Below, piece after piece: positions 1 through 64,000 of a stretch of 64,000 nt of DNA. The DNA is taken from assembly GCA_021797675.1 (NCBI GenBank), contig JAJZZH010000105.1, positions 7,472 to 71,471 of the forward strand, in the 5' to 3' direction. The position numbers were made by a program, and so were the translations under genes. The notes beneath the pieces were generated by a model. It searched no databases, was not told where the DNA came from, and saw only the letters and a program-made list of their open reading frames with translations. Source of the stretch: Bacillota bacterium (GTDB lineage Bacteria > Bacillota > Sulfobacillia > Sulfobacillales > Sulfobacillaceae). Position 1 is the first letter of the stretch. Each line of letters begins with the position of its first letter.

Positions 1-276
1 TGGGGATTCCCTTCTACCGGCGGTTGTCCCCATGCTTTGGAGCCATGGTGGGGATTCCCTTCTACCGGCGGTGGTCCCCATGCTTTGGAGCCATGGTGGG
101 GATTCCCTTCTACCGGCGGTTGTCCCCATGCTTTGGGGTCAAGCTGGGGATTCCCTTCTACCGGCGGTTGTCCCCATGCTTTGGAGCCATGGTGGGGATT
201 CCCCATCCATGCTCTGGGGTCATTGTGGATACCGCTCCTACCGTCGCATGTCCTACCGGCGGTTGTCCAGCGGAGG
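1..276. repeat. 48-bp tandem repeat array (unit tggggattcccttctaccggcggttgtccccatgctttggagccatgg), 4 full copies plus degenerate partial copies; may continue upstream of the window
   Basis: Direct reading: units at 1-48, 49-96, 97-144, 145-192 with 1-6 nt variants, then partial copies to ~276. There are no unique spacers, so it is not CRISPR-like. Confidence 0.85.
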
Positions 277-543
277 GCGTTCCACAGGCTGTCATTGAGC
301 AGTCAAGCTTACACCGGAACCGGTTGAAAGCACCCCACCAAACTCTCGGCCAACCCGGGGAAAACGCGGTGGAAGTGTGGCACCGGGCGTTTGGGGGAGG
401 TCTCCATCGACGCAAGTTAACTGAAGTTAAAAAATAATGTCCGCAAGTGAATCGTTTCAGGAAGGAATTTAGAAAAGCACGGAGAATTCCCGATATCAGG
501 TTGAAACGCTTCACTATCTGACAGCGAGGAGTCGAGGTGCGGG

Positions 544-1584
544 ATGGAAAAGATTACGCGTGCGGTGAAAATTCAAGAAGTAGCCAAGGCGGCGCAAGTG
601 TCCATCGCCACCGTCTCGTACGTCATGAACGGACGCGGCCATATTTCCCAGGAGACCCGGGAACGTGTGCTAAAGACCGCGGAGCGCCTGGGATACAAGC
701 CGAATTCGGCAGGGCGCGCGTTGGCTTCGCAACGCGGCCATGCGGTCGGGGTGATCTTGCCGATGGGCTCCAGCCTCCTGGACAGCATGATGGTTAACGT
801 CATGGCTGGCCTGGCGGACCATCTCCGCACGCACGCTTACGACTTGGTCCTATTTGCCTCCCAGTCGACCATCGCCGACACGTTGTCCGTGGTCTTCGAT
901 GCGCTTAAGACCAAGCGAATCAATGGCGTCGTATGCCTAGACCGGCGATCGCGCGACGTCGTGATTAGTGCGGTGCACGAAGCCGAAGTACCCATCGTTT
1001 GGCTGGGCCAGGTTCCCGACGAGGCCTGGGTGGATTTGGACCGCTACCGGGGCGGGCGCATCGCCACCCAATATTTGTTAGGGCTTGGTCACCACAGCAT
1101 CGTACACCTGGCGTTAAACAGCTCAGAGGGCCGCCTAATCCGCCAAGGATTCGAAGACGCCATGCGCGAGGTTTTGCCCTCTGACCGGGTGGTCGTCGAA
1201 GAGACCGATGGGACCATCGCCGGCGGCTATCAGGCGATGCACCGGCTCGGACTTTCGGGATTTCGCGCCACCGCCGTGTTTGCGGCCAGCAATTCGTTGG
1301 CCGAAGGCGTGTTACGGGCGGCGGGAGAACTCGGCCTGGCAGTGCCCCAGCAGCTTTCCGTGGTCGGCTTCGGTGACGCGGCACTCGTCGGGCATACCAT
1401 CCCGCCGTTGACCACGGTAATTTCCGACGGCTATGCCCTGGGGGTGCTCCTCGCCGAAGTCGCCTTGGACCGGGTGGACACCAACCGGGTGCGCGGGGCG
1501 TCGAGCGTGCCCTCCTTGCACGTCGGCGCCAGCTGTGCGCCGGCTGGCCACTATGAAACCCCGGGCCATTCGGCGGACCTCGAA
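544..1584 (+). CDS. LacI-family transcriptional regulator (HTH plus periplasmic-binding-like sugar sensor domain); no stop codon before the downstream debranching-enzyme domain
   Basis: N-terminus IQEVAKAAQVSIATVSYVMNG is a classic LacI HTH, followed by about 330 aa of PBP-like fold. It is the first ~347 codons of ORF 544..3603. Confidence 0.8.
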
Positions 1585-3603
1585 ATGATTAAGCGCGGGT
1601 GCACCTTCGCGATTTTTTCCCATCAGGCGACCATCGATCCCCTGCATCCCGGCAGCGGTCTGTTTGACGGGGATACGCGTCTGGTCCATCTCTACCGCGC
1701 GTATGCGGATGACGTTCTCCTGCGGCCCATTGCCGTGGAGCGCGACATACACCGCTTGACGTGGTCTTATGTCGTGCAGCATGCGGGATTTACCCGGCAC
1801 TTGCGTCGAACGCTCAGCCTATTTCCGGACCATTGGGAAGACACCTGGCAGTGGCGCCACTATGGGCAAAGCCCGTCGGAATGGCAATTGGCGATTCAAG
1901 TCGGCTGCGACTTTCGCGATGTGTTTGAGCTGCGCGGGGTGACGGCGAGAGACCACGGCCCGGTCGGTCTTGACCACCGGGAGGAACCGAGCCGCTATGG
2001 CTACGAAGGCCTGGATGGCATTGAGCGGTCGGTGGAGATCGAGGCTTCGCGCCCCCCGGGGGACTGGCAGGGAGACCATATTCGCTGGACGATCGGCGCC
2101 CAGGAGCCATCGGGTTCGCTAACCCTTCGGGTTTCCTGGCAAAATCCGGCGGTGCTCGCGCCGATGCGCAATCCGGTCGAAGATGCGGTGCCCTGGCCCA
2201 CCATCGAAACCAACCGACTGGATTGGAAAGCTGTCCTGGATCAGTCGTGCCAAGACCTGCGGTTGCTGCTTACCGATTTTGGCCAAGGCCCCGTATTGAT
2301 GGCGGGGCTACCTTGGTTCGGGACCTTGTTTGGGCGCGATGCGGTGCTGTCGGCGATGGAACTCCTCGAATGGGTGCCGACGGTGGCGGAGAACACGGTG
2401 GCAACCCTGGCCGCCTGGCAAGGAGCCCAAAACTTGCCCGACCGGGAAGAGGAGCCGGGAAAAATCCTTCACGAGATGCGACTCGGCGAATGGGCCAATC
2501 GTGGCATGGTACCCTTCGGACGCTACTACGGCTCAGTCGATGTAACGCCCCTATATATCAGTCTGTTGGCGGAGACCTGGCGGCGATCGGGGGATGATGC
2601 CTGGGCCAGCCTGTATTTGCCCGCCGCGCGGGCGGCTGCCGATTGGCTCGATCGCCAACGCTCCAAAGAGTGGAATCACCGTGTGGTGCGATTCGAACCG
2701 CTGGCTAGCGGAGGGCTTACCGTTCAATCCTGGAAAGATTCCGCGGACTCGATGGTGTACCCGGATGGACAGCGGGCCAATCCGCCCCTGGCGGTGGCTG
2801 AGGTGCAAGGGTATATCTATCAAGCACTCAAACATATGGCATGGATGCTGAGACAGGCCGGCGAGAACGCAACGGCTGAGCGCCTTGATCAGCAGGCATC
2901 CCGACTCCGGGAAAATTTTCATGACATTTTTTGGCAAGAAGCCCAACGCTATTATGCGATGGCCATTGACGGCGAGGGCAAGCCGCTTGACGTGCTGAGC
3001 TCCGACCCTGGGCACTGCCTGTGGACGGGCATCGTGCCCCCAGCGTTTCGTGCCGATGTGGTTCGCCGGCTAGTTGGCCATGCGTTGTTTAGCGGTTGGG
3101 GAATCCGCACCCTGGGGAGCGGGGAAGTGGCTTACGACCCCTATAGCTACCACCGAGGCAGCGTATGGCCGCACGACACGGCGATTGCGGTCGCCGGGAT
3201 GGCGCGGGCGGGCGCGCTCAACGAGGCGGCCCGGGTCGGCCAGGGGCTAATCGATGCCGCGTATCGCTTGCCTAACCACCGCTTGCCCGAACTCTTCGCC
3301 GGCGAAGGACGGGACGTGGCCGCGAGTCAGCCGTCGGTCTATCCTTCTGCCTGTGTACCCCAAGCTTGGGCGGCGGGCAGCCCGTGGCTGATTTTGCAGA
3401 GTTTGATGGGGCTCAGGATAGACGGCAGAGCGAAAGAGATTGCCATCCATCCCCTGCCAGCGGTCTTGCAGGATGTCTGGTTTCACATTGATGGTCTCGG
3501 TTTGACGTCGCAGGCGTCCATCTCACTGCGCGTTGACACCGAGCGGGCGACGGTGGACGGATTACCCCCGGACTGGACGATAAAGGGGGTGGTAGGCGGG
3601 TGA
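1585..3603 (+). CDS. Glycogen debranching enzyme-like protein (bacterial GDE_N domain plus amylo-alpha-1,6-glucosidase GDE_C domain), in frame with the upstream LacI ORF
   Basis: Internal Met MIKRGCTFAIFSHQ...GLFDGDTRLVHLY matches the GDE_N start. PVLMAGLPWFGTLFGRDAVLS...GSVWPHDTAIAV matches amylo-alpha-1,6-glucosidase. ATG at 1585 is in frame with 544. Confidence 0.75.
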   Translation: MIKRGCTFAIFSHQATIDPLHPGSGLFDGDTRLVHLYRAYADDVLLRPIAVERDIHRLTWSYVVQHAGFTRHLRRTLSLFPDHWEDTWQWRHYGQSPSEWQLAIQVGCDFRDVFELRGVTARDHGPVGLDHREEPSRYGYEGLDGIERSVEIEASRPPGDWQGDHIRWTIGAQEPSGSLTLRVSWQNPAVLAPMRNPVEDAVPWPTIETNRLDWKAVLDQSCQDLRLLLTDFGQGPVLMAGLPWFGTLFGRDAVLSAMELLEWVPTVAENTVATLAAWQGAQNLPDREEEPGKILHEMRLGEWANRGMVPFGRYYGSVDVTPLYISLLAETWRRSGDDAWASLYLPAARAAADWLDRQRSKEWNHRVVRFEPLASGGLTVQSWKDSADSMVYPDGQRANPPLAVAEVQGYIYQALKHMAWMLRQAGENATAERLDQQASRLRENFHDIFWQEAQRYYAMAIDGEGKPLDVLSSDPGHCLWTGIVPPAFRADVVRRLVGHALFSGWGIRTLGSGEVAYDPYSYHRGSVWPHDTAIAVAGMARAGALNEAARVGQGLIDAAYRLPNHRLPELFAGEGRDVAASQPSVYPSACVPQAWAAGSPWLILQSLMGLRIDGRAKEIAIHPLPAVLQDVWFHIDGLGLTSQASISLRVDTERATVDGLPPDWTIKGVVGG

Positions 3604-3764
3604 AACCGGAATGACCGCGTGGGCGCGCAGGGGACGAATCCGCCGTCGACCAGGATGCCGGAACCCGCAGAGAAGAATAGTCACGCATGCAAACGGGGCC
3701 TTCGCAAACGGTCCAATCGATGTCGCAGCTTTTCGACCAAGTCATTCCATTAAAGGAGGTAACG

Positions 3765-5051
3765 ATGATGATGCGTTGGACGAAGACCGGCCTGCCGATC
3801 GCCTTATCGGCGGCCATGACGGGAAGTTTGATGTTTCTGCCCGGGGTCACTCAAGCCCAAGGAGCACCGGTGACCCTCACCATTTCCACCTGGGATTCCG
3901 GCAGCGGGCTCGCCGCCTATCACAAGGGGATTGCCGCCTTTGAAAAGCTGCATCCCAACATCCGGGTGCAAATCGACAGCGTCTCCAGTCAATACTACGA
4001 GCCCAAATTGCTGACCCAATTGGCCAACGGCACCGGCCCCGACCTGATGCTGGTCGGGGACAGTCAAGTGCATGGGTTTGTTGCCAGCCACCAGCTGCTC
4101 AACCTCAATCCGATGCTCAGGCCTTATCATATCAATCCGAGCCATTTTTACAAGAGCGTGTGGCACGTCGGCATGCTGGGGGGCAAAGTCTATTTCGTTC
4201 CCAAGGACTGGTCCGACGAAGCGGTCCTGTACAACAAGACGATGTTCCAAAAGGCGCATTTGCCCTTCCCCAAGGCGGGCTGGACGTGGCAGCAGTTTGC
4301 GGCCGACGCCAAGAAACTTACCCTCGTCAAGAATGGGGTCACCGTGCAATATGGCGCCCAACTGCCGGGGACCTGGCTTCGGGCAGGAATCGAGGCGTTT
4401 GCCGGGGCGTGGGGCGGCCGTTTGATCAGTCCCAACGGCAAGACGGTCAATGGCTATCTCAATTCTCCCCAGACCAAGGCCGCGATTCGTTTCTTTCTGA
4501 ATTTGTACAATGTGGATCATGTGAGTCCGACCCCGACCCAGATGGCCGGCTATGGCAGTACGGACCTCTTTTTGACCAACCGGGTGGCGATGGAACCTAC
4601 GGGTCCGTGGAACGTCAGCCAGTACGAAGCCAAACCCGGTTTTCACTTCGGGGTGGCGCCGATGCCGCAGGGCCCCGCGCACAAGCCGTACACCATGATC
4701 TTCTGGGCCGGATGGGCGATCAACAAGCACACGCATCACCTGAAGCAGGCCAAGGCGCTGTTAGCGTTCTTTGCGTCGCCGACCTGGGCGAAAATTGATA
4801 GTCACTGGGCCATGCCGGGCCTGATTGACCGCTCGATTGTGGCGCAACAGGAGAAAAATCCGGGTCTAAAGCCTTTTTATGCGCAGGCCCCCCACGCCTT
4901 GCCGTTGGAGGTAACGGCTCCCTTGAACTGGGTGCAAGACGTGGAGCCAGCGTTGCAAACCATGATTGAGACGGCCACGGTCAATCCGCATACCAATCTC
5001 AACCAGTTGATCAACCAAACCGTGCGGAAGATCGACGCCAAGCTGAAGTAG
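3765..5051 (+). CDS. Sugar ABC transporter substrate-binding protein (solute-binding family 1) with signal peptide
   Basis: RBS aaaggagg 6 nt upstream of ATG. Signal sequence MMMRWTKTGLPIALSAAMTGSLMFLPGVTQAQG. Family-1 SBP-like sequence throughout. Confidence 0.85.
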   Translation: MMMRWTKTGLPIALSAAMTGSLMFLPGVTQAQGAPVTLTISTWDSGSGLAAYHKGIAAFEKLHPNIRVQIDSVSSQYYEPKLLTQLANGTGPDLMLVGDSQVHGFVASHQLLNLNPMLRPYHINPSHFYKSVWHVGMLGGKVYFVPKDWSDEAVLYNKTMFQKAHLPFPKAGWTWQQFAADAKKLTLVKNGVTVQYGAQLPGTWLRAGIEAFAGAWGGRLISPNGKTVNGYLNSPQTKAAIRFFLNLYNVDHVSPTPTQMAGYGSTDLFLTNRVAMEPTGPWNVSQYEAKPGFHFGVAPMPQGPAHKPYTMIFWAGWAINKHTHHLKQAKALLAFFASPTWAKIDSHWAMPGLIDRSIVAQQEKNPGLKPFYAQAPHALPLEVTAPLNWVQDVEPALQTMIETATVNPHTNLNQLINQTVRKIDAKLK

Positions 5052-5084
5052 CTGAAGAAGCATCATCGTCCAAAGAGGAGGGAA

Positions 5085-5110
5085 GGCCAGCCATCGGTCG
5101 ATGGCTGGCC
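5085..5110 (+). terminator. Perfect GC-rich stem-loop (ggccagccatcg...cgatggctggcc) between the SBP and permease genes; intra-operon attenuator or mRNA-stability hairpin
   Basis: 11-12 bp perfect inverted repeat read directly. No U-tract follows and the next gene starts 8 nt later. Confidence 0.5.
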
Positions 5111-5117
5111 GCATACC

Positions 5118-6050
5118 ATGGCAAGTCTCCATCCGGCTGCCTCGCAGGCCCAACCCCGGCGAAAACGCATGTCGTTGGCCGCCCAGCGCCAGCGCCTTTT
5201 CTACTGGCTGATTTCTCCGTGGATCTTTGGCTTCTTGGCGTTTGTCCTCGGGCCCATGGTATTCTCGGCGTATCTCAGCCTGACGCGCTGGAACTTGCTC
5301 AACCGCCCCGTCTTTATCGGTCTTGGCAACTACCAGGCGATGTTCAAGGATCCGCTCTTTTGGCAATCGCTGAAAGTCACCACGATTTACGCATTGGTCA
5401 GCGTGCCTTTGACCATGGCGTTCGGACTGTTCTTGGCCGTGTTGCTGAATCAAAGAGTGCGAGGGCTTTCCATGTTTCGCACGATTTTTTACCTGCCCTC
5501 GGTCATTTCCGGGGTCGCGGTGGCGGAAGTGTTCATGTGGGTCTTTAATCCCCAATTTGGGGTGCTCAACGTGTTTTTGTCCTATCTCGGCATTCACGGC
5601 CCGGGGTGGATTTCGAGCCCAACCTGGGCCCTGCCGGCGCTCATTTTGATGAGCCTCTTTGGGGTGGGCGGCCCCATGATCATTTTCCTGGCCGGTCTGC
5701 AAAATGTGCCGCCGGCATTGCTTGAGGCCGCGTCGCTGGACGGCGCGAGCAACTGGCGGCGGTTTTGGACGGTCGTCATTCCCCTGTTGACGCCGACGAT
5801 TTTGTTCAATTTGGTTCTCTCGATCATCAACCAATTTCAAGTATTTACGCAGGCCTACGTGATGACTCAGGGGGGGCCGCTCAATGCCACGCTGTTTTAT
5901 GTGTACTACCTATTTGAGAACGCGTTTCAGTACTTGAATTTTGGGTACGCGGCGGCCATGGCCTGGATCCTCTTTTTCATTGTGCTGGGGTTGACGATGA
6001 TCGTCCTAGCGAGCTCTGGCCGGTGGGTCTTCTACCAAGGAGGCGAATAG
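5118..6050 (+). CDS. Carbohydrate ABC transporter permease (MalF/UgpA-like)
   Basis: Multi-TM protein with EAA-type motif region (LEAASLDGASNWRRFWTVVIPLLTP). Confidence 0.85.
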   Translation: MASLHPAASQAQPRRKRMSLAAQRQRLFYWLISPWIFGFLAFVLGPMVFSAYLSLTRWNLLNRPVFIGLGNYQAMFKDPLFWQSLKVTTIYALVSVPLTMAFGLFLAVLLNQRVRGLSMFRTIFYLPSVISGVAVAEVFMWVFNPQFGVLNVFLSYLGIHGPGWISSPTWALPALILMSLFGVGGPMIIFLAGLQNVPPALLEAASLDGASNWRRFWTVVIPLLTPTILFNLVLSIINQFQVFTQAYVMTQGGPLNATLFYVYYLFENAFQYLNFGYAAAMAWILFFIVLGLTMIVLASSGRWVFYQGGE

Positions 6051-6051
6051 C

Positions 6052-6894
6052 ATGCGCCGAACCGGCAGGCTTTCGGAATATGTCACCCAAGCGTTCACCT
6101 ATCTGGCGTTGCTCGTCTTTAGCCTGGGAATGCTGGTGCCATTCTTTTGGATGGTATCTTCGTCGCTTAAGCCGAACTATGACGTCTTTCAGTTTCCTCC
6201 GGTGTGGATTCCCCATCCGCTCCAATGGGGGAACTATCCCCGGGCGCTGACGTTTGTCCCATTCTTGCGCTTTTTTATCAACACCGGAATTATCGCCGGC
6301 GCCGTGCTCATCGGCACGTTGGTTTCGAATACGCTCATTGCCTATGCGTTTGCCCGCTTAGAAGCGAAAGGTCGAAATGTCCTGTTTTACCTCGTGTTGT
6401 CCACCATGATGCTCCCCTATGCCGTCACCATGGTGCCGCAATACGCAATTTTCTCGCGGCTTCACTGGGTCAACACCTTTTCGCCGCTCATTGTGCCCAG
6501 TTATTTCGGCAATCCCTTTTTCATCTTCCTGCTGCGCCAGTTTTTCATGGGGATCCCCAAGGAAATGGAAGACGCGGCAGCTCTCGATGGGGCCGGTGTG
6601 TTCGCCACCATCTGGCGAGTTATTCTTCCCATGAGCTGGCCAGCGATGGTAACGGTCTGCATTTTTTCCATTCAGGGGACCTGGAACGACTTTCTCGGCC
6701 CCCTGCTCTATCTCAACAAGGAATCCCTGTTCACCGTTCAGCTCGGACTTCAGTACTTTACCGGCCAATACACCGGCGGCTGGAACTTGCTGATGGCGGC
6801 CAGCACGGTGATCCTGGCGCCGATCCTGGTGCTGTTTTACTTTGGACAGCGGCTTTTCATCCGCGGCATTGTCGTCGGCGGACTGAAAGAATAG
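6052..6894 (+). CDS. Carbohydrate ABC transporter permease (MalG/UgpE-like)
   Basis: Motif EDAAALDGAGVFATIWRVILPMSWPAM. Starts 2 nt after the previous gene. Confidence 0.85.
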   Translation: MRRTGRLSEYVTQAFTYLALLVFSLGMLVPFFWMVSSSLKPNYDVFQFPPVWIPHPLQWGNYPRALTFVPFLRFFINTGIIAGAVLIGTLVSNTLIAYAFARLEAKGRNVLFYLVLSTMMLPYAVTMVPQYAIFSRLHWVNTFSPLIVPSYFGNPFFIFLLRQFFMGIPKEMEDAAALDGAGVFATIWRVILPMSWPAMVTVCIFSIQGTWNDFLGPLLYLNKESLFTVQLGLQYFTGQYTGGWNLLMAASTVILAPILVLFYFGQRLFIRGIVVGGLKE

Positions 6895-8371
6895 GACTGC
6901 GGCCCAACGTTAAGGACGACGGCGGATCCGGCGGCGGGGTGACCGTCGTCCGGATTCGTCGCTGGGCTGCTGGGAAAACGGCCCGCCATCCGCCAACGCG
7001 TGGGATTCCTCAATCCGGTGGAGCGGAGTCGGCTATCGACCTCCCGTTGCCGCGATCGGAGGTGTCCAAGGGACCGTGGATTCCGATCCGGCGACATGCG
7101 CTACAGGCCACCTGGGCGGCCACGCTGTCTACATAGGCCCAGGGCCGCCAAACATAGATGACCTCTCGGTGTCCGCACCAGCGTTGAACGAGGTGAGACG
7201 TTTGCGGCAGACCCGTGGGTCGACTGGGTCCGAAGGCGTCCTCGGCACCGACATGGGTTGGCATCATTTTGAGCGATTGAATCGTACTTCGACCTCCTCG
7301 TCTATCGCCCGCCAGCGATTAACCGTTGGTGCGACGTATTACCGGTGGCACGCCCGCCGAGGGGCTTGTCACCTTGGCTTTACCAAAAATAACGTCAGCC
7401 CAGGGAAAAAGGTTACACCCATCCCTGAAAATTGCGGTCGGGATACCACGCTGGGATATCGTGGGCCGGGCAACCGCACGTACGCGGCCCGCAGTAGGCA
7501 GGAATACGGGTGGTGTGGAGCCTTGGATTGTCTGTCCTCGGCCAACCCCTGAGGTCCGAGGGTTGGCACTAACGCTGTTTGTGATCACTTCGGCCGTTCG
7601 CAGCGGTCATTAGATCCGAACGACCGTAGGACGAAAAAATCGGCAGTCTCGCGCGATGCGATGGATGGACTGCTGTGCACCGTCGCTCGCGGGCCTCCAT
7701 GATATTGCCGCCAGAACGCTGCGTTGGAGGACCCCGGCCCCCTTGCCTCGAAGTCCCGAGCCATCCCAATCCGGTGACGGCAAAGCCACCCTTACCCAAC
7801 CGCCGCGATGGTCCACCGCAGTGCAACGGAGGGACCGGGGTAGGGGGCGATGGCGCTCGGTGCGTTCCGGGTCACCCTGCTGTGCCGCACCGACTCCATC
7901 ACAACGGTTGCGGGCTGAAGGCGAGAGGTCGACGCCCTTCATGTTCGGGGCGCGAAGCCGTCCTGTATAATCAAAACGGCGGGCATGGGCTAGAACGCAG
8001 GCTGGCCCATGCATCCGAGGTGCGCGGACGTGGTATTGCGCACTGGTACAAAGGTCTGTGGCGTGGTCGGGTGGCCCTCAGGAAGACAGGATACTTCGAC
8101 ATCGACGACGGCACGGGAAAACGGATCGGTCAGGGCATATCGGCCAAGTATTGCCGACTACTTCCAAGGGTTAACGGATGGCAACAGGAAAGGATTTCGG
8201 CCGACGCCGGTGCCGCGCTCCCTCCCCATGGATACATCCAGGGGCTTGCGCGCGGCAATTTTGGTGAACGCGTGGATCATGGGGATCACGACGCCGTCTT
8301 CATGTGCTGGAGAAGGGAGGAAGCGGTGTTTCCTCCGGCCTGAACATCGGGGGGCCTCGCGCTGCAACGCG

Positions 8372-8974
8372 ATGGAGGGATATTTTTCTAGACTAGGCCC
8401 AATATGGCAATTTTTAGGGACCCTCATCACGGTCGTTGAATTGAATCTTCTTTGGGTGGTATCGTCGATCCCGGTGATTACCATTGTTCCAGCCACTATG
8501 GCGTTGGTCCAATCGATTGATGATTGGACCGCACATCAAACCGAGCCTTCCGCCCTAGGGTTTATTCGGCACGCGTTCCGTGGAGCAAAGCGCAGCTACC
8601 GGGTTGGTCTCCCGGTGCTGCTGATAGGAGCGCTGCTGGTCTGCGAAGAGCTGTTTTTCCTACACCAAAGAGGCCTCGCTGCCGGGTTGCTATTGGGCTT
8701 GGTGTCGGGTTTTTCCCTCTGCTTTCTCGCCTTGCTGCCGTGGATCTTTCCTATCGCCGTGTTGCATCCCAGTCTTCCCCCCCACCAGACCTACCTCTAT
8801 GCGGTGAGGTATGCCTGGGCGCATTCGTGGACGGATGGTTTGCTGATGAGCCTATGGTTGATGGGGTTGGCGCTGTCGGTCTTCATTCCGTTCTTGGTTA
8901 TCGTCATCGTTCCGGTTAGCGTAGTGACCGGCAGTTATTGGTTGATCAGGCGAGTGGCCGGGGAAGCGCTTTAA
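8372..8974 (+). CDS. DUF624 (YesL-like) membrane protein
   Basis: MEGYFSRLGPIWQFLGTLITVVELNLLWVV... resembles YesL-family proteins, which commonly accompany sugar ABC systems. Start chosen at an internal Met of ORF 8009..8974. Confidence 0.6.
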   Translation: MEGYFSRLGPIWQFLGTLITVVELNLLWVVSSIPVITIVPATMALVQSIDDWTAHQTEPSALGFIRHAFRGAKRSYRVGLPVLLIGALLVCEELFFLHQRGLAAGLLLGLVSGFSLCFLALLPWIFPIAVLHPSLPPHQTYLYAVRYAWAHSWTDGLLMSLWLMGLALSVFIPFLVIVIVPVSVVTGSYWLIRRVAGEAL

Positions 8975-9207
8975 TGGCCGTAAAGCCTGTCTAATGCCGC
9001 GGCGGTGGCGACGTGGGACGGTTTGCTGAGCCAGGCGGCGGACCGGAATGCTGAACCAAACGAGCCACGAACAAGGCTCGGAGGTATGGAAGAACCGCAC
9101 CCGGTGCCAGACGTCTTCCCAAAAGGCTTCCGACGGGCTTGGTTGTTTGACAGGCCCGACGGCCCTTCTTGCCTAGCACTGGGTCCGGGGCCGCAAGCTG
9201 ATCGTCT

Positions 9208-9700
9208 TCATCCCCCTAGCGCCCCAAGGCTTCCGATCGGACATGCTGCGCAGAATCGGCTTCCGGGCGCGTCGTGGCGACATCGCGCGCGGCAATCATC
9301 CCCGAGGTCGGCTCCGTCGGCGCGGGCGCGCCGTCGGGCACCGCTCGGCGCTCTCGGAGGGTGGGGAAGACGCACCGTGCCGTTCCAACTTGCGACCAAA
9401 CACCTGCCGAGCCAATCGCGCGATCTTGGTCCGGGCGGCGTCCAACTGACCGCGCAACGCCCGGTTCTCTTAGCGGAGACGGCGAATTTCGGCCAAGAGC
9501 GTATCGTGCGCCAGGGCGCAATCCTGGACCGTGGTGCGCAGGCCTTCCACTTCCTGCCGCCATCCTGGCCCAGGCTGGCCTGTATCGGTGGCGTTCCGGG
9601 TTCCGATCTCGGCCTGCGAAGCGGACCGCTCGCCATCCGAGACGAACGGGCCGTCGAGGTTGCAACTATCGCGTGTCATAGCGGTAGCGTAACCCCGTTC
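9208..9700 (-). pseudogene. IS66-family transposase N-terminal remnant (leucine-zipper region) interrupted by an in-frame TAA
   Basis: Minus-strand reading ...LLAEIRRLR*ENRALRGQLDAARTKIARLARQVFGRKLERHGASSPP... matches the conserved IS66 TnpC N-terminus (AEN..LR.QL....FGRKSER). No DDE domain follows. Confidence 0.4.
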
Positions 9701-9955
9701 GGCCCCCGAGTCCAGGTCGATTACGCGCCGTGGTGGAGCCGGATCGCGGTTGAGGGCGCATTGTCGTGGTCTAGCGTCGGCTAATGCACCCGGGAACGCT
9801 CTAGCGCCCCCTTACGGTTCTCAGATACCCTGCGAAAAGGCCACATAATCTCCTTCATTTAACGAGACATTTCGATACCAATTTACCGGGTTACCGAGTA
9901 GGGAGCTGGCCCCGTGGTTTAGGAGGATTGTCGCTCCGTTGGCCGCCCCTTTCGG

Positions 9956-10480
9956 TTGGCGGTGCCTCAGTACGCCCCCATGCCCGGTTTCCAGCAACCA
10001 GAGTGGTTAATCGCCTTATGGGGCCGCTGGAAGCAAGAAAATGGGTTTAAACTGCTCGTCCAAGACTACGGCGTGAATCATTTTGGGGATCGGGACACCA
10101 CGGTATTGGAAAAGCGATGGCCTGCTGCGCCCCGAAACAAGCCCACCCACACCCGTTGGGCCAAGTTACAAGCGAAACTCACGGAGGTGGTGACCGCCTA
10201 TGAGGCCGCCCCGGAAACCGTCCCGTTATGGGATCTGGTCCCCGAAGACCGCCGGCGTGCCTTCACCTTTCACAATAAAGCCTTTCAAGATGGCTGTCGC
10301 ATTATCGCGATCAATGGAGAGCATTGGCTGCGCCAACGCGTGACGGCGATTTACCCGAATCCTCGCCATGAACGGGTGCTGATGCGATGGCTCCTGCGCG
10401 CTCGGGGATCCTTCAGCTATCGCGAGACCACCCTGTGGGTCGAATTGGAGCGTCCACCGCGGGCCCGCGGGCTCGAGTGA
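9956..10480 (+). pseudogene. IS4-like DDE transposase C-terminal fragment
   Basis: ALWGRWKQENGFKLL matches the IS4-family Y..RW.IE..FK motif that carries the catalytic E. No upstream DDE portion is present. Confidence 0.4.
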
Positions 10481-10823
10481 TCGAGGAGCTCTTGGCGGAG
10501 TTGAACGCGGAAGATCCCCGGCATCCTGCCGATCCGAACGTACATGTCCGGTTCACTCTCAGAGCCTTACGACCGTTGAAATTTTCAGTTAAACGCTAAC
10601 CGGGGAAGTCTGTGACTAGATACCACACAACTTGTTCAGGGTCCAGAAAAAAACGAAGGGCTGACGACATATTTTGGCCTATTTTCTTGGGGGAAGACGT
10701 TGAGGTTGAGGGGTATACCTAAATAAAGAGACACCAGAACCATATCCGCCGGTGCCCCCTTGCGACGCGGAAACATTGCTGACCCCTGGAAGCCCTGGGA
10801 CGTCAAGTCTTGAATCCTGCTGG

Positions 10824-11120
10824 CTACATTCGGCGTTGCCACCCTTGAGGGTATCGCCGCACATGCAAGACAGCCACGACCACAATGTGATTGGTGGCGA
10901 CACGAAAGTATATAGCGTACGGAAATCGGCGCAACAGAGCGCGCCGCACTTCCGATTCGATGACCGGGAATTGTTGCGGATTTTCAGCCACGCGGTTGAA
11001 CAGAGCGTCGAGAGCTTCTATGAACCGCCCACCTAATCCCGGCCGTTGCGCTTCGTACCATGCGACGGTATCTGCGACATCGTGTTGGGCACCGGAGCCC
11101 AGTCGAACGGGGAGGCTCAT
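10824..11120 (-). CDS. ParE/RelE-family type II toxin
   Basis: C-terminus RFPYAIYFRVATNHIVVVAVLHVRRYP is typical of ParE. It overlaps the upstream antitoxin gene by 4 nt (ATGA). Confidence 0.7.
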   Translation of the reverse strand: MSLPVRLGSGAQHDVADTVAWYEAQRPGLGGRFIEALDALFNRVAENPQQFPVIESEVRRALLRRFPYAIYFRVATNHIVVVAVLHVRRYPQGWQRRM

Positions 11121-11368
11121 GAATTCGACTTGGATCGTTGCAAGTCTCGGGCCATTTGTTCGCGAACTTGAGTCCAATCGCGTAGGTCTTCCGAGTCTGA
11201 GCCCAGATCGGCAAGTCGCTGCCGAATCATGGCCGTATGCCATTCAGGAACGGGCACCCGGTCGTCAATGGCGGCAATCCGATCCCACAGGGATTGCACA
11301 TAGTCTACCTTTTCGTCTGGAGAGAGATCATCGAACCCAGATGGGGGCCAGGGAACATGCGTAGACAT
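11117..11368 (-). CDS. Putative addiction-module antitoxin (TIGR02574-like)
   Basis: MSTHVPWPPSGFDDLSPDEKVDYVQSLWDRIA...PVPEWH...IRQRL; start taken at an internal Met of ORF 11117..11431. Confidence 0.6.
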   Translation of the reverse strand: MSTHVPWPPSGFDDLSPDEKVDYVQSLWDRIAAIDDRVPVPEWHTAMIRQRLADLGSDSEDLRDWTQVREQMARDLQRSKSNS

Positions 11369-11649
11369 GCCGACACCTCCGTTTCCCACATGATAACATG
11401 CCCTGAATCGCGCACGAAAAGCCAGGCACAAAAATCACCTAAGCGCCCTGGCAACGGAGCGATGCATCTGACGATCACAGCGTCTGGGTCGTTCCGAGCC
11501 ATAGCGCTGTGGGTCTTCTGGCGCACTATCCATCGGAAACGGCGATAGGCTCCCATCGATCGATCTTTCCTGCGGGGAAGATCTTCACCTATACTATACT
11601 TCGCCAGCGCACTTTATCAAGCAGGCGATTTGACGCATAAAAAAGGTAC

Positions 11650-12960
11650 TTGAACTGCCTTCGTTGCCTCACTCACAAGAAAATGTACTCGAAAAGGGGT
11701 GCGGTGATGGCAACACGAACTACTCGGCATCAAACTCAGGAGGATCTTTTGATGCCGTTGTCTTTGTCTGAACGTCTGGCGATGACCCAGGAATTAGCCC
11801 AACCATATCGTCGCGCCACGAAACGCGAGCGATCGGCACTCATTACCCAACTGCAAACCCTGTGTAGCTATAACCGGTCCTATGCCGGGCGGGTCTTGCG
11901 GCTGGCCTCCGCGCATCGCGGTCGCCCCAAGCGTCGATCCCCCAAGCCTGGTCGCGGCCGGAAACCGACCTATGGTCCGGCGGCGAAGCAGGCGCTCGTG
12001 CACTGTTGGGCCATGCTCAATTTTCCCACGGGCAAACGCTTACAACCGTTTTTGGCGGAACTGGTCGCCCAGTTAGAACACCACAGGGAACTGACCGTGG
12101 ACCCCGCGACGCGGGGGCAGCTCCTCGCGATGAGCGCCGCCTCCATCGATCGCTTTCTCGCCCCCGAACGGCGGCGGTTAACGATCAAGGGCCGCCATGG
12201 GACCAAACCGGGCACGCTGCTCAAACAGCAAATTCCGGTCCGCACCTGGGCGGAGTGGGACGATGCGACCCAGCCCGAGTTTCTCGAAATCGATCTCGTC
12301 TCCCATGATGGCGGCGCCGCCCGCGGCGACTTTGCCTGGACGCTCGACATGGTCGACATCCTCACCGGCTGGACCGAAATCGCCGCCGTGCCCAACAAGG
12401 CTCGGAAGTGGGTGCTGGAGGCGCTGAACGCGCACCGCAGCCAGTTTCCGTTTCCCCTGCGCGGTCTCGATTCCGACAATGGCAGCGAGTTCATCAACCA
12501 TCATCTGCTCGCCTGGTGCGAAACGCACCACATCACATTTACGCGCTCCCGAGCGTATCACAAGAACGACGGCTGTTACGTCGAACAGAAAAACTGGGCG
12601 GTCGTCCGACGCTTTGTCGGCTACCTCCGCTATGAAGGCCCGGACCAGGTGGCGTGGCTGAATGAGCTCTACGCCACGCTGCGTCTCTACACGAATTTCT
12701 TTCAGCCGCTGCAGAAGACGGTGTTCAAGGAGCGGCGAGGCGCTCGGGTCTACCGCCGCTACGACACGGCCCGCACTCCCTATCAGCGGGTCTTAGCTTT
12801 ACCCGACACGGTGATCTCCGCGGATCAGAAAGCCACCTTGCGCCAGCAGTACGAGGCGCTCAATCCAGCGGCGTTGCGCCGCGACCTGACCCGCCTCCAA
12901 GACCGGTTAGGGGACACGGCCCACCTCGATGACCCCGAGGAGGCCGCCCCCACGCCCTAA
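11650..12960 (+). mobile_element. DDE transposase with rve integrase core domain (IS481/IS3-like); apparently intact
   Basis: VSHDGGAARGDF...DSDNGSEFINH...RAYHKNDGCYVEQKNWAVVRRFVGYLRYEG gives a D, D(SDNGSEF), E catalytic triad region plus an N-terminal HTH-like segment. The true start may be Met at ~11707. Confidence 0.8.
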
Positions 12961-13055
12961 ACCCGAGGCGGGTCAGATAATCCAGATTCGTGAAGGTCTC
13001 TTCGCCTACGCGCACACTCACCGGTTTGATGGCCATCAGCGTTCTCGCAAGCACA

Positions 13056-13094
13056 GTAGCTCCCATGGCATGCACAGCATGCCATGGGAGCTAC
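13056..13094. repeat. Perfect 18-bp-stem palindrome (gtagctcccatggcatgc aca gcatgccatgggagctac)
   Basis: Read directly. It lies between the rve transposase and the 3' end of the IscB relic, and could be an IS200/IS605-type subterminal hairpin or a bidirectional terminator. Confidence 0.7.
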
Positions 13095-13242
13095 TCGGGA
13101 TACGGAGGGGAATCAATGCCGGTCCATCGCGAGCTACGCTCGGGCCGCAGCGGCTCGGGGGCCCTGCGAACCTCCGGAAAGCCTGGATCGTCTTGCCGGG
13201 CCCGAGAGGTGTAGAGAGCGGCATCAAGATCTCTTCTCGAAT

Positions 13243-13289
13243 CAGATTAGCTACCACTGCATTCACTGCATTCGCTGGTAGCTAATCTG
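13243..13289. repeat. 14-bp inverted repeat (cagattagctacca / tggtagctaatctg) around a 19-nt loop that contains a direct tgcattc x2 repeat
   Basis: Read directly; a second hairpin 3' of the IscB relic. Confidence 0.6.
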
Positions 13290-13717
13290 GATATCGGATC
13301 TGTCCATGGGGTCACCCGTGACCCGCAAGCCCGACCGCCCACCGGTCCGATCAGGCTCGCGTCTTTCGCCTTCGGGTCGGAACGCGCCGCTCTCAGCCCG
13401 GTTGGATCCGGTCCGCTTGTGACAGCTTTTCGGGACACAGCGGGCACCGACGGACGGCAAAGGCCCGGCGATCCCCGAGGCGGGCTTCGCCTACGGCTGC
13501 GCCCGCCTCGGGGATGCTCCATCCACCACCCTTCTCCGAACCCCCCCATTCTCAAATGCCCTACCCAAGAGGAACCTCTCTGACCTTCCAAGGACCAAAA
13601 GATGCTCTCGACCATAGGATCCCTCTAACGTCCGTGGTATGATTCCAGAGACATTTAATTTTGAGGCAATGAATCCCCGCTCAAGTACTTTTATTTGTGA
13701 GGGAAGACGCCTTCGCC

Positions 13718-15288
13718 TCACGGCGAGCGCCTTATATCCCCATACCTGAAGGTAGGGGTTTTACGGCGCGCTGGATAATAACGTTGTCGCACATGCCGGC
13801 GATAGCTGCGGTTGGCCACGTTGGTCGCTTGGTCATGCTCATCGACGACCATCCGAGCGGGATCCACGCCGGGTTGCCGGGCGGCGGCGCTGCGATACGC
13901 CGCGACCCCGGGATTGACGTCAAAGAGTTTGCGGCCGTCGTGGCGGGCGTGCAGCTTGACCGTATACGCGGCGGCGACATCCACCCACGAAACCCCAGGA
14001 CGGCAGCCCAAGACCATCGCATCGTTGGCGTGAGTTTTATCCACGCCGAAGGCTTCGCGAAGGGCCGCCGTTTCATAGCCATAACGGACGGTCACCGGCA
14101 GGCCCCATTGGTGAAGCCGGGATTCCAGGAGCAGTCGGCCGTGCATCGCACGTCCCGCCGCGCGGACGTTCGGATACGCTGTGATGTCGAAACAGAGCGC
14201 CAAGGCTTGGGTCGCGACCGCCGTATGACAATGAGCGCATAAGGTGCCCTGGATGTCATAGCGGGCGGACCCGCCGTGTTTGCGTTGCACGAAGTGGTGG
14301 ACATGCGCCGTTTCTGCCGTAACGGAGGCGCCACAGTACAGACATCGAAATCCGTCGCGTTGCAAGATGGCCAGGCGTTTTTCCGCCGACGGTGCGACAC
14401 CTTGCATAACGAACTTGGGCCCCGGCCGCTTGCGCCGTTGCGGTGCCGCGCCATAGACTTTGCGCTGGATGTTGAGTTTGACAATCTCTACCTGGATGTC
14501 CGTAATCGGATACCAGCGGCGCAGACGCTCGAGAACATTAAGCTTGCCTTGCACATCGGCGCGAATGCTGGGCGGATACGGAACCGGCTTGCGGTAGAAA
14601 ATCTTGCTGCTGCCAGCCCGATGGCGACGATGATTACGCCGATTGCGTCGGGCGTTGCGGATGGCTCGGCGGGCCTTCAGTTGGTCGCTAATCCGTTCAC
14701 CGCGGGTGGGAAGAAAAGTGTTGAGTCTAAGGTTATTTGGCCAAGACCAGTCTCGATTTCGTTGGCCGTTTTCGCAAGGAGCCCCTTTAGCACTGGCCGA
14801 ATGGATGGGTCGTGATAAACGGGGCGTCCATTCGGCCAGTCCCCGCCTGGCAGCGGTCTGATGACGTAGATCAGGCGCATCCTCGCGTGTTCCGACGAGG
14901 CAGTCTTCCCGTGGCGATGGCGGCATATGCAGCCGCGATTGCGTTCCTGGCCGTAGAGTTCTACGAGAAAAACGTGGCCAACAAATTTGAGAAAACACCT
15001 CGAATTTGCGGCCAAAAATCGTGGGACTCAACAGCAGAGCACGCGATCGGCATACGGCAGGTGTTCCACCACCGCGAATCCGACGGTCTGGCCATCGTCG
15101 AGCGTGACCCTTACGGGAGCAAATCCAGGGTGGTTGACCAAACGATTCAGCTGAATGACAAACGGGAGTCGAGACACGATGCGAGCTTTGTGGTGTTGAA
15201 GCAGTTGGCGTGCGCGAGCTGGATGGCAAGGCGACAGCGGCTGACCATCGGCGTTTAACACAGGAACATACGCAATATGGGTCATCAA
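13718..15288 (-). pseudogene. iscB: IscB (OMEGA-system RNA-guided HNH/RuvC nuclease of the IS200/IS605 superfamily) split over three reading frames
   Basis: Frame A (15288-15028): MTHIAYVPVLNADGQPLSPCHPARARQLLQHHKARIV...RVTLDDGQTVGFAVV gives the PLMP domain plus RuvC-I. Frame B (15015-14677) gives a linker. Frame C (14700-13718) gives LKARRAIRNARRNRRNHRR (bridge helix), the HNH motif CLYCG...HVHHFVQRKHGG...CAHCH, and RuvC-III GVDKTHANDAMVLG. At least two frameshifts are present. Confidence 0.75.
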
Positions 15289-15600
15289 CACGATAAAAGA
15301 CTCCTTTCCAGGAGAACTCCCCCGAAGGGGTGGGAAAGCGACCCTGTGCCGCTCGGTCAAGGTGTGGGCCTCCCAAGCCGTGAAAGCCTTGGCGTACAAG
15401 CGTCCAATCAGTGCGCGAACCGGCTAGGATCAGCACCGCCCTTGTAGCCCCGATCGGAGCCTTGACGTCATCGCATAGCGTGTACAACACATCCGGTAGT
15501 TAGGTTAGAGCCCGAGGAGAGGATTCCTCAAGCTCCGGCCTTTAGGCCGGGGTAGTTGACCCCTGTGGATATGGCGTCAGTAGACGCTATATCGACACAT
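15289..15600 (-). ncRNA. Candidate omega-RNA/left-end region of the IscB element
   Basis: GC-rich, ORF-free, inverted-repeat-rich sequence immediately 5' of the IscB PLMP start, which is where IscB omega-RNAs are encoded. The call rests on position only. Confidence 0.25.
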
Positions 15601-16651
15601 ACCCCAAAGCAGGATTGGGATTAGGCCGGAGACGGCCACGAATAAAACTGCGGCCCGCGGAAGAGCGAACAATTCCAGGCGTGCTTAAAAATGCCTAGAT
15701 CTGCGAGGTTTCTCGGTAGAGATGCGGAGATATGCTGAAGCACGTTACCGCGGTGGGGTTCTTTTGCAAGATGTCGCAAGCCTCCCAATATCTACCCAGC
15801 CGTTTAACTGGCCATCTGAGGGACGCGGATCGAAGCGTTCTGACGCGCCGACCTGCAGAGCGCTCGCCGCTTGGAATATTCTCGTTTCGTCCGGCTCCGT
15901 CGCCGCGTTGCCCTTGAACCTGCCCGCCCCAAAAAGGGCGGACATTGTATTGTGGGCGAACCACCATGGCTGCGTCGCGGGTCGTGAGACCCTGGGAGTG
16001 ACCCTCCTGACTCGCCACCGCTTATCCCGCCAGCCATGTCCCGGGGATCAGCCGGACTACGCCTTAACGCTCCCTGGAGGGGAACGGGACGGCGATACGT
16101 GTGGTTTCCACACGTCAGATCCTAATACCACCGTGTTAGAGGTGGTCGGTAGATGTTCGCCTGTTTTACCGTCGTATTCTGACGACGCGATACATTTTAC
16201 GTCTTCTACGATTGCGGGAGACGACCGCCAACGTATCCAATTGCCAAAGAGCGAACATGCGTATTTTAGCAAGAGATTTGCCTGATGGCAACGCCTTATA
16301 TCTCCGCTCTGAACGGCGGAGTTTTACGGCGCACCCTGATAAACTCAACAGTGGGGGGACTGCGGTTCCGGGCTCTGCCCAACCGAGCTTGGCGCGGCCG
16401 GGACAGAGCGCCTAACCCGGTTGGGCATTAGCCCCTGAGCGTCCACTCGCCGAACCACGCGGGCTTTGAACGCGCTGCGGTCGGAAGATCGGCGGGACAT
16501 TATCGAGCTCGCAGGTGATTTCGCGGAATTGGGTCCAACTGCGGTGGAACCATTAATTTCCGCGCCGAATACCCCTATATAGCGGGCCATCAACCACCGT
16601 CCGGAAAGCTTAACGGATCTCCACTCCAATGCTTGCTGAGGAGATGATGGG

Positions 16652-17497
16652 GTGTTCGGGTATCGCCGTTTTCCCTATGCCAAACAATCCACCGGCCCTT
16701 GGCCCAATGCGTCCGCCCGGCCTGCGGCGGCGGGCGCTGGGGACGCGGTTGACATCGTCGTGGTGAGCTATAATTGCCTCGCATATCTGAAGCGGTGCGT
16801 ACAGAGCATCGAACAATACGCCGATCTGCCGTATACGCTGTGGGTGGTCGATAACGGCAGTACCGACGGCACTCGCGACGATTTGAACGCCCTGCATCGA
16901 GCCACCGTGATATGGAACGATAGCAACCTGGGGTATGCCAAGGCGTGCAACCAGGGGGCCAGGGCGGGCAACGCACGCTATATTCTGTTCCTGAACGCGG
17001 ACACGGCGGCTACCCCGGGCTGGCTCAGCGAGCTGGTGCGGGCTTTTCAGTCCGACCCGCAGATTGCCGTGGTCGGACCCAAATTGGTGGATTTCCACAA
17101 TCGCATCGTGAGCGCGGGGGTGGTCGGCACCAACGCAAAACCCAGCATCCGTGGCTGGATGACACCTGATGCTCCCGACCGCTACGCCACGCCCATCGAC
17201 TGTCTTAGCGTGTCGGGGGCGGCCTATATGATCCGGCGGGACTTGATTCCAGTCCTCGGCCTGTTTGACGAGGCGTACTTTTTCTACTACGAAGAGACCG
17301 ACTACAGTTACAACGCTCGCTACCATGGGTATCGCGTTGTCTACTGGCCGTCAAGCCGGATGTATCACGTGGTTTCGGGGGCGAGCGGGAACCAGACCGG
17401 GAAAGAGTTGCGCCAGATGTTCGATGAAAGTCAACGCCATTTTCAACGTAAATGGGCCGCTTTCTTGAAGGAGGAGAGAAAATATGGGGAGCCCTGA
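16652..17497 (+). CDS. Family 2 glycosyltransferase
   Basis: VDIVVVSYNCLAYLKRCVQS...WVVDNGSTDGT and ...FLNADT are GT2/GT-A hallmarks. Confidence 0.8.
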   Translation: MFGYRRFPYAKQSTGPWPNASARPAAAGAGDAVDIVVVSYNCLAYLKRCVQSIEQYADLPYTLWVVDNGSTDGTRDDLNALHRATVIWNDSNLGYAKACNQGARAGNARYILFLNADTAATPGWLSELVRAFQSDPQIAVVGPKLVDFHNRIVSAGVVGTNAKPSIRGWMTPDAPDRYATPIDCLSVSGAAYMIRRDLIPVLGLFDEAYFFYYEETDYSYNARYHGYRVVYWPSSRMYHVVSGASGNQTGKELRQMFDESQRHFQRKWAAFLKEERKYGEP

Positions 17498-18182
17498 TCC
17501 CGTATTAATCGCCGGCATGATTGTCCGCAACGAGGCCGACAGATATTTGGCCATGGTCTTGGGCGATCTCGAAACCTATTGCGATCGCATCGTCGTGCTC
17601 GACGACGGTTCGACCGACGCCACCCCCGACGTTTGCCGATCATTTGCCAAAGTGATCTTCCATCGCCGCGAAACGTCGTTGTTTTGGCAGAACGAATCGG
17701 TTCTGCGCACCCAATTGTGGAACCTGGTGGTCGCTGGGCAGCCCGATTGGATTTTGGCCATTGACGCCGATGAAATGCTGGAACCGCGCTTTCGCCAGGA
17801 AAAGCGGCGGCTTTTGACCCAGACTGCACACGATGTGCTTGCCATGCGCCTGTATGAATTTTGGAATTCAATGACTCATTACCGCGTCGACAAATTGTGG
17901 AATCCCGCCGGCCGCCTTACCCCGATGCTGGTCCGCCACCGGCCCGGCGCGCACTACCGCTGGCGCAATCAACCGCTGCATTGCGGACGGATACCCGCTG
18001 GGCTCGCCGAGCCGTATTATTGTGGTCAGCGCTGCAAGCATTTCGGGTATGCGCGCCCCGACGATCATCGCCGCAAATATGAGATGTACACCCTGCACGA
18101 TCCCCAAGGCCGCTTTACTCCGTTATCGCACTACCAGAGCATTCTGGACCAGGACGCGGTGGTGGCCGAATGGCGAGATTGA
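17484..18182 (+). CDS. GT2-like glycosyltransferase
   Basis: IVVLDDGSTDAT...ILAIDADEML (DXD motif). Overlaps the previous gene by 14 nt, consistent with an operon. Confidence 0.65.
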   Translation: MGSPDPVLIAGMIVRNEADRYLAMVLGDLETYCDRIVVLDDGSTDATPDVCRSFAKVIFHRRETSLFWQNESVLRTQLWNLVVAGQPDWILAIDADEMLEPRFRQEKRRLLTQTAHDVLAMRLYEFWNSMTHYRVDKLWNPAGRLTPMLVRHRPGAHYRWRNQPLHCGRIPAGLAEPYYCGQRCKHFGYARPDDHRRKYEMYTLHDPQGRFTPLSHYQSILDQDAVVAEWRD

Positions 18183-19592
18183 GGCAAGCCGCTGGAGACG
18201 GTTCGACCACCATGCGTGATCGGTTAAGCGACTGAACTAACGCGTTTTCCCTGCAACCGCGCCGTACAGCTGAGCATCGTTGTCAACGAACCTAGGAATC
18301 GCCGCCTTCGAGCCCTATAAAGCGCGAAACCTGCCCCGATCGGATAGCGAATCCCCGCCGTGCTCACACGTGAGGAAAACTCCTCCGCCCAGCGGAGCGG
18401 CGTGATCCGCCGGGCTCGGCATCCTGGCAACCCAAAGTTTGCCAGGAGCGCATTTTGTCCGTCGGTTTGCCTGTTGTTGGCTTGGATTTGATATGACGAG
18501 TGGGGCCTGAGGAATTGTGCAACAATGCCAATCCGTTCAGGAAAACCGACAGGGCCCTTGGCCCCGCGGAGACCTGTCGCCCTTCTCCGCGATGAGACCA
18601 CCGGGCTTGAGCGGCCGATGGATGATCCTGCCCAACGCACCTTTTGCACACCATCGGCGGGTTAAAGAAAATGCCGATGCGTTGTGCGATGGCGTTGATC
18701 GTGATGCCGGCGATGGCCTTGGGCCGGATTGACGCGAACCCATCCCGTCGACGCAATCGCTTACGCGCTTTTTTCCAGCCGAATGGGAGCGTGTGCCAGA
18801 CGCCACGGTCTGAATGAGGTATTGGAGTCGATCATCACCTAAATGACGGGTCGTGGCGCTGTGAATACCCACGCCTCATCCCCCTGAAATTGGCACAGCG
18901 CACAAAGCCCGGAAACCATGCCGCCCGACGCGTCAAAAGCTATGGGTAGGGATTAGGGTTTACCGACGGGGATGAAAGCCGATGCGGGCTATCGTGCCCA
19001 TGCGGGCAGACCCCCATCAGCTCCCCGCTGGATTGTGCCCTTGCGCAGTAGATGGCTTTGCACAATCAATCCACGGGTGGCATAATTTAATGGGGCTCGG
19101 ACGCCGTCTGCGGGCAGCGGACGGAGAACACGCCGCCGCGATGAACCGAGAACCCCTCGGCTCTAGCCGTGGGGAGTCGTCGCCAGGGGTTTCGCTTCGG
19201 AAGTGACCCGGCTGTGGCCTATGGGGGCAAACCCACGCTCCGGCTTCGCCAGATTTCAGGCCTTGGTGGGCGTGGTGGTGTCGGTTGCTTGGCTTTGATA
19301 TGCCTCTCATCGGCGCGTCCGCTGATGGATCCAAGCGGTTACGGCCCGGCCTGTGTCCAATCGGTCTTGTCGTAAAGGAAGCCCAGTCCGTCGCCGAACA
19401 CAACCCCGATCCCCGGCCGGAACGCGCCGCTTTTTCCATCGATCCGGGCATCTATCTGTCGAGCCAGTTTGGCCCACGTCTGCAAGACGCGGTGATTGAC
19501 CGAAGGATGGGCCTTAAGGCTCTGTCGTCGGTCTCCCGCGATATGTTTGTCGAGGCAACCGTCTGAGCATGCGGCTGAGAAGGGAGAACACC

Positions 19593-20081
19593 ATGGCTAA
19601 CGATCCGTTGGAGGGAAGGCCAGCCCCGGACTTCACTCTGCCCAGCACGGAGGGCAGCATCCACTTGGCCGATTATCGGGGGCGCGTAGTGATTCTGTAC
19701 TTTTATCCCCGCGACAACACTCCAGGATGCACGACGGAGGCGTGCGATTTTCGCGACGCAGCGGGGCAATGGTCCGCCTTGGACGCCGTCGTGCTGGGGG
19801 TGAGCCGGGATTCGCTGGAGAGCCACCAAAAATTTCGCGACAAGCATCATTTGCCCTTTCCGCTGCTCTCGGACCCCGACGCGGAAGTGGCTACGCGTTA
19901 CGGTGCCTATGGAGAAAAGACCTTGTACGGCAAGCTGTCGATGGGGATGATTCGGAGCACCTTCATCATCGACGCCGACGGCATTGTACGGCGGGTTTTC
20001 CGCAAGGTGCGGGTGGTGGGTCACGTGGAGCGCGTAGGCGAGGTGGTCAAGCGCCTGCGCCAGGAGGCGGCGGGCGTTTGA
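19593..20081 (+). CDS. bcp: Thiol peroxidase Bcp (peroxiredoxin Q)
   Basis: PAPDFTLPSTEG...VVILYFYPRDNTPGCTTEACDFRD. Confidence 0.85.
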   Translation: MANDPLEGRPAPDFTLPSTEGSIHLADYRGRVVILYFYPRDNTPGCTTEACDFRDAAGQWSALDAVVLGVSRDSLESHQKFRDKHHLPFPLLSDPDAEVATRYGAYGEKTLYGKLSMGMIRSTFIIDADGIVRRVFRKVRVVGHVERVGEVVKRLRQEAAGV

Positions 20082-20153
20082 CCGAACCCGCCGCCTCCGA
20101 GGGGAGGGGAAAGGGGTGAGGCCGTTTCCTCTCCCCTCGCGGGTCCCGCCCGG

Positions 20154-21344
20154 TTAGTGTACTTGGCGCAGGCCATCGGCCGGCTGTGCGACCGGAATGA
20201 TCACCGGTTGGACAGGCAGCGTGGCGGCGGTTTCGGCAATCGCGTTTCGCAGGTGGGCTTCGGCCGAGCGAGGAAAGAGGGCAATGACGCTGCCGCCGAA
20301 TCCGGCGCCGGTCAGCCGGGCGCCTGCGAATCCTTCTGAAAGATATGGGTTCACGCCGTCGACCGCATTCACGACGGCATCGAGGGCAGGGGTGGAGACC
20401 TCAAAATCGTCTCGCAAGGACCGGTGACTTGCCGTAAAGAAAGAAGCCACCTGATCCCAGCGCCCCTTGGCCGCGAGGGCGACCGATTGGTGCACCCGCT
20501 CATTCTCGGTAATGACGTGGCGGGCGCGCTTTCGCAAAATGGGGTCAGCCAGCCGCTTCCAGTCGTCCTTGGCGGCGGCTCGCAAGTTGGGCAGCTGAAG
20601 GTCTCGGCTGGCTTGCCGGGTTTCCGCCACCCGCTGATCGTAGGCACTGTGGGCCAGCGACCTCGGAGTCCGCGTGTCGATGATCCACAGCTGGTAACCC
20701 GACGACGCAAAGTCAAAGGGAATCGGGGAGGCGGTGCCAGCCTCGGCGTCGATAAATACGGCGTGATCCGCGCGCGCATAGATAATCGCCGTTTGGTCTA
20801 AGATGCCGCTATTCACGCCTAAGTAGCGGTTTTCCATCGCTTGCGCAAGGCGAATCAGGTCCGCTTGAGCCCGTCCGGAAGGGGAGCTGAGGGCCGACAG
20901 CAGTCCCAGAGACAGGGCGGCCGAAGACGACAACCCGCTGCCGACCGGGAGGTCGGACGTTACCCAGACGTCAAATCCGCGGTCGACCGCCAGCAGGTCG
21001 ACGGCCGCAGCCGTAAAACCGCCCAAGCCCTCCAACGGGGTGCCGGCGATGGCCCTTTGGGCGCTCTGGGTCAATTCGCTCAGCGTGGATGAAAACTGGA
21101 CGTTGTGCAAATCGCTCCCCACTCGCACCTGGGCGTCATCGCGCCAAGCCAGGGCTACATGCGTGGCCAAGGTTAACGCAATCGGCAGCGACCAGCCGCC
21201 CTGGTAGTCGGTATGGTCGCCGATGCAATTTACCCGCCCGGGGGCCCGAAACAGGACGTCGGGCGGGTGGGAATATTGGTGAATAAAAGCTTCCATGGCT
21301 TGATGGGCAGGCCCGGCCTGCTCTGGCCGCAGCGCATTCTTCAT
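20154..21344 (-). CDS. galK: Galactokinase
   Basis: GRVNCIGDHTDYQGG signature and GHMP ATP-binding motif LPVGSGLSSSAAL. Confidence 0.9.
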   Translation of the reverse strand: MKNALRPEQAGPAHQAMEAFIHQYSHPPDVLFRAPGRVNCIGDHTDYQGGWSLPIALTLATHVALAWRDDAQVRVGSDLHNVQFSSTLSELTQSAQRAIAGTPLEGLGGFTAAAVDLLAVDRGFDVWVTSDLPVGSGLSSSAALSLGLLSALSSPSGRAQADLIRLAQAMENRYLGVNSGILDQTAIIYARADHAVFIDAEAGTASPIPFDFASSGYQLWIIDTRTPRSLAHSAYDQRVAETRQASRDLQLPNLRAAAKDDWKRLADPILRKRARHVITENERVHQSVALAAKGRWDQVASFFTASHRSLRDDFEVSTPALDAVVNAVDGVNPYLSEGFAGARLTGAGFGGSVIALFPRSAEAHLRNAIAETAATLPVQPVIIPVAQPADGLRQVH

Positions 21345-21658
21345 CCCTGTAGCACTCCTTCACCGAACATACATGATCGGTTAAGTCAGGTGGTGGGGTT
21401 CGGGCTCTGAAATCACGAAGACTATTGCCGATGAGACGGGTCGTGGCTGTCGAAAATAACCTCAGGATGGTCGTTTCCTCCGTCCCCTGCGGCCATACCT
21501 GACTTATCTGGGGATGTAGTTCACAGGTATAATGCCAGGGCGAGTCCACACTGACCACAACCGAACAACCATTCGTCCGCGGCGGGGTTCGTGCTGCTGA
21601 GACCAGCACCGCTGCGCCACGTTGGGTGAAAGGCGATTCCACGGGTTGGCCTATGCCC

Positions 21659-21871
21659 TTACGAACTGGCGTCGGGATCGTTGGCACCGCGGGGTTTAGC
21701 GAAGAGGCGTCGAGATAAGGCGACGCCTCCCCAAGCGCTCGCCGCGATACCGCCCATAACCACCCAATAGAGCGTCCCCCCTCGGACCACGTTGGTGACC
21801 AGCAGGACGACCAATCCCAAAAAAACCATTTCGATGGTGAGAATCTGCCAGAGCACGCGGAAGTTGATCAT
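21659..21871 (-). CDS. Small hypothetical membrane protein (70 aa, two predicted TM helices)
   Basis: Hydrophobic ORF only; no recognisable family. Confidence 0.3.
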   Translation of the reverse strand: MINFRVLWQILTIEMVFLGLVVLLVTNVVRGGTLYWVVMGGIAASAWGGVALSRRLFAKPRGANDPDASS

Positions 21872-21948
21872 GTAGTCCCGCTCCTTCGCGATGTTCGCTG
21901 GCGGTGTCCTGCTCAGAGGGTTGCCGCCTCGATTGCGTCGAGGCGCTC

Positions 21949-22593
21949 TTAAATGGCCAAGTCGGTAAGGCCGGCCAGGTACCGTTCGGCATTGATCAAG
22001 ACACGCTGATAGTAGCCGTCGGTGCAGGGCACAAAATTGTGGATGCTGAGGCTCACCCGGCCCAGGTTGCCATGGCTGTCGAGCGCTTCGAGCATTACGC
22101 GCGCTTGCCGTCCCTGGAAAAGATCCCAGCCCTCCTGCAAATTCAACCAGGCCAGCCCCGTCACCTCATCGGGATCTGGGCGAAATTCCTCCAGCCCCCA
22201 GTCAACCTCGGTCAGGAACACGCTTTGGAATTCGCGGTCGACCCGGTCCGGCGTGCGCGACGGCTTGATCCGCAGCCCCGCCGGGGTTAGGGAAAGGCGG
22301 TCCAGGGGGATGCCTACTTCTTCAGGAATCTCTCTGGCTGCCTCTGACGGAGTCTCCCCGACCAAGACGTGTCCCGCCACACTGGTGTCCCAAAGCCCCG
22401 GATTATCCAGTTTGGCAAGACTCCTTTGCTGAAAAAGCATGGCGGGTCGGGGAGCCCGGCGGATCATCCAGCAGTGAAAGGTCCGATGCCAGTCGCCGTC
22501 GCGATGCACGGCTTCGCGTTCCTTTCGGCCAATCCAGCAGAGATTGTCGTCGTAGATGTCGAGCCATTCCCCGCCCGAACCGTCCTGGGTCAT
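21949..22593 (-). CDS. NUDIX hydrolase
   Basis: Nudix box [22 protein letters not shown]. Confidence 0.8.
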
Positions 22594-25316
22594 TGCCCTT
22601 CACCCGTCCGCATGAGATTGCCGAGCACGGTCGGCAAGATGCCACCCAATCGGTAGTAATCGACATCGATGGGGGTGTCAAGGCGCAGCGTAGCTTGGAA
22701 GCGAATACGCCGGCCGTCCGGGCCGTTCGCTTCAACGTCGACTTGGCCGAGCGGCGTTAAGGGGGAGGGTAAATGGATGTCGACCGTTTCTTCGCCAGTC
22801 AAACCGAGCGATTGCCAACCGTCTCCCTGATGAAATTGCAGCGGCAAGACCCCCATACCCACCAAATTGGATCGATGGATGCGTTCGAAACTCTCGGCAA
22901 TGACTGCCTTGACTCCGAGTAGCATGGTGCCTTTGGCGGCCCAATCGCGGGAACTGCCGGTACCGTACTCCTTGCCGGCAAACACGACCAACGGCACGTG
23001 CTCCCTTTCGTAGGTCATTGCGGCGTCAAAGATCGGCAACGCGTCCCCGTCGGGAAAGTGTTTGGTGAAGCCGCCTTCGATTTGGGGAACGATCTGGTTT
23101 CTAATCCGGATGTTGGCGAACGTGCCGCGCATCATGACCTCGTGATTGCCCCGACGGGACCCGTACGTATTGAAATCGGCCGGGTTCACCCCATGGGCCG
23201 CGAGGTACTTGGCCGCCGGCGTGTTGGCGCCGATACTGCCTGCCGGAGAAATATGGTCGGTGGTAATCGAGTCGCCGAACAGGGCGAGAATCCGTGCGCC
23301 GACAATGGGACCGACGGGCTGAGGACGCTCAGACCAGTCTTTAAAGAATGGCGGATCTTGTATATACGTGGAATCCGGATCCCAAGCGTAGATATCTCCT
23401 TGCGGAGCATCAAGCGCGTTCCACAGCGAGTTGGCGCCGAACACGGCCTGGTACTGGCGGTGGTAGAGCTCGGGCTGGATGGCGGCGGTTAGGGTTGCCT
23501 CCACTTCCTGAGGTGACGGCCACAGATCGCGGAGATAGACGGGGCGGTGCTCCGCATCGTAGCCCAGAGGAGCGTTGGGCAGGTCGATGTCCACGGTCCC
23601 CGCCAAGGCATAGGCCACCACCAATGGCGGCGAGGCGAGGTAGTTTGCCTTTACCAACGCATGAATGCGTCCCTCAAAATTTCGATTTCCGCTGAGCACG
23701 GCCGCCACGGTCAAGTCTTCGGCTTGAATCACACGGGCGACCGCTTCATCCAGCGGACCGCTGTTGCCGATACACGTGGTGCACCCGTAGCCAACGAGGT
23801 GAAAGCCCAATTGTTCTAAATATGGGGTCAGCCCGGCTTCTTGCAGGTACGCCGTTACCACCCGAGACCCCGGCGCGAGACTCGTCTTGACATACCCGGG
23901 TACCTTAAGTCCGCGCTCGACGGCATGTTTGGCCAACAGTCCGGCCCCCACCATCACGCTCGGATTCGACGTGTTCGTGCAACTGGTAATCGCCGCGATG
24001 ACCACTGAACCGTGGCGGAGTACGTCCCCCGACGTCGCTACCGGGGATTGGCCGCCCAGTCTTGCGGGTTTCACGCCAAACCCCCGCTCTGGCACCGGCG
24101 CGGTCAACGCCTGGCGGAACGCGGACTGCAGGTGGGCCAGTGGAATGCGATCTTGGGGCCGTTTGGGTCCGGCCAAACTGGGCTCGATGGATCCCAAATC
24201 GAGTTCTAAGACGTCCAAATAGTCCGCCGCAGGGGTATTGTCGTCCACGAACAAGCCTTGTTCCCGCAGATACCATTCGACCAACTGGATATGCGCTTCG
24301 CTTCGCCCCGTGGCCCGCAGGTAATTGAGCGTCTCGGCGTCGGTCGGGAAAAACCCCATGGTCGCCCCGTATTCGGGGGCCATGTTGGCTACCGTGGCCC
24401 GGTCGGCCAGGGTCATATCGCGCACGCCAGGGCCGAAGAATTCGACAAAACGGCCGACCACCCCGTATTTCCGGAGCAGCTGGGTGATCGTCAAGGCGAG
24501 ATCGGTGGCGGTCGCGCCCGCGGGTAGCCGTCCCGTTACCTTTACTCCGAGTACTTCCGGCAACAAGAGATACAAGGGTTGGCCTAGCATGTTGGCTTCC
24601 GCTTCAATTCCGCCCACGCCCCAGCCCAAAATGCCCAGCCCGTTAATCATGGTGGTGTGGGAATCCGTTCCCACCAGCGTATCGGGAAACACTTCCCGGG
24701 CTCCGTGGCGCTCGCGCACGGTGACCACGGAGGCTAAATACTCCAGATTCACTTGATGGATGATGCCGGTATCGGGGGGGATCACCCGAAAATTATCGAA
24801 CGATGCCTGGGCCCATTTCAGCAAGCGATAGCGCTCTTGGTTGCGCTCAAACTCTCGTTGCATATTGTATTCGAAGGCCGTGGCCTGCCCAGCGCGGTCG
24901 ACCTGGACCGAATGATCCACAACCAGATCCACGGGAATCAGGGGATTGATCCGCTTGGAGTCCCCACCCAAATGCCGCATCTTCGAACGCATAGAGGCCA
25001 AGTCAACCACCGCCGGCACTCCCGTCAAATCCTGCAGGACCACGCGCGCAGGCTTGAACGGAACCTCTTTGCGGTCCCCCGACTGCGGCTGGTAGCCAGC
25101 CAGGGCAAGCACGTCTTGGCGGCGAATCTGGTAGTCGTCGAATTGGCGGAGGACGGCTTCCAACAGGATTCGGATGCTGATGGGCAAGCGCGGAATCTTG
25201 CCCAACCCCTGTTCCTCGAGCGCCGCCAGGCGGTAATAGGTAAGGGTTTGACCCTCGCGCTCGACCGTGGTGCGGGCGTGAAACGGATCCATCGCTGAGT
25301 GATCCAATCTGTTCAC
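22590..25316 (-). CDS. acnA: Aconitate hydratase A
   Basis: 908-aa protein with aconitase-family sequence throughout; overlaps the NUDIX gene by 4 nt. Confidence 0.9.
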
Positions 25317-25777
25317 CTCGTTGTCTGATTTGCGGGCTCAGTCGACGCGGAAGACTCCCAGAGACTTCGCGCCAGACCCAAGCCGGGCACGGCCCGATGG
25401 CGGACATCATCGCGCCCAGCCCGCACGGATCCACGACGCTTGTTCAGGCGGGAGCTTCGTGGTGCCGTTTGCTCTGAAAAACCTACCAACGCCGGCCTGA
25501 TCTGCGGTGTTGGCAGGCCTCGAGCCCTTAACTCCTGTCCACATTATCGCATAATCCTGCGGGATCGGAAGGGGCGGTACGCGGATTCTGGCCGGGATGG
25601 TCGGACCCGGGCGGGACGCCGTTAACGGGCGTGGCGGGGGAGTCGCAAGGTGGTGTGAATGCGACCTTCGTCGGGTCATAGATTTATAAACATTAACTCG
25701 AATGTCCAAATGGTTTAGGACCTATCGTGTAAAAATGAAAATATCGTGTTAAGGTTATGCTGAGGTGAACAATAGGG

Positions 25778-26221
25778 ATGCCTTCATATCGAGTGCAAGG
25801 CAGCTGCCCAACCTGTGGGCGAAACATGTGGGTGTCGGAGTTGCAATGTTCACATTGCGGGACGCATCTGCAGGGGCAATTTCGGCTGACCCGTTTTGAT
25901 ATGCTGACCGATGAGCAACTGGTATTTCTCGAACGATTCTTACGCGCACGGGGAAACATTCGCGATGTTGAGCGGGAAACCGGCCTGTCCTATCCCACGG
26001 TGCGCAGCCGACTCGATAACGTATTGCGGGCGCTCGGCCTCGACGAGGGCCCACCGGCGGCAGGCGAGACCGGTGCGGGAATGCAGCTTGAATTGCTGAA
26101 CGCGTTATCGGCGGGGACGGTGGACGTCAAGACCGTGCTTAGAATGTTGGAGGAAGGGGCGGCGGTCGAAGGCACCGTTCAGCCTAAGGATCGTAGCGCA
26201 GAGGGGGAGTACCATGAATGA
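25778..26221 (+). CDS. DUF2089 protein (zinc ribbon plus HTH)
   Basis: CPTCGRNMWVSELQCSHCGTHLQG followed by LTDEQLVFLERFLRARGNIRDVERETGLSYPTVRSRLDNV. Confidence 0.7.
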   Translation: MPSYRVQGSCPTCGRNMWVSELQCSHCGTHLQGQFRLTRFDMLTDEQLVFLERFLRARGNIRDVERETGLSYPTVRSRLDNVLRALGLDEGPPAAGETGAGMQLELLNALSAGTVDVKTVLRMLEEGAAVEGTVQPKDRSAEGEYHE

Positions 26222-26597
26222 AGAAGTGCGGCGAAGGATCCGGCAACTCGTGATTGACGGGAAAATCACGCCGGAAGAGGCACGTCAGTTAACAGAGGCG
26301 ATGGCGCCCGATTCCCTGGCGCCCAGGATGGCGGAGCCCTCAGAGCGCGAGGAACCCCGGCCGGCACGGGCACGGTTTTTAACCATCCGCGTTTCTGGAC
26401 GGCAGGCGGTGAATCTTCGCATTCCTTTGGCGTTGGCCAAGGATGCCGTTCCTTTTATTTTAAAATACGTTCCGGCCGATCAATTGCCGAGGGACATGAA
26501 TCTCGACGCCTTGGCCACCTTGATAGAGCGCGCGGCAGCGGGTACGCTGCTCGAAGTGAAAACCGATCAAGATCATATTGTGGTGGGACTAGAATAA
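26214..26597 (+). CDS. Hypothetical protein with an N-terminal SHOCT-like motif, co-transcribed with the DUF2089 gene
   Basis: QLVIDGKITPEEARQLTEAM is SHOCT-like. Overlaps DUF2089 by 8 nt. Confidence 0.5.
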   Translation: MNEEVRRRIRQLVIDGKITPEEARQLTEAMAPDSLAPRMAEPSEREEPRPARARFLTIRVSGRQAVNLRIPLALAKDAVPFILKYVPADQLPRDMNLDALATLIERAAAGTLLEVKTDQDHIVVGLE

Positions 26598-27030
26598 CGG
26601 CTCCGCCCACAGGTGGAGTTGGCCCGATCAAACCGGCAATCCGGGGCAACGCGCGGCGGGGGAGTCGAAATCGCGCGGCGACGCACCGAACGTTCCTGCC
26701 CTTCGAAAAGGGGCAGGAACACCGGTTAGGGCAAGGCTCTGCGACAAGACGGAAGTCCTCGGCGCGTTCTCCATAGCCACCACAGAAGGCTGCAAGCCCA
26801 TGGTGTTGTCGTTTCCAAGCCCAGCCGGAAGCGGGTTGGGAGGGTAGCATGTCTGGCACCGCCAGCACAAAGGGAGTCTTGCACCCGTCGTGGCAACCGA
26901 CACGGGCAAGCACCGAGCAAGAAACGCTTTCCCCCGAAGCGCCGGCGCTAAACGACGGGCCTGCTCTGGGCGGACTCTGCCAGCCGTGTTTTGGGCCCCG
27001 GGGTCTTGGCGATGGTCCGACCCGCGGATC

Positions 27031-27423
27031 TTAGGGCGACGGGCTACGCAAAAGCGCTTCGCCCGTCACCGCGGGACGAGGGGCACCTTCGGCGGTGATC
27101 TGCAAGGCGATCTTCACCTCTTCGACCGTTTCGCTCTTGACTTTCCCGACCACGACCACTGGTGAACCAGGTCGCACAAAATTCCGGAAACGTACCTGAA
27201 AATCCTCGACATGGTATCCACTTTCGACCCAGGGCTCGAGGTACTCGGCCAAGAGCGCCATATTGAGCATGCCGTGCACGACGACGCCAGGAAGCCCGGC
27301 CGCCTTGGCTGCCTCGGTGTCATAGTGAATCGGGTTGTAGTCCCCTGCCGCCGCCGCATACCGAATGAGATCCGGTTGTTCGAGAATCACCGATGTCGGT
27401 TCGAGGGATGCACGCTTCGTCAT
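27031..27423 (-). CDS. MaoC-family (R)-specific enoyl-CoA hydratase/dehydratase
   Basis: YNPIHYDTEAAKAAGLPGVVVHGML hotdog-fold motif. Confidence 0.75.
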   Translation of the reverse strand: MTKRASLEPTSVILEQPDLIRYAAAAGDYNPIHYDTEAAKAAGLPGVVVHGMLNMALLAEYLEPWVESGYHVEDFQVRFRNFVRPGSPVVVVGKVKSETVEEVKIALQITAEGAPRPAVTGEALLRSPSP

Positions 27424-27613
27424 AGGAATGTCCGGCAGTGCAACGGCCTTGGCGGTACTGGCGCGCTGGTGCCGGTTTCCTCCTTTCACCAAAATTGCCG
27501 CGCGGAAGCCCCTAGATCTATCCATGGAGAGGAAGCGCGGCACCGGCGTCAGCCGGAATCCCTTGCTAGCTCTGGGAGCTTCCTCCTCAGGCCCCCGGCT
27601 TTAGCCGTGGAGT

Positions 27614-28036
27614 CTATGACTGGAGGGCATTTGGATGTCGATCGCCCGGGTATAAGAGGAGAGCCTGGGCCTCAAAGGCGTCGGTACCATCGGCATGCCT
27701 TCCGCGCGTGGTAAGGGTCACAAATACCGTGCCTCCCCGCTCTTTGTAACCGCTGACCTCAGCCACCACGGTGACGGTTTCCCCGACGCGCAAGGGGGTA
27801 AAGTAATGAAAACGCTGTTCGCCATGGATCACTGCGGACTTCGGCAGGTTGAGGCCTGGAATGGGGTTCGGTTGCAACGCGATGGGAAAGGTGAGCGGTA
27901 TCGCATCATCAGCGCGGGACCCGGATCCACCAGCTAGGACCGGGATCGCGCGACGAAAGGAGCGCACCCAATCCGGATCGATGACATAGGTACGCGGCGC
28001 GCTCGTGTGCCCGAGCGGTGTCGTTGAGGCGGTCAT
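27614..28036 (-). CDS. MaoC N-terminal-like (FAS1-type) dehydratase partner subunit
   Basis: Hotdog-like sequence adjacent to the MaoC gene; paired-subunit arrangement. Confidence 0.55.
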   Translation of the reverse strand: MTASTTPLGHTSAPRTYVIDPDWVRSFRRAIPVLAGGSGSRADDAIPLTFPIALQPNPIPGLNLPKSAVIHGEQRFHYFTPLRVGETVTVVAEVSGYKERGGTVFVTLTTRGRHADGTDAFEAQALLLYPGDRHPNALQS

Positions 28037-29130
28037 GAAAATCCTCCTTGCTGAGACGTTCGGCCTGGATATTTTAATACGTAAAATTTACCATCAAGAT
28101 CCGGAAGGGTCAAACATAGTAACGTTTTTTCTGCTGAAACTACCCCCCCATGCTAACAGATCTGAAGCAGATAAGCTATGGATAGAGGTACGGTCGAGCG
28201 GGCTAAGGAACTCTCGGCCGCCGAACCCTCACGGGTTGAGGCGGGGGATCGCTCCCGGGCGTCACTTCAGACCGCTCCGGCCCTGGCTTCCGAAAAATCC
28301 GCGTCGCTGGGTGTACGAGGGTGAGCAGAATTTGCGAGAGAAGTTTCGGCTAAGTGCAAATCGGAAGGTTGGAATTCCCCGGGATCTTGGCCGAAGTCAC
28401 CCTCTTTGGCCATCTTGACCCCGGGTTGGAATGGACACTCCGTGAACAACGGCTTGCATCCCTCGCGGATTGGAAACTCAAGCAGACAGCTTTGTGATGG
28501 ATCACCTCGGTCATGGGTCACGACGATGGATTGAGGGCAGGTGCCAGTGCACGAACAGCCCGATAGCGCGCCCAGGGAGCGTCAGACGCAGGCCAGTGAT
28601 TCCCGCCCAACCTCCGGTGCAACGCGCTTTAAGGTTTCATTAGGGGGCAACCACACAAACCGATTGGGTTTTGGATCAACGAGGCGAACCCGGTCCAAGG
28701 AACCGGCTTCGGCGAGGCAGACTGCCCAGTCGTCCGCGCCGCACGGAACGGGCATAACAGGGAGGATTATGCCGCTCTTATGGCAAAAGGGTCGTCAACG
28801 GTCAAGCTCATCTGCCCTGGATGTTGTGTTAGCATTGCCTCAGACATCGCGGGTGGATGTGCGGCGATGGGGGATGGGTCGATCCCGAGTCCGTGAGCGA
28901 ATCGGGTGCCTGGTCACGAAAAGGAACCGCCACGGAGGAAACAGAACGAGGATCGGGAGGCGAGTGGCAATGGATGACCAATCGTTGCGTGACGTGTTGC
29001 AAGCATGGCTGGGGATTTGGGTGTCCACACCCGCGAATCTGTTTGAAACAGCGCGCTGGGATTGGATTCGCTCCGCGATTAGGCCAGCGGGGATGGACCT
29101 GGGCGGCCCCTGGAGGCCGGAAGAAGAGGC

Positions 29131-30492
29131 ATGACGGAATTTCGCAGCATCAGGGAATTGACCGCCGCCTTTCGCCGAGGAGATTTTTCGCCGTGGGAGT
29201 GGGCGCGGCAGATATGGCGACAGGTAGAATCCGAGGCGGACCGGTTTGGCGGATTCACCGTGCGCTGTCCCGAGCACTTCTTGGAAGCGGCTCGGCAGAG
29301 CGAGACTCGCTACGTCCGACGCAGGCCGTTGGGGCCGTTGGACGGCGTGGTAATTGGTCTGAAAGACATGATTACCACCCGCGAAATGCCCACTACGGCC
29401 GGATCCCGGATTTTAGCCGACTACCGGCCGGCAGCGGATGCTCGCGTCGTCGAGCGGCTCAAGGCCTCGGGAGCCAACTACCATCTGGGCAAGCTCAACC
29501 TGCACGAATTTGCCTATGGTCCTACGGGGACGAGTTCGTTCTTTGGAGCGACCGGAAATCCCTGGGATCCGACCCGGATGGCCGGCGGGTCCAGTAGCGG
29601 GAGCGCTCTGGCGGTGCAGCGCAACTGGGTTAGCGCCGCCTTGGGCACGGATACCGGCGGATCCGTGCGCATTCCCGCTGCTCTCTCGGGCGTCATCGGA
29701 CTGAAGCCGACCTATGGCGCGGTTTCCGTGCAAGGCGTCATTCCGCTGGCCTGGAGCCTGGACCACGTGGGGATTCTGGGGCGCACGGCAACTGACGTCC
29801 GCACCGTCTACTGGGCTCTGACCGATGCCCCGGGAAATGCCCTAACCGCACGCCCCCGGCGTTTTCGTGTTCTCTGGCCCGATAATCTAGGCGAAAGCTA
29901 CCAAGCGGCTATCGACACGCTGGCGCGACAGGCGGTGCATCGTCTATCGGAGGCAGGCTGGATTCGAGCGGACGAAGGCCCGCTGCCGGAATGGGAAGCA
30001 CTGGCCGCGGTTCAGCACGTCGTGCTGAGTGCAGAAGCGTCAACCTTTCACTGGGCCTGGCTTAGAGAACGAGCCGCCGATTATCAGCCCGACGTGCGAG
30101 AACGGCTGGAGACGCGCAGTGGCCTGCTCGCCATGCATTACATCGAGGCGCTGCGTCAGCGTCGACGGTCGATCGCGAACTTTTCCGGGCTGTGGGGCCG
30201 ATACGACCTCATTGTTATGCCGACGGTTCCGATAACGGCGCCGCTGCTGACCCAGACGACCGTTTCCACCCCGACCGGGGTGAGGGAAGACGTGCGGGTG
30301 AGCCTGGTCAAATACACCGCCGCCGTCAACGCCCTGGGGGCTCCGGCAATTGCCCATCCGGTGGGTATGGTCGACGGATTGCCCGTCAGTTTGCAATGGA
30401 TCGCGCCACCGGGGCGAGAAGATTGGTTGCTGGATGTCGTGGAGGAATATCAGACCCTGAGCGACTGGCATCTCAGAATGCCGAAGGTATAG
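29131..30492 (+). CDS. Amidase (amidase-signature family, GatA-like)
   Basis: GGSSSGSALAV and GTDTGGSVRIPAA amidase-signature motifs. Confidence 0.85.
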   Translation: MTEFRSIRELTAAFRRGDFSPWEWARQIWRQVESEADRFGGFTVRCPEHFLEAARQSETRYVRRRPLGPLDGVVIGLKDMITTREMPTTAGSRILADYRPAADARVVERLKASGANYHLGKLNLHEFAYGPTGTSSFFGATGNPWDPTRMAGGSSSGSALAVQRNWVSAALGTDTGGSVRIPAALSGVIGLKPTYGAVSVQGVIPLAWSLDHVGILGRTATDVRTVYWALTDAPGNALTARPRRFRVLWPDNLGESYQAAIDTLARQAVHRLSEAGWIRADEGPLPEWEALAAVQHVVLSAEASTFHWAWLRERAADYQPDVRERLETRSGLLAMHYIEALRQRRRSIANFSGLWGRYDLIVMPTVPITAPLLTQTTVSTPTGVREDVRVSLVKYTAAVNALGAPAIAHPVGMVDGLPVSLQWIAPPGREDWLLDVVEEYQTLSDWHLRMPKV

Positions 30493-30521
30493 GAATTGCA
30501 GGGGCGTTGCAGGATAGCCCC

Positions 30522-31568
30522 ATGTGGGAAAAATTGGGGCGCGCGACCGGTGGTGGGTTGAAGTGGATGGGGCAGCCGGCATTCAAAACGGCCCTGGCGA
30601 GCACGCTGGCCTGGTGGATGGCACAGGCGCTAACCGGTACCGCCAAGCCGTACATGGCCGTCTTGGCGACCGTTTTGTCGTTGAATGTCACCATTTCCGA
30701 TTCGGTCTCACGCGGTCTGCAGCGGATCCTGGGAGTGACCGCGGGGATTGCCACAGCGTTGATTCTGGCTTCTGCCTGGGGACTCCGAGCATGGACGGTG
30801 GGGATCTTGGTGCTCGGCTCCCTCCTGTTGGGCCAGCGGCTGGGTCTGGGATCGATGGGAACTCCCCAAATTGCCATCTCGGGTCTGTTGGTCTGGTCGA
30901 CCGGACATGGCCGCGAATTGCCCTATGCCACCCTCAGGTTTTGGGACACGGTGATCGGCGCCGCAGTGGCCATTTTGATCAACGGGCTCCTGTATCCCGC
31001 GGATTTGACCCGTCCCGCCCAGCAGGAGTTGGGCGGCTTAAGCCGAGCCGTGGCCGAGGTCGGCCACGGGATGGCAGACGCTCTGGGTCGACGAGACCTT
31101 TCGGAGGCGGAGCAGTGGTTGGAAGCCGGCCGCTCGATGCAGGCGGGCTGGGAAACGTCCAAAGTGATGATCCGCCGGGCGCGGGAATCACTGCGTTGGA
31201 ACCTTTGGGGCCGCCCAGGCCGCCGGCTGATGCGCGACCTGAGTCGGGGGGCGCAACTCCTTGAGAAGAACATGACCCAGGTTCGGTCCATGGCGAGAAT
31301 CCTCTACGAGATCCACCGGGGGCGAATGCCCTTGCCTGCCGAAGACTGGCACATATTGGCAGAGATGGCCGACCGGTCGGCCCGGGCCCTCGATGCCGTG
31401 AGCCGTTGGTTCGAGGACCCGCATCCGCCCAGAAGCCACCCGCCGACGCCATCTGGCGTCGGCCCCTCCTGGTCTGCGGTGATACCGCCTCATCGCCTGC
31501 ACGTCTGGGCGTGGACATCCACGGCCGTCCGCCTGCTGGCCGATACGGAGGATTTCTTCAGGGAATAG
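30522..31568 (+). CDS. FUSC-like / aromatic acid exporter family membrane protein
   Basis: MWEKLGRATGGGLKWMGQPAFKTALASTLAWWMAQ... typical N-terminus; several TM helices followed by a cytoplasmic helical domain. Confidence 0.6.
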   Translation: MWEKLGRATGGGLKWMGQPAFKTALASTLAWWMAQALTGTAKPYMAVLATVLSLNVTISDSVSRGLQRILGVTAGIATALILASAWGLRAWTVGILVLGSLLLGQRLGLGSMGTPQIAISGLLVWSTGHGRELPYATLRFWDTVIGAAVAILINGLLYPADLTRPAQQELGGLSRAVAEVGHGMADALGRRDLSEAEQWLEAGRSMQAGWETSKVMIRRARESLRWNLWGRPGRRLMRDLSRGAQLLEKNMTQVRSMARILYEIHRGRMPLPAEDWHILAEMADRSARALDAVSRWFEDPHPPRSHPPTPSGVGPSWSAVIPPHRLHVWAWTSTAVRLLADTEDFFRE

Positions 31569-31576
31569 GGGTGGAA

Positions 31577-32062
31577 CTAATCCGGGTTTCGGTGTCGATC
31601 GATGCTTTCTTGGAGAATGCGCTCGGCCGTGGTTCTGGGAGCCCAATTGCCGACCGCCGTCGGCTTATTTTCCAGCGTCTTGTAGACGGCGAAAAAGTGG
31701 GCGATTTCTTTGAGTTGGTGAGGAGGCACTTGATCCAATTCCTTCACATGAAGGAATCGGGGATCATCCTCGCACACGGCCAAGATCTTGTGATCGACCC
31801 CGTTTTCGTCGCTCATTTCGAGCATGCCCACGATGCGGGCTCTCAGCGCACACCCGGGAAAGGTCGGCTGGCTGATGAGAACCATGACATCTAACGGATC
31901 CCCGTCTTCGCCCAGCGTATCCGGAACGAATCCGTAATCGGTGGGGTAGTGAAAGGGAGAAAACAGCACCCGGTCTAGCCGAATTCGGCCAGTATGGTGA
32001 TCGACCTCATATTTATTTTGACTGCCCTGTGGAATTTCCACGACCACATCAACGACTGCCAC
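31577..32062 (-). CDS. ppa: Inorganic pyrophosphatase
   Basis: VVEIPQGSQNKYEVDHHTG...DGDPLDVMVL family I PPase motifs. Confidence 0.9.
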   Translation of the reverse strand: MAVVDVVVEIPQGSQNKYEVDHHTGRIRLDRVLFSPFHYPTDYGFVPDTLGEDGDPLDVMVLISQPTFPGCALRARIVGMLEMSDENGVDHKILAVCEDDPRFLHVKELDQVPPHQLKEIAHFFAVYKTLENKPTAVGNWAPRTTAERILQESIDRHRNPD

Positions 32063-32231
32063 GGAAAGCCTCCTTCGCTATCTGTTCGTTACGATCGCTG
32101 CCTCTGGCCGGGGGGTCCAGATTCCTCCCCAGACATCTGGGCCGTAGCCGGGGGCTCTGGTTTCCCTGCCGAATCCTGGCACGCTACCGCCTACATCATA
32201 CACTGAATGGCCCAGGACGGCCAACTTCCCC

Positions 32232-33521
32232 GTGGGTTCGGCCCTTTGCTTGCTTTGGACGGGTGCGATAATATGGGGGAAGAGAGGGGAGCGAGGTGTG
32301 CAGCGTCGTTGGGCAAATATTTCTTTGGCGATCGCGTTGGCGTTCTTCTTGTTGTCGTTGGGATTTCGGCATAACCCGGTTGCCCCCTACATCCTGGCGG
32401 GGTCGTTGGCTTCGTTGGCCGGTGGCGTCGCCGACTGGTTTGCCGTAACCGCCCTGTTCCGGCATCCCCTGGGACTGACCTGGCTGCCACATACCTCCAT
32501 TATTGCCAAGAATCGCGACCGAATTATCGATGCGATCGTCGTCTTGGTGCAAAACGAATTGCTGTCGTTGGAATTCATCACCACCACCTTGAATCACTTT
32601 AATGTTGTCGATCTCTTGGTCCAATGGTTAAGGGCGGAAGGAGAATCCGAGCCGGACGTAATCCAGCGGCTGCTGCCTGAAGTGTTGGACTTGCTGCCAG
32701 TCGACCGCCTCGGCCAGATGTTGGCCGACTATTTGGACCACCAAGCCGAGAACTGGTCCGTGGCCGACATGCTGGCGGAGTGGATCAAATGGCTGATTCA
32801 ATCCGAGAAGGACCGCGACCTGTTTCGGTTTTTGGGCCGGGAGGCCCAGTCGGTGCTCAATACGGTCCAGTTCACCGAGGATCTTGAGCGGCGGTTGAAG
32901 GCGATGATTGAGCATTACAGTAAGACCACCACCAAGAAACTCCTGGTCGGCGTCTTGGAATCCTTAGGCACGATTGACTATAGGGAACTGAGTGAAAGCA
33001 TCCGCATTTATCTCATCGAATGGATGGATTCCGAGCAGGCTTTCGAGCAATTTGAGTTGGCGTTGGTTCGGATACGGCTGGGGCTCAAGGAACAGACCAA
33101 AATCCGGCACACGGCCGAAGAGATCAAGATGCACCTGGTCCATCAGATCCCCTGGGCGGACTTGCTCGAACGGGGCGTGGATCGCTTGAAGATCGCGGCC
33201 CGCGACGGATCTTTGGAGCGCGAGATCGCCCGCTGGGGTTCCGAGATCGCGGACGGGCTGGTCAGTGACCCGGCCAGACGGGAACACGTGGAAGACTTGA
33301 TCAAGGAGTTGGCGCTCGGGTTGTTGAACCGCTACCATCCCGTGATTGGGCGCCTGGTACACGACAACCTCAAGTCGATGGACGAGCGCGAATGGATCGA
33401 TAAGCTGGAATGGTATGTCGGCCGGGATTTGCAGTGGATTCGGATCAATGGTGCGCTGGTCGGGGGATTTGTGGGCCTGATCATGGAAGTGGTTTTGCGC
33501 CTCACGCACGTTGGTCTCTAG
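32232..33521 (+). CDS. DUF445-family membrane protein
   Basis: N-terminal TM helices and AVTALFRHPLGLTWLPHTSIIAKNRDRI motif; the start may be the downstream GTG. Confidence 0.55.
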   Translation: MGSALCLLWTGAIIWGKRGERGVQRRWANISLAIALAFFLLSLGFRHNPVAPYILAGSLASLAGGVADWFAVTALFRHPLGLTWLPHTSIIAKNRDRIIDAIVVLVQNELLSLEFITTTLNHFNVVDLLVQWLRAEGESEPDVIQRLLPEVLDLLPVDRLGQMLADYLDHQAENWSVADMLAEWIKWLIQSEKDRDLFRFLGREAQSVLNTVQFTEDLERRLKAMIEHYSKTTTKKLLVGVLESLGTIDYRELSESIRIYLIEWMDSEQAFEQFELALVRIRLGLKEQTKIRHTAEEIKMHLVHQIPWADLLERGVDRLKIAARDGSLEREIARWGSEIADGLVSDPARREHVEDLIKELALGLLNRYHPVIGRLVHDNLKSMDEREWIDKLEWYVGRDLQWIRINGALVGGFVGLIMEVVLRLTHVGL

Positions 33522-33532
33522 ATGCCGGCGGG

Positions 33533-34453
33533 TTAACGCCGCCGGTTGGCGTCAACCATGGCGTTGATTTCCGCTCCTACCACGAGCGCCAGGCCCGCAA
33601 AGTACAAGAAGAGCATGAGCAGGATGATGGTGGTCAGGCTGCCGTAAACCTTGCTGTAGGTTGGGAAGTGGTTCACGTAAACCGAAAAGCCCCAGGATAC
33701 GACGAACCAGAGGCCTAGCGCAGCCAGGGTGCCGGGGTTTGCCCAACGCACCGGTAGCGGCCGGTCGGGCAGCACGGCATACAAGACCGCCAGGGCCGGC
33801 CACAACACCAAGAGGACGAACAGCCAGCGCAGTGCCGCTAGCCCGGCGGGCGGGAACGTGCGATGGAGCGCAATCCAGAGCACAAAGTGGAGTCCAGTGG
33901 TTCCGAATCCGGCCAGGGCGATGACGGCGGTGAAGCAGAGGCCGGCGCTTAAGCCAGCCAGCGCGGAGAGCGCATACGTTTTCCACCACGGCCGCCGCCG
34001 GGGCAACGGCAACTCGTAGGCATGGTTCATGGCGTCAATCAACTGCCGGAAAGCCCCCGACATCCCCCATAAGAAGCCGAGTGCCCCCGCGGACAGCAAG
34101 GTCGGACGCCGGCGGACGACCAATTGTCGCCAAAAGTGAACGATAAAGGCCAATAGGGGGCGGGGCAACACCTGGGTCAGAGGACCCTGGATCAGCTGAG
34201 AGGCATCTCGGGATAGGTGCAAGAAGGCAAGGAGCGCACTTAAGAACAGCAACAGGGGCACCAGCGCAAACAGGAAGTTGAAGGCTAGCGCGGCGGCATA
34301 CGTGACCGCGTCGTCGCGGATCATGCGGTGAATCAAGCTCTGAACAAAGCGCCGGAACCGGCCGAACCATGCCGGGTCAATTCGTTGCACCGACATTCCT
34401 CCTCTTAGACGCCCGTTTTTGAAGCGAGGCCGCCATGCGTTGAGTTGCGTCAT
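33533..34453 (-). CDS. YihY/BrkB-family membrane protein
   Basis: YAAALAFNFLFALVPLLLFLSALLAFL. Confidence 0.75.
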   Translation of the reverse strand: MTQLNAWRPRFKNGRLRGGMSVQRIDPAWFGRFRRFVQSLIHRMIRDDAVTYAAALAFNFLFALVPLLLFLSALLAFLHLSRDASQLIQGPLTQVLPRPLLAFIVHFWRQLVVRRRPTLLSAGALGFLWGMSGAFRQLIDAMNHAYELPLPRRRPWWKTYALSALAGLSAGLCFTAVIALAGFGTTGLHFVLWIALHRTFPPAGLAALRWLFVLLVLWPALAVLYAVLPDRPLPVRWANPGTLAALGLWFVVSWGFSVYVNHFPTYSKVYGSLTTIILLMLFLYFAGLALVVGAEINAMVDANRRR

Positions 34454-34529
34454 TACGATTCCCGGATTATTATATACGCGATACGGGGACTTGAGCTTGA
34501 CGCCGGATGTGCGTCAGGAAAGGAGACGA

Positions 34530-34856
34530 ATGATGCCGACCGTTGACTTACAGATTACCGAAGCTGCCCAATCTGCCTTAGAGCAGTTGGGGTCGGACCG
34601 CAAAGCGGACTATGTTCGCCTAAGCGCTGGCCAGGCCTGCGGATGTGGGCGTATTGGTTATCAGATGCAATGGGAACCGACGAAGGTATCCGACGACGTC
34701 GTCGTTTCCACGCGGGGATTGGATTTGGTCATTGGCCCGGAGAGCATCGAGTATCTTCATGGCGGTCGCGTTGATTACCGCCGCGAGCAGATGCAAGAAG
34801 GGTTTGTCATCGAAAATCCCAATATTTCCACGGGCTGCAGTTGCGGGAGCCATTGA
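34530..34856 (+). CDS. Iron-sulfur cluster insertion protein (HesB/IscA/ErpA family)
   Basis: C-terminal GCSCGSH motif; RBS aggag upstream of ATG. Confidence 0.8.
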   Translation: MMPTVDLQITEAAQSALEQLGSDRKADYVRLSAGQACGCGRIGYQMQWEPTKVSDDVVVSTRGLDLVIGPESIEYLHGGRVDYRREQMQEGFVIENPNISTGCSCGSH

Positions 34857-35276
34857 TTCGCGCTGAGGCCTCATCCACCCGGTGGTAGGCAGGCGGACGA
34901 GGCGCTTGACCCGGCAAATTGCCCAGAAAGTCCCGCTCTATAGGGCGGGACTTTCCCGGCTAAAGATTGAAAGGACCTTCGCATGCCGTGCTAACAACCG
35001 CTCAAGGATCTGACACGCGGGTTTGATTCTGAGCAACCCCCGAAGCCCTACCCGCCTTCAAGAGCCGGAACGTTCGGCGCCTTAAACCCCGTACGATTTT
35101 CCTTCTCCCCGCCCTGGGTGGCCGGATTCCCCAAACTGATGCGTTCGTGCACCGAGAGCATGGCGATGCGCGGCGGTCGCCAACCGGGCGATCCGTCGGG
35201 GCGCGGGCGGAGTCACCGAGCAAGCTGGGCTAAGCTTGGCGTCAGCTTCTCGACCTCCGGCAACCCGGCGCGGCAG

Positions 35277-36500
35277 TCAAGCGACCCAGTGCGAGGTGGC
35301 AAACAGCGAGACAAAAAGCGTGCCCAGGGCCAGGGAGGCGGTGAAATAGGCCAGGCGCGCTCGCGGATAGCGATCCAGGAGAATGCCCGTGGCCACGAAA
35401 ATGGGGAACGCCTCCAAGAGCAGGCGTGGCATGGACATCAAAGGTACGCCCTGGGCGGGATAGGTCAGCGGCACCAAGAGCGCTAAACCTCCGTAAAGCC
35501 ATAGATACGTCGGCATCCAGCGCAGCGACACGATCAGCACGACGATGCCGTAAACGGCAAACCAAAAATTATAGAAATTCATCGCCACCGGTTGGGGAAT
35601 GCCGCCATGAAAGAGCGCCGCCGGGGACAGGGCGATAGACGCCGATTGGTACGCGGTCACCACTCCCTGCCACAAGGTTTGCCAAAAAAAGGCGAAGTGC
35701 CGACCCCAGTTGGATTGGGCTTGTTCGAAGACCAAGGGATAGTGAAAGAGAGGCGTCAGATACCCCATATAAAGAAGGATGCCTAAGGGAATCATCGCCA
35801 CGGGCCAAAATTTGCGCAATCGGAGGCCATGCTGACGAAAAATAACCCAGGCGAGGGGAACCGCGAGCAAAATGCCGTACATACTGACCAGCACCGCCAG
35901 CCCCCCCAGGATTCCTGCGGGCCAATAGCGGCGGGTACGAAGACAATACATGGCGCTGATGGCCAGGGCTAGAAACAATGACTCGGAATAGACGGCCTGC
36001 GTGTAAAAGGCGGTGGGAAAGAACGAAAAAGCCATCACGGTAAACCACGCCACCCGTTCTCCGAAGTCGAGGGCGGTCAGTTTATAGAGCATCCAGCAGG
36101 CGACCGCCGTAGCCGCCCAGGAGACGAGGATGCCTCCGAGGGCCGTAGAGGCGCCAAGAAAGTGAATGGCCAGCGGGTAGAGGGGAAAGAAGGCGGTTGC
36201 CGTCGGCGTTCGGTAACCGTGTTGCGCAATGGTCAGATACCATTGGCCATCCCAGTGCGACCACAGTCCGCATAGCGCGCGGTAGATGAGGTTTGACGGC
36301 ACCGGCAGGACGCCTGGGGGCGACTCTACCCACGCATGAGGCAGATAGATATAGGCCAGCCCAGCTGTTTCAGCGAAGAACACATGAGCCACAAGGTAGA
36401 CCCAGCCCACCACGGACCAGGCGGGACGAAGGTTGACTGAGCGGGTCGCCAAGGCCCCGCGGTCGGCGACGGACGGGGTGGTGCCGAATCGTTTAGCCAT
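35277..36500 (-). CDS. Polytopic membrane glycosyltransferase, PIG-V/mannosyltransferase-like
   Basis: WSHWDGQWYLTIAQHGY...AFFPLYPL motif; about 10 TM helices. Confidence 0.5.
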   Translation of the reverse strand: MAKRFGTTPSVADRGALATRSVNLRPAWSVVGWVYLVAHVFFAETAGLAYIYLPHAWVESPPGVLPVPSNLIYRALCGLWSHWDGQWYLTIAQHGYRTPTATAFFPLYPLAIHFLGASTALGGILVSWAATAVACWMLYKLTALDFGERVAWFTVMAFSFFPTAFYTQAVYSESLFLALAISAMYCLRTRRYWPAGILGGLAVLVSMYGILLAVPLAWVIFRQHGLRLRKFWPVAMIPLGILLYMGYLTPLFHYPLVFEQAQSNWGRHFAFFWQTLWQGVVTAYQSASIALSPAALFHGGIPQPVAMNFYNFWFAVYGIVVLIVSLRWMPTYLWLYGGLALLVPLTYPAQGVPLMSMPRLLLEAFPIFVATGILLDRYPRARLAYFTASLALGTLFVSLFATSHWVA

Positions 36501-37275
36501 GGCGCCTCCTCCTGAGCTGGTGATGATGCCGACGGGATTTCGGCCGCAGGGACGACAATGAGGAAAGGGTCAGCTGGTCTCCCCGCACATAGTTCCCTAA
36601 CTTGAAAAGCTGGTAAGGGGTGAGATTGGTGGAGGAGGCGGTGGCTACCCCCACCAACGAACTCGCTTCCAACGGCGTGAGTTGGGGCAAGGTGGTCATC
36701 AGTTGGTTCAGAAAGGCAAGCTCTTGCGCAGGATTGCCTCGGCCTTTCGGGTATCCCAAGATTCGCAGGGAGTGGGCGACGCTGTCCTCGGCGGGCCACG
36801 TCTGCGTGTCTTTGATCAGCACGTTCAACACGGTTTTCAAAGCGCTAACGGGCATGAAAAAGTAACGCGTAGCGGAAAATCCCGTTGATCGGTCGATGGC
36901 TTCCGAGACAATTTGCGGAGAAACCATCGATACTCCCTGCCAGGCAGGAACCCGGAGATAGCCTCCGGTGCCGTTGGGGAGGCGCAATGCCGTCTTTCCA
37001 GGGATGGGGATAACGGTCAATCTGTCGTCGCGCGGATGCACGGTGGCCAAGAATCCGATGAGTCCTGGACGACTGGTTGGCCCGTCCACGATAACCGTAA
37101 TCGCCAGCGGATTGACGGGGCTGATCGGCATTACCACGCGGCGGGTGGTAACCTTAGCGTGAAACACGAGCGAAACAACGAAGATCAGACCGCCGATACC
37201 GAGGACGAGACCTGCCAGCAATCGTTGACCGAGGGTAAATCCCATGTCCATCTGTGACAGATTTTTGAGCGCCAT
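36493..37275 (-). CDS. LytR-CpsA-Psr (LCP)-like cell-envelope protein
   Basis: Single N-terminal TM helix followed by ...TVIVDGPTSRPGLIGFLATVHPRDDRLTVIPIPGKT... resembling the LCP core. Overlaps the upstream glycosyltransferase by 8 nt. Confidence 0.4.
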   Translation of the reverse strand: MALKNLSQMDMGFTLGQRLLAGLVLGIGGLIFVVSLVFHAKVTTRRVVMPISPVNPLAITVIVDGPTSRPGLIGFLATVHPRDDRLTVIPIPGKTALRLPNGTGGYLRVPAWQGVSMVSPQIVSEAIDRSTGFSATRYFFMPVSALKTVLNVLIKDTQTWPAEDSVAHSLRILGYPKGRGNPAQELAFLNQLMTTLPQLTPLEASSLVGVATASSTNLTPYQLFKLGNYVRGDQLTLSSLSSLRPKSRRHHHQLRRRRHG

Positions 37276-37731
37276 CCGACTTCCTTTCGGTCTTGTCTGC
37301 CAGTCCGCATCCGGCGCGCCGTATTCGGCTACCGGTCTCCTGCCCGTTTGGGGATTACGCTGCTGCCCTCAGGGGTGGGGAGAATTTCGTCCGATTGAGC
37401 GGAATTCGCGTTGCGGTCCTTCGATCGTCGACCGTCCGGCTCAATCGGCGAGCCTGCCGTCGCCATAACCCCTGCCCCTCCAGACAGTGACGGAAAGGTT
37501 TCGGGCCGCGGTGCGAACGGACCGGGTGGGCGGTCAAAATTTACGGTGCCCAACGCGGCATCAGGAGCCGGCAGCATGTTTTGCGCTGCGGCGGTCGGCA
37601 TGGCTCCGGGTGGTGCACTTCGTCGATCGTACGAATCCGCGGTTCCCCCACAAGCGCCGCACGGGTAACGGCCGAGATCGGGAAAGCCTGTTCGGGGGAT
37701 CATCCCGTGATTCGGCACATACGTTATTCTA

Positions 37732-38247
37732 TCATGTTTGCGATGCAGGACCGCCTTTCGCAGACGAAGAAACCCAGCCATGGCGTTGCACAATCCTCTC
37801 CAAGAGCTTATCCAACGCCGGCTGCATCAGGGCATCGACCTCCTCGAAGCGGTCGCTGCCATAGGGATCGAAGATTTCGTCGGCCTCGGCCCGACCGGGT
37901 GTCCAGGACAATAACCGGCGGGCCTTGGGGCGGCATCCGGCCGGAAGGTCGCGGAGACGGGAACGGTCCATCACCACGATATAGTCGAAATGGTTGCAGT
38001 CATCCGGTCGAATTTGACGGGCGAGGATTTCCGACCAGGAGACGCCGGGCCGAGCCAGAACGGCCCGGGTACCCGGATGGGGCGGGCTGCCCACGTTCGA
38101 AGGACTGATCGCTCGCGACTCGACGTCGATTTGTCCGCGGAGCCCCGCTGGGGCCCCCCGGGGACGAAAGTAGGCGTGGGCCATGGGAGATCGGCAGATA
38201 TTTCCCGTGCAAACCAAGAGGACGCGAACCGTGGACTGGGTGAACAT
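37732..38247 (-). CDS. Low-molecular-weight protein-tyrosine phosphatase
   Basis: VLLVCTGNICRSPMA P-loop. Confidence 0.85.
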   Translation of the reverse strand: MFTQSTVRVLLVCTGNICRSPMAHAYFRPRGAPAGLRGQIDVESRAISPSNVGSPPHPGTRAVLARPGVSWSEILARQIRPDDCNHFDYIVVMDRSRLRDLPAGCRPKARRLLSWTPGRAEADEIFDPYGSDRFEEVDALMQPALDKLLERIVQRHGWVSSSAKGGPASQT

Positions 38248-38260
38248 GCGGCGCCGTCTC

Positions 38261-38914
38261 CTATCGCACGTGAATGCTAACCTCGCGAATGACCACCGGA
38301 TGGACCGGTTGGCTCAGTTCGCGGGTCTTGGGGTTTTTCCGGACTTTTCCTGCTGCGATTTTCTCGACGACCCGCATCCCCCGGGTGATTCGGCCTAACT
38401 CCGTGTAGTTCGGAGTCACGTTGAGGCTTTCGCTGGCGGGACCGGTGCAGATAAAGAACTGGCTGCCGTTGGTGTTCCGGTTGCCGCCGCGATTGGCCAT
38501 GGCCACAATGCCTGGCTGATACGGAAAGTGGGGGAGGCCGCCTTTCCATGAATAGCCCGGTCCTCCCGTGCCGCGGTTAAGCGGGTCACCGGTTTGGATC
38601 ATAAACGTCTTGATCACGCGAAAAAAGGTATCGCCGTTGAAAAAGTGATGCTTCGCCAAAAAGATGAAATTGTTGGTGGCGTGGGGGTCGCGTTTGGCAA
38701 ACAATGTCATCTGAAAGCGCCCTGCGGACGTAAGGAAGTCGGCGATATAGGTCTTTTGGGGGTTGATGATCATCGCCGGCGGTTTTTTCCAGCGCAAAAA
38801 CCGCCCGCTGGCGCGCACGGTGGCGCGGGGGTGGCCGCTGGCGGCCAGCCCGCATCCGGTGAAAAGTGCCAGGCCAATGGCCGCCGCGCCAGTCAACGTA
38901 ATCGGACGTTGCAA
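38261..38914 (-). CDS. Cyclophilin-type peptidyl-prolyl isomerase lipoprotein
   Basis: Lipobox LFTGCGL; FFRVIKTFMIQTGDP cyclophilin motif. Confidence 0.85.
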   Translation of the reverse strand: MQRPITLTGAAAIGLALFTGCGLAASGHPRATVRASGRFLRWKKPPAMIINPQKTYIADFLTSAGRFQMTLFAKRDPHATNNFIFLAKHHFFNGDTFFRVIKTFMIQTGDPLNRGTGGPGYSWKGGLPHFPYQPGIVAMANRGGNRNTNGSQFFICTGPASESLNVTPNYTELGRITRGMRVVEKIAAGKVRKNPKTRELSQPVHPVVIREVSIHVR

Positions 38915-39142
38915 GAATTTCTCCTACCTTCCGTTAACCTGTAACATGCAAATACCCATCCCCAGCGTGCCAAGTGGGTCTGGGCTGTTTGCCTGAATAG
39001 AGTCTTGGTTATTGTGGTTCACAACCATTTTACGAGAGTGGGGCGAATTTCCCAAGTCGGCTGGCCCGAATCCTTGCCGCGGCGCCGGCCGTAGTTTCGG
39101 TTTTTGATCGAGAAAGGGCTAGACTGAACAGGGAGGTCGAAA

Positions 39143-40123
39143 TTGATGCGGGCGATCGCGTTGACAGAATATGGCGGTCCAGAGGTGCTGAGGCTATCCG
39201 AGGTGGAAGACCCCGTCTACGGGCCGGAAGAGGTCTTGATTCGAATCCGGGCGGCGGGGGTTAACCGTGCCGACCTGCTACAGCGCGAAGGACGGTATCC
39301 ACCGCCCGCTCCGGCACCCAAGGTTGAAATTCCGGGATTGGAATGCGCGGGAGAAGTGGCCGCGGTCGGTGCGCGGGTCGGTCTATTCAGGCCCGGTCAG
39401 CGCGTGGCGGCCTTGGTCCCCGGTGGCGGCTATGCAGAAAAAGTCGCCGTTCACGAACGGTTGGTCTGGTCGGTGCCGACAGGCTTGAGCTCGACGGAAG
39501 CGGCCGCGGTGCCCGAGGCGTTCCTGACGGCCTATGACGCGCTGACCCAGCAGGCCGGATTGACGGCCGGGCAGTGGGTGCTGATCCACGCGGCCGCTGG
39601 CGGCGTGGGCTCCGCGGCGGTTCAACTCGCGACCTGGATGGGAACTCACGTGGTGGCGACGGTGGGGTCGGACGAAAAGGCGGCGTGGGTTCGCGGCCTG
39701 GGGGCGGACTACGTGGTCAACTATCGGCAGCAGACGTTCCTGGAGGTAATTCGCGCCTACACTCCGGGGATGGACGCGGTTTTGGACTTCGTCGGGCAGA
39801 CGTATTGGGAGGACAATCTCGAGAGTCTCGTACCGGGCGGCGTCTTGGTCGTGGTGGGGACGCTGTCGGGCGACCGCGTGCAGGCCCGACTGGGCGTGTT
39901 GCTCGGTCGGCGGCTCACGGTGCGGGGCACAGCCTTGCGTTCGCGCCCGCTGGAACTCCGCTTCGCCCTCGTCCAGCAGTTCGTCCGTCGGGTGCTGCCG
40001 GCGCTGGCCCAGGGGCGGCTGAAACCGCTGGTCGACGCCACCTTTCCTCTGAGCGAGGCGGCTCGGGCGCATGCCTACATGCAGGAAAATCGGGTGCAGG
40101 GAAAAATTGTGCTTACGGTATAA
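39143..40123 (+). CDS. NAD(P)H:quinone oxidoreductase (zinc-type ADH/MDR superfamily)
   Basis: Medium-chain dehydrogenase/reductase fold and AAGGVGSAAVQLA nucleotide-binding motif. Confidence 0.8.
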   Translation: MMRAIALTEYGGPEVLRLSEVEDPVYGPEEVLIRIRAAGVNRADLLQREGRYPPPAPAPKVEIPGLECAGEVAAVGARVGLFRPGQRVAALVPGGGYAEKVAVHERLVWSVPTGLSSTEAAAVPEAFLTAYDALTQQAGLTAGQWVLIHAAAGGVGSAAVQLATWMGTHVVATVGSDEKAAWVRGLGADYVVNYRQQTFLEVIRAYTPGMDAVLDFVGQTYWEDNLESLVPGGVLVVVGTLSGDRVQARLGVLLGRRLTVRGTALRSRPLELRFALVQQFVRRVLPALAQGRLKPLVDATFPLSEAARAHAYMQENRVQGKIVLTV

Positions 40124-40178
40124 TGGCTTAGCGTTAAAGTCTTGTGATGGGAAATGGGTCGCGGCGTTCCTCCGAGTT

Positions 40179-41180
40179 TCAGCGGCCCGGGGGGATGGTT
40201 AGATACGTCCGGATCCGATCCAAGACTTCAGTGAAGCCGGCTGCGCTTCGTTCGACGTCCTGCGGGATGCGGCCACCGGCGGCCCGCATGTGGCCGCCGC
40301 CGCCGAAGAGGCCGGCCATGAGTCGGGCGGCATCGACGTGCTCGTCGCTGCGCGCCGACAGCCTGCCATCTTGTTTGGCGACTACGACCAAATTGTAGCC
40401 GGTTGACAGCAGACGATGGGCCACAGGATTGATGGAGCCTTCTTCTTCGAGAAAAATGCCCGCTATCCGCAGCCCGGCCGTGGTCAGCGTCCGCACCTTG
40501 GTCAGCGTGCGTTCCACGTAGGCCGCCTCCTCCTGGATTAATCTGGCGAGCAGCCGTCCCTCGTCGGGATGGAAGGGAGCCCAGCCTTGGTCGAACCGAG
40601 TGCGGTACCACTCGAAGCCCAGATGGCGAAAGAGCCGGGCGAGATCTTGGCCAAATTCGTGCTGCGGCAACCACAGATCGTAGGCTTCGACGACGGCCAC
40701 CAGCCGGTCCCAGGCAGGCGACGGTTCAATCCATTTCCGCTCGATAGCATAGTCATAGAGCAGATGGGATCCGGCTCGTCCTACGACAATGGTCGTTTTG
40801 GGCTCCGCAGCCAAGGCGAGCGCACTGACGTGGTGGTCCAGCAACGCCGTGATATCCTGTTGTACGGTAAGCCAGGCAGCCAACGGAATCGAGACGTCGG
40901 CCAGATAAATTGGGGCCTGGGGATGCCGCCCTACCAGGTCGGTCACCGCCTCCCCGGCGCCATCCGGTTCGACAAAAATTGGCTGCAGACCGTGGGCCAG
41001 GCCAATCACCGCTGCCGTTGCGCCATCCAAACACTGCGCGTGGGTAATCAAGTAGCCATTCACCGTTGTCGCCCCCCCTGTACTGTTATTGTAATGGTTT
41101 TGGGGGACCGAGAGGAATGCGGCGCCGAAAGCGGCCGCCGCCAGATCCGAGGACTTGACCGGATGGCAGAACGATTGCAT
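40179..41180 (-). CDS. DHH-family phosphoesterase (NrnA-like oligoribonuclease/pAp phosphatase)
   Basis: ITHAQCLDGATAAVIGL, DHHVSA and GGGHMRAAGG motifs. Confidence 0.75.
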   Translation of the reverse strand: MQSFCHPVKSSDLAAAAFGAAFLSVPQNHYNNSTGGATTVNGYLITHAQCLDGATAAVIGLAHGLQPIFVEPDGAGEAVTDLVGRHPQAPIYLADVSIPLAAWLTVQQDITALLDHHVSALALAAEPKTTIVVGRAGSHLLYDYAIERKWIEPSPAWDRLVAVVEAYDLWLPQHEFGQDLARLFRHLGFEWYRTRFDQGWAPFHPDEGRLLARLIQEEAAYVERTLTKVRTLTTAGLRIAGIFLEEEGSINPVAHRLLSTGYNLVVVAKQDGRLSARSDEHVDAARLMAGLFGGGGHMRAAGGRIPQDVERSAAGFTEVLDRIRTYLTIPPGR

Positions 41181-41486
41181 GCTAAGAATAATCAAAGGTC
41201 TGGGTGGGGAAACGGCCGCACGGTGCGGAACTCCGGATTCTCCGCCGATGGCCAAGCATGGATTCCGCCGGGGGGCTGCGCCGAGTCCGGGGAAGGTCCC
41301 GACCTTGAGATTGAGGCTATACGCCAATTCGCCCGGTAGGGCGAACCCCATCGAGCGAGCACGGCCCCTGGAAGGGATCTTAAATACCCCAGCCAGGCGG
41401 TCGAGAAAGGAACCGGGAGACGGGAGTGCATCCCTCAAGGACCCGGTGGATGTTAAAATGATCCCTACAAGACAGAGGAGTGTCTC

Positions 41487-42416
41487 ATGAATTCATTGGA
41501 TAAGGTGTTGTTGAACGTGTTGGAAGCGGTAGGGAATACGCCGATGGTTCGTCTTCAGCGCATTCCTTCCGACGAAGGTGCTCAGGTGGCCCTCAAGCTG
41601 GAGTCGATGAATCCCGGCGGCAGCGCCAAGGACCGGATTGCGCTGTCGCTCATCGCCGCCGCCGAGGAGGAGGGCCGGTTGCGGCGGGGAGGAACCATCG
41701 TCGAAGCCACCGCGGGCAACACGGGGATCGCGCTGGCGATGGCGGCGGCGGTGCGTGGCTATCATGCACTCTTTTTTGTGCCCGATAAGATGAGCAGGGA
41801 TAAAATTCGGCTGCTCCAGGCGTACGGCGCCGAGGTGCGTGTCGTCAAAGACGTTCCCCGCGAGGATCCCGAGAACTATCAGAACCTGGCTCGCATGGCG
41901 GCGGAGCAAATGGACAACGCGGCTTACATGGGCCAATTCGAGCTGGCCGCCAATCCCATGGCGCACTATCGAACCACGGGACCAGAAATTTGGCGCCAGG
42001 CAGGCCACGCCCTGGCGGCGTTTGTCGCCGGCGCGGGCACCGGCGGCACGATTTCCGGCGTCGGGCAGTACCTCAAAGAACAGGACCCGTCCATCCAGAT
42101 TGTGGGTGCCGACCCGGTCGGCTCGATTTTCACCGGCCCCTTTCAGCCCTTTCGCATTGAGGGGATGGGGGAAGATTACTACCCGTCAACGCTAGACACC
42201 CGTGTCGTGGACCGCTGGGCCGCCGTATCCGACGATGAGGCATTCACCATGGCCAAACGCTTGGCCCGCGAAGAGGGGTTGCTGGTGGGCGGGTCGACGG
42301 GGGCAATGGTCGTGGTCGCCCTGCAGACGGCCGCCAAGCTGCCTCCTGACCGGCTGGTCGTGGCGTTGGCCGCGGACACGGGGAGAAACTATTTGAGCGG
42401 ATTTTTTGCCGAATAG
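41487..42416 (+). CDS. Cysteine synthase / PLP-dependent CBS-family enzyme
   Basis: NTPMVRLQRI...SMNPGGSAKDRIA PLP-lysine motif. Confidence 0.85.
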   Translation: MNSLDKVLLNVLEAVGNTPMVRLQRIPSDEGAQVALKLESMNPGGSAKDRIALSLIAAAEEEGRLRRGGTIVEATAGNTGIALAMAAAVRGYHALFFVPDKMSRDKIRLLQAYGAEVRVVKDVPREDPENYQNLARMAAEQMDNAAYMGQFELAANPMAHYRTTGPEIWRQAGHALAAFVAGAGTGGTISGVGQYLKEQDPSIQIVGADPVGSIFTGPFQPFRIEGMGEDYYPSTLDTRVVDRWAAVSDDEAFTMAKRLAREEGLLVGGSTGAMVVVALQTAAKLPPDRLVVALAADTGRNYLSGFFAE

Positions 42417-42546
42417 GCTCGGATGGGTAAGACGTCTGAGCAACGGAGATCGCCCGCAAAGTCTCGAAGAAAACCGGTCGACGCCATGGACGCGATTATG
42501 AAGGCCCGGCTCCGCCGGGTGCTCGCTTTCGGGCGATCCGTATCAG

Positions 42547-43269
42547 GTGGAAATTCTCCGACGCCAGGGTCGCTACCAAGTCCGAATCACCGTCGATGAA
42601 TCTCCGGCCCCTGTTCAGACGTCCGCACGCCACGGCTGGGTGGGCGTGGATACCAACAGCACTGTTTTGGCTCTCTGTCACGTGTTGCCGAACGGCAATC
42701 CCCACGCCTTCGCGACGATCGGCGACCCCCGTCTCTTCGATGTCCGGTCGACCCAACGCGATGCGTTGGTGGGGCAGCTGGCGCGGGACACGGTTCACTG
42801 GGCGAAGCAACGCGGAGCCGGTCTGGTCGTGGAAGACTTGCAGTTCATCCACGATCGGGAGGTGAGCGCCAAGTTTAACCGCGTGACGCACCAGTTTACT
42901 TACCGGGCCTTGCTGACGGCGATCGAACGCCAGGCCGCGCGGGAAGGCGTCGCCTGGCGGAAAGTCAAACCGGCGTATACCTCGATCGTCGGACGGTTCA
43001 AGTATCATCCGCAATACGGGATGAGCGTGCATCACGCCGCGGCGCTCGTGATCGGGTGCCGAGGCGGGCTGAAAGTCCGCCGGGAGAACGTCCCCAAAGC
43101 CTTGCGGCTTTGGATGCAAGCCCAGCATCAATGGAACGATCCGTCTTATCGAAAAAATGATTGGAGCACGTGGGCGCGTATCAAACGAGTGATGGCAAAG
43201 ACGTTGGCATCGCACCATCAGTATTTGAGTGCCTGGTTAGGGTATCGCAAGACGTTATTCTCCGAATGA
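42547..43269 (+). pseudogene. TnpB-like (IS605 OrfB) RuvC-domain relic: N-terminally truncated, zinc finger lost, RuvC-III Asp replaced
   Basis: RYQVRITVDE...GWVGVDTNS gives RuvC-I, LVVEDLQF gives RuvC-II, and LLTAIERQAAREGVAWRKVKPAYTSIVGRF gives the TnpB PayTS motif. No CxxC pairs remain, and VHHAAALVIG replaces DvNAAiNI. Confidence 0.55.
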
Positions 43270-43468
43270 CCCACATCGCATTCCCCCGTCGCCACCACGT
43301 GGCGAAAGGAGCGACGGGGCATCTTGATGAGGGCCGAGTGCTGAGGGTCCCACGGGATGGACACCGGATCGAACCGAAACCCCGGTTCGATCTCTTCTCC
43401 CTCCAGGCTCCTTGGCGGTGAGCGAGGGAAACGCATCCTCGCTCGATGGGGCGAGAGCCACCCCCGAG

Positions 43469-43622
43469 CAGACAAATGACGGTAGGAATGAATCCCCACC
43501 CCAACCCCACAGCATGGGGACAAATGACGGTAGGAATGAATCCCCACCCCAACCCCACAGCATGGGGACAAATGACGGTAGGAATGAATCCCCACCCCAA
43601 CCCCACAGCATGGGGACGAATC
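43469..43622. repeat. 48-bp tandem repeat array x3 (unit atgacggtaggaatgaatccccaccccaaccccacagcatggggacaa); inverted, diverged homologue of the array at 1-276
   Basis: Read directly. The reverse complement ttgtccccatgctgtggggttggggtggggattcattcctaccgtcat aligns with the first unit ttgtccccatgctttggagccatggtggggattcccttctaccggcgg. Confidence 0.85.
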
Positions 43623-43800
43623 CTGTGAGGACAGCGGGTCCCATGCGGGGCCGAGAAAAGCCGAAAGAGATTATCGTAAGTTTTTTTAACCAGGATGTGA
43701 GCAGGGGTCGAGGTCGGGGAATAGGAGCAGAAACGCGGCAGGAATTGTTCCTGGCGATGTCGAATATTACGCACATGCCGGATTGGTGAGGAGGCACCCA

Positions 43801-44589
43801 ATGTGCGAGGGCATCGGGTCCGAGATTAAAGCGCTGCGAGAGAAATTGGGCTGGTCTCAAGATCATTTGGCACAGAAGATTCCGTTGTCGCAAAAGGAGA
43901 TTTCCCGCATCGAGCATGAGCAGGTGGTCAACATTCCCCGGGCCACCTTGATCCGGCTGGGCGAGGTGCTGGAATCTCCGGTGGCGGACGGCGGGCTGAA
44001 CCGTTGGCTACATTTGCAGGGGTACCGCGACTACCTCCGCCCCGGGCTCCCGTTGCCGCCCGGAGCGGCCGCCATCCTCGCCCAAACCGAACCCTTTCCG
44101 GCCGCCCTGGTTGATATCGGCGGCAACTTGGTGGCCTGCAACCGGGCCATGGAGCGGGTGTTCGGGGCGGTATCGCAGAGGGTTCCGCTGGGGCGCAACC
44201 TCGCCGTCGAGTTGCTCCGGCGCAGCCCGAGCGGCTTACCCTCCGCAACCACCGAAGAGCTGGCGGGAAAGATTCTGCGCAGGTTGCTCTGGGAATGGTC
44301 CTTGTTTGCCGACGACTGGGTTCTTGAAATGCGCGCCGGCATCAGCGCCGCCTTGGGCACTGGGTGGGAATCGGCGGCACTTGGGTGGATGATTCCCTTG
44401 GCCCGTCCGACCATTGACGAAATTTCCTGGCCGCTGGACCCCACGTCACCCGCCCGGTTTATTACCGTGGAACACGGAATTCGCCGACGTCCCGACCTCG
44501 GCCTGTTTCGCCTGCATCCCGTCAACGCACCAGCTCAGGAATGGTGCCTGGAGGGGAAAGCAAGTACGTATGCTCCGAGCCGGAGCTAG
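43801..44589 (+). CDS. XRE-family HTH transcriptional regulator with a C-terminal MmyB-like ligand-binding domain
   Basis: IKALREKLGWSQDHLAQKIPLSQKEISRIE HTH followed by a ~180-aa sensor-like domain. Confidence 0.65.
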   Translation: MCEGIGSEIKALREKLGWSQDHLAQKIPLSQKEISRIEHEQVVNIPRATLIRLGEVLESPVADGGLNRWLHLQGYRDYLRPGLPLPPGAAAILAQTEPFPAALVDIGGNLVACNRAMERVFGAVSQRVPLGRNLAVELLRRSPSGLPSATTEELAGKILRRLLWEWSLFADDWVLEMRAGISAALGTGWESAALGWMIPLARPTIDEISWPLDPTSPARFITVEHGIRRRPDLGLFRLHPVNAPAQEWCLEGKASTYAPSRS

Positions 44590-44912
44590 TCCCGTGGGAT
44601 CGCCTCTTTGTCCGCCACATAGACCCGACGGATGCCTTGATGGTAGACCGCCACCGAATTGCCGCCGGGGGGATTGGGATACCGCTCGCCGGTCGGTTCA
44701 TAACCTTCCGGGGGGGAGGGCAGCACGCGGTGATAGCGACGGTCAAAGTGCAGCGAAGCCATTAGGAAGGCAAATCCGGCGAGACCCAAATAGATCCCGA
44801 CCAGGGGCAGGCGGTCGACGAAGAAAATCGCACTGCCCAGCCACGATAATACACTCAGCGAACGCAACCACCGGCGGTCGAACAGCGTCAGTGGACCACT
44901 TTTCCCGGCCAT
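44586..44912 (-). CDS. Small hypothetical membrane protein
   Basis: Two predicted TM helices; no recognisable family. Confidence 0.35.
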   Translation of the reverse strand: MAGKSGPLTLFDRRWLRSLSVLSWLGSAIFFVDRLPLVGIYLGLAGFAFLMASLHFDRRYHRVLPSPPEGYEPTGERYPNPPGGNSVAVYHQGIRRVYVADKEAIPRD

Positions 44913-45274
44913 GCAGAGAACCCTCCCACCAAATATATTGCGTCATGTCCGCGACTTCGCAAGAGGCGAGCTGCCTGGTGGCTGCGGGCCGAACTCGGCC
45001 CGACGACCACAATCAGCTGACCCGGGCGCAGTTCGTGCAAACGCTGGCTCAACTCGAAATACGGGATGAGGGTGGCGCCTTTAATGTGGCCTTGACGAAA
45101 TGCCTTTTGCTCGCGAATGTCCAAAATCACTAAGCGTCGGCCTTCGGCAACCCATTGCAACAGTTCCCCGCCAGCCACGGAGGTCTTGGGTGCCGTGTCC
45201 CGTCTGGCCTTGCCTGGCAACCATGATCTAACGCGTTCCAGCATGTCTTCGCCTCCATCAACTCTGGTCTCCAT
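44888..45274 (-). CDS. Rhodanese-like domain protein, probably non-catalytic (no active-site Cys)
   Basis: LVILDIREQKAFRQGHIKGATLIPY...VVVGPSSARSHQAARLL has Ser where the catalytic Cys would be. Confidence 0.6.
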   Translation of the reverse strand: METRVDGGEDMLERVRSWLPGKARRDTAPKTSVAGGELLQWVAEGRRLVILDIREQKAFRQGHIKGATLIPYFELSQRLHELRPGQLIVVVGPSSARSHQAARLLRSRGHDAIYLVGGFSAWPGKVVH

Positions 45275-45571
45275 TGTAGCATCAATTCGATGAAGAAGAA
45301 CTTAGGTCGACGCGACCGCTTCGGCGAGCTTAACTTTTGCCCTGTGGCGACCCAAGAAAGCCCCGGCGCAGGGGGATGTGTTTTGTTGACCTATTTCGTA
45401 CAATGGAGCTACGTTGCCGTCGAGACCGCCGGCTGGCGCCGGCATCCGGTTGCCGGCCCCGGCACGCTTCCAGCGTGCATGGCAGGTCGGCGTGAACCAG
45501 AGGCTGGGCGGATCAAAGCGGCAGGTCAAGCAGGGAAAGCAGGTAAGGGGAGGGAAGGGCGGCGCTGTCCG

Positions 45572-48163
45572 ATGGCGCCACCGAGAGAAATGACGGAATT
45601 GTGGGGGATGCTGAGCCGCCCGAATTTGAATCTTCGCCGCAAGCAGTGGTCGGATTCGGAACGGGCCGCATTTCATCGCGCCTTAAGGGCCGAGGATTCG
45701 CGGCTCACCGTGTGGGTGGATCCGGATCGCTTAATGGCCTACACCTATGACGCTACCGGGGAGCGGCATCGTCCGGACGCTGCCATCCTGCTGCAAGACG
45801 CATCCCAGATCGGCCCCGTGTTGGCGGTGGCCCGACGTTTCGGCTGCCCAGTGATCGGACGGGGCGCGGGCACCAGCTTGAGCGGGGGCACGACCCCCGT
45901 CTTGGGAGGCATCGTGCTCGCCTTCGCCCAAATGCGTCGCGTCCTCGCCATCGACGAGGTCAGTCGGCAGGCCGTGGTTGAACCGGGCCTGGTCAATGCC
46001 GACTTTCAGGCTATCTTGGCCGAAAAAGGCCTCTTTTTCGCGCCGGATCCTTCGAGTCACCGGATTTCTACCGTTGGCGGCAATACGAACGAAAATTCCG
46101 GCGGACCGCACTGTATCAAATACGGGGTAACGACCAATCACGTGCTCGGGGGGCACTGTTATCTCATCGATGGCAGGGGGCGCACCCTGCCCACCACCCG
46201 GGACTGGCGGGCAGGGCTCGATCTGACGGGAATTATCGTGGGATCCGAAGGAACGCTCGCCATCGTGGACCAAATCGAGGTCGTCTTGACGCGGCGACCG
46301 CCGGCGGTCGAGACGCTCCTGGCCGCCTTTGACACGGTGGAGAGCGCTATCGCCACGGTTTCGGCCATCATTGCCCGCCAAATTGTTCCTTCCACGTTGG
46401 AGCTCTTGGATCGGAAGAGCATCCAAACGGTCGAGCGGTTTGTCCACGCGGGCTATCCGGCCGATGCCGGTGCCGTCTTGCTCATTGAAATCGACGGCCC
46501 GGAAGCGGATGTGTCGGCGGAGCGCGCAACCATCGAGGCGATTCTCGGCGAGCAGGGCGCACTCAGCGTTCAGCGCGCGCAGACGCCAGAGGAAGTTGAG
46601 GCGCTGTGGAAGGGCAGGCGGTCGGCCTACGGGGCGGCGGCGCAGATTGCGGGGCATCTTTGGATCCAGGATGTCACCGTGCCCCGCCCTCTGCTGCCCG
46701 AAATGATGAAGACGGTAAGCGCAATTGGCGAGCGTTACGGATTCGATATTATGACGATCGCCCATGCCGGCGACGGTAACCTGCATCCGCAGCTCCCTTA
46801 TAACCCGAGTGACCCCGAGGAAGTGTCCCGCATGCGGGAGGCCGACGAGGCAATTTTGCGGGCGTGCGTGGCGCTGGGCGGCTCTATCACCGGCGAGCAC
46901 GGAATCGGTATTGACAAACTGGAGCAATTGGCCCTCATGTACGGGCCGCAAGAGCGGGATCGCATGGCGGAAATCCGGCAGGCTTTTGACCCCGAAGGTT
47001 TGCTAAACCCGGGCAAGGCGGTATTGCCACTGGGCTACCGCCGCCCCGAAGAAACGGATTTGCCGCCCGCCGTCGAACCGGCCGATCCGCGGCTTGAGGC
47101 GATGCGCGAGATGCTTCAGGGGGCCAAGGCCACCGTAGCCGTGCGCGGCAGCAACAGCCAAGCTGGCCGGTCACCCTCGCGGGCGGGTCAGGAAGAGCTG
47201 TGCACGCGTTCCCTGGACCGGTTGGTGGACGTGGACGTGCCCAACCTGACCATCACGGTGGAATCAGGTGTCCGCGCAGATGCCTTGCAACGGACGTTGT
47301 CGGAGCAGCATTTGGCCATTCCCACGTTGCCGCACAACGGGCGCACCATCGGCGGGCTGGTGGCGAGCAACGCCCGCTACTGGGGAGACCGGGGGCTCGG
47401 CTGGCGCGACCACGTGCTGGCCGTGACCTGGCTTGACGGAAGCGGAAAACGGCTCAGATTCGGACGAAAGACGATGAAAAACGTGGCCGGTTACGACGTG
47501 GTCAAATTAGCCGTTGGATCGTGGGGGACATTGGGCGTGCTGACGGAATTCACCTTTCGCGTCCGCCCGCAGCCCAAGGAATCTGCCATAGCCGAAGTCA
47601 GCGGAGCCGAGCTGTCCACCTTGCTGGCGGTGGCCCTAACCATCCGCAACCTGCCGACTCCGCCGCGGGGGATGGTCCTCAGCACCGACACCGGTCCCCG
47701 GTTGTGGATCTGGCTGGAGGCCACCGACGTCCACGCCCAGCAGCACGCCCTGGAGACGGTGCTCACCGCGTCGGACCTCCGCGCCGAATGGTTTTCCGCC
47801 GCCGAGAAGGTGCCGTTGGTGGATGCCGCGCATCATGAATTTGAACAGGCCTGGAACACGGGCGGTGAATGGCTGGAGGGGGGAGTGCCGCCCGGGGATC
47901 TCCTCAATGACGCGGTGCGAGATTGGTCGGCGGCAGACCGGGTTTGGGTCTTTCCGTTTTCCGGAGCCATCGAGTGGTATCGGCCGGAGCCTGTGCCTTC
48001 CGGGGAGAGGCTGCCCGGCTGGGTGGTCCGCAGCTACCGAACGGGCCAGGGCCCCCGAGTTCGGCGCCAGTCGTCCTCCTGGGTGGACGTCGAAGACCGC
48101 ATCCGCACGATTTTTGATCCGTGGGGACGGTTTCCGACTTGGGAAGCAGGTGGTGACCGATGA
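45572..48163 (+). CDS. glcDE: Glycolate oxidase FAD-linked subunits GlcD and GlcE fused in one polypeptide
   Basis: FAD-binding PCMH domain and GlcD-like sequence to ~47040 (...AFDPEGLLNPGKAV), then a second FAD-binding domain (GlcE-like: ...ITVESGVRADALQRTLSEQHLAIP...VAGYDVVKL) with no intervening stop. The ORF extends 94 codons upstream of the chosen Met. Confidence 0.7.
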   Translation: MAPPREMTELWGMLSRPNLNLRRKQWSDSERAAFHRALRAEDSRLTVWVDPDRLMAYTYDATGERHRPDAAILLQDASQIGPVLAVARRFGCPVIGRGAGTSLSGGTTPVLGGIVLAFAQMRRVLAIDEVSRQAVVEPGLVNADFQAILAEKGLFFAPDPSSHRISTVGGNTNENSGGPHCIKYGVTTNHVLGGHCYLIDGRGRTLPTTRDWRAGLDLTGIIVGSEGTLAIVDQIEVVLTRRPPAVETLLAAFDTVESAIATVSAIIARQIVPSTLELLDRKSIQTVERFVHAGYPADAGAVLLIEIDGPEADVSAERATIEAILGEQGALSVQRAQTPEEVEALWKGRRSAYGAAAQIAGHLWIQDVTVPRPLLPEMMKTVSAIGERYGFDIMTIAHAGDGNLHPQLPYNPSDPEEVSRMREADEAILRACVALGGSITGEHGIGIDKLEQLALMYGPQERDRMAEIRQAFDPEGLLNPGKAVLPLGYRRPEETDLPPAVEPADPRLEAMREMLQGAKATVAVRGSNSQAGRSPSRAGQEELCTRSLDRLVDVDVPNLTITVESGVRADALQRTLSEQHLAIPTLPHNGRTIGGLVASNARYWGDRGLGWRDHVLAVTWLDGSGKRLRFGRKTMKNVAGYDVVKLAVGSWGTLGVLTEFTFRVRPQPKESAIAEVSGAELSTLLAVALTIRNLPTPPRGMVLSTDTGPRLWIWLEATDVHAQQHALETVLTASDLRAEWFSAAEKVPLVDAAHHEFEQAWNTGGEWLEGGVPPGDLLNDAVRDWSAADRVWVFPFSGAIEWYRPEPVPSGERLPGWVVRSYRTGQGPRVRRQSSSWVDVEDRIRTIFDPWGRFPTWEAGGDR

Positions 48164-49455
48164 AGGACCCCAGCCGGTGGAGATGGGTGTTACAGGAGAC
48201 CGATCACTGCAACAAATGTGGATTTTGCCTGCCGGCGTGCCCGACCTATAGGTTGACGCGACAGGAATTGCATTCGCCGCGCGGGCGGATTGCCATGGTG
48301 GAAGCGGCGGTGCGGGGGGAACTGACCACGACCGCTGGCCTCGAAGAGGCGCTGAGCTACTGCGTGGGCTGTCGCGCCTGCGAGCTGGCCTGCCCGTCTG
48401 GCGTGCGCTATGAGCGGATTCTGGAGACGGGGAGAAGCCTTTTGGTCGAAGGGGGCAGCACGGCGTTTCGCGGATCGCTGGCGGCACGCACGGCGCTGTA
48501 CCTGGCTCCCCGCAAACACACTTTCCGGAGTTTCGCGCGCTGGGGAAGCCTTGCGCGGCGGGTGCCGTTGGCCGACTTGGTCAGCGATTACGCGGTCATG
48601 CTGCCCGAATCCACGGGTCGAAGCCAGCCATCCCGAACGATGCCCCGGCCTTCGCCAACGGGTCCCCGGGTGGCGTTTTTCTCGGGGTGTGTGATGGATG
48701 CCATGTTCGCGGAGGCCAACCGGATGGCTCAGCAGTTGCTGACTGCCGCCGGCTATCGTGTGTTTCAGCTGCCATCGGAAACTTGCTGCGGCGCGATCCA
48801 CCTGCATTCGGCCCAGCCAGCGGAGGCGCAGAGGCTGGCCAAGGCGAATATCGCTGCGTTCGAGTCCGAAGCGGCGGATTGGATCGTCAACACCGCGGGC
48901 GGATGCGGGGCCATGTTGCAGGAATATCCGGAACTGTTTGCGCAAGACCCCGCCTGGAAGGAACGGGCCGAACGGTTTTCGGCGCGGGTTCGAGATTTTT
49001 CGAGCTTGTTGGTCGCGGAGGAGGCCCGTCCTCTCGGATACCTCGGCGATGGCAGCCGGGTCGTGTTGCAAAATTCTTGTCACTTGGTCAATGTGCAACG
49101 GGTTGGCGACCACCCGGTACAGTTGTTGCGGCAGGTGACCGGCAATACTTTCGTGCCCTATGCCGACCAGAATTTCTGTTGCGGCGCGGGCGGGCTGTAC
49201 AATATCAACCATCGCGAATGGGCACGGGGGATCTTGGACGATAAGATGGACAAGGTGGCTGCGCTCGAACCGACCAAGATTATCGTGAACAATCCCGGTT
49301 GTCATATGCAGATGCTCTGGGGGGTGGAACGGCACAAGGAACGGGTGCACGCGAAGGTAGAACATTTGGCCACGTACTTGTGGCAGTGTCACCAAAACTA
49401 CCTCAGAGCTGATGAGGCGTCTGCCTCCGGGAGCGACGTCGAGGCCGAACCCTGA
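48160..49455 (+). CDS. glcF: Glycolate oxidase iron-sulfur subunit GlcF
   Basis: CNKCGFCLPACPTY and CVGCRACELACPSGV 4Fe-4S motifs plus CCG domains; overlaps glcDE by 4 nt. Confidence 0.85.
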   Translation: MKDPSRWRWVLQETDHCNKCGFCLPACPTYRLTRQELHSPRGRIAMVEAAVRGELTTTAGLEEALSYCVGCRACELACPSGVRYERILETGRSLLVEGGSTAFRGSLAARTALYLAPRKHTFRSFARWGSLARRVPLADLVSDYAVMLPESTGRSQPSRTMPRPSPTGPRVAFFSGCVMDAMFAEANRMAQQLLTAAGYRVFQLPSETCCGAIHLHSAQPAEAQRLAKANIAAFESEAADWIVNTAGGCGAMLQEYPELFAQDPAWKERAERFSARVRDFSSLLVAEEARPLGYLGDGSRVVLQNSCHLVNVQRVGDHPVQLLRQVTGNTFVPYADQNFCCGAGGLYNINHREWARGILDDKMDKVAALEPTKIIVNNPGCHMQMLWGVERHKERVHAKVEHLATYLWQCHQNYLRADEASASGSDVEAEP

Positions 49456-49509
49456 CGGGTGGTCTCACGGGACGGGCTGCCACCGCGACAGGGACGAAGG
49501 GAGGGAAAC

Positions 49510-49896
49510 ATGGACGAATGGTCATTTGAGACTTTGGCCGCAAGTCTCCGGGCGGATTTGGCCGACTTGCATACCTTTCATGAGGTGTTGGCCAAGAAAC
49601 TGGAGCAGTCGTTGGGTCAGGCCGCGGTGCAAATCAAGCGCGGAGGGTGGCCGTGGCAGGAGAAGCGGCCGCTCATCAAGCTTAGCGTCGAGTTGGCGTC
49701 GATGCGATGGGAAGTCGAACGGGCGGCCGCCGGCATGACCTATAAAATGGTGAAACTGGTGCGCGGCGTGGCGCTCAAGTCGGAGATGGTTCCGTTGGAG
49801 ACCTGGTTGGACACGTTGTCCAAAGCGCTGTGGGAGCATGCCAACGCCAGTCAGGCAACGCGGGAAGCGCTCGAGCGTTTCTTGCTGGATACGTGA
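49510..49896 (+). CDS. Hypothetical protein
   Basis: ORF only, downstream of glcF. Confidence 0.3.
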   Translation: MDEWSFETLAASLRADLADLHTFHEVLAKKLEQSLGQAAVQIKRGGWPWQEKRPLIKLSVELASMRWEVERAAAGMTYKMVKLVRGVALKSEMVPLETWLDTLSKALWEHANASQATREALERFLLDT

Positions 49897-50224
49897 CGGT
49901 AGCGGGGTGGTCAGCCGTTGCCCGCTTGTCCGGATAAGCCGAGATGTCTGCGGTTGACGCCGTCCCCGAAGCTATCCCGTTGGCTCACCGGTCGCGGTGT
50001 CTCAGGCGCGAGACAGCGGTCCCTGGTACTGCGGTGTTTAGGCGGCGATCCATGCCAGCATCGCCCCGTCGGTAACCGCTCTGCGTGGATAATGACGTCG
50101 GTTGACGTTCATTAAAATATAATATATGCGGGAAATCTGGCCGTTCGGGTCGTCAGCCTCCCTGGATGGAGGACGTTTTGGGATGTTCTGCGCCGGCCAG
50201 CAGGAGAAGGCCGGCCGGTCCCGA

Positions 50225-51424
50225 ATGATGGATATCGGTTCCCACGGGATCGCGTACGATCGATCCGAAGCGATATATGGAGCAGGGGGAGATGGAGTGC
50301 TGAGGATAGGGGTCATCGGGCTAGGAATCATGGGGAGCGAGCACGCCACATACCTTGCTGCCCATGCGGTGAACGGAGCAGAGCTCACGGCGGTGGCCGA
50401 TCTGGATCGGGGACGTTTGGCCTGGGCCGAACGTCAATGGGGGGACGCGGTGGCCCGCTTTTGCGATGCCAACGAGCTGATCGCCAGCGGGCGATGTGAC
50501 GGTGTGCTGATTGCCACGCCGCATTTCTTGCATCCGTCAGTTTCACGGGAGGCCTTGGCTCACGGACTCCACGTGCTCTGCGAAAAGCCGATTGCGGTCT
50601 ATACGGCTTCCGCCCGGGATTTGGCGGGGTTAGCCGCCGAGCGGGGATTGGTGTTTGGCGTGATGTACAATCAGCGCACGAATCCCGTGTATCAGCAGGT
50701 GCGGAACTTGGTAATCTCGGGCGAATTAGGGGAGATCAAGCGCACCAGCTGGACCGTGACCCACTGGTACCGATCCCAAAGTTACTATGAGATGGGCAAC
50801 TGGCGGGCGACGTGGTCTGGGGAAGGGGGTGGCGTATTGTTGAACCAATGCCCCCATCAATTAGACCTGTGGCAGTGGGTGCTGAACATGATGCCGGTGC
50901 GTATCCAGGCGTTCATGGGATTCGGCAAGTACCACGACATCGAAGTCGAGGACGATGTAACCGCCTATGTCGAATACGCCAACGGTGCGACAGGCACCTT
51001 TATTACCTCCACCGGCGAGGCGCCGGGAACCAATCGGTTAGAGATTGCCGCCGACCGCGGAAAGCTGGTGGTGGAAAATGACCGCGAGATACGCTTTTGG
51101 CGGCTGGTGACCAGCGAACGAGAATTCAACCGAACGTATCGCGGAGGGCATGGCGCGCCGGAGGTTTGGCAGGTATTGATGCCGCTTCGCGGACACGAGA
51201 CCGGCTACCGCGGTATAACCCAAAATTGGGTGGACGCGATTGTGCGCAATGAGCCCTTGCTGGCACCCGGCGAGGACGGTCTCCAGGGTCTCACCTTGTC
51301 GAATGCCATGCATCTTTCCGCATGGACCGGCCGTCCCGTCGACCTTCCGTTGGATGAAGCGGAGTTCGAACGGCTTTTGCGCGAGCGCATGAAGACCTCG
51401 GCTGGCCCGGTGTGGAACGGATAA
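50225..51424 (+). CDS. Gfo/Idh/MocA-family NAD(P)-dependent oxidoreductase
   Basis: LRIGVIGLGIMGSEH Rossmann N-terminus; the start is uncertain (possibly GTG ~50297). Confidence 0.75.
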   Translation: MMDIGSHGIAYDRSEAIYGAGGDGVLRIGVIGLGIMGSEHATYLAAHAVNGAELTAVADLDRGRLAWAERQWGDAVARFCDANELIASGRCDGVLIATPHFLHPSVSREALAHGLHVLCEKPIAVYTASARDLAGLAAERGLVFGVMYNQRTNPVYQQVRNLVISGELGEIKRTSWTVTHWYRSQSYYEMGNWRATWSGEGGGVLLNQCPHQLDLWQWVLNMMPVRIQAFMGFGKYHDIEVEDDVTAYVEYANGATGTFITSTGEAPGTNRLEIAADRGKLVVENDREIRFWRLVTSEREFNRTYRGGHGAPEVWQVLMPLRGHETGYRGITQNWVDAIVRNEPLLAPGEDGLQGLTLSNAMHLSAWTGRPVDLPLDEAEFERLLRERMKTSAGPVWNG

Positions 51425-51443
51425 TCCAAGAAAGGGGACATCA

Positions 51444-52196
51444 TTGAAAGTTGCAGCCCAGCTTTATACGCTAAGAGAATATCTGAAACGGCCGGAAGAT
51501 GTGCGAACCAGCTTGCAGCGCGTGCGTGCGCTAGGCTACGAGGCCGTGCAGCTCTCCGGTTTGGGGCCGATTGAGACCGATGAATTGATCCGTATCGTGC
51601 GCGGAGAAGGCTTGGTGGTGGCCGCTACGCACGTATCTTGGGAGGAACTGGCCGGGGACCTGGACGCGTTGGCGGAGCGCCATCACCAGCTCGGGTGTCA
51701 ACACACGGCCATTGCCGCCATGCCTAAGGAATTTCGACACCGTAACGGCTATCGGCAGTTTGGCGAGCAGGCGGCGCCGATCGCGCAGCAGCTGAAAAAG
51801 GCAGGGATCTTCCTCAGTTATCATAACCACGCCTTTGAATTTGAACGCTTTGGGGAGGAGACCGGACTCGACATGCTGTACCGGCACGCAAGTTCGGCGT
51901 TAAGTGCGGAGATCGACGTCTATTGGGTGCAATACGGGGGAGGCGATCCAGCCCAATGGATCCGCAAGCTGAGCCATCGTTTACCGCTGGTCCACTTAAA
52001 GGACATGACGGTGGTGGACGGGCAGCCCGTGATGGCCGAAGTGGGGGAGGGAAACCTGAACTGGCCCAATATTCTTGACGCCTTAGAGACCGCAGGGACG
52101 CGTTGGTACATGGTGGAACAGGATGTCTGCCGGCGCGATCCGTTTGAAAGCCTGAAAATCAGCCGGGAGCATCTCCGGGAGTGGGGGATTTCCTAA
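51444..52196 (+). CDS. Sugar phosphate isomerase/epimerase (xylose-isomerase-like TIM barrel)
   Basis: Family-typical length and sequence; adjacent to the Gfo/Idh/MocA gene, a common pairing. Confidence 0.7.
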   Translation: MKVAAQLYTLREYLKRPEDVRTSLQRVRALGYEAVQLSGLGPIETDELIRIVRGEGLVVAATHVSWEELAGDLDALAERHHQLGCQHTAIAAMPKEFRHRNGYRQFGEQAAPIAQQLKKAGIFLSYHNHAFEFERFGEETGLDMLYRHASSALSAEIDVYWVQYGGGDPAQWIRKLSHRLPLVHLKDMTVVDGQPVMAEVGEGNLNWPNILDALETAGTRWYMVEQDVCRRDPFESLKISREHLREWGIS

Positions 52197-52852
52197 GGGC
52201 GACCGTTGCTTCGGCGATGACCCACGCACCTTGGCGGCGGTTGACGGAGGATCGGTGTCCGTCGACACGGGCTTCCCAGGCAAAAATGGCCAGCCAACCG
52301 GCGCGGCGAGAGGGCAGGCACGAGGGGGGAGCCGTGGGTGGTGGCCAACATTCCAAGGTTCGCGGGCTGCCGTGAGTTCGGCATCCCTTCCGGCGCCAAA
52401 CGCTTGCCTGGAACCCGTTCCGCAAGCGTGGCGACTTCCCCGTGGCACTGAGGACCGGGTTGATTGCCGATACGTCTGACACGCGATCTGCACCGTGCCC
52501 GTCCATCGTGCATCGATTCCGGGCGACCGTTGGATGACGAGGGGGGCTCCCAAGGGTATGGGTTTGTGCGTACGCCTGGACCGCACGAGGCTCCGCAAGC
52601 CAAGGGATTAGGGCGGCGTTGCTGTGATGAGGCGATTGCTCCCGCGCGAGAGGCCGCCGCGGGGTTGCGGCCGCGCTGCGCCGGGGCGGTTATTGACGGT
52701 GGGTCAGCGCGGTCTTCCCATCCCCCGGCGGCGCGCGGAGCAACAGCGCCTAGGTGTGGTCGTTCCCGTTCACTCCGCAAGCCATGGCCATGGGAACGTT
52801 GCAGGCCAGTCCGCCGCCGAGGGTCGTGTTCCGGATCTGCAGACGGGGGTGC

Positions 52853-53950
52853 TTAGCCTTCCGAGGCCTGCACTTCCAGGGGACTTCTCCCTCGCTGCGG
52901 CCGAATCCTGGCCGCGCGAAGCCCTAGCAGATAACGTAAGGTGCGCACGGCGACCACAACCCAAAACAGGGCCAGCATGACAAAGAAGAGGACGGCGGCG
53001 TCGTCGATGAAATTGACCGCCAGGGCCTTGCCCAGAAGGTCGGTCCCGCCCGTAAAGACGCCGAGGGGAAAGGTCAGGCCCCACCAGCCCAGGTTAAATG
53101 GGAGATTGCGCTGGACGGCGTAATGGATGGTAAGGGCAATGCTCTGAATGAGCCACCACAACCCAAATCCCCATAACACGAGCGCGGCCACGAGGGTCAC
53201 TCCGAAAAATTCGGAGCCCAAGGCAGGAAAGACCGCGGGGGTATCCTTGCCCAACAAAATGAGTCCCATGATGCCGGTACCCAGCGTACCTAAGCTGATC
53301 CAGGTCGAAATCGCCATGTCTGCGGGGGGGAGATTGTTCACTGCCAACCGCAAGAACAGGACTCCCAAGAGAAGAAAGGAGAGGGGAACGCTGAACGACC
53401 ACAAGCTGAAACTGGCGATGAACAGCGCCTGAGCCAGTGCTGGGTTGGCGACGTGGGGCAGCAGCAAGGCCCCCGAGGCCGCCGCCACCTCGGCGGGCAC
53501 GATGGGCATCAGCCAAACGGCGGTCATCGAGTGCAAAGCGTGGTCGTGGCGGGTAAACATGTAATAGGGGACGACAAGCACCGATGCCAGCGCCATGGCC
53601 GCATTGACCAGCCACAACCAAGCCGCAAGATGATAGGCGGCCGGCCCCAGCACGACCGGTCCCATGTCCAAGAATCCGTTGACCACCGTGGTCAGCGCCA
53701 TCGGGATGGCCCCAAAGAACATCGATTGCTGAGGGTGATGGAGAATGTCCTTAAAACCCGGCCAGTCGACGAGGGCGCGCCGCAGCATCAGCACGAGCAT
53801 TAGCGAGACTAACGCCAAATTGAAGATCCACACGCCGGTGCCGAACTGCTGCAACCAACGGGGAGCATGGGGCACCAAGAAAGCGTCAAGGCCTAAAATG
53901 CCAGTACCCATGCCCACGGTGAACCAGTTTGGGGTAAATCCTTTTGCCAT
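52853..53950 (-). CDS. TDT-family (TehA/Mae1-like) C4-dicarboxylate/tellurite transporter
   Basis: MAKGFTPNWFTVGMGTGILGL start; ten TM helices. Confidence 0.7.
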   Translation of the reverse strand: MAKGFTPNWFTVGMGTGILGLDAFLVPHAPRWLQQFGTGVWIFNLALVSLMLVLMLRRALVDWPGFKDILHHPQQSMFFGAIPMALTTVVNGFLDMGPVVLGPAAYHLAAWLWLVNAAMALASVLVVPYYMFTRHDHALHSMTAVWLMPIVPAEVAAASGALLLPHVANPALAQALFIASFSLWSFSVPLSFLLLGVLFLRLAVNNLPPADMAISTWISLGTLGTGIMGLILLGKDTPAVFPALGSEFFGVTLVAALVLWGFGLWWLIQSIALTIHYAVQRNLPFNLGWWGLTFPLGVFTGGTDLLGKALAVNFIDDAAVLFFVMLALFWVVVAVRTLRYLLGLRAARIRPQRGRSPLEVQASEG

Positions 53951-54127
53951 GTCGCGATCGTCCTCTCCACATTTCCAATATCCTACTCAACATGATACGG
54001 TGAACACGGCACTCTGGCGTTCGGTACTTCCGAAGCCCACACCGTAATTGGCGAAATGCGTCGAAGACGGGCGGGCGGCGTTGCCGTCCGCCGTTGAGGA
54101 CGAAGCGTTACCAAGAAAAGAGGACGC

Positions 54128-55051
54128 ATGGACTTTCGCGTAAAGATCTTCTTAGCCGTCGCCCGTCATCGACAGTTGACCGAGGCTAGCCGGCAACTCA
54201 ATATGGCGGCCTCCACCGTGTCGGAACATGTGTCGGCGTTGGAGGCCGAGATTGGCGCCGGCTTGTTCGTGCGTACCAACCGCGGCATGCGATTAACGGA
54301 GGCTGGCCAGCGGTTTTTTCAAGCGGCGCAGATCATCGAAGGGCAATGGCATTCCGCGCTGCGTGAGGTTCCGCTGATCGCCTCGGGAACCCACCGGATT
54401 GATCTCGCGGCGAGCCAAACCGCGATTGAACTCTTTCTGCCGCCACCGCTGGGCCGGTTCCGGGAACGGTTTCCTGAGGTACCCATCCACCTGACCATGG
54501 CCAACACCAGCGAGGTGTTGCAGCAGGTGGCCGCCGGGCTGGTGGATATGGGGCTGGTGGAGGGCGGAATGGTGCATGGTTCCCTGCAGGCCGTCAACTT
54601 GTGGCATGATGCGCTGGTCCTGGTCGTTTCCCAGCGGCACCCGGTAGCTGCGGAGGATCGGGTGATGGTGGACACGTTGGTAGACCTGGACTGGATTTTA
54701 AGGGAACCGGGATCCGGAACCCGGGCCACCTTTGAACGCGCCCTGGGCCGGGCCGGGTGGTCAACCGACAGTCTCAAAATCATTATGGAATTGTCCTCGC
54801 TGCGAGCCATCCTGTCGATGGTGGCAAACAATGTGGGGGTCAGCGTCGTTTCCAGGGCCATTGCGGAATCCGGCGTGCTCCACGAGGGGATTCGCGCCAT
54901 CACCATCGACGGACTTGCCCTGGAACGACACATCCAATTGGTGCGACGTCGGCATGGGGCGCATTCCACGGCCGCGGGCAGCCTCATGCAGATGCTGGTG
55001 GAAGACGCGGAAAGCAAGGACCGCCATCGGCTACGGGCAGAGCCTCGATGA
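54128..55051 (+). CDS. LysR-family transcriptional regulator
   Basis: N-terminal HTH LTEASRQLNMAASTVSEHVSALE plus LysR substrate-binding domain. Confidence 0.85.
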   Translation: MDFRVKIFLAVARHRQLTEASRQLNMAASTVSEHVSALEAEIGAGLFVRTNRGMRLTEAGQRFFQAAQIIEGQWHSALREVPLIASGTHRIDLAASQTAIELFLPPPLGRFRERFPEVPIHLTMANTSEVLQQVAAGLVDMGLVEGGMVHGSLQAVNLWHDALVLVVSQRHPVAAEDRVMVDTLVDLDWILREPGSGTRATFERALGRAGWSTDSLKIIMELSSLRAILSMVANNVGVSVVSRAIAESGVLHEGIRAITIDGLALERHIQLVRRRHGAHSTAAGSLMQMLVEDAESKDRHRLRAEPR

Positions 55052-55578
55052 GGATCCTGGTCGAGAGCCAAGGCCGCGCTGTCAGCGATCAACCAAGGGG
55101 GCGCGGACGTCGGCAGACATTGGATCCGCCTGGATGCCCACAATGCGCTGGCGCGCTGCGACCCTCGGAGCAGGGCGCCCGTCTCGCAACCGCAGACGAG
55201 CACGATGCTTGCCCATCGCTTGAGGTTCCGCCGGCGGCAGGCCAGGTTTGGACGCACGCGATGGGGCCAGCGGCCAGGGACCTGGTTGATGTTGGACCGA
55301 TCGTCTAGTTCTTCCGAGCCAGGGGAACTCAGGGCTACGAGGGGGCCAAAAGGAAGAGACCGGTGGAATCTCATGGACTCGGAGGGCGTGGCAAAAAGCG
55401 GGATGGCACGCAATACCGTAGGTGTACTATACTATCCTCGGTGGTGGAAACATATTAGGTGGCTGGCGCAGAGCGCGAGCCGCCACGCTGGCCGCAGGGG
55501 CACCCGAAAGACTCCAAGGGGTGACAACACCGATTGGCTTTCGGAGTTGTCGCGTGGGAAGACGAGGAGGTATTGGGC

Positions 55579-56244
55579 ATGGAATCAGACGTCGCACAAA
55601 CGTTGCCGCGAATCGGAGAGCCCGCTCCCGACTTCGAGGCCAACTCGACCGCGGGGACCATTCGGCTGTCCCAATTCCGTGGCAAGTGGGTGATGCTCTT
55701 CTCCCATCCGGCAGACTTCACCCCGGTATGCACCACGGAAATCAGCGAATTTGCCCGCCGCAACGAGGAGTTCGTGCGTCGCAACGTGCAGTTGCTGGGT
55801 CTTTCCGTGGATGGCGTCCCGTCGCACATCGGATGGACGCGGGATATTGCCGGCCTGACCGGCAGGCCGGTTCCCTTCCCCATCATCTCTGACTTGGACA
55901 TGCACGTCTCTCGCCTTTATGGGATGCTGCATCCGGGGGAATCGAACACGGCAACGGTGCGCTCGGTGTTTTTTATCGACGACAAAGGCGTCGTGCGGGC
56001 GCTGATTTACTACCCGCTGAGCACCGGCCGCAATGTGGACGAGCTGTTGCGCGTGTTTGATGCGTTGCAACTCACGAGTCGGCACGGGGTGTCGACGCCC
56101 GTCGACTGGCAGCCTGGTCAGCCCGTCGTGGTGCCGGCTCCGGCTACCACAGAGGCCGTGCTAGACCGTGAACAGGCTGAGGCTCAGGGACTTGATTACC
56201 GTACGTGGTACCTGCGCCTGAAGCAAGTCGATCCGAATTCGTAA
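55579..56244 (+). CDS. Peroxiredoxin (Prx6/1-Cys-like, AhpC/TSA family)
   Basis: WVMLFSHPADFTPVCTTE. Confidence 0.85.
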   Translation: MESDVAQTLPRIGEPAPDFEANSTAGTIRLSQFRGKWVMLFSHPADFTPVCTTEISEFARRNEEFVRRNVQLLGLSVDGVPSHIGWTRDIAGLTGRPVPFPIISDLDMHVSRLYGMLHPGESNTATVRSVFFIDDKGVVRALIYYPLSTGRNVDELLRVFDALQLTSRHGVSTPVDWQPGQPVVVPAPATTEAVLDREQAEAQGLDYRTWYLRLKQVDPNS

Positions 56245-56294
56245 CGGCAAGTATCGTGCGCAAACGCTGATAGCGATTGGAAAGGGGAAGACGC

Positions 56295-56825
56295 ATGGCT
56301 TTGGTAGGATCTCCAGCACCGCAATTTCGCATGGGGGCGGTTGACGCCAACGGCAAGGATTGCGAGGTCAGGCTGCAAGACTATGCCGGCAAATGGCTCG
56401 TTCTCTTCTTTTACCCTCACGATTTCACCTTCGTTTGTCCCACGGAAATCGTGGCTCTCTCGGAGGCGTACACCGAATTTCGCAAGCGCGATGCCGAAAT
56501 TTTGGGCGTCTCGACCGACAGCACGCATGTCCATCGGGCCTGGCGGAACGCCAGCCCCGATCAAAGTGGCCTAGGCTCCATCCGCTATCCGCTGGCCGCC
56601 GACGGAGACCATGAAGTATCTAAAGCCTACCAAGTCTATCTTCCCGCCGAGGGTGCGGCTTTTCGCGGACTCTTCATCATCGATCCCCAAGGCCTCGTGC
56701 AGTATGAAGTCGTGCATAACCTGAACGTCGGCCGTTCGGTTGACGAGGTCCTGAGGGTGTTGGATGCCATCCAGGCGGGCGGGCTGTGCCCCGTTAACTG
56801 GAAACCCGGCGAGGCATTGCTGTAG
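56295..56825 (+). CDS. Peroxiredoxin (AhpC/Tsa 2-Cys-like)
   Basis: WLVLFFYPHDFTFVCPTEI. Confidence 0.85.
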   Translation: MALVGSPAPQFRMGAVDANGKDCEVRLQDYAGKWLVLFFYPHDFTFVCPTEIVALSEAYTEFRKRDAEILGVSTDSTHVHRAWRNASPDQSGLGSIRYPLAADGDHEVSKAYQVYLPAEGAAFRGLFIIDPQGLVQYEVVHNLNVGRSVDEVLRVLDAIQAGGLCPVNWKPGEALL

Positions 56826-56949
56826 GCGACGGAACATCACGGGTATGCGGCCCGGAGGCTCCCGCGGATGCGGGGCGCCTCCGGGCTTCCGGCGCGCTTG
56901 ACCGTGGATGTCGTCGCATACCGTGGGCGCTGACGTTCATACTAGCTGA

Positions 56950-58074
56950 GTGGACAACGAGCGATGGCTTTTCGATTTGACAATCGGATTACTCGGTCTT
57001 TCTGCCCTGCCCTCGGCGCCTTCGGCGTCCCACGCGGCGGTCATCGTGCGACGATTGGTGCAGGCCGAGGATCGTGCGGTCATCACCGGGAATCGATCCG
57101 CTCTGAAGGCGCTGTTCGTTTCCCCATACGGCTCAGCGGCCGAAACCGCATGGCGCCGGAGCCTCTATTTCGCCCACTGGGCGAAAAAGCGCGGCCTAGC
57201 ATTCCATACTTTGAGGGTGACCGCGATCCATCCTGAGGCGGTGGACGTGTGGGGTCGCGTGCTTGCCGTGAAAGCGGCCGTTGGGGAGCGCTTTGCGTAT
57301 CGTTACCGGAACCAGGCCGGGCCGCCGACGGAATTTGGGATTGGCGGGTACCACCGGTATCGCTTGCGAAACGTTGATGGCGTCTGGAAAATCGAGAATG
57401 ACGAGTGCTTTCCCCCAGCTCCTTGGACGGCCATTCCCGGTGGCCAGCCGCCCCCCCTCGATCGACATCCACCGCCGCTGCTTCCTGCCCAGAGCCGGGC
57501 GATCGCGTATGCCAACCGCTATTGCGGAGCCGCCCCCGGCTGTGGCAATCATGGCCGCTATAATCCGGAGTACCCCAGTTACAACGAGGCGGGCGGGGAC
57601 TGCACTGCCTTCATTTCTCAGGTCTTGCACGCTGCGGGATTTGCCGAGACCGGTCGCTGGCACTACGATAGCGCGACTCGGCAGGGGACCGCTGCGTGGA
57701 CGACGGCAGGTGCCCTGACGGCGTTTTTGGTCGGCAGCGGGCGGGCGTTGTTAATCGCTCGAGGAAGCTGGGCGCAGGTGACTCTGCCTACGCCGGAATA
57801 TCCCCGGGGAGCCCTGGCGGCGCTTCGGGCGGGGGATTTAATCACCGATTTTCGACAGGGGGGCATGCAACATAGCGCAGTCGTAGTGGGCTTCGACCGA
57901 CTAGGGTATCCACTGGTCAACGCCCATTTCTCCGACCGCTTTCGAGTTCCCTGGGACATCAATTGGGATGACCGGACGACCTTCTACCTGTGGCGCGTGC
58001 ACTATCGCTTGGCTGAAAAAGAGAAGCCCGAGCACCTCGGGCTTCTCAACACCTTCAGGAAACGCCCGTCTTGA
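56950..58074 (+). CDS. Putative-amidase-domain (Amidase_6-like) secreted protein
   Basis: GGDCTAFISQVLHAAGF matches the catalytic-Cys motif of the putative amidase domain. Signal-like N-terminus; GTG start. Confidence 0.55.
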   Translation: MDNERWLFDLTIGLLGLSALPSAPSASHAAVIVRRLVQAEDRAVITGNRSALKALFVSPYGSAAETAWRRSLYFAHWAKKRGLAFHTLRVTAIHPEAVDVWGRVLAVKAAVGERFAYRYRNQAGPPTEFGIGGYHRYRLRNVDGVWKIENDECFPPAPWTAIPGGQPPPLDRHPPPLLPAQSRAIAYANRYCGAAPGCGNHGRYNPEYPSYNEAGGDCTAFISQVLHAAGFAETGRWHYDSATRQGTAAWTTAGALTAFLVGSGRALLIARGSWAQVTLPTPEYPRGALAALRAGDLITDFRQGGMQHSAVVVGFDRLGYPLVNAHFSDRFRVPWDINWDDRTTFYLWRVHYRLAEKEKPEHLGLLNTFRKRPS

Positions 58075-58423
58075 AGAGCATGATCCAAATGGAGGTGCCC
58101 ACCAGGGCAAAGGCGATGAAAAATGCCAATCCCAACGGCAACAGCTGCCAAGCGGTTCCCCGACTCTCGCGCAAATGCATGAACACGCCCAGTTGGAGAC
58201 CAGCTTGGCCTAAGGCTAGGGCCAAAATGACCGCCAACAGCAAAATAGGGGGCATCGCGTGATCGACCACTAAGAGCAAGGCGGCGAACGTCAATAGCAA
58301 CGAAAACACATAGCCCATGACCTGCGCCCAGGGAAATCCCTCGACCTCGAACTTGGGCGCGAGAAATTCGAGTCCAGGTTCCACGGCCTCGAGTTCGGTA
58401 CCGTCGGAGGTGTGTTCCGACAT
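58055..58423 (-). CDS. qoxD: aa3-type quinol oxidase subunit IV
   Basis: Small three-TM protein immediately downstream of subunit III. Confidence 0.55.
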   Translation of the reverse strand: MSEHTSDGTELEAVEPGLEFLAPKFEVEGFPWAQVMGYVFSLLLTFAALLLVVDHAMPPILLLAVILALALGQAGLQLGVFMHLRESRGTAWQLLPLGLAFFIAFALVGTSIWIMLFKTGVS

Positions 58424-58451
58424 CAAGGTTCCTCCTCTCCCTGCGTTGTCT

Positions 58452-59069
58452 CTAGGCGATCTTCCCACTCAGGTAAACAAAGGTGAAAATGAACACCCAG
58501 ACGATATCCAAAAAGTGCCAGTAAAGCGAAAATGTAAATAGTTTGCGGCGAGTGACTGCGGTCAGCCCGCGACGGCGGAGCTGGAGGAGAAGGGTAATCG
58601 CCCACATGATGCCGAACGTCACGTGGGCGCCGTGGGTTCCCACCAGCACGTAGAAGCCAGACAAAAATCCACTGACATGCCACGTCGCGCCTTGACTCAT
58701 GTATGAAACAAAATCCGATATCTCTGTGATGACGAAGCCGGCGCCTAACACCAGGGTGGCGATCAACCAACCAAACACCATGCGCAGGCGATTGTGGCGC
58801 ATAGCCCACACCGCGATGCCGACCGTAAAGCTGCTGGTGAGCAGCAGGAGCGTCTCCAGCACGGTGGGCCCCAGGTGAAACAGCTGTTGAGGCGTAGGGC
58901 CCAAGGCGGTCCGGCTACGGTATACGGCATAGACCGCAAACAGGCTGGCGAAGATAATCATGTCCGTCATCAGGAACATCCAGAATCCGGTGATTTTAAT
59001 GCTTTCTTCCTCGTCGGCAAACTCCACCGGAATCGACTGATGCCGTTCGGATACGGCGGGTGTGCTCAT
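58452..59069 (-). CDS. qoxC: Heme-copper oxidase subunit III
   Basis: Subunit-III-like five-TM protein; overlaps subunit I by 4 nt. Confidence 0.8.
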   Translation of the reverse strand: MSTPAVSERHQSIPVEFADEEESIKITGFWMFLMTDMIIFASLFAVYAVYRSRTALGPTPQQLFHLGPTVLETLLLLTSSFTVGIAVWAMRHNRLRMVFGWLIATLVLGAGFVITEISDFVSYMSQGATWHVSGFLSGFYVLVGTHGAHVTFGIMWAITLLLQLRRRGLTAVTRRKLFTFSLYWHFLDIVWVFIFTFVYLSGKIA

Positions 59070-61045
59070 GCTTGCAACCTCCCAAAGGTCCCTTCGGTAT
59101 GCCGGATAACGTCAGCGGGCAGGGGCTCCTTGTCATCATAGTCGAAGGCCGCGTAGATGAGGCACGCAACCACTCCGAGTCCGCCGAAAATGGCGATCGG
59201 CCACCACTCAAAGACCATCCCGAATCCCCCGACAAAAAAGCTTAGGCCGAGCATGAAGGGCATCCCCGTGTTCTTCGGCAGTTCTAAGGCCTTCACATCT
59301 TGTGGCCGGAGCTGGTTGGCCAGCGTCATCCCCTGTTCTTTCATCGCCCAGAACTCATCCACGCCGTGCACGACGGGGATACGGGCGAAATTATATTCGG
59401 GTGCCGGAGAGGGCAGCGCCCATTCCAAGGTGCGCCCGTTCCAGGGATCGCCGGTGAGATCGCGCTCGCCGTAGCGCAGGCTCCACAGGATGTTGTATAC
59501 CAGGGCAATAAAGCCTGCCCCCATCGTAAAGGCGCCCAGGGTGGAGATCACGTTGAGTTCGTGCCAGCCGAAGCCGAAGGGATACGTGTACATCCGCCGG
59601 GTCATGCCTTCCAACCCCAAAAGATATTGGGGCAGGAACGTCACCCAAAAACCGATCACGAAGAGCCAAAAGCCCACTTTGCCCTGGCGTTCGTTCAGGA
59701 TGAAGCCAAACATTTTGGGCCACCAATAATAGAGCCCGGAGAGCAGACCAAAGACCGTGCCGCCAATCAGCACATTGTGAAAGTGGGCAACCACCCAATA
59801 GCTATTGTGCAATTGGTAGTCGGCCGGCACGACGGAGAGCATGATGCCGGTGGCGCCGCCGACAACGAAGGTGGGGATGAACGCCATCTGATAGAGCATG
59901 GCCACCGTGATCCGAATGCGTCCGCCCCACATCGTGAAAATCCAATTGAAGATCTTCACGCCGGTGGGGATGGCGATCAGCATCGTCGACAGACCAAAGA
60001 AGGCGTTGACGGTCGGACCTGCTCCCATCGTGAAAAAGTGATGGACCCAGGTGCCGTAGGCGAGAAACATGATGGACACCAGGGAAATGACCATGGTGGT
60101 GTAACCGAACAGCCGCTTTTTAGAAAACGTGGGCACCACCTCGGAGAAAATCCCGAAGGCGGGCAAAATTACGATGTAGACCTCCGGATGGCCAAACAGC
60201 CAAAACAGGTTGACATACATCATGGGCATGCCACCGTGGCCCAAGGTAAAAAAGGACGATCCAAACGTGCGGTCGAGGAGCGAAAGGGCCAGGGCGACAG
60301 TCAGCGGCGGGAAGGCAAAGATGATCAAGGCCGAGGTGACGAGCGTCGACCAGGCGAACATCGGCATCCGCATCAACGTCATCCCCGGAGCCCGCATCCG
60401 GATAATGGTGACCAGAAAGTTAATGCCGGTGATCGTGGTTCCGATGCCGGCGATAAGTAGAGAAAGGAAGTAGTAGCTCTCACCGGGACCGGGATTGAAG
60501 GCCAGTTCGGTGAGCGGTGGATACCCCGTCCACCCCGCATTCGGCGAGCCTCCGACCACGAACGAAATGTTGAACAGCATGGCGCCGAAGGCAAATAGCC
60601 AGTAGCTCATCGCGTTGAGGCGGGGGAACGCGACGTCGCGCGAGCCGATTTGCAGGGGGATGACGGCATTAAACAACGCGAAGATAAACGGCATCGCCAT
60701 GAAAAAGATCATGATCGTGCCATGCGTGGTAAACACCTCGTTGTATTCCAGCGCGCCAATCGGCTGCACGTTGGGTAGCGCCAGGTTGGTTCTCAGCATC
60801 AAGGCGTCGACCCCACCGCGAAACAGCATGGCAATGGCGGCAATCAGGTACAGGATCGCGATGCGCTTATGATCTACCGTGGTCAGCCACTCGCGCCAGA
60901 GCCACCGCCACTTCTTGTACCGTGTCAAAATGTACACAATACCGATGCCCGTGACCAAAATCATAAAGTCTGCACCGAGTTCCGTCGGCTGACGCGTGTC
61001 CGGCGGGAAAAGCGTATGGACAAGATACAAAAGAAACGCTGGCAT
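59066..61045 (-). CDS. qoxB: Heme-copper oxidase subunit I (659 aa, QoxB length)
   Basis: Subunit-I histidine ligand motifs such as WFFGHPEVY and HHMF-like regions. Confidence 0.85.
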   Translation of the reverse strand: MPAFLLYLVHTLFPPDTRQPTELGADFMILVTGIGIVYILTRYKKWRWLWREWLTTVDHKRIAILYLIAAIAMLFRGGVDALMLRTNLALPNVQPIGALEYNEVFTTHGTIMIFFMAMPFIFALFNAVIPLQIGSRDVAFPRLNAMSYWLFAFGAMLFNISFVVGGSPNAGWTGYPPLTELAFNPGPGESYYFLSLLIAGIGTTITGINFLVTIIRMRAPGMTLMRMPMFAWSTLVTSALIIFAFPPLTVALALSLLDRTFGSSFFTLGHGGMPMMYVNLFWLFGHPEVYIVILPAFGIFSEVVPTFSKKRLFGYTTMVISLVSIMFLAYGTWVHHFFTMGAGPTVNAFFGLSTMLIAIPTGVKIFNWIFTMWGGRIRITVAMLYQMAFIPTFVVGGATGIMLSVVPADYQLHNSYWVVAHFHNVLIGGTVFGLLSGLYYWWPKMFGFILNERQGKVGFWLFVIGFWVTFLPQYLLGLEGMTRRMYTYPFGFGWHELNVISTLGAFTMGAGFIALVYNILWSLRYGERDLTGDPWNGRTLEWALPSPAPEYNFARIPVVHGVDEFWAMKEQGMTLANQLRPQDVKALELPKNTGMPFMLGLSFFVGGFGMVFEWWPIAIFGGLGVVACLIYAAFDYDDKEPLPADVIRHTEGTFGRLQA

Positions 61046-61084
61046 ACAAACCCACCTTTCGCGAAAGTTGGAATAAATCCGTCG

Positions 61085-62044
61085 TCAGTGCTGGGCCGTC
61101 GCACCGGGATTGTTGGACTTCAAAAGATACATTCCGCCGCGCAACGTGAACCCGTGACTCACGCTAGGCCACGTGCTGGCCGGGAAGGATGAGTAGGATT
61201 CGGCACCTATGGTGTTAAAGCGCAACAATTGGTGGTAAGCGGTCAGGGTCATCGGTCGGGCGGTAGCTCGTACCCGGTTGGCCCATGCCGTGAACTTTGG
61301 ACCCGACACGGCGTGCACGTAAAAGAACATCTTTTCAAAGCCAATCCCGGAAAACTGACCGCTGTGGCCCCAATAGACGCCTGGCTTGCTTGCCTCCAAC
61401 CAGAGCGGCAATATGCGGCCCGGCATGGTATATTCCATTCCGCCCAAGGACGGCACCCAGAACGTGTTCATCGGCGAGTCGGCCGTCAGATGAAACAACA
61501 CCGGCTTGCCGACCGGAATGTAAAGATAGTTGACAGTGGCAATCTTTTGATTGGGGTACTCGAAGAGCCACTTCCAGTTCAACGAGGTGACGTTAATGAC
61601 CACCGGATCCTTGGATGGCGGCAGTTTCGCTAGGGCATAAGTCACATTGACCGTGGGTACCGCGATGACCGTAAGAATGACCGCAGGAATGATGAACCAT
61701 AGCGGTTCTAGCCATTTATGACTGTGCCAGTGAGGGGTGTATGGATTACGGTTGCCCGGATAATCGCGGAAACGAACCACCGCTATCCCAAATAGCACAA
61801 ACACCACCAGGATGACCACCGCCATGGCGATTGCGGCGAATGCCATCAAATGCAGTTCGCTTTGCCCCACGGGTCCTTTGGGGTGGAGAACCACATATTG
61901 CGGACCGCAGCCGGAGACCAACAACCCGAGTCCCAAGGCGGCCAAGGCCAACATCCGGTAGGCTCTTCGCGATGAGCGAACACGACGTCGCATGCGATCT
62001 CTCCTCTTTGCGGTGGATATCTTGGTAAATAGTTCACCGGACAT
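61085..62044 (-). CDS. qoxA: Quinol oxidase subunit II lipoprotein lacking the CuA centre
   Basis: Lipobox LLVSGCGP and cupredoxin fold. The CuA site region reads GHSGQFSGIGFEKM with no Cys ligands, which points to a quinol rather than cytochrome c oxidase. Confidence 0.7.
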   Translation of the reverse strand: MSGELFTKISTAKRRDRMRRRVRSSRRAYRMLALAALGLGLLVSGCGPQYVVLHPKGPVGQSELHLMAFAAIAMAVVILVVFVLFGIAVVRFRDYPGNRNPYTPHWHSHKWLEPLWFIIPAVILTVIAVPTVNVTYALAKLPPSKDPVVINVTSLNWKWLFEYPNQKIATVNYLYIPVGKPVLFHLTADSPMNTFWVPSLGGMEYTMPGRILPLWLEASKPGVYWGHSGQFSGIGFEKMFFYVHAVSGPKFTAWANRVRATARPMTLTAYHQLLRFNTIGAESYSSFPASTWPSVSHGFTLRGGMYLLKSNNPGATAQH

Positions 62045-62134
62045 TCCCGGTTAGTACATTATTACACTACGAAGCATGGGAATGTGTAAATGGCATGCAG
62101 TCACTAGTTATAAAGCACTAGTCTTCAGCGGAGA

Positions 62135-62665
62135 TTAGCGGACGGACCGCAACCATTCGGAGCGTTCTCGCAATACCTTGGCGAGCGGTGTTAGGTGTTC
62201 AGCAAGTTCTGTCTGGCTATGGGGGGAGGTGGCCGGATCAATGGATTGTGACCAGTGGTTGAGGACCTCAGCGTATTCGGCCAGCAGGGCGTCGTATTCC
62301 ACCAGCATTTCGAGGAGCTGGCGCTGATCGCGAATCCGCTGCCAGACCCGGTCGTTAGCCGGAGCCGGCAACGCCTGCACCGTGGCGGCCAGGTTCGACA
62401 ACTGGTCGGCAATGTGGCGCAGGGCGTTGAGCCGGGCCATTTGCTCGGGAGGAGGGAATGGCGCTTCGCGTGAAGCTGGCGGCATGGCCTGGTGGTAGGC
62501 TGTATAGGCCAGTCGCCAGCACGCGGCGGCCTCGGACAGCGCCGAGGCCACCTGGTTGCGGATCATTCCGTCCAACTGGCGCATACTTTGAGGACTGGCG
62601 TAGGGATTGTCGGCGGTTTTAAACCAACCCGCTACCCGTCGAATTTGTTCGGATGCCCTATCCAT
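62135..62665 (-). CDS. Hypothetical protein
   Basis: ORF only; acidic and helical. Confidence 0.3.
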   Translation of the reverse strand: MDRASEQIRRVAGWFKTADNPYASPQSMRQLDGMIRNQVASALSEAAACWRLAYTAYHQAMPPASREAPFPPPEQMARLNALRHIADQLSNLAATVQALPAPANDRVWQRIRDQRQLLEMLVEYDALLAEYAEVLNHWSQSIDPATSPHSQTELAEHLTPLAKVLRERSEWLRSVR

Positions 62666-62743
62666 CCCGGTGCGGCGGCGTCGTCGATCGCCGCCCGCCT
62701 CCCTTCACCTCGGAGATTTTCGCTCCACGGATGCCCGCGCAAC

Positions 62744-63580
62744 CTACACTTGTTTGGCGGGCGGCGCAAACAATCCATCTTGCGACAGGGTGGGAACGAC
62801 CCCTTGCACGGTAAAGCCGATCCCGGCGGCCATGTTGGGGGCGGTGATGAGGCCCCGCTCGGCCATAATCATGGCCACATAATAGCGTACCGCCTGTTCT
62901 TCGTTGAGCCCAAACGCGCGCAGTGAGATCAGCTTCTTCATTAATTCGTCAGCGGGGGAGACCAGGACCTTGACGTTGTTAAGCGTGATGCCATAAATAC
63001 TCAAGAATTCCTGCAAATGGCCGTTGACCAGATCGGTGATGTCATGGATTCTTTCGTTGATTTGCTCAAGGGGCGTCACCTGGCACACTTGGTTGATGGC
63101 TTGTTCCAAAACGGGGGCCGCGTAGGTGTTGACTTCGTCGGTCTTGATAAAATGGCCCTCGTAAGGCATGTGCTGAACCAGCTTTAGGGCGTCCTCGGTG
63201 CTGTCCACATGAATGTAGTAATCGACCTGGTATTGCAACTGGGCCATTTCCCGCGAAAGTGCCCGGCCTTCCGCGCGGATAACCAGTTTGGCTCGGTTCA
63301 CGTAAATGGCTTCATACTGCCATGGGGATTGGCCGCCGTAAAACGCCTGCTGGATGGCTCCGGTCAGCACACGCTGCGGGGTTTCTACCGGATACTGTCC
63401 GGTTTCATAGACGTTCAAAATTGCGCCCCGGCTTTTGAGGACACAGAAATGGTTGGATTCCACCGTCAACAGGGAACCGTTTAGGATATCGTTACCAGGG
63501 TAATGGTAGAGCAGGATGGCCGGTCCCATGAGTTCTTCGCCTTGGCTGGTCAGCGTCGAGATAACATTGCGGATTGCCAT
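62744..63580 (-). CDS. SPFH/band-7-like domain protein
   Basis: QVTPLEQINERIHDITDLVNGHLQEFLSIYGITLNNVKVLV resembles the SPFH core; start at an internal Met of ORF 62744..63721. Confidence 0.4.
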   Translation of the reverse strand: MAIRNVISTLTSQGEELMGPAILLYHYPGNDILNGSLLTVESNHFCVLKSRGAILNVYETGQYPVETPQRVLTGAIQQAFYGGQSPWQYEAIYVNRAKLVIRAEGRALSREMAQLQYQVDYYIHVDSTEDALKLVQHMPYEGHFIKTDEVNTYAAPVLEQAINQVCQVTPLEQINERIHDITDLVNGHLQEFLSIYGITLNNVKVLVSPADELMKKLISLRAFGLNEEQAVRYYVAMIMAERGLITAPNMAAGIGFTVQGVVPTLSQDGLFAPPAKQV

Positions 63581-64000
63581 CAAAATTCCTCCTCGCGCAA
63601 AGTGAGTATCTGGCACAAATATTGATACTTTCTGTATTATACCGCATGCTGCTTCCGAACTGTGCTCGCTCGAAGTGCCGTTGTTAGCCTGCGGCTTGAG
63701 AAGACGCCAATAGAAGGGCATTGCTCCGCAATGTCCGTGCGGCCGTGGGGGATCCCCGGCACCCCCCTTTACCGGATCGATCGCCCCCGCCGAGAGGCCT
63801 AATCCTTACCCATTAGCCGCCATACATTACCATCGTATGAGGAGGCGACTATGTGTCTGAAGGGGTTAGGGTGACGCTCTCGCGACCGATGCCAGCCGCA
63901 AGGAACCGTCTCTTGGAGGCGCTATTGAGCGCACGCCAATAGCCCGTCGCAAAATGCGACGGGAATCTCCGCAAACCCGAACTTACCGCCCTGGCATCAG

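Follow-up and report, generated by a model that had tools for sequence, protein, structure and literature searches.

The window, that is, the whole 64,000-nucleotide stretch of DNA that was analysed, carries two homologous 48-bp tandem repeat arrays in opposite orientation, array A (1-264) and array B (43474-43617). Array A is flanked on one side by an amino-acid permease gene, which falls outside the window, and on the other by a LacI-GDE fusion gene (544-3603). Array B lies within the relic of an IS607-type element, next to a gene for an HTH_3/MmyB-like regulator (43783-44589). The features considered below are the following.

1..264, + strand: array A, four regular 48-bp units at 1-192, then a composite or diverged unit at 193-264.
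15624..15753, + strand: right-end fragment of a second IS607-type element (the backbone), array-less, ending ...GCGG at 15753.
42449..43694, + strand: relic of an IS607-type element (type #1), devoid of tnpA and of the 5' part of its TnpB-like gene (about 230 codons).
42547..43269, + strand: C-terminal 240 codons of the TnpB-like gene, with RuvC-like motifs GVDTN, VVEDL, AYTS and HHAAALVIG.
43270..43473, + strand: 3' non-coding region of the IS upstream of the array B insertion site, containing hairpins.
43474..43617, - strand: array B, three 48-bp units (+ strand unit AAATGACGGTAGGAATGAATCCCCACCCCAACCCCACAGCATGGGGAC), a 144-bp insertion in the IS.

Tandem Repeats Finder delimited array A at 1-203 (period 48 bp, 4.2 copies, 93% matches) and array B at 43471-43621 (period 48 bp, 3.1 copies, 99% matches); direct reading extended array A to 264 through its diverged or nested unit. 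Array A is truncated by the window start and probably also by a contig end, as the unit register starts exactly at base 1 and the contigs retrieved with window proteins near array A did not exceed about 20 kb. It is directly followed by GTC (265-267). The edges of array B are ambiguous by the 3-nt GAC. Units are near-identical within each array, and unit 3 of array A carries the variant block GGGTCAAGC. An inverted-repeat finder paired 26-172 with 43471-43617 (147 nt, 76% complementary) and the consensus units of the two arrays matched at 36 of 48 positions, bearing out the claim of the first-pass annotation that the arrays are homologous when one is reverse-complemented. The divergence that it described is also real, but amounts to about 25% of positions and not to about 30%. 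The blocks that it listed as common to both units, TTGTCCCCATGCT, TGGGGATTC and CTACCG, are present as described; the longest exact match between A and B is 13 nt. When the window was scanned with core patterns, 8 and 7 matches were obtained, as compared to 0.6 and 1.6 expected from shuffles, and the observed counts were reached in 0 of 100 shuffles; the sole match outside arrays A and B, at 40918, had three mismatches. Matches of the arrays to Rfam were all below threshold, and permissive thresholds yielded only miRNA and CRISPR-DR noise.

Homologous arrays in inverted orientation raise the possibility, put forward in the first-pass annotation, that they are functional boundaries of the intervening 43 kb, either as ends of a mobile or integrated element or as substrates for inversion. 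A related metagenome-assembled genome (MAG), TL2-1.bin20, likewise has an A-type and a B-type array inverted on one contig (25.9 kb), but this contig has no genes in common with the window interior. The interior itself encodes core metabolism (aconitase, galactokinase, a sugar ABC transporter and others) with uniform composition and GC content, neither array is adjoined by a tRNA or recombinase gene, and the only integrase-core (rve) gene inside belongs to an unrelated IS at 11650-12960. Inward from A and inward from B, contigs of this species (99.95% identical) keep the collinear order of the window, although none spans both; this retained arrangement argues against an inversion in those assemblies. 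Thus, neither the cargo nor the synteny boundary of a composite transposon or integrated element was found, the interior being housekeeping and the collinearity extending across the inner edges. Efficient homologous inversion needs identity longer than 13 nt, so that the longest match between these arrays, which are about 75% identical, is too short for it. In addition, the flanks of A show no similarity to the flanks of B, and array B is demonstrably inserted inside an IS, as described below. The boundary reading is therefore largely refuted, and we regard it as having only a very slim chance of being correct. The 43-kb segment is not an island and gives no sign of invertible behaviour, which removes a false lead.

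Since array B is embedded in an IS, we characterized its host. The first-pass annotation placed the second array beside a TnpB relic and an XRE regulator, and both are there: the ORF at 42547-43269 gave a partial match to NF040570 (TnpB family; E=9.5e-15), and the neighbouring gene is the HTH_3/MmyB-like regulator. The ORF product is 89% identical to residues 261-506 of an intact relative of 506 aa (P0001), and the named relatives of the TnpB-like protein are from Sulfobacillus. Over the relic as a whole, homology to P0001 begins at residue 235, and a frameshift lies near 42540. In intact relatives of the IS, a MerR+Resolvase tnpA overlaps the 506-aa TnpB-like gene. The right terminus of the relic, ...TTTTTAACCAGG, ends in AACCAGG at 43694, 77 bp from array B. 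In the 3' non-coding region, the hairpin at 43420-43444 (GAGCGAGG/CCTCGCTC) shows compensatory changes relative to the intact copy L020 (GCGTGGGG/CCCCACGC); the region 43270-43473 may encode an omega-RNA-like scaffold.

Comparison with intact copies of the same IS showed that array B is not part of it. In five intact copies without the unit (L018/L019, L020, L021, L022 and L023), the array B site was empty, and GAGCAGAC ran uninterrupted into GAATCCTGTGAGGAC (a GAGCAGAC/GAATCC junction); L018 has GCCGGC at the position of the empty site. The IS flanks beside array B gave 81% and 91% alignment with the intact copies on the two sides. In L009, by contrast, a counterpart of array B occupies the same site of the same IS. 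Two further sites were found in the second IS607-type backbone, which carries arrays across L005, L007, L008, L026 and L027, from related MAGs. At site 1, L008 and L007 have an array and L026 and L027 have none; site 2 is occupied in L026, L027 and L005 but vacant in L008. Together with the array B site, these make three filled/empty pairs, in which insertion is directly visible. Precise deletion of arrays from the empty IS copies would weaken the case for insertion, and would leave the rejection of the arrays as brackets of the 43 kb intact. In total, only about four independent sites of the unit family are known, all from fragmentary metagenome assemblies, and at three of the four an IS607-type right terminus is some 80-300 bp away. 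When the flanks of A, B and the backbone loci were compared, mutual similarity was limited to the arrays, and homology between loci stopped exactly at the array edges.

The association with IS607-type right ends suggested another reading, that the arrays belong natively to IS607-family ends as subterminal repeats and serve as built-in binding sites for the serine transposase TnpA. Short direct repeats to which TnpA binds are indeed a feature of IS607-family ends (PMC6188088), and the idea was prompted by an intact tnpA beside the L008 array (208 bits versus NF033518, cutoff 110). The known end motifs, however, are short and lie no more than about 80 bp from the termini, rather than forming 48-bp tandem units; the array is wholly absent from the five intact copies of array B's IS; motifs of the unit did not recur at the IS ends; and array A has no adjacent IS remnant, as neither similarity to the IS or backbone nor TnpA or TnpB relics were found in its flanks. 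As a general feature of such elements, native subterminal repeats were rejected on account of the five empty sites and the absence of unit motifs from the ends, and we consider this reading very unlikely.

Two other readings start from the arrays themselves. Because 48 bp corresponds to 16 codons, the arrays might encode 16-residue protein repeats. In one orientation, none of the three frames is closed by a stop codon; GDSxLPxxVPMLW is conserved in frame 2 of both A and B, with two changes that are synonymous; and gene callers predict ORFs through some arrays. The frame called nevertheless differs between loci, none of the array ORFs has a protein family match, and searches of two protein databases returned only other ORFs reading through arrays and weak, unrelated repetitive matches. 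More specifically, concatenated conceptual translations of the arrays retrieved nothing from a protein database, and single real array ORFs retrieved P0078 (L026) and P0080 (L027). Array B, moreover, lies in a non-coding region of the IS, where its ORF overlaps the regulator gene on the opposite strand. Finally, unit periods across the eight loci, although basically 48 bp, include 49- and 82-bp variants that disrupt the frame. We therefore rejected a coding repeat and hold it to be extremely improbable. Equally improbable, in our judgment, is the idea that the omega-RNA region gave rise to a nascent array of CRISPR-like or guide type. Read along the + strand, array B does lie 3' of the TnpB-like gene, where TnpB guide RNAs are encoded, but this gene is a pseudogene here, the empty sites show that the unit is foreign to the IS, and the unit is also present without a nearby TnpB (array A and L007). 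Identical units abut head-to-tail without spacers, there were no Rfam matches to CRISPR or other families above threshold, and no cas genes were found among the annotated neighbours.

We analyzed the junctions to determine how the units are placed. GAC directly precedes the array in 8 of 8 arrays examined, with constant phase, and GGGGAC ends the last full unit in seven of them, the array of L005 trailing into a partial unit. There are no terminal inverted repeats, as would be expected of a MITE, and the invariant GAC is the only sequence common to both junctions. IS200/IS605 elements characteristically insert 3' of a short, fixed target that is not duplicated, and this is also the pattern seen with REP/RAYT and PATE sequences, although it is not exclusive to HUH enzymes. 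It is thus conceivable that the unit is a REP- or PATE-like sequence mobilised in single-stranded form, either by a RAYT or by a Y1 (HUH) transposase of the IS200/IS605 type, the regenerated GAC at its 3' end giving rise to head-to-tail insertions. Consistent with this idea, all insertions are 3' of one trinucleotide with no further duplication, a CGGTAG block within the unit recalls the GTAG of REPs, a CCCCA-N5-TGGGG hairpin stops 2 nt short of the unit's 3' end, and an IS200-family tnpA lies 640 bp from the L027 array (126 bits versus NF033573, cutoff 55). The stable imperfect palindrome needed by a Y1 transposase is nevertheless missing: the CCCCA/TGGGG stem has only 5 bp, and folding against shuffled sequences gave z of -0.5 to -2.1, no better than shuffled sequence, so that a strong REP-like hairpin was discarded. 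The tnpA near L027 is beyond the backbone terminus and its adjacency may be coincidental; neither the window nor the other loci yielded a Y1 gene; a duplicated 82-bp variant unit points to growth by local duplication and not by re-insertion; and the same junction signature is to be expected of serine recombinases whose crossover core is short. We regard this reading as unlikely.

The arrays differ in length between assemblies. Array A has about 0.6 units in L002 and L004, 1.6 in L025, 2.6 in L001 and at least 4.2 in the window, and array B has 2 units in L012 and 3 in the window; the L027 array reaches 6.1 units. Among assemblies at least 99.9% identical, A occurs in four lengths and B in two, to which short-read collapse may contribute. 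Tandem repeats get collapsed by short-read assemblers, and some of the differences in copy number could be assembly artefacts. The array A of L025, however, includes a recombinant unit, GAGCCATGC, which argues that at least one difference is real. In L008, a unit enlarged by 34 bp through an internal insertion has undergone tandem duplication, the copies being 99% identical, and the duplication of this 82-bp variant unit indicates that arrays grow by local duplication. In every unit of L009, fixed variants distinguish the array from array B of the window (CAACCCTA for CACCCCAA, AAGTG for AAATG). Local homogenisation of arrays at diverged loci, as proposed in the first-pass annotation, is in agreement with these observations and with the near-identity of units within arrays.

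The unit family was found at unrelated loci and in both orientations in related genomes; these have so far all been MAGs from one narrow group with the label Bacillota, apparently Sulfobacillus-like Bacillota. A repeat ubiquitous in many orientations had been named as an observation that would undo the bracketing of the 43 kb; the unrelated loci and both orientations were indeed found, but the unit is low-copy and not ubiquitous. A pattern scan of JGI metagenome DNA returned two single-match loci without a 48-bp array, which we took as chance, and a scan of viral contigs and a plasmid BLAST returned nothing for the unit. L005 and L009 had also been considered as adjacent 8-kb chunks of a single contig with inverted A- and B-type arrays around a TnpB-like gene; this arrangement was dropped, because homology to the intact copies starts at the chunk boundary and is absent from L005.

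Taken together, these results make it probable that the arrays are a low-copy, non-autonomous mobile tandem repeat, and that A and B arose by separate insertion events, rather than marking where a 43-kb element ends. The 48-bp repeat family is previously undescribed. According to this model, a short non-coding unit would be inserted as whole units immediately 3' of GAC; as each unit ends in GGGGAC, no duplication would be visible beyond that GAC. After insertion, the array would grow, shrink and homogenise locally, presumably by slippage or unequal exchange between units. A and B would be insertions of diverged sub-lineages of the repeat, A into an ordinary intergenic region and B into the right-end non-coding region of an IS607-type element that later decayed, leaving a TnpB-like pseudogene. 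That the two arrays are inverted and 43 kb apart would be incidental. As for the mobilising enzyme, our first guess is that a serine transposase of the IS607 type acts in trans, since most of the independent sites (three of four) are some 80-300 bp from an IS607-type right terminus, and our second guess is an IS200/IS605-type Y1 (HUH) transposase. The unit itself revealed no motif to which a transposase would bind. That arrays are enriched near IS right ends could also reflect hitch-hiking and the tolerance of junk DNA to insertion. A bolder proposal, which we consider improbable, is that the unit is a minimal, non-autonomous transposon, smaller than any described MITE, that a resident IS607-type serine (or Y1) transposase excises and integrates at GAC with a preference for transposase-coated IS607 right ends. 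Self-targeted insertion would then build the tandem arrays, because each unit regenerates its own target.

Whichever enzyme moves the repeat, three filled/empty pairs with a fixed GAC junction constitute unusually clean evidence of insertion, and the defined junctions, with the suggestive link to IS607 right ends, offer a tractable case for how MIRU- and BOX-type repeats spread. On the practical side, the arrays break short-read assemblies, and strains in acid-mine and bioleaching communities could be tracked with them as VNTR markers.

Among known systems, REP/BIME sequences with their RAYT (Y1 HUH) partners and the PATEs of IS200/IS605 elements are likewise short and non-autonomous, with a GTAG-like block, a hairpin and a fixed target without duplication. 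The hairpin is very weak here, however, the units are strictly direct tandem whereas REP/BIMEs occur in inverted pairs, and no RAYT was found, the only IS200-type tnpA near an array being that of L027. The IS607 family is represented by both the host of array B and the backbone elements, which end in GG, as described for this family (PMC6188088), but the 48-bp arrays are absent from intact copies and are not a native part of such ends. Closer parallels are found in BOX elements of Streptococcus pneumoniae (boxA, n-fold boxB, boxC), which are also small interspersed non-coding repeats. Their boxB module of about 45 bp forms variable tandem arrays, larger arrays vary more, and the elements insert into each other and into other repeats (PMC3049150). 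In BOX elements, modules with terminal inverted repeats, boxA and boxC, enclose the array, whereas the arrays here have no boxA- or boxC-like terminal modules or other conserved flanking modules. MIRUs, the minisatellite-like VNTR loci of M. tuberculosis, are typically intercistronic within operons, whereas the sites described here are mostly inside IS607-type right ends; in addition, insertion here is documented by filled/empty sites and a fixed GAC junction, and the two repeats have no sequence relation and belong to different phyla. MIRUs likewise consist of head-to-tail units of about 50 bp at several non-coding loci, and their copy number varies between strains, as it apparently does here between assemblies; their copy-number variation and VNTR character in Mycobacterium tuberculosis are described in PMC3635867. 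At all eight of our loci, the units are head-to-tail and within the 40-100 bp of minisatellite-type repeats, and it is MIRU and BOX-boxB repeats that the arrays most resemble.

The unit of array A (1-264, plus strand) is TGGGGATTCCCTTCTACCGGCGGTTGTCCCCATGCTTTGGAGCCATGG, and that of array B (43474-43617, minus strand), reverse-complemented into the same register, is TGGGGATTCATTCCTACCGTCATTTGTCCCCATGCTGTGGGGTTGGGG. The two units are identical at 36 of 48 positions in this single register, and a repeat finder paired the arrays as an inverted repeat of 147 nt at 76%, confirming the two homologous, inverted 48-bp arrays described in the first-pass annotation; their divergence also stands, but at about 25% rather than the claimed 30% or so. 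Tandem Repeats Finder reported a 48-bp period at 1-203 (4.2 copies, 93% matches; the window begins within the array) and at 43471-43621 (3.1 copies, 99% matches). Array A extends to 264 via a diverged, apparently nested unit. Unit core patterns are almost confined to the two arrays in the window, with a single outside match, at 40918, carrying three mismatches, and none of the shuffled sequences attained the observed counts. The features that bear on the arrays are:

544-3603, plus strand: LacI-glycogen-debranching fusion gene, with array A upstream of it and a sugar ABC transporter next
15624-15753, plus strand: right-end piece of what we read as another IS607-type element, ending ...GCGG at 15753
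42547-43269: TnpB-like ORF, on one side of array B
43783-44589: HTH/MmyB-type regulator gene, on the other side of array B

The 1019-aa product of the first gene joins a LacI-type repressor (HTH and sugar-binding domain) to a glycogen-debranching/GH-type glycosidase domain, an unusual regulator-enzyme fusion directly upstream of the transporter.

The first-pass annotation had read the arrays as the inverted ends of a 43-kb segment that might invert or be an integrated element. The genes in between encode aconitase, galactokinase, amidase, glycosyltransferases, cysteine synthase, alcohol dehydrogenase and similar functions, together with a few unrelated mobile genes; base composition is flat over both arrays, and the window annotation contains no tRNA gene. 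Same-species contigs, found via exact-protein look-ups and with an identity of 99.9% or more, are collinear with the window inward from array A (L001, covering 69-11882) and across array B (L012, covering 35487-48464), which argues against inversion in those assemblies, although none covers both arrays. Moreover, the longest identical run between the arrays is 13 bases, making them poor substrates for homologous inversion. Bracketing by the arrays is thus unsupported, and their orientation and 43-kb spacing carry no structural meaning.

Several small elements were noticed within the segment. The ORF at 11650-12960 (plus strand, 436 aa) has an integrase-core (rve) domain and is therefore an IS transposase; L001 follows the window as far as 11882 and diverges beyond it, which means that this IS is either missing from L001 or was not assembled. 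A ParE toxin/antitoxin gene pair at about 10824-11368 (minus strand), placed from gene calls in L001 (18410-18954), adjoins this IS and a dispersed repeat of about 100-190 bp, forming a small mobile-DNA patch. The repeat (window 9895-9995; L001 17481-17581 and 19468-19653; L005 144-330) is 86-97% identical among the window, the sister MAG and the unrelated TL2-1.bin20 MAG, and may be another small mobile element. The ORF at 13718-15490 (minus strand), whose first 250 or so codons look like over-extension, has RRXRR (PF14239, profile positions 79-160 only) and HNH domains; it looks IscB-like without the N-terminal RuvC-I part, and is probably another relic. An 83-nt sequence occurs twice, inverted, at 8186-8268 (plus) and 27485-27567 (minus), with 89% identity; it forms a long GC-rich stem followed by AATTTT, is terminator- or attenuator-like, and has no Rfam match. 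The second copy overlaps the 5′ end of an ORF at 27031-27543 (minus), while the first lies within two overlapping mechanical ORFs, about 230 bp upstream of a gene called at about 8498 in other assemblies. Possible readings are a cis-regulatory leader common to both loci and a small repeat.

Array B is a clean insertion in an IS607-type relic. The adjacent ORF has RuvC-like motifs and a partial TnpB family match (NF040570, E=9.5e-15, 55 bits against a cutoff of 100), and the reconstructed protein has 74 relatives, the intact ones of about 506 aa, labeled "IS200/IS605 family accessory protein TnpB-related" at source; those named are from Sulfobacillus. By context the intact copies are IS607-type: in L018/L019, L021 and L023, a MerR-HTH plus Resolvase tnpA overlaps the TnpB-like gene at its start. 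BLAST and alignment matched window 42449-43477 to 4703-5760 of L020, another copy of the IS (81%), and window 43615-43695 to 5754-5834 (91%). The empty site reads ...CCCCCGAGCAGAC/GAATCCTGTGAGG..., as in five intact IS copies, and the window carries three 48-bp units exactly at the slash. The right terminus, ...TAACCAGG (window 43694), is common to all copies, whose sequences diverge beyond it; IS607-family elements typically end in GG (PMC6188088). The window copy is frameshifted, has no tnpA and is missing the N-terminal portion of the TnpB-like gene. In L009, from the MAG "Bacillota bacterium TL2-1.bin20", an array occupies the identical IS site in a different genomic context; about 650 bp of that IS are deleted, and its array has its own variants, fixed in all units. 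The array B variant is found again in L009.

The 506-aa family (P0001-P0062) carries Pfam PF27229 SSO2105_N at the N-terminus, lacks a zinc-finger insertion and has SVHHAAALVIG at the position of the canonical third RuvC aspartate (D-x-NAA), also in the one intact copy examined (P0001); it may be nuclease-dead or of altered catalysis. A hairpin at 43420-43444, just upstream of the array B site (about 5700-5730 in L020), differs between IS copies by fully compensatory changes (GAGCGAGG...CCTCGCTC versus GCGTGGGG...CCCCACGC), which suggests conserved RNA folding in the 3′ region of the IS, perhaps into an omega-RNA-like scaffold.

In a scan covering one genome per species, the unit core turned up in two Bacillota MAGs only, plus one chance match, with array periods of 48, 49 and 82 bp; array-spanning ORFs placed by gene callers led to two further loci, L026 with 3 units and L027 with 6.1. 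L005, L008, L026 and L027 share a non-coding backbone, of which L007 has the array-proximal part. Since this backbone follows an intact IS607 transposase gene in L008 (NF033518, 208 bits, cutoff 110) and ends identically in ...GCGG in L026, L027 and the window (15753), with unrelated sequence beyond, we read it as the right-end part of another IS607-type element. Two different sites in it carry arrays, which face opposite ways, and at each site some loci have the array while others are empty. Window 15913-16343, downstream of the fragment, is 93% identical to L026 6872-7295, indicating that a related genome has a 3-unit array at a seemingly orthologous locus where the window has none.

Read in one orientation, all eight arrays start directly after a flanking GAC, and in seven the last full unit ends in GGGGAC, after which the flank continues as empty-site sequence; the L005 array tails off into a partial unit. 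Comparison of the flanks of array A, array B and the backbone loci revealed no other relationship among them. The variant block of unit 3 in array A, GGGTCAAGC, and the nested unit of array A both recur in L005 and L027. In L008 a unit enlarged by an internal insertion of 34 bp is present as two copies 99% identical, showing growth via local duplication. Unit number also differs between same-species assemblies: the permease and LacI fusion genes on either side of array A are 728, 776 or 824 bp apart among them, the window having at least two units more than these, and array B has two units in L012 versus three in the window. The 776-bp allele (L025) contains a recombinant unit, GAGCCATGC, which argues for real unequal exchange and not assembler collapse. 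Separately, P0082, an unrelated database ORF of 16-residue repeats (GIPACWNLANAFGVIV) available as protein only, has an FGVI-GIP stretch in common with one of the unit's frames; this may reflect a distant family of 48-bp arrays in another organism, or chance.

Of the four independent sites, three are within about 80-300 bp of an IS607-type right terminus, which suggests either a serine transposase acting in trans or mere hitch-hiking in tolerated junk DNA. An IS200/IS605-type Y1 enzyme would also fit a fixed-target junction without duplication; a Y1 gene is located close to the L027 array, though beyond the terminus of the backbone. The unit has weak single-strand hairpin potential, and its motifs were not found at the ends of the IS copies compared. 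The Y1 gene (L027 1811-2248, 126 bits against NF033573) is preceded by four palindromes (GGTTTCGAYRTCGAAACC) about 60 bp apart at 1423-1640, which may be its own IS end hairpins or a REP-like cluster.

We propose that these units make up a family of small, mobile, non-autonomous tandem repeats that enter GAC sites as whole units and then expand, contract and homogenize locally, arrays A and B being independent insertions of diverged sub-lineages. What remains of the finding is a new repeat family of low copy number whose insertion is cleanly documented. The arrays had no above-threshold match to Rfam families, and no account of a repeat of this kind in Sulfobacillus turned up in the literature searched. 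Unlike REP elements, the unit has no strong palindrome, and the arrays have neither the terminal inverted repeats of MITEs nor the spacers of CRISPR arrays. The closest analogues are MIRU minisatellites (PMC3635867) and, in pneumococcus, the boxB arrays within BOX elements (PMC3049150), although BOX has flanking modules that the 48-bp arrays lack.

Follow-up and report, generated by a model that had tools for sequence, protein, structure and literature searches.

Organization of the locus

An omega-RNA gene followed by an interrupted iscB gene was found on the minus strand of the window, i.e., the whole 64-kb stretch of DNA that was analyzed. On the side of the iscB 3′ end, an insertion-sequence-like element is located on the opposite strand. 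The features of the locus are listed below with the evidence used for each of them in brackets.

15561–15580, minus strand: putative guide, approximately 16–20 nt located 5′ of the scaffold, beyond the transposon end (homology stop and variable flank)
15295–15560, minus strand: omega-RNA scaffold of a divergent HEARO type, starting with GTCAACTACCCCGGCCTAAAGGCCGG (nhmmer profile, alignment A2, RNAalifold)
15295–15314, minus strand: omega-RNA 3′ hairpin CTCC-TGGAAA-GGAG, then TCTTTT (terminator-like flag, covarying stem)
15034–15291, minus strand: IscB 5′ segment with the PLMP domain and RuvC-I (LDDG, Asp63) (Pfam, tblastn, blastn)
14719–15033, no strand assigned: MITE-like non-coding insert of 315 nt (inverted repeats, absence in loci L002–L005, copy in locus L009)
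14714–14718, minus strand: junction CTTTT, 5 nt, in place of 9 nt (AAGGTGACC) in the relatives (junction alignment)
13775–14713, minus strand: IscB 3′ segment with the bridge helix, RuvC-II, HNH and RuvC-III, up to approximately residue 400 (Pfam, tblastn, alignment A1, PDB alignments)
13718–13774, minus strand: 18 unrelated read-through codons (PARRKTPTFRYGDIRRSP), then a stop codon (homology of all relatives ends before it)
11623–13712, plus strand: insertion-sequence-like element of approximately 2.1 kb (rve transposase, inverted ends)

The window is chromosomal, with genes for aconitase, cytochrome oxidase subunit I and sugar metabolism. The aconitase has at most 68% identity to the proteins of named species (Sulfobacillus) and closer matches in MAGs only; hence, the host belongs to an uncultured, Sulfobacillus-like lineage of Bacillota.

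IscB segments and family assignment

The IscB motifs quoted in the preliminary description of this DNA were found on the minus strand in the order claimed, and the reading frame breaks where it had placed the breaks, at about 15030 and 14700. Pfam analysis revealed two matches to the RRXRR profile (PF14239): the stretch 15288–15028 corresponds to profile positions 1–70 (E 5.9e-18) and the stretch 14740–13718 to positions 79–160 (E 3.1e-13). The latter stretch also contains the HNH domain (PF01844, E 2.1e-6). No Pfam match was obtained for the middle stretch 15015–14677. The two RRXRR pieces nearly abut in the profile, and therefore the approximately 320 nt between them are foreign. Thus, the gene is not spread over three frames, as had been assumed; there are only two IscB segments, and the middle stretch, devoid of IscB similarity in the Pfam search, is occupied by the foreign insertion.

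The 5′ segment has two candidate start codons (GTG at 15291 or ATG at 15285). In the tblastn search it was free of stop codons and showed 79–92% identity to the relatives P0001, P0003 and P0005, and the blastn match of this segment and its upstream region to the loci L002 and L003 spans 15560 to 15034/15035. The 3′ segment aligned with P0001 as one stop-free block (89% identity) and contains Glu162 of RuvC-II, His225/His226 of HNH and His314/Asp317 of RuvC-III. Together with Asp63 of RuvC-I, these catalytic residues occupy invariant or nearly invariant columns of the protein alignment (A1) and align to the IscB structures.

In order to assign the family, the two IscB pieces were spliced in silico, resulting in a query of 417 aa. 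It scored 185.8 bits on the NCBIfam equivalog model of guided IscB (NF040563, cutoff 175), and the intact relative P0003 scored 185.2 bits on the same model. The search with the 417-aa query returned 76 homologs, the best of which had 81–88% identity and lengths of 525–542 aa; several of them are labelled "RNA-guided endonuclease IscB" by NCBI. The length of the full-length relatives is 520–542 aa.

A profile built from 38 full-length relatives found the solved structures of TbaIscB (9k30, 1.7e-39), HfmIscB (9k2z, 1e-37) and OgeuIscB (7xht, 5e-30), followed by IsrB and Cas9d. The fold was analyzed using the intact relative P0003 (81% identical) in place of the broken window copy. Its AlphaFold model (pLDDT 74.2, pTM 0.66) had 9k30, 8csz, 9nvu and 9liq as the top Foldseek matches (E 1.6e-20 to 2.9e-17), and the first structural matches were IscB–omegaRNA–DNA complexes (E 1.6e-20 to 2.4e-20). 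On both the profile and the fold evidence, the original assignment of the gene to IscB, the OMEGA nuclease, is correct.

The window copy follows the solved IscBs (OgeuIscB 7xht/7utn/8csz, TbaIscB 9k30 and HfmIscB 9k2z) in the order of its domains, namely PLMP, RuvC-I, bridge helix, RuvC-II, HNH and RuvC-III. Like them, it has an omega RNA encoded directly upstream and keeps the Asp, Glu, His and Asp residues as well as the HNH His-His pair. Unlike them, it shows a sequence identity of only 13–21%, carries LDDG instead of IDPG in RuvC-I, is split by an insertion and has no C-terminal domain. A C-terminal beta domain closes both the solved IscBs and the relatives of the window copy. A single uninterrupted ORF is likewise absent in the window, where the 315-nt insertion and the replacement of 9 nt by 5 nt shift the frame. 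Since the copy is split by the insertion and lacks the C-terminal domain, it was classified as a pseudogene.

The 315-nt insertion

The insert is bounded by 24-nt terminal inverted repeats that start with TGTTGAGTC and are 79% complementary, and it contains a second, subterminal inverted repeat. It is absent at the homologous site of the loci L002 (an ENA metagenome, ERZ27237477) and L003–L005 (Logan assemblies): these relatives match the window over 15560–15034 and again over 14713–13774. The junction reads ..CTGTGT AAGGTGACC CTTCCC.. in the relatives and ..CTCTGC [315 nt] CTTTT CTTCCC.. in the window, i.e., at the insertion site 9 nt of the target are replaced by 5 nt. The net effect is a gain of 311 nt and a frame shift, and translation from the true start ends two codons inside the insert. 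Instead of decay by two frameshifts, as proposed in the preliminary description, the gene was thus interrupted by an inverted-repeat element located between RuvC-I and the bridge helix.

Copies of the insert were searched for by the inverted-repeat pattern in a collection of one genome per species, which did not include the window's own genome. One of the four loci found was a real copy. It is located in an intergenic region of the contig JAJZZI010000060.1 of a "Bacillota bacterium" MAG (locus L009, positions 5095–5559), has a length of 465 nt and is 96% identical to the window insert, which differs from it by an internal deletion of 144 nt. The boundaries of homology between the two copies are exactly the tips of the repeats. 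The loci L006–L008 shared only the 24-nt pattern and were rejected as chance matches.

The insert had no Pfam match. A search of the region 13300–16200 with Rfam at E ≤ 10 revealed neither an intron nor another family in it. No target-site duplication was seen at the window copy (AAAAG/GCAGA) or at the L009 copy (GCGAT/ACAAT) when several offsets were inspected by eye. The inverted repeats and a second copy ending at the repeat tips identify the insert as a small non-coding mobile element of the MITE-like type. Its small size (315–465 nt), non-coding nature, 24-nt terminal inverted repeats, occurrence in at least two genomic copies and the variant with an internal deletion are all features of MITEs. 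Unlike MITEs, both copies are devoid of a target-site duplication, only two copies are known and no parent insertion sequence was found.

Truncation of the 3′ end and the neighbouring element

The homology of the window IscB to all relatives ends at 13774–13778, i.e., at about residue 400–415, at both the protein and DNA levels. The relatives run on for approximately 130 residues past ..RSYRRHVRQRYY. No remnant of this C-terminal part was found anywhere in the 64-kb window using tblastn with five relatives. Hence, the statement that all hallmark domains are present is wrong. The 3′ truncation, with the loss of the C-terminal domain and of the far transposon end, had been overlooked in the preliminary description.

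In the AlphaFold model of P0003, the missing part is beta-rich, with strands between residues 433 and 528. Its match to the C-terminus of TbaIscB was not significant (i-Evalue 3.2). Because of its position, the beta-rich predicted fold and this non-significant match, the missing part of approximately 130 residues may correspond to the TAM-interacting domain of the solved IscBs.

The extent of the mobile unit was defined by comparing the loci L002 and L003, whose homology covers 1878 nt, from GTCAAC to approximately 20 nt short of the stop codon. The window has lost the last ~375 nt of this unit, including the end distal to the omega RNA. Thus, only one of the two transposon ends is present: the comparison with intact loci, which had been suggested for defining the element ends, located the omega-RNA-side boundary at 15560, but the far end is missing in the window, where only chance matches of 8–19 nt were found downstream of 13775.

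No Y1 transposase was found among the called genes beside the relatives. The unit resembles the iscB-only type of non-autonomous IS200/IS605 elements, such as ISGst, described by Meers et al. (bioRxiv 10.1101/2023.03.14.532601). Those elements likewise have a size of ~1.9 kb, consist of an omega RNA and iscB without tnpA, and have a boundary at the scaffold 5′ end with a variable flank (the guide) beyond it. Unlike ISGst-type elements, the window copy has no omega-RNA-distal end. The intact relatives of this IS200/IS605-type unit have a length of ~1.9 kb.

The insertion-sequence-like element next to the truncation point encodes an rve (DDE) transposase (11650–12960; Pfam rve, E 3.2e-10), for which the NCBIfam search gave only a weak match to IS481 (34 bits). 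Imperfect inverted ends of ~50 nt were detected with an end alignment score of 28, compared to 15.3 ± 2.4 for shuffled sequences (maximum 26). The putative ends of the element are thus defined by one imperfect inverted repeat with a score little above that of the best shuffle. In order to fix the ends, further copies of the rve transposase were sought by an exact-sequence look-up, which returned no match. The probable end of the element is separated from the IscB truncation point by 63 nt of unexplained sequence, and an IS-associated deletion would be a plausible cause of the truncation.

The omega RNA

The presence of an omega RNA 5′ of the gene, proposed earlier from the position, was confirmed by a conserved, structured scaffold with covariation in related loci. 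This scaffold of ~266 nt is common to 11 related loci. A conserved non-coding stretch precedes iscB in all the related loci; it starts with GTCAACTA in 11 of the 12 relatives, the exception being the locus L040, which is devoid of the 5′ third. A leave-one-out nhmmer profile, built from the 11 relatives without the window sequence, had its sole window match at 15560–15295 (E 1.9e-53), covering HMM positions 1–285 of 290. The alignment of 12 loci (A2) contains 61 invariant columns.

RNAalifold predicted 43 base pairs from this alignment, of which 21 are accompanied by compensatory double changes. The proportion of paired cells was 95.3%, compared to 82.7% for shuffled alignments (none of the 500 reached the observed value) and 33–44% for slid partners. 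The covariation score was 0.454 versus 0.215, the structure having been derived from the same alignment, so that the controls favour it. The window copy keeps 41 of the 43 predicted pairs, and the relatives keep 39–43. The omega-RNA scaffold of the window therefore looks complete, and its predicted structure appears to be unimpaired.

A search of the whole window with Rfam at the gathering threshold revealed no match. The covariance-model check proposed earlier for the upstream region did detect HEARO (RF02033) at 15459–15560, but with only 15.2 bits (E 4.4), which is below the gathering score of 83. HEARO is the IscB omega RNA, and Meers et al. accepted divergent HEAROs at 15 bits combined with position (bioRxiv 10.1101/2023.03.14.532601). 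Matches to Polynucleobacter-1 and SNORA57 at permissive E-values were attributed to chance. The window RNA shares with the Rfam family its position upstream of iscB and its orientation to it, the 5′ GUCAAC.. sequence, the first hairpin (model positions 1–40) and a long multi-helix scaffold, which in the window clade is supported by covariation. Only the 5′ hairpin is aligned by the model, the window RNA has no equivalent of the central 139 model positions, and the scaffold of this clade (245–311 nt in the aligned loci) is outside the reach of the Rfam HEARO model.

At the 3′ end of the scaffold, the stem-loop 15314–15301 with its T-rich tail is terminator-like. Its stem covaries in the relatives (columns 303–305 with 324–326 of A2), and the hairpin region also holds the Shine–Dalgarno sequence of iscB. 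At the 5′ end, homology to the related loci stops exactly at 15560/15561, and the 25 nt located 5′ of GTCAAC are different in all 11 relatives. According to Meers et al., the omega RNA sits at the transposon right end (bioRxiv 10.1101/2023.03.14.532601). By analogy with published IscB biology, the variable flank directly beyond 15560 may serve as the guide, with a length assumed from known IscB systems. A promoter scan around the omega RNA revealed no sigma-70-like promoter. Self-BLAST of the 64-kb window revealed no second copy of the insert, the omega RNA or the IscB pieces.

Occurrence in other assemblies

The interrupted iscB gene is common to four other public assemblies obtained from different samples. 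A contig of GCA_027447325.1 (locus L001) shares 5.7 kb with the window in the same order, insert included, and differs from it at only two places outside the transposase. An identical read-through ORF of 402 aa was also found in ENA ERZ27237466, ENA ERZ27237477 and NCBI GCA_027343485.1. The public contigs with the window locus stop inside or near the insertion-sequence-like element.

Interpretation of the locus

Taken together, these data indicate, with a probability that we estimate at about 0.9, that the locus is a dead IscB/omega-RNA copy, in which the nuclease gene is split by a mobile element and its last quarter is gone, and the RNA gene upstream looks intact. The best explanation of its origin is a non-autonomous element of the IS200/IS605 type, consisting of an omega-RNA gene followed by iscB, of which a remnant is left. 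The nuclease gene was destroyed by two events. One is the entry of the 315-nt inverted-repeat element into the stretch that joins RuvC-I to the bridge helix, with a net gain of 311 nt; the other is the loss of the last ~375 nt, which removed the C-terminal beta domain and the omega-RNA-distal transposon end. The remaining 1.2 kb of coding sequence shares 89% identity with its nearest full-length relative, and no stop codons or frameshifts were found in it by tblastn beside the two lesions. The absence of further damage and the preservation of every catalytic residue indicate that the inactivation of iscB was recent. A working IscB could probably not be produced from this locus, nor would mobilization by TnpA be possible, and RNA-guided, TAM-dependent DNA cleavage by the window copy is not expected.

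Other explanations of the interrupted gene were considered. The frame breaks could be sequencing or assembly errors behind which the organism has an intact IscB, as the preliminary description had suggested; nothing was found in favour of this. Four further assemblies share the identical interrupted gene, and therefore an assembly error was excluded. In addition, the gene is broken not by a homopolymer slip but by 315 nt that have inverted repeats of their own, this block was found independently in another genome, and the C-terminal ~130 residues are missing from the window, so we regard this explanation as very improbable. Equally hard to accept is the removal of the insert at the RNA or protein level, i.e., by a self-splicing intron, an intein or programmed recoding, with a functional nuclease being made. 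According to the junction reading, deletion of 314 nt (15033–14720) would restore the frame, leaving the protein one residue short of the relatives. However, the Rfam search of 13300–16200 yielded neither an intron nor another RNA family even at E ≤ 10, the inverted repeats are of the transposon type, and the L009 copy is intergenic; the position between RuvC-I and the bridge helix also speaks against removal, and the C-terminal domain would still be missing. The idea that the HNH and arginine-rich motifs come from another HNH family, such as a group II intron maturase or a McrA-like enzyme, had been named earlier as a possible refutation and is prompted by the automatic labels "McrA" or "HNH endonuclease" on some database relatives. 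It is contradicted by the RRXRR match, by the IscB equivalog score above the cutoff and by the fact that the best solved-structure matches are all IscB, IsrB or Cas9. A HEARO-type RNA lies upstream, and group II intron RNA was found by Rfam neither in the whole window nor, in the permissive search, in 13300–16200. This origin of the motifs is extremely improbable.

It is also conceivable that the omega RNA is still transcribed and serves an intact IscB paralog in trans or has been recruited as a regulatory RNA. The scaffold has its full length, its 41 of 43 pairs lie inside the range of relatives with full-length genes (39–43), and a related IscB element (L002) is present in the same metagenome (ERZ27237477). 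Apart from its intactness, no observation supports use of the RNA in trans. However, the IscB remnants show just as little decay, their 1.2 kb being free of additional stops, and therefore recent inactivation would explain the intact RNA without selection. The 64-kb window contains no second IscB or omega RNA, and the promoter scan gave no promoter-like site. We consider this residual possibility unlikely; if true, it would be a natural case of an orphan OMEGA guide RNA surviving its nuclease.

The reading of the locus as a dead, recently inactivated IscB/omega-RNA copy concerns a kind of element that is already known, and its protein clade carries the IscB annotation at NCBI. Only mildly new are the omega-RNA variant outside the reach of the Rfam model and the unclassified MITE-like insert. 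Taken alone, the locus is of little weight, as there are many elements of the IscB/omega-RNA kind, and dead ones among them come as no surprise. A practical lesson is that an IscB gene that seems to extend over several frames should be checked for insertions before frameshifts or sequencing errors are invoked. The alignment of 12 omega-RNA loci could be used as a seed for a model better than Rfam HEARO, which reaches 15 bits here. For the family, the locus contributes a well-defined clade of IscBs of 520–540 aa from Bacillota-type genomes and metagenomes, and a clean, dated case of the death of an element through the insertion of another mobile element and the loss of one end.

Structure of the omega-RNA 3' end

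The omega RNA associated with the interrupted IscB gene ends in the following feature:

15295-15314, minus strand, 3' end hairpin CTCC-TGGAAA-GGAG, then a U-tract

The stem of this hairpin shows covariation across relatives, and the ribosome-binding site of IscB is located inside the hairpin. The hairpin is a candidate for a dual role: it could serve as the terminator of the RNA and also mask the translation of iscB.

Insertions in and next to the IscB gene

The MITE-like insert within the gene (14719-15033) contains a perfect internal palindrome of 14 nt (14792-14840) and, compared with the copy found at locus L009 of another Bacillota MAG (5095-5559), is missing 144 nt of internal sequence. 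A target-site duplication was sought at both copies and was found at neither of them. Beyond the truncation point of IscB, the following features were located:

13713-13774, spacer of 62 nt between the truncation point and the inferred end of the insertion sequence
11623-13712, insertion-sequence-like element encoding an rve transposase of 436 aa
13055-13095, perfect palindrome of 19 nt in the 3' part of the element
13243-13289, palindrome in the same part
13471-13515, palindrome in the same part

No matches were found for the spacer, which contains two short hairpins (CCCCTACC..GGTATGGGG and GGCGCTCGCC..GGCGAAGGCG). The Polynucleobacter-1 Rfam match at this position (17.5 bits, E 0.81) is apparently due to chance.

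The transposase matched the NCBI IS481 model weakly (34 bits, with a cutoff of 224), and the three palindromes lie in a 3' non-coding part of approximately 750 nt. The ends of public contigs bearing the IscB locus of the window fall within or near this element, which suggests that it is present in many copies.

Separately, a regulator (LacI-type DNA-binding and periplasmic-binding-like) and a glycogen-debranching/MGH1-like glycoside hydrolase are encoded together in a single 1019-aa ORF (544-3603, plus strand). Such a fusion, if real, is unusual.

Decay in related IscB loci

In the nearest relative without the interruption (L002, 5824-6060 in ENA ERZ27237477 k141_328757), the IscB reading frame runs into a stop at approximately codon 46 (..PFGIQ*NRLVEHP..), so this gene is also a pseudogene. 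This locus and the disrupted copy of the window gene (L044) come from the same source metagenome. In another IscB relative (L040, 1560-2010), the omega RNA is without its 5' third and has no GTCAAC start; this 5' loss is another route by which IscB elements decay.
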